Positions 1 through 64,000 of a DNA stretch of 64,000 nt are shown here, in pieces. The translations under genes were made by a program, and so were the position numbers. The notes under the pieces were generated by a model, which ran no database searches, was not told where the DNA came from, and worked only from the letters and a program-made list of their open reading frames with translations. This DNA is from Hydrolagus colliei (Eukaryota): contig CM068771.1 of the NCBI GenBank assembly GCA_035084275.1, positions 558,001 to 622,000 on the forward strand, written 5' to 3'. Position 1 is the first letter of the stretch. The number at the start of each line of letters is the position of its first letter.

Positions 1-314
1 GCCACCTGGCTCCAATGTAAATTAATGGTAGATCTGGCTGTACATCATCAAAGACACCCACTCCCTTAAATCCTGCTTCAACTCCAACACAATATGGAAT
101 ACTAAGGACAAGACCAGGATCTTTTACGTTACCATCTAGCTTCCCTGTCTACTCTTTCATGCCTCGCCCACTCGCTAATAAAAACAACCAGAAAGAAATA
201 ATGATTTCTTGGACACCCAAAACAACGAATAGCTTAACTGCCTTTGCACTTCAAAACACCTAGATTCAAGCCCATTGCGCCCTCACACATGGGGCCGTAT
301 CCATTCGTCACCAT

Positions 315-640
315 GGAGCTCCTGTGGCTCAGTGGTTAGAGCACTCATCTTACAATTGTAACACCTGTGTTCGAATCCAGGCATCTCAACGCGAAACCTA
401 AGGCAAGTTTCCTTGCTCCTAATCCCTAATAATACTCCCACCAAAAAAATACAATGTTAAAATTGATCATGTTATTCCACCATTTGTTTAACACTACTGT
501 GCGCAATTGGTTATTGTGTTTTGCACACAAACACAGTCAATTCACTTTACAGTATTTCTATGCAGCGCTTTAAGACCTCTTCCCAAAGAAGACGTAAAAA
601 GTACTACAACAAACTCAAGGATTATTATATTATATTATCT
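315..640 (+). mobile_element. tRNA-derived SINE with L2-type 3' region (paralog at ~28354-28680)
   Basis: A-box TGGCTCAGTGG and B-box GTTCGAATCC, Val-like TAC loop, then the body ctgtgcgcaattgg...aattcactttacagta...gcgcttt that recurs across the window. Confidence 0.75.
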
Positions 641-1299
641 TCATAGATTAAAATTCCTCTCTCACCAATATTACAACACACATGGAACAACCATCTCCTC
701 AGTCAACCCCTTCTTATCCGCTGCCATCTAGTCACAAAACAACACGAACATCACCCTGACCAATGCTCTGCTCTAATTAGGCTTCCCTGTGCCAACTCCG
801 TTCTTATTGGTCATTGTAACTCTCATCTCTGCAAGACGCAGATTATACAGTATTCTGCAATTTGTGTGTTTTGCCACTTGAAGCTCTGTGACCCAATTAG
901 CTCCAACCTCTCCTGCCTCCACTGCCTCCCATCTCCCACTGGATCTGTTAAATTACAAAACGTTGTTCCCAGGCTTTGGAACGTGCTGTAATTAAAAAGT
1001 TTAATTTCAGCATCCTATGGATCCTTTTTCTTAATTGTACAGTACATAAAACCTCAGATTGCTCAGATGTCTTAAGCTTTATTGAACATCAAAGATCTGC
1101 ATTGAGCGAAAGATATCTAACTTCACAAACTGGTTGTCAAACAATACCAGACATTTTCAAACAGCTTTTTATTCAGTGTAAAAGTTATTGTTTCAAAGAG
1201 ATACCGGGCCATTTAATAACCATCTAAGATAGCGCAGACCTGTGTGTGTGTGTAATGTTGTGTAGACCAACGAGAGCAGCCCAGCTAAACATGGTTGTG

Positions 1300-2189
1300 T
1301 TAATGTCCCTGTAAGCGAGTGATGGGATAAATGAAGATGGATTTCAGTCGCTGCCTGAATTGGGTCTGAGTCACACCATAGATGACGGTGTTGGAGCAGG
1401 AGCTGAGGTACTGCAGCATGTAACCCACGTGCTCAGCGATGGTGAAAGGGCTGCTGTAGTCAAACTGCATCAGTTTGGCCTCTGTGCTCCTTGCATAACA
1501 GAAGGTGACGAAGTAGGTGAGCCACAGCAACACAAATGTCCCCGAGATGGTAAAGAGCAGGATAATGGATTTCTTTCGACTCTCCATCTCCTTGTCCGTC
1601 CCCTTCACTGATCCACGCAGATGCTGACGCACAACGCTGGCCACTAGAACATGCCTGATGGTCAGAGAGTTGAAGAGGAGGATGACGATGAAGGGAAGAA
1701 TCGGATTTACAATCATATGAATAACGTAAAACGCCTTCCAGCCAATAGCAGATCTATAGCTGGGCTTGATGCTGCAGAACCAGGGGTGTCCATTGATCAT
1801 CATCAGCGGTTGGAACATAAAATAAAAGGGGATATTTTTTGCGCTTAAAAATGCACAGATTGTCCAGATCACCAGTCCCGCTATCCTCTCAGTGCAGTAT
1901 TGGGGTTTGAGCTTTGGGCAGCAGATGGCAATGAAGCGGTCAAAGGTGAAGGCCATGGTCAGCCAGACAGAGGTTTCCATGATGACCAGGCGCAGTGGAA
2001 GGTGCACTCGGCACACGGGGGTCCGGAAAAAGGGCGAGTACGACAGGTGGAGCTGAAATGTCTTCCTCAGAATCACACCAATGAATATGACCAGCAGATC
2101 AGCAACAGCCATTGCGACCAGATAGCGGGTGACACATTTGGAGAGTCCACACTTTCCCTGAGACAGGACCACAATGGTCACCACGATTG
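1300..2189 (-). CDS. G1 exon 2: class A orphan GPCR, GPR139/GPR142-like (TM1 end to C-terminus); full gene 317 aa
   Basis: Acceptor ttccaacag ends at 2190; phase-1 join gives GFP-A-IVVTIVVLSQGKCGLS. Motifs MAVADLL, FTFDRFIAICCP, WLTY, NTVIY; intact ORF to TAA. AATAAA at 1168-1173 (-). Confidence 0.93.
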
Positions 2190-2459
2190 CTGTTGGAAAG
2201 TCACAAAAACAATCATAGATTTCACTATCTCATGCCTGATTGTGCATGTAAGGTAATATCGCTAAGCCATTGACCTGCACGCAAATCAAGCCAGCGAATT
2301 TCGCTTCCAAGTGAGCTTTGTAACCATCTTTACTCTCTGTCCATCACCCCCTTCCTCTCCGGCTTTGCTTCAGAAATGCAATGACCACAATTCCCTCTGC
2401 CTGCACTTTGGATTGTGTTATCGAGCCTCCCCTATTTGAATGCATGTGGGCTGACAATG

Positions 2460-2900
2460 TCTCAGTGATTGCTCTTCTCCGAGTCTCAGATTGAGCCTGT
2501 GGCTGCAGCACCTGATGCAACCCCTAAAAATACTTTCCCTCTCCAACTCCCTGCACTGTGTTGCTCCAACTCAATCAATGTCTCCTACCAATTTCCACAT
2601 TTTCTCACCCAACTGTTCTCACAGCAGCCCTATGTTCCCTCCTTGGAATCCTCCACTGAACTGATTTTGGCAAATGCTGCTGGTTGTCCATCATCGACTC
2701 CCATCCTCAATGTCCTACACTTTCCTCTCCGAAATCTCCACCATCCCGTTTCCTTCTGCATGCTGATCTGAACTCGTCATAATCTTGGATGACTTTAACC
2801 ACAAATCTCTGGCATTCGGTCATCCTTGACACACTAGTCCCTGTCAACTCCCACACCAATACATACTGATACATGTAACCCTGTAACTCTACTCCCTCAA
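2460..2900 (+). mobile_element. Degraded L2 LINE endonuclease fragment in the G1 intron (homologs in the G2 and G3 introns)
   Basis: Translates to an ...LVIILDDFNH-like motif; the inverted homolog lies at ~15900-16620. Confidence 0.5.
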
Positions 2901-3299
2901 ATCTCAGATGCTGTCCGAATACAGTCCCATTTCAATGCTTCCTATTCTTTCCAAATTAATGGATTGGGATGTTGTTTGCCAACTTTACCTTTCCTCTCCT
3001 AGCTTTACCCTGCAACCACTTCAATTTGGGGTTTTGTATTGTTCCTAAAATAGAGTCAGCCCTGGTCAAGCTAAATAAAATGACAATCTGTGCAACTATG
3101 ACCATGGCCTGTCTCTGTCTCAAAATTCTTCTCAATCTCTGGGCTGCTTTCCATAACATTCACCAGTCTATTCTTCTTCACTCACCACTTCTGACCAGTT
3201 TATACCTGCCTACCTGCCTGCCTACCTGCTTGCCTGCCTGCCTAATTTCATTCAACTGGTTCAACTGGTAATGAGGAGTTTGAGATACAAATAACAATA

Positions 3300-3640
3300 G
3301 CAGTAATCCTTGCATTCATCAAAATATATCAAAGTGCTTCATGTAACATATTGTAAAGTGAATTGACTGTGAACATTTTGGGAGCAAAGTCAGAAGCCAA
3401 TTGACATAGAGTTGACACATCAAAATTTGTGGATTTAGTCAACAAATGCTTAGTGTGCTGTTAGTTGTGAAGGAAAGATTATACCCAGAGAAGCGATCCA
3501 CCAATCGACCTACAACTGGGTTCTTACCTACAAAGAGAAGATTGAGAAGTGAGTAAAATTTCTCAATGGTCTGCCTTGACTGGGAATCGATCCCAGGTCC
3601 TTCACTTGTGAGGAGTGTTCTAACCAGAGAGCGACAGGAC
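3300..3640 (-). mobile_element. tRNA-derived SINE
   Basis: Minus strand tcctgtcgctctctggttagaacactcctcacaagtgaaggacctgggatcgattcc head, followed by the SINE body and tail. Confidence 0.65.
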
Positions 3641-3815
3641 TTCACAACCCGCTCCTGCATCGCTCATTCTAAATACTCCTGGTTCTTTTTCAAAAGTAAT
3701 TCAATGTGGAACGTCAGATTACCTCCATTCGCCTTAGCTTACGATCCAGGACAGTGGCAGAGTGTGTGATCTTATCAATTATGAATTATTGTTGAATCTA
3801 TCAGAGAATCTAATG

Positions 3816-3993
3816 CAACTTTTAAAAGGGAATTAGATCTTTATTTAGGGAGAACAGGTCTATTAGGCTATGGGGAGCGGGCAGGGCAGTGGGATTGAAT
3901 CACTCTTTTCAAGGAGCCGGCACAGACTAGATGGGCCGAATGGCCTCCTTTTGTGCCGTAAACGTCTATGAATCTATGAATCTATGAATCTAT
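3816..3993 (+). mobile_element. 5'-truncated CR1 3' end (~178 bp), present only in duplication copy A
   Basis: Matches the 3' end of the CR1 at 9645-10605 and ends in (CTATGAAT)n. Absent at 31861-31885; the copy offset changes from 28061 to 27883. Confidence 0.9.
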
Positions 3994-4303
3994 AAACTCC
4001 GCTGCCAAATCGCAGCTTTTGTCTATTTGCCATTCACAGTACCTTGCGGAATATACAGATATGGTTCCTGAGAGAAGGAGACCAAAATTGGATATTGCGT
4101 TTCATGGTAAAATTCTATTTGGTGATGTTCCTTTATGCTGTCATTCACTTTCGTTCCTTAACTTGAAACTTGTCGTCCTCACATTGGTGAACAGAGAAGT
4201 TTACTTTCTAGGAAAAAGAAGCACCATTTTTGGGTGCACACTTGTTTGAGTGGAGGAATGGCACACACAGCTGTACACAACTGAACCACTTTCAACAACA
4301 TAC

Positions 4304-4367
4304 CAGGAAAGCCAATGATTCCCAACGTAGGGTAAAACACCTTTTCTATTTCTATTATTCCCATCAT
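4304..4367 (-). CDS. G1 exon 1 (MMGIIEIEKVFYPTLGIIGFP + phase-1 G)
   Basis: ATG at 4367, donor G|GTATGT at 4303. The 64 nt join in frame to exon 2 (954 nt total). Same exon in G2 and G3. Confidence 0.9.
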
Positions 4368-4447
4368 TGGCAAAGCTTTTCTGTTTTCTGCTGACACTGT
4401 TCCGCAGCTGAAGAATTTGAACCTACTCCCATCTGTTCAGAACTTTC

Positions 4448-4494
4448 CTTTTTATATCTGGGAGTCAGCTCTGAAGGGACTGTCATTGCGCAAG
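4448..4494 (-). promoter_or_regulatory. G1 core promoter: C/EBP site (TTGCGCAAT), GCTGACTC AP-1/MARE-like half site, TATAAAAAG
   Basis: Motifs read directly; TATA about 80 nt upstream of the ATG; same order and spacing in G2, G3 and the orphan copy. Confidence 0.7.
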
Positions 4495-5349
4495 TGATAA
4501 ATTAGCCGATCAACCAACTGTGACAAAGCAGCTCACGCCCTTCTGCACCAAATGCATCTTTTGTGAATAGTAAGGATAATCACACAAAAAAAAAAAGTGT
4601 ATTAAAACATTTTGGTCATGACTGTGCATTCGTGAATCCCATTTTTAAAAAATTAATCAATTTCAATCAATTGAAAAGAGAAAACAGATAGAGTTGTCTG
4701 TGTATAACAACGCTTTAACTTAGGACTGGTCTCCTAATTCAGAACTGTTGATAGAACGCTGCTGTGCACGATTAGCAGCCACATATTCCCCTAACAAATA
4801 TATGGTAAAGTGACTTTACAGTGAAGTCTGTGAAGTGTTTTGGTGAATGTCACCATGATGTAGGTCCTCTGGTTTGGCTCCCACAAGTGCCTCCATAACT
4901 TGGGCGGTGACCATATTTCCCTCCTCCATGGCTCTTACTACAGAGTAGAGTCAATACAGAAGTTCAGCAAGTTGGTTGACCTCAGATGTCCTTCACATCC
5001 TGCATTCATGCCAAGACTCACTCTACATTTCACCACCTCTGCAACATTCCTTGGCTCAGCTAGTGTCTTAAAAGACAGGCTGGAATGATTTTCATACAAT
5101 AAAACCAATAACAAAATATGAGGAAAGATAATTTGCAGCCTCGATCGCTGACAGGCCTCCGCTATTGTTCCACATATAGATGGCAGATCATGCAGTACAT
5201 TGCAGCCAAAGTCTTCTCCTGCACAGGACTCCATGAACCGATTAACACTTTATTCTCACCCGATTCCACTGGCTGCCCTATAAGCAACAACAGCAAACAC
5301 AACAACCACAAAATTACATTTTTTTTGTGGAGTATCGTTCAAATAGGGA

Positions 5350-5990
5350 GGACATCCCAATGCGTTGAACATTCAGGGCTCAGGGACATGAGCGTGTGTG
5401 GGTGGTTGGGGGCAGGATTGGGATGAGGTTGGGTAGAGAGGTAGAATGCTAACTGAAGGAATGGAAGAAAAGGAGTTTCCTCAGACAGGCCTTGAAAGAG
5501 GCAAGGGATGGAGGAGAGTGAATAGATTGTTGGAATGGAGTTCCAAAGGGGCAGAAAGACTGAAAACATGTCTACCAATGATAGGGTGTGTTGGGCAGGA
5601 GACATGGAGCAGGCTTGCTAAATGGAGGGAGTATACAGATTGTTAAAGAGTGAGTAGGTCAGAGAGGCAGGAGGCGGCAAGGCCATGGAGGGACTTGGGA
5701 GTGAAGAGAAGGATCTTGAATTTGATGGGGAGCCAGTGGATCCGGGTGAGTGTTGGGGTGATCCAGTAGTGGAGAATTGTGCGGGATAGGACAAGAGTGG
5801 CTGATTTTTGGGTGAATTGCAGCTTGTGGGGGATAACATTGGGATGGCCAACAAAGAGGGAGGTGACAAATATATGCGTATGTATTTCAGCAACCTGAGA
5901 GGCGAGGCAGTGATGGAGAAGGCCGATATTCCGAAGGTGGTGGAAGATGGTGTTACACATGCCATGGATATCTTACATTCAAACAAGACA
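5350..5990 (-). mobile_element. L2 LINE 3' fragment
   Basis: ORF 5643-5960 (HITPTL..IHWLPIKFKILL..KSLHGLAASCLSDLL) is typical of the L2 ORF2 C-terminus. Confidence 0.8.
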
Positions 5991-6549
5991 CGCAGGTTCC
6001 TGAAATGTTTGTTTAGGTGGAGTGTTCATCCATGGATGCTGATGCTGTTGATGCATGTTGGGCAGAGGCACTAACACGTGCCAATCAGTTAGGCCTCGGT
6101 TTGGCTGGCACTAAGCCGTAGAAAGTTGTTTTTCTTCCAGGATGCAATGTCGTTGATGCCGACGAATATGGCAAGAGCTGGTGCAGAGGCTGGAAGGGAA
6201 ACCACTCTTTCTGGAAACAAGCATCGTTTGCCTGACAAGATGCATTCATTAAGATGGGGGAATCTATTGGAGCGTTTCTGAGGGAACTGCCGTGATATAT
6301 TCATCTTTGCAACTGAGTTAATAAGCCAATACCAACTTGCTTTCAGAGTACGATGTTGCAAATCTTCACCAGTCTGCCCCATATAATTACTCTATAACAG
6401 GGTTTTGTTTGCAAGTCCAAAAAGAACCAAATGAAAAAAACTTCCTATCTGAGTAATAGTCCAAGGCCTGCTAATGAGCTGAGTGTGACTGACTTTTCTG
6501 TCATCAGCATTGCCATATGTTACTCATTCAATACTATCATGATATTATA

Positions 6550-7350
6550 TTAGATAAATGATAAAGTGATGTTACTGGAGTGCTTTACAATTGAAAATTT
6601 CAATGGTATAGCATCGGTAAAATTGGGAGAACTTGACAGGTAGGGAGTTAGACCCTAGGTGAGGTACAGAATCGGGGAGGGCGGAAAGCAGGGACAGTAG
6701 GAGGGTGGCTGAAGGCTTGTTCGAAATGGAGGATTTACCATTGAGTTCCGTCTTGCACGTGTTAAGGGAGCTAAGTGAGCAAATGAGGCAAAGGGGACGT
6801 GTACTCTGGTATGGAGGAAGGAATGCATAAGGGCCAGCATATGAGGGCAAGATTGTGGAGAGGCAATATATGGAATTGCAGAGGCAGTTAAGCTATCCCC
6901 TCAATTTTGGATTCGAGGAAGTCCAAGGTCTCCTTGCAGTTGGTGTTGGTGGAGTAAATGAGCGAGGCAAAGCATGGTAGGTGGAGAAGCTGGTTCGTAA
7001 TGGTGTAGAGCCTGGTGTAGTTCTTGCCTCCAAGATTTTGTTGGATTTGAAGGACTATTTAGTGGAGTATGAATATTGATGATGTCTAGCCAGACCTGGC
7101 AATTGACCATTAACTTAGGTTTTTAGCCAGGTGACATGCACCTGATTGTTGAAGGAGCAATGGATGCTAGTTTTCGAAGTTGAATTCTGTGAGGAGCAAG
7201 CAGTTTGAGAGGTGCAGGCGGTATGGGCGTCGAGGATGGTGAAGAACGTTTTTGGGTGTATTAATTGAGGAGGTGATATTATTACAACAGGAAGCCCAGA
7301 TGGGCAGGTATTCAACTGACTTGAAGATATTTTCCATGGATGTTAGGGGA
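6550..7350 (-). mobile_element. Degraded L2 ORF2 (EN-RT linker)
   Basis: Minus-strand translation gives LYTITNQLLHLP...CKETLDFLESKIEG, resembling the L2 linker. Confidence 0.5.
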
Positions 7351-8129
7351 TGGATGTCGTACCCCATATGACACAATGTACTATACAATAAACCATATAA
7401 TTTAAATCTATTCTATTTTCATTTGTTCCAAGTAGTCTAAATTTCCGAGTCTCTATAAGTTACTGTATGACATCTCAAGTTGTATTCCACGTGTTTGTGG
7501 TATCAAGGCTCTCCAAGACATTGTTATTTTCCAGTTATACACAGCATTTTATTTATGAATTAGAAGAAATAACGGAAGACAGAGAGATTAGTGGAATATA
7601 CAAAATATTGCAAAATATCAATAGATAAAGCTAACATATAAATTCTTCACAAGCATTGTAATAGAAATTCCAAATGCGGATTCAAGATGATTTGTAAACA
7701 CACCACAAAACGATGGACCATCGTTTTCTTGCTGAAGCTTCCTGCTGACCGAGGGTTGCTTAGAAATTTTCCTGTTTATATTATCATTGATTCTGATCCT
7801 CAGATTACTTAATTCCTTTAATTCCCATCTATGTATCTGGCATGGCATAGATGTTTATTATTTCTGGGGCAATCCACACTTCCTCCACCATCGCTTTTTG
7901 GTATGCTTTGACTAACTCTCTAAATAGATGAGAAGAATAAATGACCAGTGTGGCAGAGAATGCGGCTGAATATGCTTTTTCTTGTGGAGGTTAGAACACC
8001 TCACAGTTTTGGGAGGTAATTAGTTGTACTAAAAACATGAATGATCTGGATTGAGTGAATGATATCTAATCTACAAAATATTTTGAGAAATGATAACGCG
8101 ACATTCCAACTCGAACAATTACTATACAA

Positions 8130-9462
8130 TGTAGTATATGCACATAGATACCAACGGCATTGGTAGAATTGGCCCCGATGAATTGAGGAGGGAGTTTGAG
8201 GAAGGAGTTTCAAGAGGTGTGGTCAAAATTAAAGTAAAAATCATCGAAACTAGTGATATTGGGACGACTACCTGTGCCATATGACAATTGGTACAGGAAC
8301 AAAGAGATTAAGGACCTGAATGCACAGTTGAAAGAGTGGTGCGGAAATCAGGGGTTTCTTTTGATGCGCCATTGGCACGAGTTTTGGAGGAAAAGGGAGC
8401 TCTTCCACAGAGATGGGCTCCATTTCAATCGGGCTGAGTCAAATGTACTAGGCAAACAAATTAATGGGGAAGTAAACAGGAATTTAAACTAGGTAAGGTT
8501 GGGGGGTGGTGGGGGAGGGAATATAACTAGGAGAAATCATAAATTAGCATTAGAAAAAGTAAAGATGACAGCGCAGGATAGCATGCCAGATAATAAGGAT
8601 ATGTTAACTAGGGGTAAAAAGCTTGGCAAAGCAAATAGGGAATCAGAGATTAGGGGAAATGGTAGGAAATTAAAAATGTTATATCTGAATGCTGCGAAGC
8701 ATTCGGAATAAAACGGATGAATTAACGGCACAATTAGACACATATGGGTACGATTTAGTAGCCATCACTAAAACATGGCTACTGGGAGATCGAGGGTGGG
8801 AGTTAAATATCCCAGGGTTTTCAGTTTATAGAATGGATAGGCAATGTGGGAAACGAGGTGAGTGGGGGTTGAGGGGCGGGTGGTAGCCCTGTTAATTAGG
8901 GATGAAATAAAAGCAGTAGAGAGGAAGGATCTGAAATTCGATAACGAGGAGGTAGAGTCAATATAGTGAAAATAAAAACAATAAGGGGTAGAAAATATTA
9001 CTGGGAGTGGTTTACAGACCCCCAAATAGTGATCACAATATAGCACAAGATTTTAATCAAGATATCAGAGGAGCATGTAGGAAAGGTAAAGCAATAATAG
9101 TGGGTGATTTCAATCTTCACATAGATCGGGAAAACCAAATTGGGAAAAGTAGGTTACAGGAAGAGTTCATTGAGTGTATGAGAGATAGGAACCAACTAGG
9201 GGACAGGCCATCCTAGACCTTGTTTTGTGAAACAGAGCTAGTCGGCAATGTAGATTTTAAATCTCCTCTAGGGCAGAGTAATCACAACATGATTGAATTT
9301 TGTATTAAGTTAGAGAGGGATATAGTTAAATCTGAGGCAACTATTTTGAATTTAAATAAGGCTAATTTTGTAGGTATAAGGAAAGATCTGGGTAAAATAG
9401 ACTGGAGTATCAGTTTAGGAGGTAGAACAGTAGACCAACAGTGGCAAATATTTAATGATGTA
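8130..9462 (+). mobile_element. CR1 LINE internal/5' part: ORF1 SGNH-esterase region plus ORF2 endonuclease, frameshifted and 3' truncated
   Basis: HIDTNGIGR, LFHRDGLHFN (ORF1); RSIRNKTDEL, VYRPPNS, IIVGDFN, SNHNMIEF (APE endonuclease). Confidence 0.9.
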
Positions 9463-9644
9463 CAGTAAAAGCCCATTTATTCATCACCCTCGGGACCTGG
9501 CCAATGCCGGTTAAAGTGTGTGCCAGATATTTAGCCGAAAACATTAAAAAATATTAGGGAATGGGGAGCCAATGGAGCTGGGCAAGAGTGGAGAGTGATG
9601 TGGTCGTGGAGCTTGTTGTGGGTGAGGACATAAACTACAGAGTT
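9463..9644 (+). mobile_element. Terminal fragment of a Tc1/mariner (pogo/Tigger-like) DNA transposon
   Basis: TA followed by CAGTAAAAGCCCATTTAT(CCGGCAC) interrupts the CR1; the cleaner copy is at 37369. No second end was found. Confidence 0.55.
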
Positions 9645-10605
9645 TATTCATAGATTCATAGATTCATAGAATTTTACAGCACAAAAGGAGGCCATTCGGC
9701 CCATCTAGTCTGTGCCGGCTTTTTGAAAAGAACGATTCAATCCCACCGCCCCGCCCGCTCCCCATAGCCCAACAGACCTGTTCTCCCTAAATAAAGATCT
9801 AATTCCCCTTTAAAAGTTGTTATCGAATCAGCCTCCACCACCTTTTCAGGCAATGCATTGCAGATTCGAACAACTCGCTGAGTGAAAAAAATTCTCCTTA
9901 GCTCCCCTCTACTTCGCCTTGAAACTATTTTAAATCTGTGACCACGAGTCACAGATTCGCCTACGAGTGGAAATAGTTTTTCTCTATTTGCCCTGTCGAA
10001 ACCCCTCATGATCTTATAAACCTCTATTAGGTCTCCCTTCAATCTTCTCTGCTCCAGAGAGAATAACCCTAGCCTATCTAGCCTCTCCTCATAGCTGAAG
10101 TCCCTCAATCCTGGCACCATCCTAGTAAATCTTCGTTGTACCCTTTCCAATGTCTTCACATCCTTTCTGTAGTGTGGTGACCAGAATTGAACACAGTATT
10201 CCAGCTGAGGCCTCACCAAAGTCTTATAGAGGTTAGTCAGCACTTCCTGACTTTTGTATTCTATACCCCTATTTATAAAGCCTAGTATCCCGTATGCCTT
10301 TTTAGCAGCCTTGTCTACCTGTCCTGCCACCTTCAACGAGTCACTAACACAAATCCCCAGGTCTCTCTGTTCCTTCACACCATTTAAAATTGTACTATCA
10401 AGCCTATATTGCCGCCCACCATTTTTTCTCCCAAAATGCATCACCTCACACTTCTCTGCATTAAACTTCATCTGCCATGTGTCTGCCCACTTTACCAATT
10501 TATCTATATCCTCTTGCAGATGGCTACTATCCTCCTCACTATTTACTATTCTCCCTAACTTAGTGTCATCTGCAAACTTGGAAACTGTACTCCCTACACC
10601 CAAGA
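9645..10605 (-). mobile_element. Young 5'-truncated CR1 LINE (RT C-terminus, 3' UTR, (CTATGAAT)n tail)
   Basis: Uninterrupted 288 aa ORF 9737-10603 (SKFADDTKLG...RPQLEYCVQFWSP...); tail tagattcatagattcata at ~9650-9670. Confidence 0.95.
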
Positions 10606-11210
10606 GGGGGAGGGGGACGAGGAAGAGGGGGAAGAGTTAGTGGGGCAGCCAAAGGCTCTCTTGAAGAGGAAGGTCTTGAGACCTGTCTTAAAGGAGGAAA
10701 GGGATGAGGCGAGGGGGGGGGCTGCGGGATGGAGTTTCCAGGCAAACTCCCCGAGTCCTGAACTAACTAAATGAGGAATTAATGAGCGCAATCCTGTGGA
10801 GCCAACATTCCTCCCGAGGGCTCGGAGTCCAGAACAGGAATCCCTGAAACAGGCAAATCAGTGTCACCACAATCACTAATATTATTATTGTCACAATCAC
10901 ACCTCACACACAACAACCACAACACATAACACCACCTCAGGAAACCACCCTCAAGATGCTGGGACTGACACACACACTGTACACACACACACTGTATCCA
11001 CACACACACATGCTGTACCCATACACACTGTACACACACACACTGTACACACACACACACACACACACAGTACACACACACACTGTACCCACACACACTT
11101 TGTAGACACACACACTATACACACACACACACTGTATACACACACACTGCAGACACAAACACTGTACACACACACACACACTGTACCCACACACACACTG
11201 TGGTGATTAC

Positions 11211-11258
11211 CTCAAGTGGATGGGTTGGACGAGTTGTTTGATGAAGTATCGCTATATT
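11211..11258 (-). pseudogene. MHC class I-like remnant 1: cytoplasmic exon (EYSDTSSNNSSNPST*)
   Basis: Flanked by ttttatttag and G|GTAATC; phase compatible with the TM exon; homologous exon at 39382-39438. Confidence 0.65.
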
Positions 11259-11893
11259 CTAAATAAAATAAATCATATGTTACACAGGTTACACACACAC
11301 AGACTGCAGGCTACACACGTACACATAGACTACAGGCTATTCACACACACAAGACACAGACAGCAGGCCAGACACAGGCATTGCACACGATGTACAGGCT
11401 CCAGGCAGAGCTCAGGGTGACAGCCAGACAGTTACAGTCAATGTTCTGGTGTCAGTAACTCACGCTTGGCTGGGGTATAGCCAGGCTTCCCTCCTGCAAC
11501 TGAGAGACACAAGTCTTAGTGATGTCACTGACACACTCCCCCACACACACACACTCCCCACATTCACACTCCTCCCACACTCCCCACATACACACTCTCC
11601 CCCCACACACACACACCCTACACACACACACTCCCCATATGCACACTCCCCCCTACAGACCCCCCCCCCCACATACACACACACTCCCCACATAGACACT
11701 CCCCCCCTACACACACACACCCCCACACACACTCCCCACATACACACTACCCCCCTACACACACAGATCCCCACAGACACAATACCCTCACAGCCCACAC
11801 AAACACTCCCCCACCACCCACACACTCGTTCCTGCACACACACACACTCCTCCACCCCCCCCCCCACCCCCCACACACACATACACAGTTTAC

Positions 11894-12010
11894 CTTTCTT
11901 CTTGTAAATAATGAATCTTCCGACTTTGACCGTGGCCACCAGCAAAACACCAGAGACAACGGCAATAATGACGGTGGTCAGACCCCCCTCGTCTCCTCCA
12001 GCTGGTCCAG
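11894..12010 (-). pseudogene. MHC class I-like remnant 1: connecting peptide/TM exon
   Basis: cacag acceptor and G|GTAAAC donor, 117 nt phase 1-1; GPAGGDEGGLTTVIIAVVSGVLLVATVKVGRFIIYKKKG. Confidence 0.8.
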
Positions 12011-12081
12011 CTGTGAACACAGGAAGGTTACAGCTCCACCATCAGCACCCCCTCCCCTCAGGGTTAATCCTCTCACTACCG

Positions 12082-12230
12082 CCCTCACTCTCTCCCTCCT
12101 CACTCTCTCCCTCCTCACTCTCTCCCTCCTCACTCTCTCCCTCCTCACTCTCTCCCTCCTCACTCTCTCCCTCCTCACTCTGTCCCTCCTCACTCTCTCC
12201 CTCCTCACTCTGTCCCTCCTCACTCACTCT
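12082..12230. repeat. 15-bp minisatellite (CCTCACTCTCTCCCT)n, about 10 copies, intronic
   Basis: Direct reading; explains the spurious SEEGE and RRERV ORFs. Confidence 0.95.
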
Positions 12231-12490
12231 ATCCCCTCACTCTCTGTCTCTCCCTTCACTCTCTCTCCCCAATCACTATCTCTACCCAAATCACTCTCTC
12301 CTCACTCTGTGTCTCCCCCTCACTCTCTCCTCTCACTTCCCCTCACTCTGCCTCCCACTCACTATCTTTCCCGCTCACTATATCTCTCCCTCACTCGATT
12401 CCCATCACTCTCTCTCTCTCCCCACCTCACGTTCTCTCCCTAATAGAGACAGTGATGGGGAATAGGCAGTGAGAGTGAGTTCACACTTAC

Positions 12491-12751
12491 TGTAGGCAGC
12501 AGTGATGGGTGTGCTCAGGCTGTTATGGTTCACCTCACAGGTGTAACTCTCAGCCTCCTCAGGGTTGATCTCCAGGGATTTGCGGAGCTGGAAGGTTCCG
12601 TCGCCATTTGATAATATCCCTGATGATTCCACGTCACCCAGAGTCCGTCCGTCTCTCAGCAGCTTCACCTCGATCGCTCGGGGTTAGAAACCAGTGGCCA
12701 AACATGAGATCTTAGACCCCTCAGAGAGGAGAGAGAGACCTTGGGGGGGCA
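12491..12751 (-). pseudogene. MHC class I-like remnant 1: alpha3 (Ig C1) exon with premature stop
   Basis: cccacag acceptor and A|GTAAGT donor, 261 nt phase 1-1. ISCLATGF*PRAIEVKLLRDG...SNGDGTFQLRKSLEINPEEAESYTCEVNHNSL; TAA at 12684-12686 replaces the Y of GFYP. Confidence 0.9.
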
Positions 12752-13024
12752 CTGTGGGCAGATAGCCAGGGTCAGTCAGACAGAGAGAGACAAGGAGAGA
12801 GACACACACACTGTTGGCAGATAGTCAGGGTCAGGCGGAGAGGGGGAGACAGGGAGAGAGATATATACACACTGTGGGCAGATAGTGTCAGTCGCAGAGG
12901 GAGATAGAGAGAGAGAGATTGAGAAGGAGATATAGACACAAGCACACGGAGGGCAGACAGAGAGAAAGAGAGCGAGAGAATCAGAGAGAGAAAGAGGAAG
13001 AGAGAACGGGAGACAGAAAAGCAC

Positions 13025-13330
13025 ACAATCTATCCTCTGCCATTGACACAGTGGAACATTTAATCCTACTCCACTGCGTCTCTTCTCACCTCAAACTGAA
13101 AGTTTCTCTCCTGGACTGCTTAATGTCCTACTACTGACACCGTCTCTACGTTGCCTCTGTCATTGGTTTCTCTTCCACCCCCTGCACAGTCTCTTGCCGT
13201 ATTCCTCAGCATCGAGAATATATAGAGTCTTGTAAAGGAGAGAACTTTCCACAGCTAAATGTGAGCCAAACCGCAGCCCTCGTGATTGGCACCAGCAGCA
13301 TCAGCATCCACTGAGGCAAACTTCACCTAA
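13025..13330 (+). mobile_element. L2 RT fragment (inverted homolog at ~23440-23780)
   Basis: LSSAIDTVEHLILLH...SYY..GFSSTPCTVSCRIPQ resembles L2 RT (LDLSAAFDTVDH...GVPQG). Confidence 0.7.
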
Positions 13331-14269
13331 CCAAGCCTGTCAGCAACCTGGCCTGCTCCATGTTCCCGGGACCTACCCGCCCCACATTTGGCAGGCGAGA
13401 CTCTAGACATTCTGCCCTCAACCTCTGGAACTCCATCCCATCATCAATGGTTGTATTTCGTTATTGGTTTTGCTGTATGAGAATAATTCCTGCCCGTCCT
13501 TTCAGATAGTGGCTGAGCTAAGGAATGTTGTAGTTTTGGTGAAATGTAGATTCGGCCTTGGAATGAATGCAGGATATGAAAGACATCTGACGGCAAGAAT
13601 GTCACTGAGCTTCTGTATTGGATCTGTATCATTATCCATGGAGGAGGGAGATATTGTCACCGCCCAAGATATGGAGCTGCTTGTGGGAGCCATACCAGAC
13701 GGTCTCCGTCATATTGATATTCATCAAAACACTACACATACTCTACTGTATAGACTCTTGACTATATTTATTAAGGCAAAATCTGGTTGCCAATTGTGCA
13801 GAGCAGCGTCCTATCAACAGTTCTGAATCAGGAGACAAGTCATACGTTAAAGGATTGTGATGCACAGACAACTATTTCTGATTTCGCTCTTCAATTGATT
13901 GAAATTGATATTTTCTTTTGAATGACCTTGAATGGGATTCAAGAATGAACAGTCATGACCACTGTATTTTATCAAACATTTCAAAGCATTATCAAGCATT
14001 TCACAGTTTGGCTATGCACATAATGGATAGACAAGCATTCAGTTGCTCATTGCCTATTTACATGTGTTACCCAGCTGAATAAAACAATGGTCACAGCATT
14101 CATCCATCCTCTTTATTATATGGTGTTATCCAGAGAGAGATGGTTGGCTTCTCACACACAATTTATTATTTTATTTAATATATTATTTCTAGTCTTCCCA
14201 CAAAACCACATTTTGTTCAGAATGGTGTGATTCTCTTTGTCGCAGTTGTTTGATCGGATAATTTATTAG

Positions 14270-14315
14270 TTGCGTAATGACAGTCCCTGCAGAGCTGACT
14301 CGCAGGTATAAAAAG
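14270..14315 (+). promoter_or_regulatory. G2 core promoter: TTGCGTAAT (C/EBP), GCTGACTC, TATAAAAAG
   Basis: TATA at 14307-14315, 84 nt before the ATG; homologous to the G1 and G3 promoters. Confidence 0.7.
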
Positions 14316-14398
14316 AGGAAGCTCTGAATGGTTCTGAGAGCAGGATCACATTCTTCAGCCGCAGAACAGTGTCAGCAGAATACAGTACAGCCTTGACA

Positions 14399-14462
14399 AT
14401 GATGGAAATAATAGAAATAGAAAAGGTGTTTTACCCTACGCTGGGAATCATTGGCTTTCCTG
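14399..14462 (+). CDS. G2 exon 1 (MMEIIEIEKVFYPTLGIIGFP + G)
   Basis: ATG at 14399, donor G|GTACGT at 14463. Confidence 0.9.
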
Positions 14463-16139
14463 GTACGTTGTTGAAGGAGCTGTGTGCGCCACTGATCCAC
14501 ACTACACCCGACAATGGTGCTTCTTTTCCCAGAAAGTAAACTTCTCTGTTCACCAGTGTTAAGAGGACAAGTTTCATGTGAAGCAAAGAAAGTGAATGGC
14601 AGCATAAAAGGAACATCACCAATTAGAGTTATACTGTAAAACACAATATCCAATTCTGGTCTCCTTCTCTAAGGAACCATATATCTATATTCCAAAAGGT
14701 AGTGTGAATGGCAAATAGACAAGTAACTGTAATTTGGCAGCTGAATTCTGAGTAGACACTCTGACAGATGCAACTGTAATTCACAATGGATAAGACCACA
14801 CACTCTGCAACTCGCCTGGATGGTAAGATCAGGAGAATGGAGGTAATCTGACATTCCACATTGAATTACTTGTCAAATAGAGGCAGGAGTATTTAGAATG
14901 AGCAATACAGGAACATGCTGTGAAGTCGTGTAACTTTTTGATTAGAGCATTCCTCGCAATTCGAGGAACTGGGCTCGATGCCCATTCAAGGCAAAAGGTT
15001 GAGAAATGTTCCACTCTCCTCACACCTTTCTTTGCAACTAGGTAAGGACCCGGTTGACAGTCGATTGGTGGATCGCTTCTTGGGGTATAATCATTCCTTG
15101 AAAAATAACCAAACGCAGAGAATTTGTTCAATCAATCCACAAATTTTTATGCATCAATTCTACAGCAATTGGCTGCCGAGTTTGCCAAAAACTTATACAG
15201 GCAATTCACTTTACGATATATCATGTGAAGAACTTTAATATATGATGAATGCAATGATCACTACTATTGGCATTTGTATCTCAAACGCCTCATTACCGGG
15301 ATGAATGATCCAGTGGGAATTAATTAATTAATCAATTAATTAACGAATAATGACTTCAAGTTGTAATATGTTGGAGATCTGGAGGATAATCCATTAATTT
15401 CAATGATTTTCAACAATGATAATCTTTGCATTTGACATAGCAATTTTACTGTTTTCTAGACATCTCGAAGAAATTCACAGAATATAAACTGTAAAGTGAA
15501 TTGACTGCTTAGATGGTGGGCAAAACACGGCATCCAATTATGCATGGCAGTGTTCCACAAATTCAGGAGGATTGAGTTGACCAATTGATTCCTTTCAGGA
15601 ACATTATTTTAGGTATGTAGAGCATGGAAAATGCTGTAGATTTTGCCGTGACGTGAACCCATGTGTGCCATGTGGAAAGCTAGTTCTCTGAATTCGGAGC
15701 TGCAGGACTACTTAAGTAGAGAGAGGGCGACAGAGAGAAAGACAGGAAGATCGATATATAAGGGAGTGGAGTTGGCTACTGTACCATTGTTTCATGTGTC
15801 AGTAAGTAGTGGTGTGTGAGTTGACAGGGGCTAGAACGTCAAAAATGACTGACTGGAAGACAGTTGTGGTTAAAGTCAGACAAGTTTATGATGAGTTCAG
15901 AACAGCATGCAGAAGGAGGATGGGAGGGTGGAGCTGTCAGAGAGGAAAGTGGAGGAAATTGGGGAGGGATGAGGGAACGTTGGTGGCTGGTGAGGGACAG
16001 CCAGCAGCGCTTGCCACGATCAGTTCATTGGAGGATTCCAAGGAGGGAACTTACGATTGCTGTGAAAACAAGATGGTGAGAAGATGCGGAAGTTGGTTGG
16101 AGACATTAACTGATTTGAGCAACAAACTGTACAAGGCTT

Positions 16140-16520
16140 TGCCCCATCCTATCTTTCCGACCTACTCTCCCCCTACAAGCCCACCCGGACCCTCCATTCA
16201 GCAGGACTTGGCTTGCTCCAAACCCCCCGCCCGAACCACCCCACCATCGGAGGCCGGGCCTTCAGTTTTTCGGCTCCCACCCTTTGGAACTCCATCCCCC
16301 AATCCCTCCGCCTTGTTTCCTCCCTTTCCTCTTTCAAGGCCAGTTTGAAGACTCTCCTTTTCGACCGTGCATTCTGCTCCCCCCCTAATTCTTCGACCTC
16401 CCCTACGTTTCTTACCCCCTCCTGAAAACTCCCCTCCCAGCTCGGGTCACACGCCTCCTGTGCAGCGCCTTGGGATGTCCTCCCAACATGAAAGGCGCTC
16501 TATAAGTGCAATTTGTTGTT
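16140..16520 (+). mobile_element. L2 3' end inserted into the older intronic L2 of G2
   Basis: PTIGGRAFSFSAPTLWNSIP motif; tail aaggcgctctataagtgcaatttgttgttg. Not present in the G1/G3 introns. Confidence 0.8.
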
Positions 16521-17204
16521 GTTGTTGTTGTATGGAGTAGGAGAGGGCAAATAGTGTTAGGGGTTGGGTCAGGTGCTGCAGCCACATGTTCAATATGAGA
16601 CTTGGAGAAGAGCAATCACAGAGGCATCGTCAGGCCACACGCGTTGAGACTGGGGGAGGCTCGATGAGACATTTCAAAGTGTAGGAAGAGGGAATTGTGG
16701 TCATGGCATTTCTGGAGCAAAGTCGGAGAGGAAGCTAGTGATGGACAGAGAGTAAAGATGGTTACCAAGCTCAGATTTGCGTGCAGGGCAATGGCTCAGC
16801 TGTGTTTCCTTACACCACATGCTCTTTAAACATCGCAATAAATTACAGCGTGAAGTTTAGTCAATTTGTTACTTTCTTTCCACAGCTAATTATCCTTCTC
16901 AATATGAATTGATACATGGTAGTTATTGGGACGTTGATTTCTGCAACTACTGTTTCTGCATCCACAATATATACTGAAATTTCACTTTACAGAATATCTG
17001 GCACAGGTACAATGTGCTGAATGGCCTTCTATGCTGTAAATGTCTATGTAACATTCTCTGACTACTCTGTGAAATGCATCTGTTTGAAATCTATCAAAGT
17101 GATATGCACTAAGCAAATGCATGGAATATTATTAATGTTTGCTGCCAGGTACAATCAAGCTTTAGATAGTGAAATCTTTGATTGCATTTGTGACTTTCCT
17201 GCAG

Positions 17205-18109
17205 CGATCGCGGTGACCATTGTGGTCCTGGCCCAAGGAAAGTGTGGACTCTCCAAATGTGTCACCCGCTACCTGGTCGCTATGGCTGTTGCTGATCTGC
17301 TGGTCATATTCATTGGTGTGATCCTGAGGAAGACATTTCAGCTCCACCTGCCGCACTTTGCTTTGTTCCAGACCCCCGTGTGCCGAGTACACATTGTGCT
17401 GCGCTTCATCGTCACTGAAGCCTCTGTCTGGCTGACCATGGCCTTCACCTTTGACCGCTTCATTGCCATCTGCTGCCCAAAGCTCAAAACCAAATACTGC
17501 ACTGAGAGGACAGCGGGCCTGGTGATCTGGACAATCTATGTACTTTTAAGCGCCAAAAATATCCCCATTTATTTTATGTACCAACCGCTGATGGTGATCA
17601 ATGGACAGCCCTGGTTCTGCAGCATCAAGCCCATCTGTGGAACCGCTATTGGCTGGAGGGTGTTTTCCTTTATTCATATGATTGTAAATCCAATACTTCC
17701 CTTCATCGTCATCCTCCTCTTCAACTCTCTGACCATCAGGCAGGTTCTCGTGGCCAGCGCTGTGCGCCAGCGTCTGCGGGGATCCGTGAAGGGGAGGGAC
17801 GAGGAGATGGAGAGTCGTCAGAAATCTCTTATCTTGCTCTTTACCATCTCGGGGACCTTTGTGTTGCTGTGGCTCACCTACTTGGTCACCTACATGTTTG
17901 CAGTGTTGACAAAGGCCAAACTCGATCAGTTTGACTACAGCAGCCCTTTCACCATCGCTGAGCATGTGGGTTACATGCTGCAGTTTCTCAGCTCCTGCTC
18001 CAACACCGTCATCTATGGTGTGACCCAGACCCAATTCAGGCAGAGCCTGAAATCCATCTTCATTTACCCCATCACTCACTTACTGAGGCACGAACATAAC
18101 CATGTGTAG
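17205..18109 (+). CDS. G2 exon 2: GPR139/GPR142-like GPCR; full gene 322 aa
   Basis: Acceptor ttcctgcag ends at 17204; join gives GFP-A-IAVTIVVLAQGKCG; intact 7TM ORF to TAG at 18109. Confidence 0.93.
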
Positions 18110-18139
18110 CTTTGTTGCTCTCTTTGGTCTTCACAACAG

Positions 18140-18850
18140 TATACCCGCGAGTCAGCTCTGCAGGGACTGTCATTACGCAACTAATAAAGTATCTGAACCA
18201 ACAACTGAGACAAAGAGAATCACGCCATTCTGAACAAAATGTGGTTATGTGGGAAGACTAGAAATAATAATAAATGACATAAAAATAATAAATAAATTTG
18301 TGAGAAGCCAACCATCTCTCTCTGGATAACACCATATTATAAAGAGGATGGATGAATGCTGTGACCATTGTTTTAATTAGCTGGGCAACACATGCAAATA
18401 GGAAATGAGCAATTTGAATGCTGGTCTATCCATTATGTGCAAAGTCAAACTATGCTGTGAACTGTTTGATACAATATAATGATCATGACTGTGCATTCTT
18501 GAAATGCATTTTTTTTTTAAAAACTTTAATTTCAATCAATTGAAGAGCGAAAACAGAAAGAGTTGTCTGTGCATAACAACCCTTTAACGTAAGACTGGTC
18601 CCCTAATTCAGAACTGTTGATAAGACGCTGCTGTGAACAATTGGCAGCCACATTTTCCCCTAACAAATATATAGTAAAGTGACTTTACAGTGGAGTCTGT
18701 GAAGTGTTTTGGTGATTGTCACTATGAAGGAGGCCCTTTGGTTTGGCTCCCATAAGCGTCTCCATACATTGGGCTGTGACATATCTCCCTCCTCCATGGA
18801 TAATGATATAGAGCCAATACACAAGCTCAGCGACATGCTGGACCAACAAA
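18140..18850 (-). promoter_or_regulatory. Orphan inverted copy of the GPCR upstream/promoter region
   Basis: Reverse complement of ~13590-14310, starting at the TATA remnant and keeping GCTGACTC and TTGCGTAAT. No exon 1 follows. Confidence 0.8.
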
Positions 18851-18977
18851 CTCCATGACCCTATCAACTTCCTATCCTCACCCGATATCTTAACGCATTG
18901 AATAGTCAGGGCACGGGGACCCGAGCATAGGGGTGTGGGTGATTGGGGGCAGGGTTGGGATGGGGTTGGGCAGAGAG

Positions 18978-21900
18978 TTAGTGCGAAGGCTTGTTTCAAG
19001 GCCAAGGGAGCAAATGCGGTCAAGAAAGGACGTCAGTTTCTTCATACGGTTGAGCGACACCAGGAGAGCGAGGACTCTGAGGAGCTAGTGGAGATCAATA
19101 CGATCTACAATGCAACAGTATCCAGTAGCAAGTTGCATGGCATCAAGATCCAAGTAACATTGGATGGAGTCCAAGTAATCATGGAAGTTGATACTGGAGC
19201 AGCAGTCAGTGTGGTGTCTGAAACACTGTATTGAGAGAAGCTGAGCAAAAATAAGCTACAATCAGGAAGTGTCGAGCTGCGTAGCTATGGGGGGGAGATC
19301 ATCCCACTTGTGGGTAGACTGTGTGTTCCAGTTACATACAAGGACCAATGTGTGGATTTGCCAATTGTTGTGGTGAAGGGAGAAAAAACAGCATTACTTG
19401 GTAGAAATTGGATGAACTCGCTGAAATTAGATTGGCAAGAAATCGTTCATGTGCAAATCTCGTTCACAACACAGGAAGAGGTGATAAAGAAGCACCCAAC
19501 GGTGTTCAGTGAATCCAATCAGCGGATACAAAGTGATGTGTTAGGTGAAGCAAGGCCAATGCTCTATAAGCCACGCCCAGTGCCACATGGAATGAGAGAA
19601 AATGCAGAAAAAGAACTGAAATGATTTGAAAAAGAGAACTTTATCAGTAAAGTACAACAAAAGTAATTGGGCTACTTCCATTTGTAGTTCCAAAACCTGT
19701 CAGTAGGGTCAGAATCTGTGTGGACTACAAGGTAACGGTGAATCAAGTTCTTGAGTGTAGTCCACCTGACACGTTACCAAATGTAGAAGATTTATTCAAC
19801 ACATTGGTAGGTGGTAAAACATTTTCTAAAATGGACTTGTCAAATGCCCTATTTACAGTTAGAGTTAGATGAGAAGTCAAAGGCGTACATGACTATCAAC
19901 ACTCATATGGGCCCATATCAATACAGTAGGCTACCGGTTGGCGTTACGTCAAGCCCAGGAATTTTCCAATGGTCATGACTCAGATTCTAGAGGGAATCAA
20001 TTAGGTAATATGCTACCTTGATGACATACTCATCTCTGCGCCAAATAGGCAGGTTCATGATGAAAGGCTACACATGGTGTTACAAAGGCTAGAGAAACAC
20101 CAAGTATGTGTCAAGGCTCACAAACGTGAGATGTTCAAAGAGTCTGTAGAGTACCAAGGGCATAAGGTAGACAAAGATGGGTTGCAACCAACCTAGAGTA
20201 AGGTCGATGTGATCAGGAACATGCCCACTCCCAGAAACACATCTGAGCTACGATCCTTCATGGGATTGTTGAATTATTATGGAAAATTCATTCCAAATTT
20301 GGCAACCCTTATACCACATTTGAATGAGCTTTTGAAGAAAGACATGCCATGACAATGGACACGTGAATGTGACCAGGGTTTCAAGTTGTGTAAAAAATAG
20401 CTAGTAGATGGTACACTATGATGTCACAAAGACAATCAAGCAAGTGACGCCTCCCCATATGGGGTTGGTGCGGTTATCTCTCATGTGTTAGAAACAGTGG
20501 AAGAGAGATCGATAGCTTTCACTTCTAGAACCCTGAGTAGTAGTGAGAAAAACTACACCCAAATATGGAGAGACGCTTTGGCCTTGATTTTTAGAGATAG
20601 GCGATTCAATAAATACTTGTATGGTCGCAAGTTCATCTTTGAAACAGACCATAAACCTTTGACAGCCACCCTAAATCCAAAGTCACAGGTACCTACTCTA
20701 GCAGCAGCCACAATGCAAAGATGGGCGTTGATCTTGGCAGCATACCAGTATGACATACAATATCGTAGGTCAGCAGACCATGGTAATGCCGATGCAATGT
20801 CTAGGTTACTATTAGCATCATAAGTGAAACCCAACAGGGAAGATGTGTTCTATTTTTCCCATGTTGAAGAGCTGCCAGTCACATCAAGTGACATCAGCAA
20901 GGCAACTCATAGGGACAGGGTTTTATCCAAGGTGCGTGACCATATTGTCAGTGGGTAGCCGAGTCATATGACTGAGACAGAAGAACAAATTAGTTCATAC
21001 CTTCGTGGGAGACATGAATTGATAAACGACCAAGGATATATCATGTGGGGAGCTAGAGTGGTAATCCCTGAAAGGTACAGAGTACAGTTGTTCGGTGATC
21101 TTCACGATCAACACCTAGGGATGTATCTGACCAAGAGTCTAGCTAGAAGCTACCTATGGTGGCCAGGTTTGATAAAGACATTGAAAACTCAGTAAAACAG
21201 TGTAGTGTATGTTAGTCAGTTGGAAGGAGTCCACTACCAGTACCACTACAGTCATGGAAATGGCCAGCCAGAGTGTGGCAAAGGTTACACATGGATTTTG
21301 CAGATCTAAATGGACAGCAGATGTTCCTTGTGATAGATAGTCATTCCAAGTGAGTTGAGGTGTTTCCGATGAACAAAACAACCTCTAGTAAAACTTTGGA
21401 TATTTTGAGAGGGTTGTTTGCTTCATATGGATTTCCAGAGGAAATCGTGTCTGACAACGGACCACAGTTCTGTTCAGAAGAGTTTGTGCAATGCATGAAG
21501 AAGAATGGTGTGAAGCACACTAGAGCACCTGCATACCTTCCAGCTTCGAATGGTACTGCAGAGCACACAGTGCAAATTGTCAAACGCACTAGTTAAGCAA
21601 ATGCTAGATGCAAACCCAAGGAAAAGTCAATTATCATTGCCTCACAAACTAGCCAACTTTCTGATAACGTATCGTAACACACCTCACACCACTGCAGGCA
21701 GAACACTGGCTGAGTTGTTCCTAAAAAGACACCCGAGAACAAGATTTTCATTGTTAAAACCCAACTTAGTACAAACGGAAGGAAAACAGGAGGGACAGAG
21801 AGAGAACCATGATAGAGGTAAGGTGAAAGACAGAAGGCTGGAGTTAACCCAAAAAGTTAAAGTGAAGAACCATCATCACAAATGGGTAAAGTGGGTACCA

Positions 21901-22560
21901 GGAAGAGTAGTGAAAGTATGTGGGTCACGCACCTATTTGGTCAGGATGTGTGAAAGTGGCAAACTCAGATTTGTTCGTATTGATCATATCTTACTTACAC
22001 ATGTACTGGAAGAGTGGAGAGAAATGGATAAATCTAATGAACCAAATAGTTTTAGACCAACAAATGAGTAAGTAATGGTAACAGAGGACTCAACAAAAAA
22101 CATAATTCAATTGTGAATGAAGGTGAGGGTTTAGTTCCAGGTGATAGTCAACAGAACCTGACTGAGAAACTGGAGACTAGGAGTGAAAGTCAAGAAGAAT
22201 ACCAGACTTGATAGATGGCGAGTCTGAGTGCTACCATGAGTCGTAAAACGTTTGGACAGCGAAGGTATCCTGTTAGAAGTAGGAAACCAGTAGTCAAGTT
22301 TGAATTTAGAATTTTTATGTATGTATGTATGTGCGTGCGTGCGCGCGCATGCATGCACATAAATTGTATATAGTATCGTGTTTTGAATGAAAGTAATTGT
22401 AACTGTTTTCATAACTTCTTCATTAAGGAGGGAGGAGATGTGATAGCGCCACTAGTGACCAGTGTATATAAATGTAAATAAGCCACATGATGTGTGCAGT
22501 CGTTTTCCAGAAAATCAGAGCGTGAACATGTGTGACACCTGTAGTCCCAGAGATATGACA
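18978..22560 (+). mobile_element. Ty3/Gypsy LTR retrotransposon remnant lacking the 5' LTR and most of gag (protease, RT, RNase H, integrase, PPT, 3' LTR)
   Basis: MEVDTGAAVSVV protease; YLDDILI RT; FETDHKPL RNase H; EEIVSDNGPQF integrase. Many stops and frameshifts. Confidence 0.95.
22439..22560 (+). repeat. Putative 3' LTR (122 bp, TG...CA) after the polypurine tract AAGGAGGGAGGAGA (22425-22438)
   Basis: PPT directly followed by TGTGA; ends GATATGACA where the host L2 sequence resumes. Confidence 0.7.
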
Positions 22561-23150
22561 GATAGCATGCTAACTGAAGGCAGGGACAAAGAGGAGGTCC
22601 TTGAGACAAGCCTTGAAAGAGGCAAGGGTGGCAGCAAAAAGAAGGGATTGTGGGTTGGAGTTCCAAAGTTGCAGAGAAACGGAAAGTCTGGCTGCCGAAG
22701 ATAGAGTGTGTTGGGCAAGAGACATGGAGCAGGCCGGAGCCTGGTAAATGGAGAGAGTGTAAAGATTGTTAAGGGGTGATTAGGTCAGAGAGATAGGAGG
22801 GGGCAAGTCCATGGATGGCTTTGAAAGTGACGACAAGGATCTTAAAGGTGATCCTCAACCAGGGAAGGGTTGAGGTGATGGGGACATGGAGGCTGGTGTG
22901 GGAGAGTACATGAGCTGCAGACGTTTGGATGATCTGCAGCTTGTAGAGGGTAGAGTTGGGAATACTGACAAAAAGGGAGTCGACGCAGTTGGGCCTATTG
23001 GTGACACGTGTATGTGTATGCATTTCAGCAAGCTGAGAGGAGAGGCAGTGATGGAAAAGGCCGTTATTCTGGAATTGGTAGAAAATGGTGCTGGTCATGC
23101 CATCGATGTGGAGGAGAAAGGACGTGTCACATTCAAACAAGATGACAACA
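22561..23150 (-). mobile_element. L2 3' fragment (continues 18890-18977; homolog of 5350-5990)
   Basis: LPWLRITFKILVVTFKAIHGLAPSYLSDL. Confidence 0.8.
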
Positions 23151-25199
23151 ACAACAACAAAAACAATATTGCACATGTACAGCACCTTTTGCTTCAGAAA
23201 AAGTCCCAAGGCACTGGACAGTCACTGCTTCAACCCAAGGTGAGGATGGGGGAAGGAGGGAAGGGGGTGATAGGAGTTGCCAATGGCTCCTTCAAAGTGT
23301 AGAGTCTGAAGCGGGGCTTGGAGGAGGCCAGGGAGGGGGCGAGGTGGAGGGACTGTGGGATGGATTTCCAGAGGTTGAGGATACAATGACCAAAGTTTCA
23401 CCCGCCAAATGTGGGGCGAATGGGTCAGGGGACGTGGAGCAGGTTGCTGACAGGCTTGGTTAGGTAACGTGTGCATCCGTGGATGCTGATGCTGCTGGTA
23501 ACTGTGGTGCAGAGGCACTATCACATGCCAATCAGGAGGGCCGAGGTTTAGCTCACATTGACCTGCGGAAAGTTTTTTCTCTTCCACGATTCTACATCCT
23601 CGATGCTGAGCAATACGGCAAGAGACTGTGCAAGGGCTGGAAGAGAAACCATTGACAGAGACAAAGTGGAGACGGTGTGAGAGGTAGGACCTGAAACATT
23701 CTTTGACAAATTTGCAGGCTGAGGTGAGAGGATAGGCAGTTGATGAGGATTGGATTGTCCACTGTGTCAATGGCATGGATGCATTTCAAGGTCCTGGTGC
23801 TCGCTTTCAACGCCCTCCACCAAAAGCAACAAAATAATTATAATTATAGAGCGCCAATCAGGTTGTGAGGACATACCAAGGTTCTCCATGCCCTTCCTCC
23901 CACCTACTTCCATGACCCCATTACAATCTGCCAATGTGTCCATTCACCCACTCAGTAGCTTCTTGCTTCATGTCCAACACCTTGCCTATCACAACATTGG
24001 CAGTTGGGACTTTAGCTTCTCTGCCCTCAACCTGTAGAAGTCCATCACACAGGAAAGTCTTCTCGACTGCTCCCTTATCTCCTTCAAGACACATCTCTTT
24101 TTTCATGCATGCCTTTGGTGATCACCATTCACCTCTGCAATAGTCCCGCCTCCCTGATCTTGACACACAAACATGGGTCGGAAAACACTGATGGTCCATC
24201 ACTTTGGCACGTCCACCCAACTTGAAATGTGCTGTCACAAGTTAGTTTATGTTGTTGTTGCTGTCACCACATTATAAAATGGATATTAAAGCGATTGAGA
24301 GGATACAGAGGATGGCAACTAAATTGATTTAGCTGATAGAATCCCAGAATTCAGGAGGGGTTCAATTCAACAAAGTTTTGATGAAAAAATAATCACGCAA
24401 AATCATGGAATAGTTTACTTCATAAACGTTGGATATATAAAAAACTGATAAAAACCAAGAACAATGGATGAACTTTACAGCAAATTTTTCTTCAAAATTC
24501 TTGTAGTTCAAACATATGGTTGCAAACAATCAGAATTATACTCTATCGAAGGAGGCTATTGGGTCCATGGTGACATGCTCTTTGTTATATCTGTCCAAAT
24601 TAACCGCACTACCCCACCAACTCTCCAAAGGCCTGCATATTTTCCCTCCCCCAATATCTATCCATGTCTCTTTTGAAACCTATTATCAAATCGACTCACA
24701 GCAGCCATTTTGGCAATGCATTCCGAATACGATTGGCTCACTATATGAAGAAAAGCTTCTCTGATTCTTTTGACAACTACAGTAAATTTGTGCCATTTGG
24801 TTACCCATTCACTCACCAGTATTAATCCGCAAAATCCCCTTATAATTTTAAACAACACTGTTAAGCCTCGCCTTATCCATCTCTGATCCAAAGAGAATAA
24901 TCCTGCGAAATCTGCTTTGAACCCACTGCAAGGCATTTACTTTCTAATTGCTGGCCCATCTCACTAATGGACCTGTTCCAAACTCCGTTTTCTTGACACG
25001 GTCTTTGAACTTGTCATTGCTTCCCAGTTTCACTAATTCCTCTCATCACTCCCCTTATGAGCTTCTCCAAATGGGTTGATGTGCTCCTCACAACATGGCA
25101 GATACATTTTTGAAGGAACAAGTGACATTATGTTCATTAATATGAATCCTCTGTCAACAACCACATTGAACACTCCTGTCTTCGATACCATGGATCACT

Positions 25200-25660
25200 C
25201 CATCTGCTTCCACCGCCTTTCATAGAATCATAGAATGTTATGGCACAGAAGGAGGGCATTCGGCCCATCGAGTCTGTGCCGGCTGTTTGACTGAGCAAGT
25301 CACTTTCATTCACCCCAATCACCAGGTTTCTCCCCATAACCCTGCAAACCCGTCTTCCCCAGATACCTATCTAGTTATTTCTTAAAATCGGACCTCACTA
25401 CCCTTTCAGGCAGGTCATTCAAAATTCGAACAACTCACTGAGTAAAAGAATTTCTTCTCACCTGCCCCCTGCTTCTTTTGGTAGATATCTTAAGACTGTG
25501 ACTACGGGTCACAGACACACCTACCAGTGGAAACAGCTTTTCCCTATCTAGCCTGTCGAAACCTTTCATAATCTTGAAGACCTCTCTATCAGGTCCCCGC
25601 ATAACCTTCTCTGCTCTAATGGGAAAAGTCCTAACTTCTCCAGGCTTTCTTCAACACTTT
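25200..25660 (-). mobile_element. CR1 3' fragment
   Basis: catagaatcatagaatg tail, gggcattcggcccatcgagtctgtgcc 3' UTR, degenerate RT C-terminus. Confidence 0.75.
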
Positions 25661-26235
25661 CTCTTCCATGCACCATTATGTCTCTTACAGTGATCTTCAG
25701 GTTTCTGTCTTCAGTCCTCTCAGATGTTCTCTCTGACTCTGCACTCGACTGCAGAATATATTATTTGCTGACATAATGTCTGAAGACATCATCTTTTGGA
25801 TAACAGAGACAATTATTTCCAGCTAAATGTCAGCTAGGCTGACACCCTCCTTATTGGGACGCTCCAGCCTTTCAACACCACAGGCATCTCAGAGGCAGAA
25901 TCCAGAGATACACATTACTTCTCACCACGTCAGTCAGGAATATGAGAATCTTGTTGAAACCTCAAGTCTGCTTCAACCCAATATTAATGATATGGCACAC
26001 ACTGCCCCAAACACCATGCTAACTGCACCGCACAATCCACAAACCCTTCTATTTGCATATGTCATCTCAAATATTGACTGCACATCCCTTTCTGTTGACA
26101 CTTCCAAATCTTCCTTCTGTAAGTCGCAGATGATATAGAGCTGCAGCTGATGTCCTCTGGTTTATTAGACTGCATACCCCCTCTTGCTTCCAGTAATATT
26201 CGCTTCAGAGCTTACTACCTTTCCCAGCCTTCTAC

Positions 26236-26312
<77 letters not shown>
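26236..26312. repeat. (TAA)n/(TGATAA)n microsatellite
   Basis: Direct reading. Confidence 0.95.
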
Positions 26313-26313
<1 letters not shown>

Positions 26314-27409
26314 CCTTAAATTTGAAATAGCACTTTGCAGATCTTCTAGACATCTCAGAAAGCTTCACAGGATATATTGCAAGTGAAGTGACTATATTTG
26401 TTGCCTAAACATGGCAGCCAATTGCGCTCAGCAGTGTCCAGCAAACAGTCGTGGATTGAAATGACCAATTTCATTGTGCTTTTTTTTTGGAGGGATTATC
26501 ATTTACAAATTGGTGCAAGATTATGCAACCAATAACCATGTTCAATTCATTGCTAATTTAAAAATATCATGTATAAAATATTGATATAAAGAAACAAGAA
26601 GCATCTGAGGGGAATTATCAGAAATGTTGAAGCCATAAAATGACCAATAATGTAATGCATTTGATAGTTTTTCTCTCTTTTTAAAATTATTTAATCTTTA
26701 AACAATAATGAATACAATAGTAATCCTTAAATTTGATAATACACTTTTCACATCTTCTAGGCATCCCAAATTATTTCGCAGTTCTTATTGTTAACTACAA
26801 ATTTTGCGCTCGAATCATGGCAGCCAGCAGTTTCTCACAAACTGTCATGAATCCATGTATCTAGTTTATTGCTGTTGTTTTTTTCTTCAGGAATTACTAA
26901 CAGGTGTTTAGAGCAAGAAAACCTTCCAAGGAGTTGCCCTGCTGGAAATTGACTGAAGTTCTCGATTATTAGTTTAAAGCTCTTAACACTGAGCTACAGC
27001 ACTTCAACCATTGGACTCCCAACAACTGAGGATTCCAACCACTGATCTGTAGCTAATTGCAAAGAAAATTTCGATAGAGAAAATATCTTGACAAATAATA
27101 CGCAATAAATAAATTTCAAGACAATTAGCCAGACATTGAGCATATACAAATTAGAAAATTAAACCAATGAACAAAAATGAACTCTAAATTGATATGGTGT
27201 GCACGGGGAGTTTCTGAACTCACTATATTGTATGTAACAAACGATCAAATAGATATATTGGGGAGACAAAGAGTTACAGAATGCGGTTGTAGACATACTG
27301 CATTTTATTGATTGATTGAGTGGCTGCCCTAAATATTCTTTCTAAAGTACCATCCGAACAGTCATAATACTATTCACTTAATGGTAGTCCCCGAGAGAGA
27401 TAAAAGATA

Positions 27410-27690
27410 TAGAGAGGAAGAAAGATAAAAACCTGGCAAAACAGGCCAGCTAGTCAACGTCAGTGGTAAGGAAATTTGTAGAGACTATCATCCGGAACAT
27501 GATAAATTTTCACTTGGATAATTATGGGTTAAAACAGCACATCCAACAGCCATGGGTTTGCTAATGTCAAATTATGTCTAGCAAACAAGATAGAGTTTTA
27601 TGGATGATGTAGCAGAGACGGTGGATGAAGGTAGAGCAGTTGATGTCGTTTCTATGGCTTTCCCAAAACGGATTTGATCAAGTGCCTCTT
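27410..27690 (+). mobile_element. Degraded CR1 RT fragment
   Basis: Traces of KPGNYRPVSLTSVVGK...HGF...VDEGRAVDVV...FDKVP. Confidence 0.65.
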
Positions 27691-29338
27691 CTACACAACA
27701 ACTAGAAACAGACAATATTAAATGAAATGAAAAGAAAATAGATAAACTTTGGAGTTAATGTATGACCATTAGTTGCTATTGCTCATGTCTCATATTATTC
27801 AACCCAACTCAATCACCTACCTTCCCTGAAAAAGTATCTCCAAGTTGCGTTCGAGTCATCTGACTATCTCGGAATCTGGGATTCATCCACAATGATACAA
27901 ACTCCTCCATCGCTCTCCCCCACAACTCTCTGCTCACCACTCACAGTGACTTTTTTCAACACACTCTTCAAACTGCTTGACCTCACTAAAGGTAACCTAG
28001 TACACCAGCTACCTACTCTCATTCAAAATACAGGCACGTGCCACCTGGCTCCAATGAAAATTAATGGTAGATCTGGCTGTACATCATCAAAAACACCCAC
28101 CCCCTTAAATCCTGCTTCAACTCCAACACAATATGGAATACTAAAGACAAGACCAGGATCTTTTACGTTACCATCTAGCTTCCCTGTCTACACTTTCATG
28201 CCTCGCCCATTCGCTAATAAAAACAACCACTAAGAAATAATGATTTCTTGGACACCCAAAACAACGAATAGCTTAACTGCCTTTGCACTTCAAAACACCT
28301 ATATTCAAGCCCATCTCGCCCTCACACATGGGGCCGTATCCATTCGTCACCATGGAGCTCCTGTGGCTCAGTGGTTAGAGCACTCATCTTACAATTGTAA
28401 AACCTGTGTTCAAATCCAGGCATCTCAACGCGAAACCTTGGGCAAGTTTCCTTGCTCCTAATCCCTAATAATACTCCCACCAAAAAAATACAATGGTAAA
28501 ATTGATCATGTTATTCCACCATTTGTTTAACACTACTGTGCTCAATTGGTTATTGTGTTTTGCACACAAACACAGTCAATTCACTTTACAGTATTTCTAT
28601 GCAGCGCTTTAAGACCTCATCCCAAAGAAGACGTAAAAAGCACTACAACAAACTCAAGGATTATTATATTATATTATCTTCATAGATTAAAATTCCTCTC
28701 TCACCAATATTACAACACACATGGAACAACCATCTCCTCAGTCAACCCCTTCTTATCCGCTGCCATCTAGTCACAAAACAACACAAACATCACCCTGACC
28801 AATGTTCTGATCTAATTAGGCTTCCTTGTGCCAACTCCGTTCTTATTGGTCATTGTAATTCTCATCTCTGCAAGACGCAGATTATACAGTATTCTGCAAC
28901 TTGTGTGTTTTGCCACTTGAAGCTCTGTGACCCAATTAGCTCCAACCTCTCCTGCCTCCACTGCCTCCCATCTCCCACTGGATCTGTTAAATTACAGAAC
29001 GTTGTTCCCAGGCTTTGGAACGTGCTGTAATTAAAAAGTTTAATTTCAGCATCCTATGGATCCTTTTTCTTAATTGTACAGTACATAAAACCTCAGATTG
29101 CTCAGATGTCTTAAGCTTTATTGAACATCAAAGATCTGCATTGAGCGAAAGATATCTAACTTCACAAACTGGTTGTCAAACAATACCAGACATTTTCAAA
29201 CAGGTTTTTATTCAATGTAAAAGTTATTATTTCAAAGAGATACCGGGCCATTTACTAACCATCTAAGATAGCGCAGACCTGTGTGTGTGTGTAATGTTGT
29301 GTAGACCAACGAGAGCAGCCCAGCTAAACATGGTTGTG

Positions 29339-30228
29339 TTAATGTCCCAGTAAGTGTGTGATGGGATAAATGAAGATGGTTTTCAGTCGCTGCCTGAATT
29401 GGGTCTGGGTCACACCATAGATGACAGTGTTGGAGCAGGAGCTGAGGAACTGCAGCATGTAACCCACATGCTCAGCGATGGTGAAAGGGCTGCTGTAGTC
29501 AAACTGCATCAGTTTGGCCTCTGTCCTCATTGCATAAAAGCAGGTGACCAAGTAGGTGAGCCACAGCAACACAAATGTCCCCGAGATGGTAAAGAGCAGG
29601 ATAATGGATTTCTTTCGACTCTCCATCTCCTCGTCCCTCCCTTTCACTGATCCCCGCAGATGCTGACGCACAACGCTGGCCACTAGAACATGCCTGATGG
29701 TCAGAGAGTTGAAGAGGAGGATGACGATGAAGGGAAGAATCGGATTTACAATCATATGAATAAAGGAAAACACCTTCCAGCCAATAGCAGATCTATAGCT
29801 GGGCTTGACGCGGCAGAACCAGGGCTGCCCATTGATCATCATCAGCGGTTCGAACATAAAATAAAAGGGGATATTTTTTGTGCTTAGCAATGCACAGATT
29901 GTCCAGATCACCAGGCCCGCTGTCCTCTCAGTGCAGTATTTAGGTTTCAGCTTTGGGCAGCAGATGGCAATGAAGCGGTCGAAGGTGAAGGCCATGGTCA
30001 GCCAGACAGAGGATTCGATGATGATGATGTGCAGTACAAGGTGCACACGGCACACGGGGGTCTGGAACAAAGGCAAGTGCGGCAGGTGGACCTTAAATGT
30101 CTTCCTCAGGATCACAGCAATGAATATGACCAGCAGATCAGCAACAGCCATTGCGACCAGGTAGCGGGTGACACATTTGGAGAGTCCACACTTTCCCTGG
30201 GCCAGGACTACAATGGTCACCGCGATCG
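29339..30228 (-). CDS. G3 exon 2: GPR139/GPR142-like GPCR; full gene 317 aa
   Basis: Acceptor ttcctacag ends at 30229; intact 7TM ORF; AATAAA at 29207-29212 (-). Confidence 0.93.
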
Positions 30229-32186
30229 CTGTAGGAAAGTCACAAAAACAATCATAGATTTCACTATCTCATGCCTGATTGTGCATGTAAGGTAATATCG
30301 CTAAGCCATTGACCTGCACGCAAATCAAGCCAGCGAATTTCGCTTCCAAGTGAGCTTTGTAACCATCTTTACACTCTGTCCATCACATCCTTCCTCTCCG
30401 GCTTTGCTGCAGAAATGCCATGATCACAATTCCCTCTGCCTGCACTTTGGATTGTGTTATTGAACCTCCCCTGTTTCAATGCATGTTGGATGACAATGTC
30501 TCAGTGATTGCTCTTCTCCGAGTCTCAGATTGAGCCTGTGGCTGCAGCACCTGATGCAACCGCTAAAAATACTTTCCCTCTCCTACTCCCTGCACTGTGT
30601 TGCTCCAACTCAATCAATGTCTCCTACCAATTTCCACATTTTCTCACCCACCTGTACTCACAGCAGCCCTATGTTCCCTCCTTGGAATCCTCCACTGAAC
30701 TGATTTTGGCAAATGCTGCTGGTTGTCCATCATCGACTCCCACCCTCAATGTCCTACACTTTCCTCTCCGAAATCTCCACCATCCCGTTTCCTTCTGCAT
30801 GCTGCTCTGAACTCGTCATAATCTTGGATGACTTTAACCACAAATCTCTGGCATTCGGTCATCCTTGACACACTAGTCCCTGTCAACTCCCACACCAATA
30901 CATACTGACACATGTAACCCTGCAACTCTACTCCCTCAAATCTCAGATGCTGTCCGAATACAGTCCCATTTCAATGCTTCCTATTCTTTCCAAATTAATG
31001 GATTGTGATGTTGTTTCCCAACTTTACCTTTCCTCTCCCAGCTTTACCCTGCAACCACTTCAATTTGGGGTTTTGTATTGTTCCTAAAATAGAGTCAGCC
31101 CTGGAAAAGGTAAATAAAATGACAATCTGTGCAACTATGACCATGGCCTGTCTCTGTCTCAAAATTCTTCTCAATCTCTGGGCTGCTTTCCATAACATTC
31201 ACCAGTCTATTCTTCTTCACTCACCACTTCTGACCAATTTATACCTGCCTATCTGCCTGCCTACCTGCTTACCTGCCTGCCATATTTCATTCAACTGATT
31301 CAACTGGTAATGAGGAGTTTGAGATACAAATAACAATAGCAGTAATCCTTGCATTCATCAAAATATATCAAAGTGCTTCATGTAACATATTGTAAAGCGA
31401 ATTGACTGTGTACTTTTTTTGGGCAAAGTCAGAAGCCAATTGACATAGAGTTGACACGTCAAAATTTGTGTATTGAATGAACAACAACAACAAATTACAT
31501 TTACAAATTCTTGGTGTGCTGCTAGTTGTGAAGGAAAGATTATACCCAGAGAAGCGATCCACCAATCGACCAACAACCGGGTTCTTACCTACAAAGAGAA
31601 GATTGAGGAGTGAGGAAAATTTCTCAATGGTCTGCCTTGACTGGGAATCGATCCCAGGTCCTTCACTTGTGAGGGGTGTTCTAACCAGAAAGCGACCGGA
31701 CTTCACAACCTGTTCCTGCATCGCTCATTCTAAATACTCCTGGTTCTTTTTCAAAAGTAATTCAATGTGGAACGCCAGATTACCTCCATTCTCCTTAACT
31801 TACAATCCAGGACAGTGGCAGAGTGTGTGATCTTATCAATTATGAATTATTGTTGAATCTATCAGAGAATCTAATGGAACTCCGCTGCCAAATCGCAGCT
31901 TTTGTCTATTTGCCATTCACAGTACCTTGCGGAATATACAGATATGGATCCTGAGAGAAGGAGACCAAAATTGGATATTGCGTTTCATGGTATAATTCTA
32001 TTTGGTGATGTTCCTTTATGCTGTCATTCACTTTCTTTCCTTCACTTGAAACTTGTCGTCCTCTCACTGGTGAACAAAGAAGTTTACTTTCTAGGAAAAA
32101 TAAGCACCATTTTTGGGTGCACACTTGTTTGAGTGGAGGAATGGCACACACAGCTGTACACAACTGAACCTCTTTCAACAACATAC

Positions 32187-32250
32187 CAGGAAAGCCAATG
32201 ATTCCCAACGTAGGGTAAAACACCTTTTCTATTTCTATTATTCCCATCAT
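32187..32250 (-). CDS. G3 exon 1 (MMGIIEIEKVFYPTLGIIGFP + G)
   Basis: ATG at 32250, donor G|GTATGT at 32186. Confidence 0.9.
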
Positions 32251-32330
32251 TGGCAAAGCTTTTCTGTTTTCTGCTGACACTGTTCTGTAGCTAAAGAATT
32301 TGAACCTACTCCCATCTGTTCAGAACTTTC

Positions 32331-32377
32331 CTTTTTATATCTGGGAGTCAGCTCTGAAGGGACTGTCATTGCGCAAG
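32331..32377 (-). promoter_or_regulatory. G3 core promoter (TTGCGCAAT, GCTGACTC, TATAAAAAG)
   Basis: Same as the G1 promoter. Confidence 0.7.
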
Positions 32378-35300
32378 TGATAAATTATCCGATCAACCAA
32401 CTGTGACAAAGCAGCTCACGCCCTTCTGCACCAAATGCATCTTTTGTGAATAGTAAGGATAATTACACAACAAATAAAAGTGTATTAAAACATTTTGGTC
32501 ATGACTGTGCATTCGTGAATCCCATTTAAATTTTTAAAATCAATTTCAATCAATTGAAAAGAGAAAACAGATAGAGTTGTCTGTGTATAACAACGCTTTA
32601 ACTTAGGACTGGTCTCCTAATTCAGAACTGTTGATAGAACGCTGCTGTGCACAATTGGCAGCCACATATTCCCCTAACAAATATATGGTAAAGTGACTTT
32701 ACAGTGAAGTCTGTGAAGTGTTTTGGTGAATGTCACCATGATGTAGGTCCTCTGGTTTGGCTCCCACAAGTGCCTCCATACCTTGGGCGGTGACCATATT
32801 TCCCTCCTCCATGGCTTTTACTACAGAGTAGAGTCAATACAGAAGTTCAGCAAGTTGGTTGACCTCAGATGTTCTTCATATCCTGCATTCATGCCAAGAC
32901 TCACTCTACATTTCACCACCTCTGCAACACTCCTTGGCTCAGCCACTGTCTTAAAAGACAGGCTGGAATGATTTTCATACAATACAACCAATAACAAAAT
33001 ACGAGGACAGATAATTTGCAGCCTCGATCTCTGACAGGCCTCCGCTATTGTTCCACACATAGATGGCAGATCATGCAGTACATTGCAGCCGAAGTCTTCT
33101 CCTGCACAAGACTCCATGAACCGATTAACACTTTATTCTCACCCGATTCCACTGGCTGCCCTATAAGCAACAACAGCAAGCACAACAACCACAAAATTAC
33201 ATTTTTTTTGTGGAGTATCGTTCAAATAGGGAGGACATCCCAAAGCGTTCAACATTCAGGGTTCAGGAACATGAGCGTGTGTGGGTGGTTGGGGGCAGGA
33301 TTGGGATGAGGTTGGGTAGAGAGGTAGAATGCTAACTGAAGGAATGGAAGAAAAGGAGTTTCCTCAGACAGGCCTTGAAAGAGGCAAGAGATGGAAGAGA
33401 GTGAATAGATTGTTGGGATGGAGTTCCAAAGGGGCAGAAAGACTGAAAACATGTCTACCAATGATAGGGTGTGTTGGGCAGGAGACATGGAGCAGGCTTG
33501 CTAAATGGAGGGCGTATACAGATTGTTAAAGAGTGAGTAGGTCAGAGAGGCAGGAGGCGGCAAGGCCATGGAGGGACTTGGGAGTGAAGAGAAGGATCTT
33601 GAATTTGATGGGAAGCCAGTGGATCCCGGTGAGTGTTGGGGTGATCGAGTAGTGGAGAATTGTGCGGGATAGGACAAGAGTAGCAGATTTTTGGGTGAAT
33701 TGCAGCTTGTGGGGGATAGCATTGGGATGGCCAACAAAGAGGGAGTTGTCATAGTTGCTCCTAGAGTTGACAAATATATGTGTATGTATTTCAGCAACCT
33801 GAGAGGTGAGGCAGTGATGGAGAAGGCCGATATTCCGAAGGTGGTGGAAGATGGTGTTACACATGCCATGGATATGGGTTGATTGGGCATCTTACATTCA
33901 AACAAGACACGCAGGTTCCTGAAATGTTTGTTTAGGTGGAGTGTTCATCCATGGATGCTGATGCTGTTGATGCATGTTGGGCAGAGGCACTAACACGTGC
34001 CAATCAGTTAGGCCTCGGTTTGGCTGGCACTAAGCCGTAGAAAGTTGTTTTTCTTCCAGGATGCAATGTCGTTGATGCCGATGAATATGGCAAGAGCTGG
34101 TGCAGAGGCTGGAAGGGAAACCACTCTTTCTGGAAACAAGCATCGTTTGCCTGACAAGATGCATTCATTAAGATGGGGGAATCTATTGGAGCGTTTCTGA
34201 GGGAACTGCTGTGATATATTCATCTTTGCAACTGAGTTAATAAGCCAATACCAACTTGCTTTCAGAGTACGATGTTGCAAATCTTCACCAGTCTGCCCCA
34301 TATAATTACACTATAACAGGGTTTTGTTTGCAAGTCCAAAAAGAACCAAATGAAAAACAACTTCCTATCTGAGTAATAGTCCAAGGCCTGCTAATGAGCT
34401 GAGTGTGACTGACTTTTCTGTCATCAGCATTGCCATATGTTACTCATTCAATACTATCATGATATTATATTAGATAAATGATAAAGTGATGTTACTGGAG
34501 TGCTTTACAATTGAAAATTTCAATGGTATAGCACCGGTAAAATTGGGAGAACCTGACAGGTAGGGAGTTAGACCCTAGGTGAGGTACAGAATCGGGGAGG
34601 GCGGAAAGCAGGGACAGTAGGAGGGTGGCTGAAGGCTTGTTCGAAATGGAGGATTTACCATTGAGTTCCGTCTTGCACGTGTTAAGGGAGCTAAGTGAGC
34701 AAATGAGGCAAAGGGGACGTGTACTCTGGTATGGAGGAAGGAATGCATAAGGGCCAGCATATGAGGGCAAGATTGTGGAGAGGCAATATATGGAATTGCA
34801 GAGGCAGTTAAGCTATCCCCTCAATTTTGGATTCGAGGAAGTCCAAGGTCTCCTTGCAGTTGGTGTTGGTGGAGTAAATGAGCGAGGCAAAGCATGGTAG
34901 GTGGAGAAGCTGGTTCGTAATGGTGTAGAGCCTGGTGTAGTTCTTGCCTCCAAGATTTTGTTGGATTTGAAGGACTATTTAGTGGAGTATGAATATTGAT
35001 GATGTCTAGCCAGACCTGGCAATTGACCATTAACTTAGGTTTTTAGCCAGGTGACATGCACCTGATTGTTGAAGGAGCAATGGATGCTAGTTTTCGAAGT
35101 TGAATTCTGTGAGGAGCAAGCAGTTTGAGAGGTGCAGGCAGTATGAGCATCGAGGATGGTGAAGAACGTTTTTGGGTGTACTAATTGAGGAGTTGATATT
35201 ATTACAACAGGAAGCCCAAACGGGCACGTATTCAGCTGACTTGAAGATATTTTCCATGGATGTTAGGGGATGGATGTCGTACCCCATATGACACAATGTA

Positions 35301-36035
35301 CTATACAATAAACCATATAATTTAAATCTATTCTATTTTCATTTGTTCCAAGTAGTCTAAATTTCCGAGTCTCTATAAGTTACTGTATGACATCTCAAGT
35401 TGTATTCCACGTGTTTGTGGTATCCAGGCTCTCCAAGACATTGTTATTTTCCAGTTATACACAGCATTTTAGTTATGAATTAGAAGAAATAACGGAAGAC
35501 AGAGAGATTAGTGGAATATACATAATATTGCAAAATATCAATAGATAAAGCTAACATATAAATTCTTCACAAGCAGTTTGATAGAAATTCCAAAAGCGGA
35601 TTCAAGATGATTTGTAAACACACCACAAAACGATGGACCATCGTTTTCTTGCTGAAGCTTCCTGCTTAGAAATTTTCCTGTTTATATTATCATTGATTCT
35701 GATCCTCAGATTACTTAATTTCTTTAATTCCCATCTATGTATCTGGCATGGCATAGATGTTTATTATTTCTGGGGCAATCCACACTTCCTCCACCATCGC
35801 TTTTTGGTATGCTTTGACTAACTCTCTAAATAGATGAGAAGAATAAATGACCAGTGTGGCAGAGAATGCGGCTGAATATGCTTTTTCTTGTGGAGGTTAG
35901 AACACCTCACAGTTTTGGGAGGTAATTAGTTGTACTAAAAACATGAATGATCTGGATTGAGTGAATGATATCTAATCTACAAAATATTTTGAGAAATGAA
36001 AACGCGACATTCCAACTCGAACAATTACTATACAA

Positions 36036-37368
36036 TGTAGTATATGCACATAGATACCAACGGCATTGGTAGAATTGGCCACGATGAATTGAGGAGGGAG
36101 TTTGAGGAAGGCGTTTCAAGAGGTGTGGTCAAAATTAAAGTAAAAATCATCGAAACTAGTGATATTGGGACGACTACCTGTGCCATATGACAATTGGTAC
36201 AGGAACAAAGAGATTAAGGACCTGAATGCACAGCTGAAAGAGTGGTGCGGAAATCAGGGGTTTCTTTTGATGCGCCATTGGCACGAGTTTTGGAGGAAAA
36301 GGGAGCTCTTCCACAGAGATGGGCTCCATTTCAATCGGGCTGAGTCAAATGTACTAGGCAAACAAATTAATGGGGAAGTAAACAGGAATTTAAACTAGGT
36401 AAGGTTGGGGGGTGGTGGGGGAGGGAATATAACTAGGAGAAATCATAAATTAGCATTAGAAAAAGTAAAGATGACAGCGCAGGATAGCATGCCAGATAAT
36501 AAGGATATGTTAACTAGGGGTAAAAAGCTTGGCAAAGCAAATAGGGAATCAGAGATTAGGGGAAATGGTAGGAAATTAAAAATGTTATATCTGAATGCTG
36601 CGAAGCATTCGGAATAAAACGGATGAATTAAAGGCACAATTAGACACATATGGGTACGATTTAGTAGCCATCACTAAAACATGGTTACTGGGAGATCGAG
36701 GGTGGGAGTTAAATATCCCAGGGTTTTCAGTTTATAGAATGGATAGGCAATGTGGGAAACGAGGTGAGTAGGGGTTGGGGGGCGGGTGGTAGCCCTGTTA
36801 ATTAGGGATGAAATAAAAGCAGTAGAGAGGAAGGATCTGAAATTCGATAACGAGGAGGTAGAGCCAATATAGTGAAAATAAAAACAATAAGGGGTAGAAA
36901 ATATTACTGGGAGTGGTTTATAGACCCCCAAATAGTGATCACAATATAGCACAAGATTTTAATCAAGATATCAGAGGAGCATGTAGGAAAGGTAAAGCAA
37001 TAATAGTGGGTGATTTCAATCTTCACATAGATCGGGAAAACCAAATTGGGAAAAGTAGGTTACAGGAAGAGTTCATTGAGTGTATGAGAGATAGGAACCA
37101 ACTAGGGGACAGGCCATCCTAGACCTTGTTTTGTGAACCAGAGCTAGTTGGCAATGTAGATTTTAAAGCTCCTCTATGGCAGAGTATTCACAACATGATT
37201 GAATTTTGTATTAAGTTAGAGAGGGATATAGTTAAATCTGAGGCAACTGTTTTGAATTTAAATAAGGCTAATTTTGTAGGTATGAGGAAAGATCTGGGTG
37301 AAATAGACTGGAGTATCAGTTTAGGAGGTAGAACGGTGGACCAACAGTGGCAAATATTTAATGATGTA
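36036..37368 (+). mobile_element. CR1 ORF1/endonuclease fragment (duplicate of 8130-9462)
   Basis: Near-identical ORFs at 36159, 36405, 36913 and 37126. Confidence 0.9.
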
Positions 37369-37549
37369 CAGTAAAAGCCCATTTATCCGGCACCCTCGGG
37401 ACCTGGCCAATGCCGGTTAAAGCGCATGCCGGATATTCGGCCGAAAACATTTAAAAAATTAGGGAATGGGGAGCCAATGGAGCTGGGCAAGAGTGGAGAG
37501 TGATGTGGTCGTGGAGCTTGTTGTGGGTGAGGACATAAACTACAGAGTT
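37369..37549 (+). mobile_element. pogo/Tigger-like terminal fragment (duplicate of 9463-9644)
   Basis: TA|CAGTAAAAGCCCATTTATCCGGCACCCTCGGG. Confidence 0.55.
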
Positions 37550-37922
37550 CTGGAAAATCTGCGGCTTGTGAAGGGAAGAAGCAGGGAGGCTGAGACTGGT
37601 GGAGGCAGGAAGTAGGGGGGGCACAGAGAATGGGGGAAGAGAGAGTGGGGGGCAGAGAGTAAGTGGGGGAGGGTGAGAGTGGCAGATTTGAGGGTGGCAA
37701 AGTGTGGCATGTGGGTGGAAAGTGGATGGTGGCAGAGGTGTGGGAATGAGTTTAGGTGAGGGAGAGTAGTGAGAGTGAGGTGGGTGGGGGAAAGTGAAGG
37801 ACACCGGAGAGGTGGGTGGGGGAGAGAGAATGAGGTGGGAGAGAGTGAGGGCGGTATTGAGAGGATTAACCCTGAGGGGAGAGGGAGCTGATGGCTGAGC
37901 TGCAACCTTCCTGTGTTCACAG

Positions 37923-38035
37923 CTGGACCAGTGGGAGGCCTGATAACCATCTTTATCGTGATCGCTGTTGTTGGGGTTTTGATGCTCCTCGCCCTGATAG
38001 GAGGAGGAGTTCATCTTTACACTAAAAAATTTAAA
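37923..38035 (+). pseudogene. MHC class I-like remnant 2: TM exon with degenerate donor
   Basis: Same upstream intron (aaccttcctgtgttcacag) as 12011-12080; GPVGGLITIFIVIAVVGVLMLLALIGGGVHLYTKK. No GT at the expected donor and no alpha3 exon upstream. Confidence 0.75.
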
Positions 38036-39381
38036 AAATGTGTTTGGGGGATGGGGGGCGGTGGGGAGGACTGTTTGTGGTGGGGGAGTGTGTGTGGGTG
38101 GGAGTGTGCGAAGGTGGAAGTGTGCGTGGGTGGGAGTTTGCGTGGGTGGGAGTGTAGGGGGAGTGTGTATGGGTAGGACTGTATGTGTGTGTATGTTTGT
38201 GTGTAGGGGGCAGGCTGTATGTGTTGGGAAGAGTGTTTCAATGCTCTGAGATGCTGTCCGGAGGGCGCTATATAAATCCAAGTGATTGTTGTTGTTGTGT
38301 TTGTATTGGGAGAAGTGGCAGGAGTGTGTGTGTGGTGGGGAATGTGTGTATTGGGTTGAATATTTGTTTGTGTGCGGGGAAATATGGAGGGAACGCGTGT
38401 TTTGGGAGTTTCTGTGGGGGTGGGTTGTGTGTTGTGTGGAGTATATGGGGAGAGTGTATGTGTGGGGGGAATATGGTGTGTGTTTTCCAAAACAGTGTAT
38501 GTGTGTGTTGACCGGATGATGGGAGTGTGTGTGAGGGTGGAGTGTGTATATGAGGCGAGTGTGAGTGTGTGGGAAAGAGTGTGTTTTGCGGTGATGTGGA
38601 GTGACATGACTAAGATTTGTATCTTCCAGCTACAGGGAGAAGGCCTAACTATGCCCCAACCAAATGTAAATCAACAACATCAGAATATAGACTTTAACTA
38701 TCCTACTGTCACCCTGAACTCTGCCTTTGGCCTGTGCATCACCATCCTGATCACTGACTGTAGTATGTGTATATTTGGCTGCCGCGTTTCCCCCAAGTCA
38801 ACTTTCCTTCTCTTCTTCATCCTGCCCCGACCACTCCCACCCTGCTCTTGTTCCTACCTAACTGTACAGCGCCTTGGGACGTCCTCTCAATGTGAAAGGC
38901 GCTATATAAATGTAAGTTTTGATTGAATGATGTGTAATGTGTACATCGCTTGCTTATTGCATGTGTGTGTCTAGCCTGTTATCTGTGTTCATATGTATGT
39001 GCATATCTATGTGTGTACATATGGCATGCATGCACATACATGAATGCATGCATGTATAAACATGTGTATGTGTGCATCATGTGTAGCCTGTAGTGAATGC
39101 GTATGTACCCTGCAGTGTGTTGCAGCATGTAGTGCATGTGTATAGCATGTAATGAGTGTGTTTAGCCTTTAGTGAGTGTGTGTGTAGCCTCTATTAAGTG
39201 TGGTAACCAGTAGTGAGTGTGTGTAGCCTGTAGTGAGTGTGTGCATGTGTATCCTGAAGTGCGTGTGTGTATGTGTCTAGCCTGGAGTATGTGTGTGTAG
39301 CCTGAAGAGTGTGTGCGTGTAATATGTGGGCAGTCAGTGTGTATAGGTACATGTCTGTAATATCTGATTTATTTTCGTTAG

Positions 39382-39438
39382 AAACTGCTGACAGGATGTA
39401 CAGTTCATCAAACAACTCATCAAACCCACCTGCTTGAG
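39382..39438 (+). pseudogene. MHC class I-like remnant 2: cytoplasmic exon (ETADRMYSSSNNSSNPPA*)
   Basis: ttttcgttag acceptor, TGA then G|GTAACC; homologous to 11211-11258. Confidence 0.65.
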
Positions 39439-41066
39439 GTAACCACTGTGTTGTGTGTGAGTGTGTGTGTGTGTGTGAATGGTATATGGTGTGAGAGAAG
39501 TGGGCATTGTTTGTGTATATGGTGGCTGGGTGTACAGTGTGTGGTTGTGTGTGAGATGTGGGTGGTGGGGGTGCGTGTGCACGAGGTGCATTCCCTGTGA
39601 TTGTGGTGGTAATTTTGGTGGTGATTGAGAGGGTGATTGAGAGGATGATGAGGGGTAAAAGGATTCTGAGAAGAGTGACTAGGCAGATTAGAAACAACAA
39701 CAACAAAATTACATTTATAAAGTGACTTTCACATCGGGAGGACGTCCAAATGCTGAACGGTCGGGGTTTAGGGACCCCGAGCATGGGGGAGGAGAGGGAG
39801 AGAGATGGGAGGATGGCAGAAGCCACAATTGAAAAGGAGAATCTTGAGACCAGCCTTGAAGGAGGCAATGGTGGCAGCGAGGCAAAGGAACTGTGGGCTG
39901 GAATTCCAGAGTGTGGAGGCAGAGAGGCTGAAATTCTATATGTTGCTGTATAGGGAATATGTGAGTCTGCACTGGGGGCGTGAAATCTATATTAGTGGAG
40001 TGGGGAGGGGGGTCCCTAAAATTTTCATGTGATTTTTCTTAATGTGTTTACTTTCTAGCCATTCTTCTGTAATGGGGATGTGAGACATGCAGTGTGTATA
40101 AGTGTGAGGTGGGGGCTGCATTATGGGTGATTTTGTTTTCCCAATATTTGGGGTTTACTTCCTTTGTATTTTCAGACCATTTGTCTGAGTGTGGTTTCAG
40201 TTGCCAAGCATTTTCCTGTCCTGGCGGTGCTCGACAACAACAACTTCAAATTATATAGCGCCCGCCATGCTGGACAGCGTCTTAAAGCGTTACTAGTGGT
40301 AGGAGGGGATGTGTGTTCAATACTGGGATTGCGGGGTCTCTAGTCAGGATGTGAGGAGATTACTGAGGTTATGGGGTGTGTTTAGTTGGGGTGTGTGGGT
40401 GTGGGGGTCTCTGCTTGTATGGGGGAGAGGAGCCATTTTGGTGTCCTAGCCGTGTTTTTTTTTGTGTTACCACCTTTTTTATTGTAGCAAGTTATTTTTA
40501 TTTTCTCGCCATTGTTCTTTGCTGTGTGTGTGGTTCATGTATTCTTTGTGTTCTAGCGCTTTGGGACACCCTCCCGATGTGAAAGGTGCAATTCAAATGT
40601 AATTTTGATGTTTTTGTTGTTGTTGTTGTGTGTGTGCGTGTGGTGGGTTATACTCATGATCTTGTTTGCCAGCCGCTTTTAGTTCACCGCGTTTTTATTT
40701 TGAAGGGTTAATAAAGGACAGCCAATATGGTTTTGTTCAAGGTAAATCATGGAGAGAGAAAGCAGAGAGAGGTGGTGAATGATTGTTTATCTGACTAGGT
40801 GGAAATGTGCAATGCTGTCCCACAGGGGGTTGTTATTAGGAACACTGCTCTTTTTGATCTATGTAAAGGACAAGGATGCAGATAATACTCAGCTTGGAAA
40901 AGTAGTAAACAGTTAGGAGAATACTTGCGTATACTGCGGAGGGATATGGACAGATTGATAAATTGGACAGACATGTGTCAGATGAAATTGAATATGGAGA
41001 AATACAAAGTGACACATTTTGGGAGGAAGAATGAGGAGAGGCTAAAGCACCAGAGGGCAGTGTTAC

Positions 41067-41410
41067 ACTGATAACCTCTGTAGCTCAGTGATGAGAGCAC
41101 TCTCCTCACTAGTGATGGAAACTAGGTTCATTCCCAGCAGGGCAAATGGTTGGGCAAGTTATGTTATTCCACATGCCTCTCTTTACATAGCAGTGAGTCG
41201 GAAATAGTTGTCCAGGAGTATGAATTCCTCCACAAAAATAATCATCACTTTATTTCATGACTGGTTGTTGGAAAGGCAATTCTGTGCGCAATTGGTTGCT
41301 GTTTTGCCCACAAAATATACAGTCAATTCACATTACAGTATAATCTGTGAAGAGCTTTGAGATGTCTCCATGATGCAATAATGCACTATATCAAATGTAA
41401 GGTTTTTTTT
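41067..41410 (+). mobile_element. tRNA-derived SINE
   Basis: tgtagctcagtgatgagagcac head and the shared SINE body and tail. Confidence 0.7.
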
Positions 41411-41499
41411 AATAACAATTTGGTAGTATAGCACTGGGATTGAAGCACCAAATGGAAGTGTTATGCAGCATCCTATCAGCTGTCAACTCAGTGTCAGTG

Positions 41500-42190
41500 C
41501 CAACTCAGGGATTTGGGTGTCCTTGTACACCAGTCTCAAAAAGGTAGTTTGCAGGTGCAGCAAGCAACTAAGAAGGCAACGGCAAGTTAGCGTTCATTGC
41601 AAAAGGTTTAGAGTACAACAGTAGGGAAGTCTTGCTGCAACTGTATAGGGCTCTGGTGAGACCGCACCTAGAGTATTGTGTGCAGTTTTGGTCTCCTTAT
41701 TTAAAAAAGGACATACTTGCCTTAGAGGGGGTGCAGCGTAGATTCACTAGGTTAGTTCCGGGGATGAGGGGACTGACCTATGAGGATAGGTTGAATAAAC
41801 TAGGGCTGTATTCTCTAGAGTACAGAAGAATTAGGGGAGATCTTATTGAAATATATGTGATTGTTAAAGGGCTGGATAAAGTAAACAGTGAGGGACTGTT
41901 TCCCATGATAGGAGAATCTATAACCAGGGGTCATAATCTTAAAATTAAGGGTCAGCCTTTTAGAACTCAGAGGGTAGTAAATTTATGGAATTCACTACCC
42001 CAGAAGGCTGTACATGGGGTAGATTTTCAAGGCTGACACTGATAGATTTTTTTTTAAATAGAGAGATTAGGGGATATGGGGGTAGGGCAGATAATTAGAG
42101 TTAGGTCAGAAGATCAGCCATGATCTTATCAAATGGTGGGGCAGGCTCGAGGGGCCGAATGGCCTACTCCTGCTCCTAATTCTTATGTTT
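41500..42190 (+). mobile_element. CR1 3' fragment
   Basis: ORF 41632-42036 LYRALVRPHLEYCVQFWSPYL...; 3' UTR gggccgaatggcctactcctgctcc. Confidence 0.9.
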
Positions 42191-42639
42191 TTATGTCACT
42201 GCTAAGTGAATAATTTTCAGAAAATCCCAAATAACAACAGTTTACATTGTCATGGAACCTAACGTATTGGGAATGGTATTGGAACTGTTGCTAAATGGTA
42301 GAAGAACTAAGGATTGGGGAGGGGCGGTAGGAGATATTTGAAGATACAGTAGAAGAGATAAGTCTGAAGCTGGGAATGGACCAGGGCTCAGGCATTCTGG
42401 GATCCAGATCCATAGATTATGAGCACAATGACTGAGAGCTTAACCAACAGTGATGAATCACATGGGAATATAACTCTCCCTGCTCAGCAATCCGGCCATT
42501 ATTTTCCATGTGTGGAGAATGACCAGGGTATTTGGGTTGCAGTGTTGGGTGCCATTCTTCAAAGGAAGAAGGATTTTGCAGTAGGGACATATTGGTTTAC
42601 GGTTAGCATATAGCGAACAGTATATTTAAATTGGAAAAG

Positions 42640-43630
42640 GTGGTGTGAGGTGGATTGTGGGAGGGTGTGGCAGGAAATGTACTGGTGTGATAGGATGGGA
42701 GGGCACTGACCTGTTATTTGTTTTCCCGCCTTTTTTGATTTTTACACCATTTTGCTTCGTTATTTGGGTTTTTCAGCCGTGTTTCCATACTGGGGTCTGG
42801 GAGGTAAGGACTATAGGTAAGGAGTTCTAAGTACTATAGGTAAGTAGTTTGACTGGGGATCAGGAGGCTTTACTGAGATTATGGGGGAGGATGTCAGTGT
42901 TTCTAGGCCTGTACTCAGGATGTGGAATGGTGGTGAGTGGGTAGGGTGTGTATGTTAGAGTGTATAGCGCTGTATTTGGGTATGTGTGTGTATGGGAGGA
43001 GTTGTTTTGTGTGTGGGGGGGCTGTACAAATGGTGTGCAGGGCACCTGGGGTGTTTTCCCACCATTTCAGTTTTTCTCCTCATTTTTTATTTTCGTACCA
43101 TTTGTCTGTGAGTGTTTAGTTTTTCAGCCATTTTTTGGAAGTGTTGTATTTTCCTATGATATTTTTATGTGGGGGATTGAGGGGCATTTTTGGTGTATGA
43201 GTGGCTTTATTTCAGTGTTGAGAGTATGTCGGGTGTGTGGCTTTTAGTTATAGAATATGGGGGCTGTACTGGGGGTGCTTAATATTCTCCTGCTTTTTTT
43301 TATTTTCATTCCATTTTTTAAAAATGTTTTTATTTTCCAGCCATTTCTCTATACAGGGGTGTGGGTCTCTACAGGGGATGTAAGGGTGTGTGTGGTGTAT
43401 ACTGGGTGTGTGGAGGTCTGTACTAGCGGTACAGACCTCCGCGGTGGGTGGGTGGGTGGGGAGGAGGGGGAAACTACTGGTTTCATTTTACCGCCATTTT
43501 CGTTTTAGCGCCTTTTAAAAAATGTACTCCATCTTAATGTTTTTACAATTTCCAACTAGTTTTCTGTACTTGGGTAATGGAGGGAGGTGGGCAGTATTGG
43601 GTATGTGGGGTGTGTATAGAATATTTGGGA
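42640..43630. repeat. Degenerate G/T-skewed ~200-250 bp repeat block (related blocks ~39950-40600, ~59700-60300, ~60820-62000)
   Basis: Recurrent ccgccatttt / ttcacaccattt / ttttccagccattt..ctgtactgggg motifs. Confidence 0.55.
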
Positions 43631-44184
43631 GGCTTTAAATGCTTCCACAGGGGTTGTCTGACAATTTATATTTGAAACATATAGTCAATGTCATATGATG
43701 GGAGCAGGTTGTGATTAGCTTCGAAAAAGATCTTTGCTCACGAAAGGGACTGTTTTTAAACAACAAACTACAGTCATTTTCTGATGGATAAAATGGTCTG
43801 CAGCTGGAGGGAGCTGTGTTGCATTTGTTTTTACAAAGGAACCATCTTGCAAAAGAGAAGCGGTGAAATGTCATCTAATTAATGGTATAAATGGAGATCG
43901 ATTGGCAGAAAAAAACCTGGAAGCAAATGGGAAATTGGAGTCATTAAACATATTCGATCTTCTAAAGAAGGAAGATCAAGACTACCAGTTAAGCAACTCT
44001 AACCGTACAATAATACTTGGACACATTTGGAGGATATTGAATTGGAAACTGTACAACAATACTTGGATACCGTTTGAGAACATTAAATTGGACATTGCTC
44101 CTCTATCTCTCTTGCAGCATTTGGTTTGTTCAACGTAAATCGCGGTGAAGACAATATTGGATAAATAAACATAATTGGAAGAAA

Positions 44185-46100
44185 ACACAAAATACTACAG
44201 ATGCTGGGAATCTGAAACAAAATCAGAAGTTGCTGGGGAAACTCAACATGTCAGGCAGCATCCATAGAGAAAGGAAAAAGGGGCCTACAACCCTTCGTCA
44301 GAACTGGGGCATGTTTGGAGGGAGAGGTTTCTCAAGGACGTTAAAGGGGGAGAGGCAGGATATGGAAGACAAAGGAGACAAAGAAGACAAAGGAAAAGGA
44401 AAAAAGAGTGTGCTAATTGATGGGTTGAATATGTGATGATGACTTCAAGGGGAGAAACAGGAGGGGGTGGGTTTAGACAAAACTGGGGAGAAGAGGTGTT
44501 TAGTGGTGATAGAACAAACAAAACACCAGAGAGGCAAGGGGTGTCTGGAGTTATGATTGTGATGGGAGAGGGGATAGGGGAGGGAGAAGGGTGGGGGGGG
44601 GGGGGGGGGGGGGGGGGAAAGAGAATGGGAAGCTCTTATGGCCTGAAATGGCTGAAATCGATGTTGAGTCCAGACGGCCGTAGTGTCTCTAACAGATAGA
44701 TGCTGTTTCTCAAGCTTTTGCTGTGGGTCACTGTAACAGCGCAGGAGACCATGGATCGAAAGATCAGCCTCTGAATGTGAGTGCAAGTTGAAATGGAGGG
44801 AGACTGGAAGATCAGGGTTGACCTTCCGTACAGAGCGAAGATGTTCAGCAAATTGGTCTCCCAATCTGCACTTAGTCTCCCCAATGTAGAGGAGACCACA
44901 CCGTGAGCAGCAGATGCAGTACATACTACATTGGTGATAGTACATGTCAACTGTTGTCTCAAATGGAAGGTGTTTTGGTCCCTGGAGAGGGGTTTGGGTG
45001 GAGGTGAAAGGGCAGGTATTACATCTCCTGCGCTGGCATGGGAAGGTGCCAGAGGAAGGAGAGAAGCTGGTGGTGCTGACAGCGGAGTGGACCAGAGAAT
45101 CCCGGAGGGAATGGTCGCTTCGGAATGCGGAGAGGAGAGGGGAGGAAAATATATCCTTTGTGGATGGGTCATGTTGCAGGTGATGGAAGTTTCTACGGAT
45201 GATGTGTTGAATAGTGAGGTTGGTAGGGTGGTAAGTGAGGACTAAGGGGACCCTATCACGATTCTGCAATGGGGGGGAAGGGTGAGGGCGGAGGTGACAG
45301 AAATCAGACGGACATGGTCAAGGGCCTTAGCTATCATGGTTGGTGGGAATCCTCAGTTGAGGATAAATGCAGACATCTCAGTCACTCTGGTATGAAATGT
45401 TGCATCGTCAGAGTAGATGCGGCGGAGGTGGAGGAACTGGGAAAAGGGGATGGCATCTTTGCCAGAGGCCAGGTGGGATGACTTGTAATGAAGGTGGTGG
45501 ATGTGTGAGTTGGTGGATTTGTAAAAGATGTCTGTGGACAGGCAGTTGCCTTATGTAGAGATCGTGAAATCGAGGAAGGGAAGTGTCAGAGATGGTCCAT
45601 GTAAATTTTTTGGAGGGGTGGAAGGTGGAGACAAAGTTTACAAATGCCTCTAGCTCACTGCGAGAGCAGGAGGCAGCCCTGACACGGTCATGAATGTACC
45701 TGAGGAACAGGTCGAGGAGCGGGCCTCAGAAGGACTGGAACAAGGAGTGTTCCAGGTGGTCAACAAACAGACGTAGCTGGGACCCATGCGGGTTCCCATA
45801 GAGACGCCTTTTACCTGGAGGAAGTGGTTGGAGTTAAAAGCGAAGTTGTTCAATGTCAGAACAAGTTCAGCCAGGCGGAGGAGGGTGGTGGTGGATGGAG
45901 ACTTATCTTGTCGTTTATCAATGTGAAAATGGAGGGCCTCCAGGCCGTCCTTGTGGGGAATGGAGGTGCAGAGAGACTGAATGTCCATTGTGAAAAGGAG
46001 ATGTTGAGGACCATGGAACCGGAAATTGTCAAAGTGTCGGAGGGCGTTCGACGAGTCACGGATATCGGTGGGTAGGGTTTGGACGATCACAATGGACATT
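44185..46100 (-). mobile_element. Penelope-like retroelement (RT plus GIY-YIG endonuclease), internally deleted
   Basis: FTMDIQSLCTSIPH...KGVSMGTRMGPSY (RT); CGLLYIGETKCRLGDQFAEHL (GIY-YIG). Confidence 0.92.
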
Positions 46101-46104
46101 TGGA

Positions 46105-47240
46105 CCGAGGATTCCCACTAACCACTATTGGACTGAGGATTCCCACCAACCATGGTAGCTAAGGCCCTTGACCATGTCTGTCTGATTTCTCGCACCTCTG
46201 CCCTTACCCCTTCCCCCCCATCGCGGAATCATGATAGGGTCCCCTTGGTCCTCACGTACCACCATACCAGCCTCACTATTCAACACATCATCTGTAGAAA
46301 TTTCCATCACCTCCAACGTGACCCATCCACTAAGGATATATTTCCCTCCCCTCCCCTCTCCGCATTCCAAAGGGATCATTCCCTCCGGGATTTTCTGGTC
46401 CACTCTGCTGTCAGCACCACCAGCTGCTCTCCTTCCTCTGGCACCTTCCCGTGCCAGCGCAGGAGATATAGTACCTGAGCTTTCACCTCCACCCAAACCC
46501 CTCTCCAGGGACGAAAACACAGCTTCCATGTGAGACAGTGGTTCATATGTACTATCACCAATGTAGTATATACTGCATCTGCTGCTCATGGTGTGGTCTC
46601 CTCTACATTGGGGAGACTAAGTGCAGATTGGAAGATTGATTTGCAGAGAATCTTCGCTCTGTACGGAAGGTCAACTCTGATCTTCCAGTCTTCATCCATT
46701 TCAACTTGCGCTCACATTCAGAGGATGATCTTTTGATCCATGGTCTCCTGCGCTGCTCCAGTGACTCACATCTACTGAGGCAACTACAGCTGTCTGGACT
46801 CAACATCAATTTCAGCCATTTCAGGCCATAAGAGCTTCCCCTTCTCTTTCCCCGCACCAACCTCCTCCCTCCCCTCACCCATCATAATCATAACTCCAGA
46901 AACCACTTGCCTCTCTGGTGTTTTGTTTGTTCTATCACCACTAAACACCTCTTCTCCCCAGTTTCGTTTGAACACATCCCCTTCCGTTTCTCCCTCTAAA
47001 GTCGTTATCACATATTCAACCCATCAGTTAACACACTCTTTTATCCTTTTCCTTTGTCTTCTTTGTCTCCTTTGTCTTCCATATCCTGTCTCTCCCTGTT
47101 TACCATCGATAAGAAACCTCTCTCTCCAAACAAGCCCCAGTTCTGATGAAGGGTTGTAGACCCGAAATGTTGACTCTTTCTCCTATCTCCATGGATGCTG
47201 CCTGACCTGCTGAGTTTCCCCAGCATCTCCTGTTTTTGTT
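46105..47240 (+). mobile_element. Penelope 3' portion in inverted orientation (GIY-YIG plus pseudo-LTR)
   Basis: Reverse complement of ~44185-45355; RVPLVLTYH motif; typical end ctgcctgacctgctgagtttccccagc. Confidence 0.9.
47139..47175 (+). ncRNA. Minimal type I hammerhead ribozyme motif in the Penelope pseudo-LTR
   Basis: AGUU-CUGAUGA-A-GGGU(UGUAG)ACCC-GAAA-U-GU-U-GACU: core boxes, 4-bp stem II and stem I AGUU/GACU. Confidence 0.65.
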
Positions 47241-48441
47241 AAACATGATTGGATGTATTCTTGAAATGTGTAGGGGTTATTTGGGTGTCTTTATTAGGGG
47301 TATGCAGGAGCTTACTGGGATGTGGTCTCTTGATAACCTAACACAAATTTAGGTTATCATCTTAAATATTTGAGTGAATCCCACATTCACAGTCTTCTGG
47401 GGGAGAGTTCCAGATTCCCACTAATCTTTGAGTGAAACATTTTCCTAATTTCACTCCAAAATGCTCAGGCACTAATTATAAAATGATGCCCCCTCTTCAC
47501 TGACATCCTTTCATTCAGAGGAACAGCAGATCTCTGACTACCCATCAGGAAATGTCCTGGGAAAGTCTCACTCTAACAGTGTCAGTGACTGTGAGTAAAC
47601 CCAGCTCCATTGCTGCTAACTGGGACAGCCAGAAGGTGTCACTGCTGTTCCTGGTGAGAGAAAGGAGCCTCTGCTTATGCGAGCAGCCATCGCAGAGGGA
47701 CAAATATTGATGTCAAACCTGATAATAAGCTCATCACACAGTGTTGTAGAGGGGGTGTCTGCACTCACTGTAATATAACAACAACTTGCATTGATGTAGG
47801 GCCTTTCACACGAGGCAGCATCTCACAGAACTTAATAATAGTAATCCTTGCATTTGATGCAGCACCTTATCTTGCAATCTAGACATCTATAGTAACAGTA
47901 GCCAGGCCACTTGCTGACAGTTTAACCTATGAATGATTGTGGATTATTGGCGGCAATGAATTAACATTTTGAGTTGCAGAGAGAGAAGGTGGTGAAGCCC
48001 CAGTGTTGGTTTCTGCAATCACCGCATGTGTCTGTAAATCACAGACAATGGGTTCTCCCCAATGACTTTTCTAATAAGGAATTATTAAACTAACATTCAC
48101 AAAAAATAATGGTAATGTGGGCATTTGATACAGTCCTTGTTACACCATCAAGATGTCCTAAGCACTTCACAGGATATATTGTAAAGTGTAGTGACTGTGT
48201 ATTTTACGGGCAAAATGCACAACCCAGATTGTGGTCAGCAACGTCCCACAAACAGCCATGAAGTGAGTGACTGATCTTATTTGGGGGATTGTTGGCCAGT
48301 ATACAGGGAGAATTACCTTCTCTTTTCAAATATTGCCATGGAAACTTTTACAGGCAGACAGGAACACAGCTTAATGTCTCATCAAAAGGATGGCACTTCT
48401 GACAACAAACCCCAACACTGCATTGCTGTGTCAGCTTAGAC

Positions 48442-48661
48442 CAGTGGCTTCCAAACTTTGAATAGCGGCGCCCCCCCACTAACTCAGCAATGTTTTTGTT
48501 GTGTCTCCCCCTCCTTCGCACTTGGCTCTATACACTCAGGTCCTCAGCTCCGCCTCAGCTCCACATACACTCGGGGGAGCGAGACAGTAAAGTTCCGCGA
48601 CCACCCAGCCAATGGTACACACCCCCAAAGGGACTTGCGCCCCACAGTTTGGAAACCACTG
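48442..48661. mobile_element. hAT (Charlie/MER5-like) MITE, 220 bp, inserted in a SINE
   Basis: TIRs CAGTGGCTTCCAAACT / AGTTTGGAAACCACTG; 8-bp TSD GCTTAGAC/GCTCAGAC. Confidence 0.88.
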
Positions 48662-48864
48662 GCTCAGACTATGAGATTGCACATCCTGACATGGGGGCTT
48701 GAACTCCCAACCTCTGATTCAAAGCCGAGAGAGCTACCACTGCATCAATGCTGAGCCGGGGTGGGGAGGAGGAGTACAGTGTAGATACATTGTGAGGTTC
48801 AGGGCACAGCGAGACAGTGTAGGAGTACAGTGTAGATACACAGTGTGAGGTACAGGGTGGGGCG

Positions 48865-49052
48865 GCCATGGGCGAGGTGAACTCGCTCGACAGCGACATC
48901 TTCGAGTGGTTCGCCTGCGAGGCCTTTTACTTGATCTGGTGCTGCCAGCGGCGAATCGTCTCATCGCGGGAGATCCAGACGGCGGTGGGGCTGCTGCTGG
49001 GGAGCTGGCCAGACACACCGTGTCCGAGGGTTGTCAAGAAGTCACCAGCTGA
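48865..49052 (+). pseudogene. Histone H2B-like pseudogene fragment (C-terminal half, frameshifted)
   Basis: AMGEVNSLDSDIFEWFACEA...[13 protein letters not shown], then after a frameshift GELARHTVSEG; matches the H2B histone fold (AM.IMNSFVNDIFERIA.EA...[24 protein letters not shown]). Confidence 0.85.
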
Positions 49053-49796
49053 GGAGCCGGTTGGTTTGGGTCACCGCACTGGGCCCTGTTTCCCGCCATT
49101 TTAAAGATGGTCCAGGCGGCGGCGAGGACAAGGAGCGATTACTGGACTAATGCTGATTCTTTATTGTTGTTGATTTTGTTATTTATTGTTGTTGTTTGAT
49201 TTCCCCCCCTCTTTGCCCCCTGGCCTTTCCCCCCCCACCCCCTCTTCTTCCCTCACTCCCTTTTCCCATTTTCTCTTCCGCATTTTCACCTTCCCTCCCT
49301 CTTCCCTCTTAACGCCCTTTCTCCCTCATCTTGCCCCCCACCCACCTTTCCCTCCCTCTCCCCCCCTTACCCTCCTTTCTCCCTTCTCTTCCTCCCTGAC
49401 CTTACTCCACCCCATCTTTCCCTCCCTCTCCCCCCTTACTCTCTTTTTCGCCTTTCTCCCCTAGTCTCACTTCCATGACTGTTTGTGGGACACTGCTGTT
49501 CGCAATTTGGCTGCTGCATTTTGCCTACACATATACAGTCAATTTTCCTATTCTCCTTCATCCTGTCCTGACCCTTCCCACCCTGCTCTTGTCCTACCTG
49601 ACTGTACAGCGCCTTGGGATGTCCTCTGGACGTGAAAGGCACTTTATACATGTAAGTTTTGGTTGATTGATTGATTGATTGGGGCGGGGTTCCTTTGTGG
49701 AGGGTACAGTGTAGATACACAGTGTGAGGTACAGGGTGGGGAGGGGGTGGGGGAGCTGTATGGAGGGTACAGTGTAGGTACATAGTGTGAGGTACA

Positions 49797-49979
49797 GGGC
49801 AGAGGGAGTCACTGTCTGACCCAGTAACAGATGATGGGTTAGTGGACACAGCAGCTCACTGGTGGATCCCAGGCATTTGCTTGTTTCTGAACTCGTGCTA
49901 TTGATGTGTTTGTCCAGTAGTTATGTCATTGTTTATGGTATTAATGTCTGAGGCATTTAATCCCAGCCAGGGACTTCCC
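49797..49979 (+). promoter_or_regulatory. MHC-type X1-X2-Y module plus kB site, copy A (Y box mutated)
   Basis: X1 CCCAGTAACAGATG 49820-49833, 21 bp spacer, CTCACTGG, GGGACTTCCC 49970-49979. Confidence 0.65.
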
Positions 49980-51704
49980 AACTACAGCCACACTTCCCCC
50001 TCCCAAACCACTCTCCGCACCCTCTCTCTTTGAAACCTCCCCCCCACCACCTCCCCTCCTAAACCATTGCTCCCTCTTCTAAGTTACACAAACACGAATG
50101 TGGTGTTGGTTTGCAAAACGGAGGAGAGGAAATGATACTTCAACTAAACATCGTCTTGGCCAGACACATTCTGCTGGGATTGACGTGTCCAATGCAGATG
50201 CACCAGAACGGGTTTAAAGAGTTAAAATATCAGGACAGTTTGCATACACATGATCTCTATTCCCTTGACTTTAGCAGGTTGAGAGATGATCTGACTGAGG
50301 TGTTTGAAATAATAAAGGGATTTGTTAGTGTAGCTGCAGAGAAACTGTTTCCTCGGTTTGGAGAATTCCGAACAAGAAGCATTGTGTTAAAGTTAATGCC
50401 ACGCCATATAGGAGTGAAATTAGGAGATAGATATTCACCCAACAATAGGGATACACCAAGGGGTAAATGACAGGGAACAATTTAGGTAAATATTCATTAG
50501 AGAATTGGTGCTCGGAAAACTGTTAGCAGAGTAAAAACCCTGGTCCAGATGGTTTGCATCCCAGGGTCTTAAAAGTAGTAGTTTATGAGATAGTGGGGGC
50601 CTTGTGTCTGATCTTCCAAAATTCCTTGGATTCTGGAATGGGTCCTTCTCAGATTGGTGGGATGTGACTAGTGGAATGCCACAAGGATCAGTCCTTGGGC
50701 CTCAGCTATTTACCATCTACATCAACGATCTAGATAAGGACATCAAGCTTAATATATCTAAACTTGCTGATGATACGAAACTAGGAGGAAACGTTAATAC
50801 CAGGATGGCATTTAAAAAATGCAGCGCGATATAGATGGGTTAGGTGAGTGGGTAGGTAAGTGGCAGGGTATTAAGGGATATGGGGCAAGAGGAGTTAATT
50901 GGAGTTGAGGTACAGATCAGTCATAATCTCATAAAATGGCAGAACTGGCTTGAGGGGCTTACTGGCCTCCTCCACTTTCCGTGTTATTACTCCACTGCCC
51001 ATCCAACATTAAGCCTGGGACTGGTCATGTGTGTGTGAGAGAGGGAGAGTGAGTGTTTGTGCCATTTAGTGTTTGAGTGTGTGTATGATTTTGTATATGT
51101 GTGATTAGTAATCCATCCAAAAAACCCACAATAATAAAATTGCTCAATTCAATCCATGACTGTTTGTGGGACACTGCTGTGCACAATTGGCTGTTATATT
51201 TCGCCCATAAATATACAGTCAATTCACTTTACAGTATATTGAGATATCGATAAGATGTGAAAACCACTAAATCAAATGCAAGGATTAATATATTATTATA
51301 TTGTGTGTAATATTTTATATATTTTTTCAACGCTTTCAGATGTCCTTCTGACATGGAAGGCGCTAGACGAATGTAAATTTGTTGTTGTGTGAGAATATGA
51401 ATATGTGTGGGAATATATCTGTGTGTGTATGATTGTCACTATAATTTTGTTTTTTATTTAGGATCTCTCTCCTACAGGACAGATTCCTCAGTGTCTGGCT
51501 TATTAGTCCCCAAATGTTTTAATTAAAAAAAATCATGTCAGCCTTGAAATAAAACTCTAGGCCAGAGGCTCTCAATCTCTCAGACTTGTCTCCCTGGGGA
51601 GCTGTGCGCATTGACATAACTCCCTCCTTTAGGCCTATCTTACCCTCTCTCTCAGGGCAGAGGGAGGCTGTGTCAATGGTACAGTGTAGATATACAGTGG
51701 TACA

Positions 51705-51889
51705 GGGCAGAGGGAGTCACTGTCTAACCTGGTAACAGATGATGAATAATAGACACAGCAGCTCATTGGTGTATCCCAGGCCATTGCTGACTCGTATCTA
51801 AACCCGTGCTGTTGATGTGTTTGTTCTGTGTTAAATCATTGTTTATGGTATTAATGTCTGAGGCATTGACTCCCAGCCAGGGACTTCCC
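51705..51889 (+). promoter_or_regulatory. MHC-type X1-X2-Y module plus kB site, copy B
   Basis: X1 CCTGGTAACAGATG 51728-51741, 20 bp spacer, CTCATTGG 51762-51769, GGGACTTCCC 51880-51889. Confidence 0.75.
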
Positions 51890-52108
51890 AACCACATTAC
51901 CAATTCCTGTCCTTAACCAGTACTCCAATCCTGTCTCTTTCTAAAGCTCACACTGACCCTGGGTCTGTCAGTGTGCATTGAAGAATGCATTAGTGCTTGT
52001 GTGTTTTTGATAGTGTGTGTGATTGAATCTGATAATGTGTGTGAGATGGTGTGAGTGCATGTGTATATACATATATGTGTGTTTGTATGATTGAGTGTGG
52101 GTGTGTAT

Positions 52109-52966
52109 TAGGGTCCGGCGATATATCGATATATTGGTTATATCCGATATAATTTTCATATCGATATGCCGATATAGTCATTCCCAAAACATCGACATAT
52201 AGAAAAACCATATATCAAAAAAATAGGAATGCGCGTGCACTGAACTACAAGACCCAGAATACTAATCTCTATACACAATGCACAGACCGAGGTGCAAGCC
52301 GCCATATTGTATTCATAGTCCTCGAATACAATGTACAGGTATGCAAGGGGTGAGGGGAGAGAGACGGGGGGGGGGGAGAGGGAGAGAGAGAGACCGGGTG
52401 GAGTGGGGGGGGGGAGTGAGAGAGACCGGGGGGGGGGGGGGGGGGGCGGGATGGAGAGAGGGAGACCGAGGGGGAAGGGAGAGAGGGAGACCGGGGTAGG
52501 GGGGGAGGGAGAGAGAGACTGGGGTGGGGGGGGGGGGGGGGGGGGGGGGGGGCGAGAAGGAGAGAGAGAGGGTGGGTGGGGGAGGTAGAGAGAGAGACCG
52601 GGGGCTTCGGGGGGGGAAGCAGAGAGAGAGAAAGGAGGGGGTGGGGGAAGTAGAGAGAGAGACTGGGGAGATGTGATAATAGACAGGCAGGCAGGCAGGC
52701 AGACAGACAGACAGACATGGGGGGGAACGTGAGAGAGGAGAGAGACACAGAGACACAGATAGAAAAACACAGAGATGGAGAGTGAGTGTGAGAGACACAG
52801 AGAGAGATATTTACCTCCTGCAGAGATAGGCCCCGAATGCACGTGCACCTTGCAACGCGCGCGCATGCGCAGTACGGAAACCCCCAAAATATCGATATCT
52901 TGGTAGATCTCGATATGAGCTCGTCGATATATCTGAATCGGAAAATTTCCATATTGACGGACCCTA
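52109..52966. mobile_element. CpG-rich non-autonomous hAT-like element
   Basis: TIRs TAGGGTCCGGCGATAT / ATATTGACGGACCCTA, many subterminal (AT)CGATAT motifs, GA-rich interior. No TSD. Confidence 0.7.
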
Positions 52967-53901
52967 CCCTCCACATAACCCCCCTGTCCCGTGGTGCATT
53001 TCACTTTGTGTATCTATGGTGTACCCCCACATAGCCTCCCTCCAGCCTGTAACTCACACTGTGTATCTATACTGTTATACTGTACCCTACACACAGCCTC
53101 CCTATGCCCTATATCTCACACTGTGTATCTACTCCGTACCCCCCAGCCTCCCTCTGCCCATTACCTCACACTGCATATCTACACTGTACCCTCCTCATAG
53201 CCCTCCCTCTGCCCTGAGAGTGGGATTAAGAAATGCCAGAGAATGAGGTTAAGATAGACCTTAAAGTCAGGTTAAGACAGATCCTATGATTGCTCACATC
53301 TCTCCTGCGAGCCAAGTCTAAACAATTGAGAAACTTTGGCCTAGTTTTGATTTGGATTGATTTAAATGATGAAGTGACATTTATAATAAAATAATTTTAC
53401 ACAATCACAAAAGCAAACAAACTCAAACACTAATGACAAAAAAAACTCTCTCTCATATGTACAGTCAATCACAGTGTTTTTTCAGCACCGTGCGATGGCC
53501 TCCCAATGTGAAAGACGCTATACAAATGTAATTTTGTTGTTGTGGGATAATGTGAATCAGTGATTTGATATCTGTGTACGTGTGCGTGAGATGGAGAAAA
53601 CAAGATTGTCCCTGTGATTTTATTTCTAGTTTAGCATCTCTCCCCTACACGGCAGATTCCTCACTGTCTGACTTGTCAGTCCCAACAAAATTTCATTCAA
53701 AAAAATCAAGTTGGACTTGAAATAAATCCAGATCGAAACTCTAGTCCAGAGGTTCTCAATCTCTGAGACTTGTCAGTCTGGAGAGCTGTGGGCATTCACA
53801 TGGCATGTCTTATGCCCTCTCTCAAGCCTATTTTACTCTCTATCTCAGGGTAGAGGGAGGCTGTATGGAGGGTACAGTGTAGATACACAGTGTGAGGTAC
53901 A

Positions 53902-54085
53902 GGACAGAGGGAGTCACTGTCTGACCCGGTAAAAAGTGACGAGATGTAGATACAGCAGCTCATTGGTGTATCCCAGGCCATTGCTGACTCGTATCTAAAC
54001 CCGTGCTGTTGATGTGTTTGTTCTATGTTAAATCATTGTTTATGATATTAATGTCTGAGGCGTTGACTCCCAGCCGGGACTTTCC
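53902..54085 (+). promoter_or_regulatory. MHC-type S-X1-X2-Y module plus kB site, copy C
   Basis: GGACAGA 16 bp before X1 CCCGGTAAAAAGTG (53925-53938), overlapping TGACG, 20 bp spacer, CTCATTGG 53959-53966, GGGACTTTCC 54076-54085. Confidence 0.72.
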
Positions 54086-54199
54086 AAGTACATTGTCGCC
54101 TCCCCCTCCTAAACTACTGCCCTCCCCGAACTCCACTCCTGAATAACAATTTTGGACTACAGTACAGTAGTATCAAACATAATGAAACTGCACAGGAAC

Positions 54200-56000
54200 A
54201 GTAGTCTGTGATATTTTTGAGTGCAGCAGGTGAGGAAGCGAGGGGGTATTTTACAATCCGAGAAAGATGCGGACATGAGAATGATGAGAGAAAGATGTTG
54301 TGGAAAAGATAATGTGATATTTGAGTGATTTAAGTTTGGAACAAGAAAGCAGGGACCCACAGAATCATCCAATCAGTACTGTAAAATACTGAGAACCCGA
54401 ACTAAAAATTACAACTTGGGAATATTAAAATACAAAATGATTCACGACCAGATTTGCCCTTGAGTAACATCGCAGTTGTGTTCGGGAAAAATGCGACTTT
54501 ATGCGAAATCATGTTAAGTGAACTCACACAAGAATACCAGATGTGCAGTGTCTATATCGCCTATGCTACCCAAAGTAGCATTTCCACCTGTGCGAATGAT
54601 ATAATAGCGAATGTCGCAAAGTTAAATGAAGATATGTTCCCCATGTATCAGCAACATAATAACAAAGCAACTTTGACCGAAGCAATGTTAAGCTAGATCT
54701 ACCTGTAGTTGGAATAAAGGATACAAAATTCAGAGGAAGGCTTTTGGTAAAACGGGACCTGACGTTAGAATCAGTCATGGAGATAATAAAGATTGAAGTA
54801 ATAAATATGAGAGAGATGGAAACAGAAAAGAAATAGATGAACTAGACAACAAAAATTTGAGATGGTACAGATGTAGTGCAGAGAATGTACAGGCGAAGAG
54901 GGAGGCCAAACAATATGGACGATTGTGACAAATGTAGATTAGACATCATATGAGATTTTCTTCAGAAGGAAAAGAATACTGTTAATGCAAAAGATAAAGG
55001 CATTATGCAAGATTATGTAGGAATAGACAAGACTATCTAGGGAGATATAACAATAATAAAGCACAAGAACAAAGTCAAACAGAAAGAAGAGCATACAATG
55101 GGTCAAATTACATGAGCAGAACCAGAATTGGGCAAATTAAATCAGAAGAATATGAAAGGACAAATAGCTAAGATACAGAATCCAGTGAAAGTTTAGAAGA
55201 GGATGAACACCCCTTTGAAGCAGTGGAACTCATAAAGAGTATACACACAATAGAAAAAGAGAAAAATAAATGGATGGTGTTTTTAGAGTGTAAAATAGTA
55301 AGGAACGTCATTTAGTGCAAAGTAGATACAGGAGCGCAGGCCAGGGTAATGGCATGGGTAGAGTGTAAAATTGGGAGAACCAAATAAGGAAAACACGGAG
55401 AAAGGGAAAGGTAAATTGATGATGTATAAGAAAGGAAAATTTGAAACAGCGGGTAGAGTCGAGATACAAGTGATATACAAAGGGATACAATACAGTATAG
55501 AATAAAATTCTACATTGTAATAATAAAAACTGACACTTTATTACGATTGGAAGATATGCTAAAAATATGAATGTTAAAAATAAATTGGAATATGAAAGGA
55601 GAGGAAAGTGAACAAAGGGAGACAGAAGAAATACAAGGACAATATAAACAGGTGCTTGGAAAGAAAGGATTAATGAAATGAAAAAATTGAGATCACAGGT
55701 ACAGACATAAATAAATTGGAAAAAACAAGCACAAGAACTGAAGAAACAAAACTTTCAAAAAGTAGAAGCCGTATGGCTTCAGAGGAAAAACATAAAAACA
55801 GAGGCCTGGATCAAAGGAAAAATTGGATGGAAAGATGAGAACCCCGGATCTCATTGGGTAAAAGATGAAAAGGGAAAGATATATAGAGGAACATCGTTGG
55901 AGAATCAAACAAAGAACAATAAGAAAACAACAGGAGAAAATGGAAAAGGAGAAACTGTGAGAAGAACTAGATGCTGAAGAGAAATACAAAGATCACAAAG
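54200..56000 (+). mobile_element. Old, internally deleted Gypsy remnant (gag, protease, integrase C-terminal end)
   Basis: NVIFE*FKFGTRKQ...ESSNQY...MIHDQI/VVGIKDTK..RLL...DLTLE (gag); KVDTGAQA at ~55320 (protease); VWLQ...WIKG (integrase tail). Confidence 0.75.
54450..54705. mobile_element. ~255 bp insertion in gag, probable TA-targeting pogo/Tigger-like MITE
   Basis: Splits DQI|VVG; right end ...GCTAGATCTACCTG|TA; weak inverted repeat TAACATCGC/GCAATGTTA. Confidence 0.4.
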
Positions 56001-56706
56001 AATTATGTTGCATATTGATTTAATGACATAATTGGCAATTGGTTATGGATGGTGCATGTATAAAAGAATTATGGGACTAGTGACTTACAGAATCGAGAGA
56101 GAGAGCATGAAAGAGGTTGATTTGAAAGAGAGCGACTTGTTACATTTGAATTAAAGGACTGAGTAAATCTACATTGCTTTTGTGGAGTAAATAACATTAC
56201 ATGTTTTTACAGTAAAGCTGTAAGAAGAGGTAAAAAGCCAGTGGTGTAAAGTTACCAACACACATAGAATTGTTGCTGTTATGTTTCCAGGAAGGGGAGT
56301 TTAAGCCAAGGGAGTAATGAATATATAACCAAAAATAAATAACTGAAATATAATAATAATTTTGTCAATCAATCTACAACTGTTTGTGGGAAGCTGCTGT
56401 GCATAATTGGCTGCCACATTTCACCCACAAACTATACTGTAAATTCACTTTACAGTATATTCTCTGCAGTGTATTGAGACACCTTGAAGATGTGATAAGG
56501 TGCTATCAAATGTGAGGTTTATTATTATTATTATTGTTAATGCACAGGATTTATTTAAATAGCAGCTTGATGCTGTGATGGGGGTACGGTTTGGCAGTGG
56601 GGAGGTGTGTTTGGGATTATGTAGAGTGGTGGTGTGTGGGGGTGGGTGGATTATATTGGTGTCAGGGGCTAGGGCGGCTCTAGTCTCCCAGTAACAGGTG
56701 AGAGCA

Positions 56707-56776
56707 ATGGCCGCTGAGTGTGACTGGCAGGGAGCATTAACGCTGCTGTTCCTCCTGTTATTAACAGTACTGACTG
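56707..56776 (+). CDS. Orphan signal-peptide exon MAAECDWQGALTLLFLLLLTVLT(G), gene unknown
   Basis: Strong Kozak gcaATGG, hydrophobic h-region, phase-1 donor G|GTGAGA, upstream GGGCGG. No downstream exon identified. Confidence 0.6.
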
Positions 56777-57399
56777 GTGAGAGAGAGAATTTCTATGCAG
56801 CTTGTTAATCAGGGAAGCCCAGATGGGACTTTTGAACTTCCACTTCCCTTTTGCTAGCCCCCCTCTCCCCCAATGTATCTGCTCGCTGATGACACCTATA
56901 ACAAATCTTTATTTCAAATTTATTCATTTGTAAAGTTAATTACACAGTGAGTTATGCAGTGGCTTTAAAATGATTATTTTGCAGAGAAAAGCATTTAGCC
57001 ATTGCTGACACATGAGACACAGCCCTGATCACACCACAGCCCTGATCACACCACAGCCCGGATCACACCATAGACCTGGAACGCACTGTGGACACTTACG
57101 AGCTGTGGACATGGATATGTTGGTTGCTCAGGATATCAGTATTGATTGTATATCTCCCCCATCCACACCATCCCAAACCCCACCTCCCGCGCCCAACCCC
57201 CCACCCCCCTCCCCCACCCCGCATATCCCCTCAACACACAACCTGCAGTAAATATCCCCATAATCATCAAAAACAGCAGAGGCAGCCGGGTTCGCGGGTA
57301 ATATTGGGTAGGGGTCAGAGTCGGGTTGGAGACAGCGGAGGTCAGTGGGGATCAGTGTTGCCTTGGGGTCAGTGCAGGTCAGCGTTAAAGCAAAGCGAC

Positions 57400-58140
57400 A
57401 GTGACAGACACCATGTTTAGTGTTCAGAGGGACTTGGGTGTCCTTGTACATCAGTCACAAAAAGTTAGTTTGCAAGTACAGTAAGCAATTAGGAAGGCTA
57501 ACAGTATGTTGGTGTTCATTACACTAGGGTTGTAATATAAACTTAGGGAAGTCTTGCTGCAGCTGTGTAGGGCCCTAGTTAGACTGCACCTAGAATATTG
57601 TGTGCAGTTTTGGTCTCGTTATTTAAGACATGATGTACTTGCCTTGGGGACAACATAGATTTACTAGTTTGGTACCTGGCATGAGGGGGATGAGCGATGA
57701 GGATAGGTTGAGCAATCTAAGCCTATATTCTCTAGAATATAGAAGAATGAGAGGTGATCTTATAGAAACCTATAGGATTATTAAGAGACATGACAGAATG
57801 GATAGTGGGAGACTGTTTCCCCTGGTTGGAGAAACTATAACAAGGGGTCACAGTCTTAAAATTAGGGGTCAAATAATTTTAAAAAATTTTAAACTTTTTT
57901 CTGAGTTGAGAAAAAAGTTCTTCACTCAGAGGGCAGTGAATTGATGGAATTCTCTACCCCAAAGGGCCAGAACATATTCAAGACTAAGATTGACAGATTT
58001 CTTGTGGATGAAGGGATTAAGGGATATGGTGATAAGGCGGGTAAGTGGAGTTAGAATAGATCAGCCATGATCTTATTGAATGGTGGTGCAGGCTTGAGGG
58101 GGCGAATGGCCTTCTCCTGCTCCTAATTCTTATGTTCTCA
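57400..58140 (+). mobile_element. CR1 3' fragment
   Basis: LHLEYCVQFW...RMRGDLIETYRII...KKFFTQRAVN; 3' UTR ggggcgaatggccttctcctgctcc. Confidence 0.88.
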
Positions 58141-58390
58141 TTTTTGCAGCCTCTAATCATGGTGGTTTTGTAGCTTTGACGACGGTCATGGGGCCGGGTC
58201 TCCCCAGCACCCCCCCACCGCTCCCCCACCCCTCCCCACTGTCTCTCTCTCACCCCCCATGGCCATCACCCTCTCTCACCATCAGTCACCTCACCGTCTT
58301 ACTACTCTCCTCCTCTCCCCCCCACCCCCAACAGCACAGGAGGCCATTCGGCCCAGCTAGTCATCATGGCTCACAAAGCTGTCACCGCAC

Positions 58391-58434
58391 CTCGTCCACA
58401 ACTTCCCGAATAGTCTCAGGCGACACCCGCCTCC
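58391..58434 (-). pseudogene. Putative cytoplasmic exon of the class II beta-like remnant (GRRVSPETIREVVDE)
   Basis: ctctctgcag acceptor and GAG|GTGCGG donor; phase-1 start matches the TM exon. Confidence 0.45.
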
Positions 58435-58863
58435 CTGCAGAGAGGTCAAACTCCAACCACTGGGTGGAAACATTGCTCCTCCTCTCTCTGGTGGTTCCTG
58501 TGACTGTCTTAATCACTCTGAGATGCTGGGCCGGCATGCACGGCACTATATAAATCAAAGTGTGTCTCATCGTCTCAGAGAGGATGAGACACACACACAC
58601 ATGCACAATGAGGGAGGCAGAGAGACATACACATGCACACAGTAAGAGAAGAGATACACATATACACACACCGTAAGAGAGGAAGAGAGAGAGGGGGAGA
58701 GACACATACACACAAAAAGTAGTGGATTGATAGGGAAATGGAGAGAAGGATGGAAGGAGAGGGGTGGTGGGAGAGTAGGGCTGAAGGTGGCGAGGAGTGA
58801 TTTAGGGTGAGGGGGATGAAGGGAGAGGGGCATGGAGGGGAGAGAGTGGTGGGGGGAGCTGAC

Positions 58864-58972
58864 CTTTGGCATTCATGAGCCTCATGTTGACCCCCGCAAA
58901 GAGGAGGATGCAGCCGAAGGCAAAGCTCACACCCCCACAATGATACTGATTCTCACAGCATCCCCTCTGGCA
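58864..58972 (-). pseudogene. MHC class II beta-like connecting peptide/TM exon, frameshifted (109 nt)
   Basis: ctctgttag acceptor and G|GTCAGC donor. Restoring 2 nt gives 111 nt: VPEGDAVRISIIVGVVSFAFGCILLFAGVNMRLMNAK(G), with G14, V15, F18, G21, L25, A27, G28, N35 and K37 at the HLA-DRB exon 4 positions. Confidence 0.72.
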
Positions 58973-59190
58973 CTAACAGAGCACAAGTGTGAGTGTGAAC
59001 ACATACACAGCTCCTCCGGCACTAACAGAGCACAAGTGTGATTGTGAGCAGGAACACTACACAACTCCCAAACCCTCACAGAGCACACGTGGGATTGTGA
59101 GCATAAGTGTGAACACACACACAGACCCTCTGGCACTAACAGAGTATGAGTGTGTGTGTAAACACATACACAGCCTCGTGAGACTGTCAG
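58960..59190. repeat. Minisatellite made of duplicated splice acceptors (ctctggcactaacagagcacaagtgtg units)
   Basis: Units at ~58966, ~59015 and ~59128, plus partial copies. Confidence 0.8.
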
Positions 59191-59700
59191 AGCACAAGAA
59201 CATAAGAACAACGAGCAGGAGTAGGCCATTTGGCCCCTCAAGCCTGTCCCATCATTCAATAAGATCACGGCTGATTTTCTAATCCATCTCTACCTGCCAC
59301 CTTATCCATGTATCCTTTAATCCCTTTATCCATAAGAAATCCGTCAATTTCAGCGCATCTGAGCATCTGACCGAGCATCTACAGCTTTTTTGTGGTGCAG
59401 AATCCATACATTTTTCCTCAAATCAGTGCGAAAACGCAGAGCCCCTAATCTAGTTATAGTTTCTCATTCTCCAACCAGGCGAAACAGTCTCCCACTGTCT
59501 ATTCTGTCATTCCCCTTAATAATCTTATAGATTTCTATAAAATCACCTGTAATTCTTCTAGAGAATATAGGCCTATATTTCTCGACCTATCTTCATAGCT
59601 CAACCCTCTCATCCCAGGAACCAAACTAGTGAATCTATGCTACAATTCCTCTAAGGCGAGTATGTACTTTCTTAACTAAGGAGTCCAAAACTGCACAAAA
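59190..59700 (-). mobile_element. CR1 3' fragment
   Basis: cataagaacaacgagcaggagtaggccatttggccc 3' end; degenerate RT C-terminus. Confidence 0.75.
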
Positions 59701-60329
59701 AGGGTTGGGGTGCTCTAGTATGCATGCAAGGGTGTGTGGTGTATATTGAGTTTGTGGGAGCTGTACTGAGGGGATGTGTGTATGGGGTGTATAGGTGGTT
59801 GGCGTGCTTTCCTAGGCTGAAGATTTTAAGGCTGACGTGATGTTATGGGATCTGTACTGAGGCACTAACAGGGTTTAGTGAGGCTCTCCTGGGACTGTGA
59901 GAGTGTTCTGTGTTTGTTGTGGGATGGTACTGGGGGTGTGGGTGTTGTGTGGGTGTGGTGCGCAGGCAGTATGGGGGCTGTATTGGTAATGTTTGGGGGT
60001 TATCCTTGGTCCGTACTGGGGGTGGTTCTTTTTTACCTGTTTATTTTATTTTTATGCCATTTTGTTTGGTGTGCATATAGTTTGGGGTGCGGGTGCTGCA
60101 CTAGGGGTATGAGGGTACTGTTTGTGTGGGGGTGTTTATTTAGGGATATGAGGGTGTTCTGGTATTGTTGGGGTTGAACTGCAGATGTGAAGGCTGTACT
60201 GAGGGTAAGGGGATGGTTGGAGTGTGGGCTGAATGGGGTGCGGAGTGTGTGGTGGACTGTAATTGGGATGTATTTTGTATGTTGTTTAGCAGCCTTTCAT
60301 TATTTTCACATAAACTTTGCAAAATTCAT

Positions 60330-60810
60330 ACCAACCTCCGCATCCCCAACATTCCCAGCTCCATTGGCTCCCCTTCCCCCAGAGGATTGAATTAAAAGAC
60401 GCTTGTCCTTACTTTCAAGATCCGCGTCCTCACCATGAATGCATGGTCTTGCTCCGTCCTATCTGTCTGACCTGCTGTTTCTCTATGAACCTGCCTGCCC
60501 CCTCCATTCAGCGGGTTCCTCTATGTCCCACGCCCAACTCGCCCCATCATCAGTGGACTGACTTTCAGCCTCTCTGCCCCCACACTCTGGAACACCATCC
60601 ATGATTTGTTGTCGCTTCGCCTCGCTTCTTCTCTTGCGTCTCCAAGGCTGATCTCAAGACCCTCCTCTTCAATCGTGCCTTCTGCCACCCTCCAAACTCT
60701 CCCTCCACTTCCCCCTAAACTCCCCCTTGCTCGGGTCCCAACCTGACTGTCCAGCACCTTGCAATATCCTCCCAATGTGAAAGGCGCTCTATAAATGTAA
60801 TGTTGTTGTT
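60330..60810 (+). mobile_element. L2 3' fragment
   Basis: LHWLPFPQRIELK motif; tail aaggcgctctataaatgtaatgttgttg. Confidence 0.78.
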
Positions 60811-62033
60811 GTGTTTCCATTTTCTAGCCATGTTCCTGTACCATGATCTGGGATGTGTACTGTCTGTATGTTTGGGGTGGGGTGGTTATTAACTGTTTTT
60901 GTTATGTTATTATTTCTGTTGTCCTGACATTTTTATTTTTGTGCATTTGATTTCCAACCATTTTTGGGGTACTGGAGGTGTAGGGGCCATTAAATGTTGG
61001 GAGAAATGCTGCCGCACTGGGGATGGGAGGAATATTGGATATGTGGTGATGTGAGATGCTTCACTGGGGTTATTAGAGTTATGTGGATGTATAAAGAGCA
61101 TGGGGGGTGGTTCAGGTGCTTTGTGGGTGTGTGTGTGTGGGGGGGAGTGGTGGTATAGGTGGGGGCAGGGAAGGATGCGTGAGGTGCATCTATACTGGGG
61201 CGTACTTTTTTTAAAAAAATGATTGTTCTTTTTATTTTCTCACCAGTTTTCTTGTTCCGGGGCTGTTAGGGTGTACCGGAGATATGGGGGCTGTTGATTG
61301 GTGGTTAGGGGGTGCTTAGGCTGTTGCGTACATTGGGGTGGGGGAGCTGTCAGGGTGCAGTAATTGGGGTTCTTTTTGTTTTACCACTTCTCTTTATTTT
61401 CACAAGATTTTCTATTTGTTTCATATTTTCTAGCCATTTGCTGTATGGCGGTGTGGGGGCATGCAGTGTGTGTGTATCAGGGGGGCTGTGTATGCTGTCT
61501 GCCCTGAGGGCGTGGGTGGCAGTCATAAGGTTGTGGGGTCTACACTGAGGTTTTAACTGTGTTGTGAGCTCTACTGGGACAGTGAGCATTACCCCATATT
61601 TGTGGGGCAGTAAATAGGATGTATTTTGTTGTACGGCCTTTTTTATTTTTATAGGATTTTTTTGTGTATTATCTTCTAGCCATTGTTCTGTACTGGAGTA
61701 TGTGGCATTATGTGTATCAGGCAGTAGGTCTGGGGCTGTACTTGGGTTGTTTTTGTTTCCCCGCCATTTTGTTTTATTGCCTTTTTTAATTTTCACACCA
61801 TTTGACTGCGTTTTATTTTCCAACTATTTTCCTGTACTGGGGCTCTGGGGTTGGGAATAGTGCATGTGTGTGTGTGTGTGTGGGGGGGGGGGGGTGGAGG
61901 GTGGGGGGTTTGGATGTCAGGGGTTTATTGGGGAAGTAGTCGGTATGGGGAGTTCTGGTATGTATGGGGAATATGTGTATCTACAGGTGATTACAGGTGA
62001 GGGGTGTACATAGGAGGTGGACTGTGCTATGTG

Positions 62034-62218
62034 GGGCAGAGGGAGTCACTGACTGACCAAGTAACAGATGACAGGAGGTGGACACAGCAGCTCATTGGTG
62101 TATCCCAGGCCATTGCTGACTCGTATCTAAACCCGTGCTGTTGATATGTTTGTTCTGTGTTAAATCATTGTTTATCTTATTAATGTCTGAGGCGTTTAAT
62201 CCCAGCCAGGGACTTTCC
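62034..62218 (+). promoter_or_regulatory. MHC-type X1-X2-Y module plus kB site, copy D
   Basis: X1 CCAAGTAACAGATG 62057-62070, 20 bp spacer, CTCATTGG 62091-62098, GGGACTTTCC 62209-62218. Confidence 0.75.
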
Positions 62219-62784
62219 AACCACAGCCACACTTCCCCCTCCTGAACCATTCTTCACACCCTCCTTCTAAACTGCTTCCCTTCATAATCCATTGCTCCCA
62301 CTTCTAAATGGTATCAAAAAGGCTAATGGGATGTTGGCCTTTATCTCGAGGGGCTGCCATATAGAGAAGAGGGAATGATTCTTCAACTAGCAAAAAGATA
62401 AGAGAGTCTTGGTCTGACCCCATCTGCTATACTGAGTTCCATTTGGGGCACTGCAGCTCAGGAAGGATATGTTGGCTGGGTGGAGGGTGGTGGGTGGTGG
62501 TGGTGGGGGGGGGGGGGGGAGCGGTGGGGGGGGTGGGGGTGCAATGCAGATTCTCCAAAAATGATACCAGGAATTAACGGGTAAAATTACCTGGGCAGGT
62601 TGCACTAACTTGGTCCCTGACGTTTGTAAGGTGAGGAATGATCTGATCGCGTTTTTGAAAATAATAAAGGGATTCAGTAGCGTCGTTACAGAGAAACTAT
62701 TTGCTCAGTTGGGGGAGTTCAGAACAAGGAGCCAATCCTTCTGGGAGTGAAATTATAAGGTTGATTTTCACCCAATTAGTAACA

Positions 62785-63078
62785 ATAATAATTATCCTTT
62801 CCTTTTGATATAGAGATTTTCATGTCTTCTAGATGTCTGCAAGTACTTCTCAGAATATAATGTAAAGTGAATTGACAGTATATATATGTGGGCAAAACAT
62901 GGCAGCGAATTGCACGCCACAGTGTCCCACAAACAGTCGTGGGTTGAAATAACCAATTTCTTTTAGGGATTATTAGGCATGTGGAATACGGAAACTTGCC
63001 CAAGGTTTCACCCTGCGTGGAATTGAACTCAAGTCTCTCACTTGTAAGGCGAGTGCTCTAACCACTGAGCTACAGGAC
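62785..63078 (-). mobile_element. Full-length tRNA(Val-like)-derived SINE
   Basis: Minus strand tcctgtagctcagtggttagagcactcgccttacaagtgagagacttgagttcaattcc head plus the common body and tail. Confidence 0.8.
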
Positions 63079-63659
63079 TAAGTGGAAAATTCTGGAACTG
63101 TCTCCCCCAAAGGGCTGTGTTGCTGAATCCATTCACAGTTTCAAAACAGAGCCAGACAGATATTTGTTAGGTCAGGGTACTAAGGGATATGGGGCAAGGG
63201 TGGTTAATTCAAGTTGAGGTACTCATCAGCCATGATATAATAAAATGGTTTGACAGCCTCCTCTTGTTTCTCAGTTTGTAATCTACTGTCTGGTCCACAC
63301 TAAACCTGAGACTGTCAATGTATGTGAGAGAGAGAGTGTGTAATTTAGTGTTTCAGTATGTGTTTGATTTTGTATATGTGTGTGTGTGTGACTCTGTGTT
63401 TGTGTGACTCTGTGTGTTTATTACCATCTTGATGCACGGGTGGGAAGCACAGATTCACCCGAATGATACCAGTGTTTAAAGAGTTATATCATGACAGGTT
63501 TCATAAATTTGTCCTCTATTTCCATGAGTTTGGCATATTAAGGGATAATCTGCTCTATGTTGTTAAAATAACAAAGGGATTCAAAAAGGAAAATAGAGAG
63601 AAACTGTTTCTTCTGATGTGGGAATCGAAATCAACGACCACATTCTTAAAGTTAGACCC

Positions 63660-64000
63660 AACAACAACAACAAAAAACTTTACATTTGCCTTTCATGTCA
63701 GGTGGATGTCCAAAGTCCCTGGACATACAGTGTTTCCAACTCGAGCTGGAGTGGGGATAGGGAAGAGTGGAGGGAAGGGAGGGGAAAGATTGCAGATGGC
63801 ACCAACGAAGGGAAGGGCCTTGAGGTGGAAATTGAAAGAGGGGGTTGGGCAGAGGGATTATGGGATACAATTCTAGAGGATGGAGGCAGATTGGCTGTCA
63901 CAACCTCACCACCAAAGCTGCTGAAACCCCCATTCATGCCTTCATTACATCTCGGCTTGAATATGCAAATGACCTACTTGACGGCCTTCCCAATTCCTCC
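63660..64000 (-). mobile_element. L2 3' fragment
   Basis: aacaacaacaaaaaactttacatttgcctttcatgtcagg tail; L2 ORF2 C-terminal remnants. Confidence 0.65.

What the first reader, a model, noticed from the sequence alone, without database searches (positions are those of the whole stretch)
1300..62218. Candidate system: a diversifying GPR139-like receptor array interleaved with class I, class II beta, histone and SXY remnants (extended-MHC-like architecture)
Seen: three intact receptors with variable ligand-facing segments and C/EBP/AP-1-type promoters, alternating with class I remnants, followed by H2B, SXY-kB units, a leader exon and a class II beta remnant. Known: shark class I and II genes are linked, and the mammalian extended MHC carries receptor (OR) and histone clusters. 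Inference: this is an MHC-derived birth-and-death region in which the MHC genes decayed while an immune-type, possibly peptide or metabolite sensing, GPCR family stayed intact and diversified, perhaps under leftover MHC enhancers.
Basis: inference. Interest (0 to 1): 0.8.

Follow-up and report, generated by a model that had tools for sequence, protein, structure and literature searches.

The report
Young orphan-receptor gene trio, not MHC
This stretch of a chimaera-type cartilaginous-fish genome holds three intact, recently duplicated genes for an orphan cell-surface receptor whose outward-facing half changes fast. The supposed MHC scaffold around them shrinks to a few dead gene fragments and four copies of a short repeat.

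Summary
Partly confirmed, and reinterpreted.

**Receptors.** There are three intact receptor genes, but each has two exons: a 64-nt first exon lies 2.1-2.7 kb upstream of the long ORF. They belong to an orphan class A GPCR family that NCBI names 'probable GPR139' and that is greatly expanded in cartilaginous fish. The three arose locally:
- g1 and g3 lie in a direct 9.6-kb duplication.
- g2 lies in an older inverted copy.

**How they evolve.** The cytoplasmic half is under purifying selection (dN/dS 0.13-0.24). The outward-facing half evolves near neutrality (0.9-1.2).

**Promoter.** Each gene carries its own TATA promoter, which is conserved from chimaeras to sharks.

**MHC-like content.** This is thin:
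- one class I-type C1-set exon (one stop codon, splice sites intact) plus its transmembrane exon;
- a second transmembrane-exon fragment;
- a decayed partial H2B fragment.

No alpha1/alpha2 exon, class II beta exon or leader exon was found. The 'SXY-kB units' are four copies of one ~210-bp repeat. The 'class II beta remnant' is probably the reverse-strand reading of that same repeat. The rest of the window is LINE, LTR-element and simple-repeat debris.

**Not tested.** Linkage to the MHC could not be tested. An immune role has no support here.

The parts
4304..4367 (-). g1 exon 1 (coding part): MMGIIEIEKVFYPTLGIIGFP plus 1 nt, followed by donor GTATGT
   Evidence: HMM of 52 family exon-1 peptides, E 9e-4. 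DNA and donor site read directly.
1300..2189 (-). g1 exon 2 including the stop codon. The spliced product is 317 aa.
   Evidence: 7tm_1 E 1.6e-23. Acceptor TTTCCAACAG| lies at the family-conserved phase-1 intron position.
4451..4493 (-). g1 proximal promoter block: TTGCGCAAT (4485-4493), TGACTC (4462-4467), TATAAA (4451-4456)
   Evidence: The TATA box and the GTCCC..GAG block are conserved in C. milii, S. canicula and Heptranchias loci.
14399..14462 (+). g2 exon 1 (coding part), followed by donor GTACGT
17205..18109 (+). g2 exon 2 including the stop codon. The spliced product is 322 aa.
   Evidence: 7tm_1 E 5e-24. The spliced product is predicted as a 7TM bundle plus helix 8, pLDDT 88.3.
14270..14312 (+). 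g2 proximal promoter block: TTGCGTAAT, TGACTC, TATAAA
32187..32250 (-). g3 exon 1 (coding part)
29339..30228 (-). g3 exon 2 including the stop codon. The spliced product is 317 aa.
   Evidence: 7tm_1 E 1.2e-21
32334..32376 (-). g3 proximal promoter block, same motifs as g1
1..9644 (.). Duplicon A, carrying g1. It runs off the left end of the window.
   Evidence: Self-BLAST: 1-3820 and 3986-9644 match 28040-31881 and 31867-37549 at 95.6-97.1% identity.
28040..37549 (.). Duplicon A', carrying g3. It is a direct copy of duplicon A.
13454..18144 (.). Older inverted copy of the same unit, carrying g2
   Evidence: 79-90% identity to duplicons A and A' in five blocks.
12491..12751 (-). Class I-type C1-set (alpha3-like) exon, 261 nt, phase 1-1. 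Acceptor and donor are intact. One in-frame TAA (GF*P).
   Evidence: - tblastn and PDB phmmer hits.
- Pfam C1-set E 8e-10.
- The best relatives are named class I or class I-related in 8 of the 10 best single-domain hits.
- MHC_I occurs in 23 of 52 hits, MHC_II_beta in 2.
- DNA read directly.
11894..12010 (-). Connecting-peptide, transmembrane and tail-start exon of the same class I-like pseudogene. Splice sites are intact.
37913..38035 (+). Second transmembrane-exon fragment: 43% amino-acid identity to the first, with 84% DNA identity in the adjoining intron. It has no C1 exon.
48865..49046 (+). Decayed H2B fragment covering residues 59-120, with one frameshift. The 5' part is missing.
   Evidence: tblastn E 4e-9, 55-67% identity. 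It scores below the Pfam Histone detection limit.
49797..50003 (+). The Y-like box is mutated to CACTGG.
51705..51896 (+). Copy 2 of the repeat: AACAGATG-23 nt-ATTGG, plus GGGACTTCCC
53902..54092 (+). Copy 3 of the repeat. The X-like box is mutated.
62034..62242 (+). Copy 4 of the repeat. Its kB-like GGGACTTTCC at 62209-62218 is the end coordinate of the finding. Its reverse strand reads as the 'class II beta-like' string.

Best explanation
**What it is.** The window is a transposon-rich stretch of a holocephalan-type cartilaginous-fish genome. It carries a young local cluster of three intact paralogous genes (g1, g2, g3). They belong to an orphan class A GPCR family that is hugely expanded in cartilaginous fish and that NCBI names 'probable GPR139'.

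**Gene structure (shown).**
- A proximal TATA promoter lies upstream of exon 1.
- Exon 1 encodes the short N-terminus and the first half of TM1.
- A phase-1 intron of about 2.1-2.7 kb follows.
- Exon 2 encodes the rest of the protein.

**Origin of the cluster (shown).** An older inverted duplication gave g2. A recent direct 9.6-kb segmental duplication gave g1 and g3.

**Mode of evolution (shown).** The cytoplasmic, G-protein-facing half and the promoter are held by purifying selection. The outward-facing half drifts or diversifies, with dN/dS about 1. Exon 2 diverges 2-3 times faster than its flanks, at synonymous sites too.

**Inferred.**
- The excess exon-2 divergence reflects gene conversion from other family members, or local hypermutability, on top of any selection.
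- The proteins are working Gi/Gq-type receptors with a peptide-receptor-like pocket (beta-hairpin ECL2 and the conserved Cys pair). The array serves to broaden ligand range, as in chemoreceptor-like families.

**The MHC-looking items.** These are bystanders: one class I-like pseudogene tail, a second transmembrane-exon scrap and an H2B scrap. The 'SXY-kB' and 'class II beta' signals come from four copies of a short repeat.
For: - **Family and naming.** 1155 homologs at E<=1e-10. The best 120 are all chondrichthyan and mostly named 'probable GPR139'. The top hits are C. milii at 71-72% identity.
- **Two-exon structure.** Shark loci place 22 codons plus 1 nt in exon 1, then a 4.4-7.4-kb phase-1 intron. 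The matching exon 1 was found upstream of all three window genes and of the C. milii gene. Splice sites are GT-AG and the spliced ORFs are 317, 322 and 317 aa.
- **Fold.** Seven helices plus helix 8 plus an ECL2 hairpin, pLDDT 88.3, pTM 0.85. Foldseek neighbours are peptide receptors (SSTR1, opioid, NTSR1, galanin). GPR139 has the highest identity, 24%. By sequence, GPR139 is the top PDB hit but only just (37.5 bits against 32.8 for NTSR1).
- **Duplication history.** Self-alignment. In the tree the three genes form one clade (100/100) inside a holocephalan clade with C. milii (100/100).
- **Selection.** Inner half dN/dS 0.13-0.24 (p 1e-3 to 7.5e-8 against neutrality). Outer half 0.9-1.2. The partition was taken from the predicted helices (an earlier hand-made partition gave the same pattern).
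- **Faster exon.** 57/879 differences in exon 2 against 191/8491 in the flanks (p 1e-10). Synonymous sites are 9% diverged against 2.25% (p 5e-7).
- **Promoter.** The TATA box at -85 to -92 and the upstream blocks are conserved in six loci from four species.
- **Everything else.** The Pfam survey of open pieces across the window (alignments A4, A5, A8, A9) found only 7tm_1, one C1-set, LINE endonuclease/RT and LTR-element pol domains.
Against: - There are no expression data, so transcription, the exon 1-exon 2 splice and the tissue of expression are all inferred.
- The holocephalan clade has Ile in place of the near-universal Asn1.50, and NTxxY in place of NPxxY. Altered or lost signalling cannot be excluded.
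- dN/dS of about 1 in the outer half fits relaxed constraint as well as positive selection.
- If gene conversion from functional paralogs shaped exon 2, the low inner-half dN/dS between g1 and g3 partly reflects the donors rather than current constraint on these two copies.
- The presence of a class I-like fragment and an H2B fragment in one 64-kb window is not explained, only judged weak.
Confidence: 0.8

Rival explanations
1. The region is a decayed MHC or MHC-paralogous block, and an immune-type receptor family survived and diversified in it, possibly driven by leftover MHC enhancers.
For: - A class I-type C1-set exon with intact splice sites and only one stop codon, plus its transmembrane exon.
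- A second transmembrane-exon fragment and an H2B fragment.
- X1-like and Y-like boxes with the same 23-nt spacing I recall for HLA-DRA, plus a canonical kB decamer, occur in a repeat. The composite would be expected 0.04 times by chance in the window.
- The C. milii family member sits next to a TRIM/B30.2 gene, a gene type that is often MHC-linked.
Against: - No alpha1/alpha2 exon, class II beta exon or leader exon was found.
- The motif composite is one sequence copied four times, not four independent sites. Copy 1 has lost the Y-like box and copy 3 the X-like box. No X2/CRE box is present. No MHC-type exon follows any copy.
- The receptors have their own family-wide promoter.
- The family is scattered over many chromosomes, and four other loci lack MHC pieces.
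- By my recollection, not checked here, non-classical class I genes and histone orphons also occur outside the MHC, so single fragments are not diagnostic.
- No feature ties the receptors to immune cells.
Confidence: 0.1
2. g1 and g3, or all three genes, are recently dead or never-expressed copies. Their open frames persist only because the copies are young and are patched by gene conversion.
For: - The g1-g3 duplication is recent (about 2% flank divergence).
- Whole-gene dN/dS between g1 and g3 is 0.62 and is not significantly below 1 (p 0.08).
- Excess synonymous divergence suggests conversion from other paralogs.
- Asn1.50 is lost.
Against: - Exon 1, both splice sites, the promoter block and 317-322 codons are intact in all three genes.
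- Inner-half dN/dS is 0.24 even between g1 and g3 (p 0.0012). It is 0.13-0.24 against g2 and 0.20-0.24 against C. milii.
- The Ile1.50 state is shared with C. milii genes across a dS of about 0.4, so it is old and tolerated.
Confidence: 0.1

Closest known systems
Human/vertebrate GPR139 (orphan class A receptor; solved structures 7VUG and 9M42)
   Same: It is the best sequence match among solved structures (E 1.4e-8) and has the highest identity among structural neighbours (24%). It is the source of the NCBI name. Both are class A receptors with D2.50, a DRY-type motif, the TM3-ECL2 cysteine pair and W6.48.
   Different: - Identity is only about 24%, and the score is barely above neurotensin receptor 1 (37.5 against 32.8 bits).
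- GPR139 is described in the papers listed as a highly conserved receptor expressed mainly in the habenula. This family has more than a thousand members, all of the best 120 chondrichthyan, with fast-changing outer faces.
- It is a separate family, not a GPR139 ortholog.
Birth-and-death chemoreceptor-type GPCR arrays (OR, TAAR and T2R clusters)
   Same: Both show local tandem or inverted duplicates, very large lineage-specific copy number, a conserved signalling core with a variable pocket-facing half, signs of gene conversion, and a compact promoter that travels with each copy.
   Different: This family has no sequence membership in OR, TAAR or T2R. Its genes have two coding exons rather than one. 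No expression in sensory epithelia is known. The catshark sensory atlas found no GPCR among the top 50 olfactory-enriched genes (PMC11979771).
Extended MHC of mammals (OR and histone clusters flanking class I)
   Same: Receptor genes, a class I-type fragment and a histone fragment co-occur within 64 kb.
   Different: No intact MHC gene, no class II, no antigen-processing genes and no histone cluster are present. The putative regulatory modules are repeat copies. Linkage was not tested.
MHC SXY regulatory module (S, X1, X2 and Y boxes bound by RFX, CREB and NF-Y with CIITA/NLRC5)
   Same: In 2 of the 4 repeat copies an RFX-half-site-like GTAACAGATG and ATTGG lie 23 nt apart, which is the spacing I recall for HLA-DRA (from memory, not checked). 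A kB decamer lies about 110 nt downstream of the Y-like box.
   Different: There is no X2 box and no full RFX palindrome. The module is not upstream of any MHC-type exon. The motifs are lost in the other copies at the same rate as the neighbouring bases.

Membership tests
Class A (rhodopsin-like) GPCR | 7tm_1 profile match above the curated threshold | tested here: met
   78-86 bits against a cut-off of 30.5 for all three genes.
Class A (rhodopsin-like) GPCR | Seven transmembrane helices plus helix 8 | tested here: met
   AlphaFold2 model of spliced g2: helices 2-31, 39-69, 78-111, 122-144, 170-213, 221-257 and 269-295, plus 297-321. pLDDT 88.3.
Class A (rhodopsin-like) GPCR | Conserved microswitch residues: N1.50, D2.50, DRY, C3.25-ECL2 Cys, W6.48, NPxxY | tested here: inconclusive
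   Present: D52, D105-R106-F, C81/C160, W244 and N288..Y292. Absent: N1.50 is Ile (g2 I23, whereas 90% of 50 homologs have N), and NPxxY reads NTVIY.
GPR139 orthologs | High sequence conservation with vertebrate GPR139 and a single-copy status | tested here: not met
   24% identity to 7VUG. The score is only marginally above other peptide receptors. More than 1000 paralogs exist.
Chondrichthyan 'probable GPR139' expanded family | Two coding exons with a phase-1 intron inside TM1; exon-1 motif (I/V)(F/Y)YP.L...G.P; hallmark GKCGLS, FDRF.AICC and EMESR.KS motifs | tested here: met
   The window genes sit in a holocephalan clade with 100/100 support.
MHC class I heavy-chain gene | Alpha1/alpha2 peptide-binding domains (Pfam MHC_I) | tested here: not met
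   No tblastn hit outside 12.49-12.82 kb with 156 queries; 23 of the 52 checked against Pfam carry MHC_I. No Pfam MHC_I hit in any open piece.
MHC class I heavy-chain gene | C1-set alpha3 domain followed by a transmembrane exon | tested here: met
   C1-set E 8e-10. Nearest relatives are mostly class I or class I-related. The transmembrane exon lies downstream. However, the 'IEVKLL' motif is beta2-microglobulin-like, and mammalian DR-beta scores higher than mammalian alpha3, so the class assignment is moderate.
MHC class I heavy-chain gene | Uninterrupted reading frame | tested here: not met
   TAA at the Tyr of GFYP.
MHC class II beta gene | Beta1 domain (Pfam MHC_II_beta) and a beta2 C1-set exon near 54-62 kb | tested here: not met
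   There is no Pfam hit in 128 pieces from 54.1-62.4 kb. With HLA-DRB1, tblastn gives only the 12.5-kb C1 exon and a chance string (E 6.5) inside the repeat.
SXY regulatory module | S, X1, X2 and Y boxes in fixed order and spacing upstream of an MHC-pathway gene | tested here: not met
   X1-like and Y-like boxes with 23-nt spacing occur in 2 of 4 repeat copies. No X2/CRE box is present. No downstream MHC-type exon is present. S box not assessed; protein binding is not testable here.
Extended MHC / MHC paralogous region | Linkage to intact class I/II, TAP, PSMB8-10, TAPBP or their paralogs | not testable with these tools
   None of these lies inside the window. The window's proteins are not in the contig collection, so the flanks could not be fetched.
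Replication-dependent histone H2B gene | Full-length, highly conserved ORF of about 125 aa | tested here: not met
   Only residues 59-120 are present, at 55-67% identity and with a frameshift. No Pfam Histone hit.

The most novel reading that the evidence does not exclude
The 'probable GPR139' family may be an unrecognised, chondrichthyan-specific environmental-sensing (chemosensory-type) or otherwise ligand-diversified receptor repertoire.

- It has more than a thousand members.
- Its two-exon structure and TATA promoter are conserved from chimaeras to sharks.
- Its outer face is hypervariable.

If so, it could help explain how cartilaginous fish manage with only a handful of OR, TAAR and V1R genes. 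I found no paper in the searchable library that describes this expansion.
Probability: 0.2. Interest if true: 0.7.

Novelty: new member of a known kind. Interest (0 to 1): 0.3.

Why it matters
As given, an MHC-derived immune receptor nursery would have been a striking link between antigen presentation and GPCR sensing in early jawed vertebrates. The evidence does not carry that.

What remains is useful but ordinary:
- corrected two-exon gene models, since public models of the family often miss exon 1;
- a clean example of local birth-and-death with a conserved core and a variable face;
- a family-wide promoter that can be tested directly.

The wider point worth following is the family itself. 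It is very large, cartilaginous-fish-wide and apparently undescribed. Its tissue of expression would decide whether it is a sensory, neural or immune repertoire.

Tried and rejected
1. **g1 and g3 as pseudogenes.** I first read them as N-terminally truncated pseudogenes, because a TGA lies just upstream of the ORF, there is no ATG before TM2, and TM1 seemed to have an 8-aa gap. I rejected this once shark loci showed the conserved intron inside TM1 and exon 1 was found.
2. **The C1-set exon as class II beta.** Mammalian DR-beta scored above class I alpha3. I rejected this in favour of class I-type after the search of all protein representatives and the Pfam and name checks. The assignment remains moderate.
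3. **More MHC pieces.** I ran tblastn with human H2A, H3, H4, HLA-A, DRA, DRB1 and B2M and with 156 C1-set proteins. I also ran Pfam on 515 open pieces covering 1-13.5, 18.1-28.1 and 37.5-62.4 kb. Nothing turned up beyond what is listed.
4. **Placing the window in an assembly.** Exact look-up of eight alternative protein models, plus a contig look-up, found nothing on record.
5. **The 210-bp repeat elsewhere.** It is absent from the four fetched loci and has no tRNA head or Rfam match. Its genome-wide copy number is unknown.
6. **Polarising the g1-g3 differences.** I looked for a single conversion tract. Derived states are interleaved (35 in g1, 20 in g3), so there is no clean tract.
7. **Literature on the family.** Nothing relevant was found.

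Full report
**Source of the window.**
The 64-kb window has no N runs. Its receptor ORFs find 1155 homologs at E<=1e-10. The best 120 are all from cartilaginous fish and are mostly named 'probable G-protein coupled receptor 139'. The closest, at 71-72% identity, are from the elephant shark Callorhinchus milii; elasmobranch members are about 50% identical. In a maximum-likelihood tree the three window genes form one clade (100/100) nested in a holocephalan clade with the five C. milii proteins (100/100), and that clade is sister to 91 elasmobranch sequences. None of eight alternative protein models from the window is in the public collection. The species and chromosomal position therefore could not be determined.

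**The receptors are real, intact, and have two exons.**
Three long ORFs lie at 1300-2229(-), 17021-18109(+) and 29339-30268(-), and each matches Pfam 7tm_1. Two of them have a stop codon just upstream and no ATG before TM2. In alignments all three seemed to lack part of TM1, which at first suggested truncated pseudogenes.

Shark loci resolved this. In Scyliorhinus and Heptranchias the gene spans 5-8 kb. Exon 1 has 22 codons plus 1 nt and ends G|GTAAGT. A phase-1 intron of 4.4-7.4 kb follows. Exon 2 starts inside TM1 at '(V)NL.AI.IL'.

An HMM built from 52 family exon-1 peptides then found the matching exon upstream of all three window genes, and 7 kb upstream of the C. milii gene. It reads MMGIIEIEKVFYPTLGIIGFP plus G, followed by GTATGT or GTACGT. 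The acceptor TTTCC(A/T)(A/G)CAG| sits at exactly the family position and phase.

The resulting gene models are:

| Gene | Strand | Exon 1 | Exon 2 | Product |
|---|---|---|---|---|
| g1 | - | 4367..4304 | 2189..1300 | 317 aa |
| g2 | + | 14399..14462 | 17205..18109 | 322 aa |
| g3 | - | 32250..32187 | 30228..29339 | 317 aa |

Spliced g2, aligned with 49 homologs, is predicted with pLDDT 88.3 and pTM 0.85. The model has a complete seven-helix bundle, an ECL2 beta-hairpin and helix 8.

Foldseek neighbours are peptide-type class A receptors (SSTR1, opioid, NTSR1, galanin). GPR139 ranks 42nd but has the highest identity, 24%. By sequence it is the top solved structure, though only just. The family is therefore 'GPR139-like' by name and distant similarity, not by orthology.

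One oddity: the holocephalan clade has Ile where about 90% of aligned homologs have Asn1.50.

**How the trio arose and how it evolves.**
Self-alignment shows that 1-9644 and 28040-37549 are direct copies at 95.6-97.1% identity. An older inverted copy at 13454-18144 is 79-90% identical.

I split residues into outward and inward halves using the predicted helices:
- Among the window genes and against C. milii, inward-half dN/dS is 0.13-0.24 (p 1e-3 to 2e-9 against neutrality).
- Among the three window genes, outward-half dN/dS is 0.9-1.2.
- Non-synonymous differences are enriched 3-4 fold in the outward half (Fisher p 2e-4 to 1e-7). Synonymous differences are not. A hand-made partition gave the same picture earlier.

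A ratio of about 1 does not prove positive selection.

Exon 2 of g1 and g3 is 6.5% diverged against 2.25% for 8.5 kb of flanks (p 1e-10). Synonymous sites are also 9% diverged (p 5e-7). Amino-acid selection alone cannot explain that. I infer conversion from other paralogs or local hypermutability. No single conversion tract was visible.

**Promoters.**
Upstream of each exon 1 lie, in order:
- TTGCGCAAT (g1, g3) or TTGCGTAAT (g2), 126-129 nt upstream of the ATG;
- TGACTC, 100-103 nt upstream;
- TATAAA, 89-92 nt upstream.

The TATA box at -85 to -92 and a GTCCC..GAG block are conserved in C. milii, Scyliorhinus and Heptranchias. Those species also carry a TTGC-type element at the C/EBP-like position. 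It shows that the family carries its own ancient proximal promoter with each duplicate. This argues against reliance on borrowed MHC enhancers, and it says nothing specific about immune expression.

**MHC-like content.**
tblastn with human H2A, H2B, H3, H4, HLA-A, DRA, DRB1 and B2M found two real things.

The first is a C1-set exon at 12491-12751(-). It is 261 nt and phase 1-1, with an intact acceptor and donor and a single TAA at the Tyr of 'GFYP'. A 117-nt connecting-peptide/transmembrane exon follows at 11894-12010(-), with intact splice sites.
- Against mammalian structures the C1 domain scores best with DR-beta and beta2-microglobulin.
- Against all protein representatives its best single-domain relatives are class I or class I-related chains from sawshark, coelacanth, frog, gar and turtle.
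- Among 52 short hits, 23 carry Pfam MHC_I and 2 carry MHC_II_beta.
- I call it class I-type with moderate confidence.
- No alpha1/alpha2 sequence exists anywhere in the window. Upstream of the exon, the inverted receptor duplicon begins at 13454.
- A second transmembrane exon at 37913-38035(+) is 43% identical, and the adjoining intron DNA is 84% identical. It lies in inverted orientation next to the end of duplicon A', and no C1 exon accompanies it.

The second is an H2B fragment at 48865-49046(+). It covers residues 59-120, is 55-67% identical to human H2B and has a frameshift. It scores too low for Pfam Histone.

**The 'SXY-kB units', the 'leader exon' and the 'class II beta remnant'.**
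kB-type decamers (GGGACTTYCC) occur at 49970, 51880, 54076 and 62209. The last one ends exactly at the finding's end coordinate. All four lie in copies of one ~210-bp repeat, at 49797-50003, 51705-51896, 53902-54092 and 62034-62242. Each copy is 90-95% identical to the consensus, and the flanks are unrelated.

The repeat also contains GTAACAGATG, then 23 nt, then ATTGG. This resembles the X1 and Y boxes with the spacing I recall for HLA-DRA (from memory, not checked). The composite is rare by chance (0.04 expected). However, it is one sequence copied, not four independent sites. It is intact in only two copies: the Y-like box is lost in copy 1 and the X-like box in copy 3. There is no X2 box and no full RFX palindrome. 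No MHC-type exon follows any copy.

The only class II beta-like string (MSCCVYYSSSVTRLDSD against DRB1 residues 27-43, E 6.5) is the reverse-strand translation of the same repeat, and it recurs in the other copies.

Pfam found nothing relevant in 128 open pieces from 54.1-62.4 kb, and only RVT_1 in 126 pieces from 37.5-54.1 kb. A leader exon cannot be shown or excluded from sequence alone, and nothing supports one.

**The rest of the window.**
- LINE endonuclease and reverse-transcriptase pieces lie at about 9.7-11.1 kb.
- Pol-domain pieces of an LTR retroelement lie within 18.1-28.1 kb.
- An inverted repeat pair lies at 44216-45357 and 46132-47240. One arm has an ORF whose CxxC..YIGET..R..EH pattern I recognise from memory as Penelope-like; Pfam gave no hit.
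- CA-rich and CT-rich tandem repeats are frequent.
- A weak tRNA-Val-like element lies at 63009-63078.

**Does the family associate with the MHC elsewhere?**
- Among the top 120 hits the family occupies at least 17 different contigs in Heterodontus francisci and 15 in Heptranchias perlo.
- Four fetched loci (C. milii, S. canicula and two from Heptranchias; about 100 kb in total) contain no C1-set, MHC or histone matches.
- The C. milii gene has a TRIM/B30.2 neighbour. This is suggestive at most.

**Verdict.**
- Solid: the receptor array and its diversification.
- Real but minimal: the class I-type and H2B pieces.
- Misread: the SXY, kB and class II beta items, which come from a short repeat.
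- Unsupported: an immune role.
- Untested: linkage to the MHC.

I found no paper describing the family's expansion in cartilaginous fish. One paper confirms that the catshark has very small OR, TAAR and V1R repertoires (PMC11979771). That is why the family itself, rather than this locus, is the lead worth following.

Noticed in passing
window 4451-4493(-), 14270-14312(+), 32334-32376(-); L001:2853-3015; L002 and L003:9838-10000: The proximal promoter is conserved across the whole family. TATAAA lies 85-92 nt upstream of the ATG, preceded by a GTCCC..GAG block and a TTGC-type element. This holds from holocephalans to sharks.
   Followed up: partly
L001:3016-3079 and L001:10001-10927 (C. milii, MU249860.1): The public 308-aa model of the C. 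milii homolog starts at an intronic ATG and misses exon 1, which lies 7 kb upstream. Many family models from other species have odd N-termini joined just before 'NL.AIVIL', which suggests widespread mis-annotation of exon 1.
   Followed up: partly
g2 residue 23 (window 17207-17209); the same position in g1, g3 and C. milii P0001: The holocephalan clade has Ile at the near-universal Asn1.50 position of class A GPCRs, and NTVIY in place of NPxxY.
   Followed up: no
window 1300-2189 against 29339-30228: Exon 2 of the two youngest copies is about three times more diverged than 8.5 kb of surrounding duplicon, at synonymous sites as well. This may reflect gene conversion from unseen paralogs or a mutational hot spot. 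No clean conversion tract was found.
   Followed up: partly
window 18100-28100 (+): There are decayed pol-domain pieces of an LTR retroelement: protease, RT, RNase H, integrase zinc-binding and integrase core Pfam hits on separate open pieces.
   Followed up: no
window 44216-45357 and 46132-47240: An inverted pair is 86% identical. One arm carries a 274-aa ORF with a GIY-YIG-like 'YIGET..R..EH' pattern and an adjacent RT-like ORF. I recognise it from memory as Penelope-like; Pfam gave no hit.
   Followed up: no
window 63009-63078 (-): A tRNA-Val(TAC)-like element scores only 42 bits in Rfam. It is more likely a SINE head or a tRNA pseudogene than a working tRNA gene.
   Followed up: no
window 1-13500 (exact piece not located): One open piece gave a weak Pfam hit to the Daxx N-terminal domain (E 0.0014). 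About 0.2 such hits are expected by chance among 141 pieces. It is not among the acidic-repeat pieces that I re-tested. I mention it because DAXX is MHC-linked in mammals.
   Followed up: partly
L003 and L004 (Heptranchias perlo CM068656.1, 12.87 and 13.0 Mb): Two loci about 120 kb apart encode the identical 325-aa family protein. Very recent duplication of family members therefore also occurs in sharks.
   Followed up: no

Follow-up and report, generated by a model that had tools for sequence, protein, structure and literature searches.

Why should the coding exon of a recently duplicated receptor pair be more diverged than the non-coding DNA that surrounds it? The question is raised by a 64-kb stretch of the Hydrolagus colliei genome (64,000 nucleotides, hereafter the window), in which two receptor genes, G1 and G3, lie in the two copies of a direct segmental duplication. 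A first-pass annotation made from the sequence had reported such an excess for exon 2 of this pair and ascribed it to positive selection on the ligand pocket and/or gene conversion from another paralogue. Here we confirm that the exon is more diverged than its non-coding flanks, locate the excess within the exon, and weigh how it may have arisen.

Receptor genes and the segmental duplication

The window contains three intact two-exon genes for class A G protein-coupled receptors (GPCRs), G1, G2 and G3. G1 lies on the minus strand, with exon 1 at 4304..4367 (64 nt, or 21 codons and 1 nt) and exon 2 at 1300..2189, where the split codon is followed by 295 full codons and a stop, and where the acceptor ...CCAACAG/CA gives an in-frame splice to exon 1. 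G3 lies on the same strand, with exon 1 at 32187..32250 (64 nt) and exon 2, an open reading frame that matches PF00001 and splices in frame, at 29339..30228. The third gene, G2, is an older, inverted paralogue on the plus strand (exon 1 at 14399..14462, exon 2 at 17205..18109) and serves as an outgroup within the window. The reading frames of G1 and G3 are intact, their introns are of the GT-AG type, and the spliced products of G1, G3 and G2 measure 317, 317 and 323 aa. Exon 1 encodes the peptide MMGIIEIEKVFYPTLGIIGFP and ends in the phase-1 donor G/GTATG, which is joined to the acceptor CAG/C; the peptide had been described as identical in G1 and G3, and the identity in fact extends to every nucleotide of the exon, with two differences in G2.

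All three genes match the PF00001 (7tm_1) profile at E ~1e-22 (2e-23 for G1 exon 2), scoring 83.5 (G1), 77.5 (G3) and 86 bits (G2) against a cut-off of 30.5. They carry the class A residues D2.50, R3.50, C3.25, the ECL2 Cys, W4.50, P5.50, W6.48, N7.49 and Y7.53, and lack N1.50 (I in these genes), P6.50 (T) and P7.50 (T), with DRF in place of DRY, an unusual set of motifs for the class. The closest proteins are ‘probable GPR139’ entries of Callorhinchus milii (70–71% identity), followed among the matches by dozens of shark and ray paralogues at ~50% identity; ‘probable GPR139’ is the NCBI name that the chondrichthyan homologues carry. Among solved structures the best match is to human GPR139 chains (E = 1e-8), by a small margin over NTSR1 (1.4e-7). 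Cryo-EM structures of human GPR139 are available (7VUG-7VUJ, 9M42; PMC8807744), and an Arg at 6x51 is stated to be exclusive to GPR139 and GPR142 (PMC8807744); in our alignment Y225 stands opposite this hallmark residue, R244. The window genes resemble GPR139 in that the transmembrane (TM) anchors align, H5x43 and W6x48 are conserved and 7x50 is a non-proline in both, but they differ in that R6x51 is replaced by Y, E3x32 by R or H, and F at 7x50 by T, and, unlike human GPR139, they have two exons and belong to a large chondrichthyan expansion. Since the match to GPR139 reaches only E = 1e-8 and the hallmark R6x51 is a Tyr, similarity of sequence makes these genes ‘GPR139-like’ by nearest neighbour rather than GPR139 orthologues. 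Their family is a large, uncharacterised, chondrichthyan-specific GPR139-like expansion, in which the top matches include dozens of different proteins from each shark genome, and a literature search found no paper on it. In Heptranchias perlo two loci, one on a chromosome and one on an unplaced scaffold (L002, L003), specify an identical 325-aa GPR139-like protein (P0013); both are too distant for comparison with the window genes.

Self-BLAST of the window delimits the two copies of the direct duplication: copy A at 1..9644, its left end cut by the window edge, and copy B at 28040..37549. Positions 1-3820 align with 28040-31881 at 95.5% identity and positions 3977-9644 with 31854-37549 at 97.0%, so that the duplication measures at least 9.6 kb and its copies lie ~28 kb apart. 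A stretch of ~157 bp in copy A (3821-3976) is missing from copy B. G2 sits in an older inverted copy, the non-coding blocks of which are ~17% diverged and carry many indels. The window also holds a LINE reverse-transcriptase open reading frame (9737-10603, minus strand), a tRNA-derived SINE (310-400) and long low-complexity tracts (11400-12500 and 37400-39900), which yield spurious T-, H- and P-rich reading frames.

A divergent patch at the 5′ end of exon 2

The by-eye figures of the first-pass annotation hold up well on counting. It had put the difference between G1 and G3 at about 38 of some 296 exon-2 residues, and we count 38 among the 295 full codons; it had seen G3 agree with G2 at about 20 of these, and we find such agreement at 21 of the 38, against nine at which G1 agrees with G2. 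The clusters that it placed at ECL1/top of TM3, ECL2/TM5 and TM6/ECL3 are all visible in the difference map, the last of them at the upper end of TM6, and its estimate of a few percent for the flanks is close, the exon-2 reading frame differing at 58 of 885 positions (6.55%) and the flanks at 163 of 7253 (2.25%; Fisher p = 8e-11). The flanks themselves are of two kinds. Local flanks (1-1299 and 2195-5903) are 2.9% diverged and fit a homogeneous Poisson process (variance/mean 1.16), while the segment at 5904-9231 (aligned with 33780-37140) is only 0.97% diverged, significantly less than the 2.9% adjoining it (p = 3e-10) and with overdispersed differences, probably as a result of later homogenisation between the two copies.

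Exon 2 contains 55 codons that differ between G1 and G3, of which 17 are purely synonymous, and dN and dS are 0.061 and 0.095. Silent sites in the exon have thus diverged further than the non-coding flanks, an excess for which positive selection cannot account. Neither can the decay of CpG sites, except in part. When sites in CpG context are taken out, divergence is 2.51% in the local flanks, 3.01% in the exon at 1300-1875 (p = 0.47 against the flanks) and 8.65% at 1876-2194 (p = 5e-7). CpG decay therefore accounts for the modest excess at 1300-1875, where CpG content is doubled, and fails to account for that at 1876-2194. The excess is not exon-wide; it resides in one 319-bp patch, and two thirds of the exon lie at the neutral baseline. 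Scanned in windows of 470 bp, the 9.6-kb duplicate is most densely altered at 1725-2194, where 43 differences fall, a density equalled in none of 500 permutations. The second densest such window, with 29 differences, lies in the intron (3183-3652, with the most diverged part at ~3350-3650); this peak is due to misalignment around a 22-bp indel and to a SINE, and represents a different phenomenon.

The patch occupies 1876..2194 in G1 and 29915..30233 in G3, both on the minus strand, the two aligning without gaps at an offset of +28039. It comprises 5 bp of intron and then codons 1-104, which encode the end of TM1, ICL1, TM2, ECL1, TM3 and ICL2, and it contains 32 differences (10.0%). Maximum chi-square analysis places its breakpoints at 2208/2194 (p = 0.03) and 1876/1856 (p = 0.003). 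The 5′ edge, 5 bp upstream of the splice acceptor, is sharp: G1 and G3 agree at all ten variable sites between 2250 and 2208, and from 2194 on they differ at roughly half of them. The 3′ end is not, and falls somewhere between 1876 and ~1725. A stretch of 139 bp free of differences adjoins the patch (p = 0.018).

A patch confined to an exon in this way would also be mimicked by an assembly artefact, in which reads belonging to a different paralogue had been merged into one copy's consensus at the cross-mapping exon. We consider this very unlikely, as the reading frames and splice sites are intact in both copies, the patch stops within the exon, short of the whole cross-mapping region, and 319 bp would be spanned by long reads that reach into unique flanks.

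Ancestry of the patch

Silent sites indicate that the patch has a history of its own. Between G1 and G3, dS reaches 0.146 in the patch, compared with 0.066 for the remainder of the exon and a divergence of ~0.029 in the flanks; as dN in the patch is 0.089 (omega 0.61), silent sites there have been hit as much as replacement sites. The corresponding values of dS are 0.153 and 0.178 for G1 and G2, and 0.140 and 0.206 for G3 and G2, so that within the patch the three copies stand in a star-like relation (0.140-0.153), and G3 is more similar there to G2 (93.1% identity) than to G1 (90.5%). Of 47 four-fold degenerate sites in the patch, six differ between the two genes, where 2.9% would be expected (p = 0.002). 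As read from the alignment, CpG is involved in only two of the 11 silent differences. The silent excess is found in both lineages, with six and five changes against ~1.1-1.4 expected.

Trees and divergence ratios tell the same story. In the non-coding blocks common to the three copies the young pair differs by 3.5% and the old pairs by 17.3%, a ratio of 0.20, compared with 0.91 in the 5′ half of the exon (p = 6e-9). A local mutation hot spot is excluded by this HKA-like comparison with G2, because such a hot spot would have inflated the distance to G2 too, and G2 stands no more distant from the young pair in this segment than elsewhere. Three-taxon GY94 branch lengths for G1, G3 and G2 are 0.17, 0.125 and 0.175 in the 5′ half (codons 1-155, which hold the patch) and 0.10, 0.027 and 0.263 in the 3′ half. 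With the C. milii locus (L001, MU249860.1) as outgroup, four-taxon informative sites favour the grouping of G1 with G3 by 13:2 outside the patch and by only 1:4 inside it (p = 0.014). Derived sites common to G1 and G3 elsewhere in the exon are missing from the patch, significantly so if the patch evolves at an ordinary rate (p = 0.007) but not if it is generally slower-evolving, as its low divergence from C. milii suggests (p = 0.14). Site counts in the patch are small throughout, at ~75 silent and five informative sites.

The suggestion that the exon was altered by gene conversion from another paralogue is thus supported for its 5′ 319 bp by dS, by the switch of tree and by the ratio of 0.91, with the exception that G2, the one other paralogue in view, was not the source. 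Sites private to G2 are interleaved with the differences between G1 and G3, and the longest concordant runs, three sites for G2 with G3 (p = 0.91) and three for G2 with G1 (p = 0.34), are no longer than chance allows. Beyond G1, G2 and G3 the 64-kb window contains neither a donor nor any other patch-like fragment of the family, and weak tblastn matches at 2459-2710 proved on translation to resemble no receptor.

We therefore propose, at what we judge to be about even odds, that the patch was copied by gene conversion, after the duplication, from a member of the family that lies beyond the window. A recent direct segmental duplication would have given rise to G1 and G3 within a GPR139-like array, and the two would since have accumulated ~2.9% neutral divergence; as both flanks fit one Poisson rate, a single event must have spanned both sides, with the patch changing afterwards. 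In one of the two copies, somewhat more likely G1, the 5′-terminal ~320 bp of exon 2 would then have been overwritten by non-allelic (interlocus) conversion, the donor being presumably another member of the family beyond the window. That silent sites are as different as amino-acid sites makes overwriting from a family member the most likely origin of the patch. Such a tract would have carried in silent changes together with amino-acid changes at variable pocket positions (2x57, 2x66, ECL1, 3x32, 3x33 and 3x36), the rest of the exon sharing the history of the flanks. The older paralogues can be aligned with G1 and G3 only in the exon and ~55 bp of intron; heteroduplex would be possible only there, which would explain why the exon was hit and the flanks were spared.

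A quite different history would place G1 and G3 at nearly the age of G2, their flanks and most of the exon having been homogenised repeatedly while selection purged those conversions that erased the differences in TM2, ECL1 and TM3, so that linked silent sites stayed diverged and the patch survives as an island of divergence, as in the L/M opsins. Its premise, mutual homogenisation of G1 and G3, is real: the 139-bp identical stretch beside the patch and the overdispersed segment at 5904-9231, with its 0.97% divergence, indicate that the two genes do homogenise each other. Five of the seven pocket-equivalent differences (see below) lie inside the patch, and there is published precedent in gibbon L/M opsins (PMC3213168) and in GOT1 paralogues (PMC3728101). 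Against this, the flanks on both sides are equally diverged (2.9%, variance/mean 1.16) and the rest of the exon agrees with them, which would call for two homogenising events of the same age that halted on either side of 319 bp, where a duplication and one patch are simpler; moreover, duplicates so old should have had flanks in the state of those beside G2, where 17% divergence and numerous indels make for poor conversion substrates. We regard this history as unlikely.

The uniform flanks bear equally on the idea that unequal crossing-over joined two haplotypes of a single-copy gene that carried a long-standing balanced polymorphism where the pocket is encoded, in which case the patch would be a deep allelic coalescence fixed as two loci. 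Such a capture of alleles would account jointly for the contiguous duplication, the uniformity of the flanks and the narrow peak of silent and replacement changes on pocket codons. It appears decidedly improbable, however, as divergence in the patch reaches the level seen with an old paralogue and G3 groups there with G2, for which the polymorphism would have to be very old or conversion would again be needed.

Comparison with C. milii raises the further possibility that exchange involves the whole family. Four-fold divergence between the C. milii homologue and the window genes is 10-14% in codons 1-104 (window 1876-2187 against L001:10025-10336) and 31-35% in codons 105-295 (p = 0.004-0.04). 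The window's exon 1 shares 95% identity with L001:3022-3085; the public C. milii protein model (P0001) leaves this exon out and begins instead at an in-frame ATG within the intron. Within intron 1 of the C. milii gene, at L001:7790-8104, the segment that forms the patch recurs as an isolated copy, decayed and frame-shifted, which comprises the intron end and the first ~290 nt of exon 2. It is conceivable, if rather improbable in our view, that the first third of exon 2 (TM1 to TM3), perhaps with exon 1, is a cassette exchanged among all holocephalan members of the family, each gene possibly drawing its own from a common pool; such exchange would fit the finding that dS among the three copies in the patch (0.140-0.153) no longer tracks the age of the copies. 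At the protein level, nearest-neighbour concordance across 120 mostly elasmobranch homologues showed no special mosaicism of codons 1-104. The compression of silent divergence in these codons points either to constraint on silent sites or to family-wide exchange, and constraint alone could suffice. Were the cassette real, it would amount to a germ-line, template-driven shuffling of ligand-pocket halves, comparable to pseudo-V gene conversion.

The ligand pocket, known parallels and meaning for the family

The amino-acid changes are far from randomly placed, whatever their origin. Twenty-seven of the 38 lie in the ligand-facing, extracellular half of the receptor (p = 2e-4), where non-synonymous and synonymous differences number 27:6, compared with 11:11 in the intracellular half (p = 0.018). 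When sites are mapped by generic residue numbers through a HMMER alignment to GPR139, the TM positions equivalent to GPR139 contacts differ at seven of 18, against 31 of 277 other positions (p = 0.004); the seven are 2x57, 2x66, 3x32, 3x33, 3x36, 6x55 and 7x42. Differences between G1 and G3 also fall at sites that vary across the family (entropy 1.84 vs 1.07, p = 1e-6). Such enrichment in the pocket would be expected equally of a tract imported from a functional paralogue.

The claim of positive selection on the pocket does not survive these data, in that omega is nowhere significantly above 1 and selection would leave the excess of silent changes unaccounted for. For exon 2 as a whole, omega between G1 and G3 is 0.55, below 1 at p = 0.004 (~0.6 when taken from the dN and dS given above). 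In the extracellular half omega rises to 1.30, which a likelihood-ratio test does not separate from 1 (p = 0.42); it is 1.65 in codons 37-72 and 0.22 in the intracellular half. Branch estimates are 1.04 for G1, 0.33 for G3 and 0.46 for G2, with no significant heterogeneity among branches.

Two clusters outside the patch are nonetheless suggestive of adaptive change. The first, at the top of TM4, ECL2 and the top of TM5 (1725..1849, minus strand), has 11 differences, nine non-synonymous and two synonymous, and its informative sites still group G1 with G3 (3:1:0). The second, at the top of TM6 (1486..1510, minus strand), has five non-synonymous and no synonymous differences within 25 bp, at 6.52, 6.55, 6.56, 6.59 and 6.60; G2 differs here from both copies too, and dN/dS against G2 is 3-4 in codons 220-240. 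Outside the patch, replacements in the outer half number 14 where 7.5 are expected from the CpG-adjusted neutral rate (p = 0.02). G1 also carries replacements at near-invariant positions of the family (L53F, K96Q and T102I) in an intact reading frame, and may be relaxed or changing in function; as a last step of the history proposed above, its protein would have been evolving faster, at about the neutral rate (omega ~1), chiefly in the outward-facing half.

Could diversifying selection and/or local hypermutation, acting without recombination, have produced the entire pattern? The concentration of replacements in the extracellular half, the omega of codons 37-72, the wholly non-synonymous cluster at the top of TM6 and the outer-half replacement rate outside the patch are what such an explanation would lead one to expect, yet we hold it to be highly improbable. 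Omega is not significantly above 1 anywhere, including the extracellular half and the exon as a whole (0.55), and the five-fold rise at silent sites in both lineages is not a product of selection; since selection cannot raise silent sites, positive selection alone fails. A hot spot, for its part, should have inflated the distance to G2, which it has not, and the substitution spectrum of the patch is mixed and not strand-coordinated.

Gene conversion is known to have diversified olfactory-receptor clusters and to have acted between CCR2 and CCR5, and the interlocus conversion that we favour for the patch is a mechanism of a known kind, gene conversion diversifying receptor families, in a receptor family that is little studied. 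A close parallel is offered by the primate L/M opsins, GPCR genes likewise duplicated in tandem, whose coding exons have diverged beyond the non-coding DNA around them. Exon and intron trees disagree there too, and the accepted causes are gene conversion together with selection on sites that tune the response to ligand or chromophore. In gibbons the exons of these genes exceed the introns in divergence, since conversion acts in introns and is opposed by selection in exons (PMC3213168). In the opsins, however, introns are homogenised and whole exons protected, whereas in G1 and G3 the flanks look like those of one young duplication, the excess extends over 319 bp only and this exon segment looks newly imported. 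The GOT1 paralogues of Tigriopus, mosaic genes with islands of divergence formed by rare interlocus conversion (PMC3728101), resemble the present case in that a young copy becomes distinct at a stroke when it receives a diverged tract from a paralogue, leaving strongly and weakly diverged regions in alternation. They are unlike G1 and G3 in that the donor is here a putative one and the receptor family uncharacterised.

These results carry a caution and a prospect for the family. An exon more diverged than its flanks in a young duplicate should be checked for silent sites and CpG content before positive selection is called, and dating and dN/dS scans on the GPR139-like family will be biased unless recombination is modelled. 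If the patch was indeed acquired by conversion, it would provide a concrete, single-step route by which the TM2, ECL1 and TM3 half of a receptor's ligand pocket may change.
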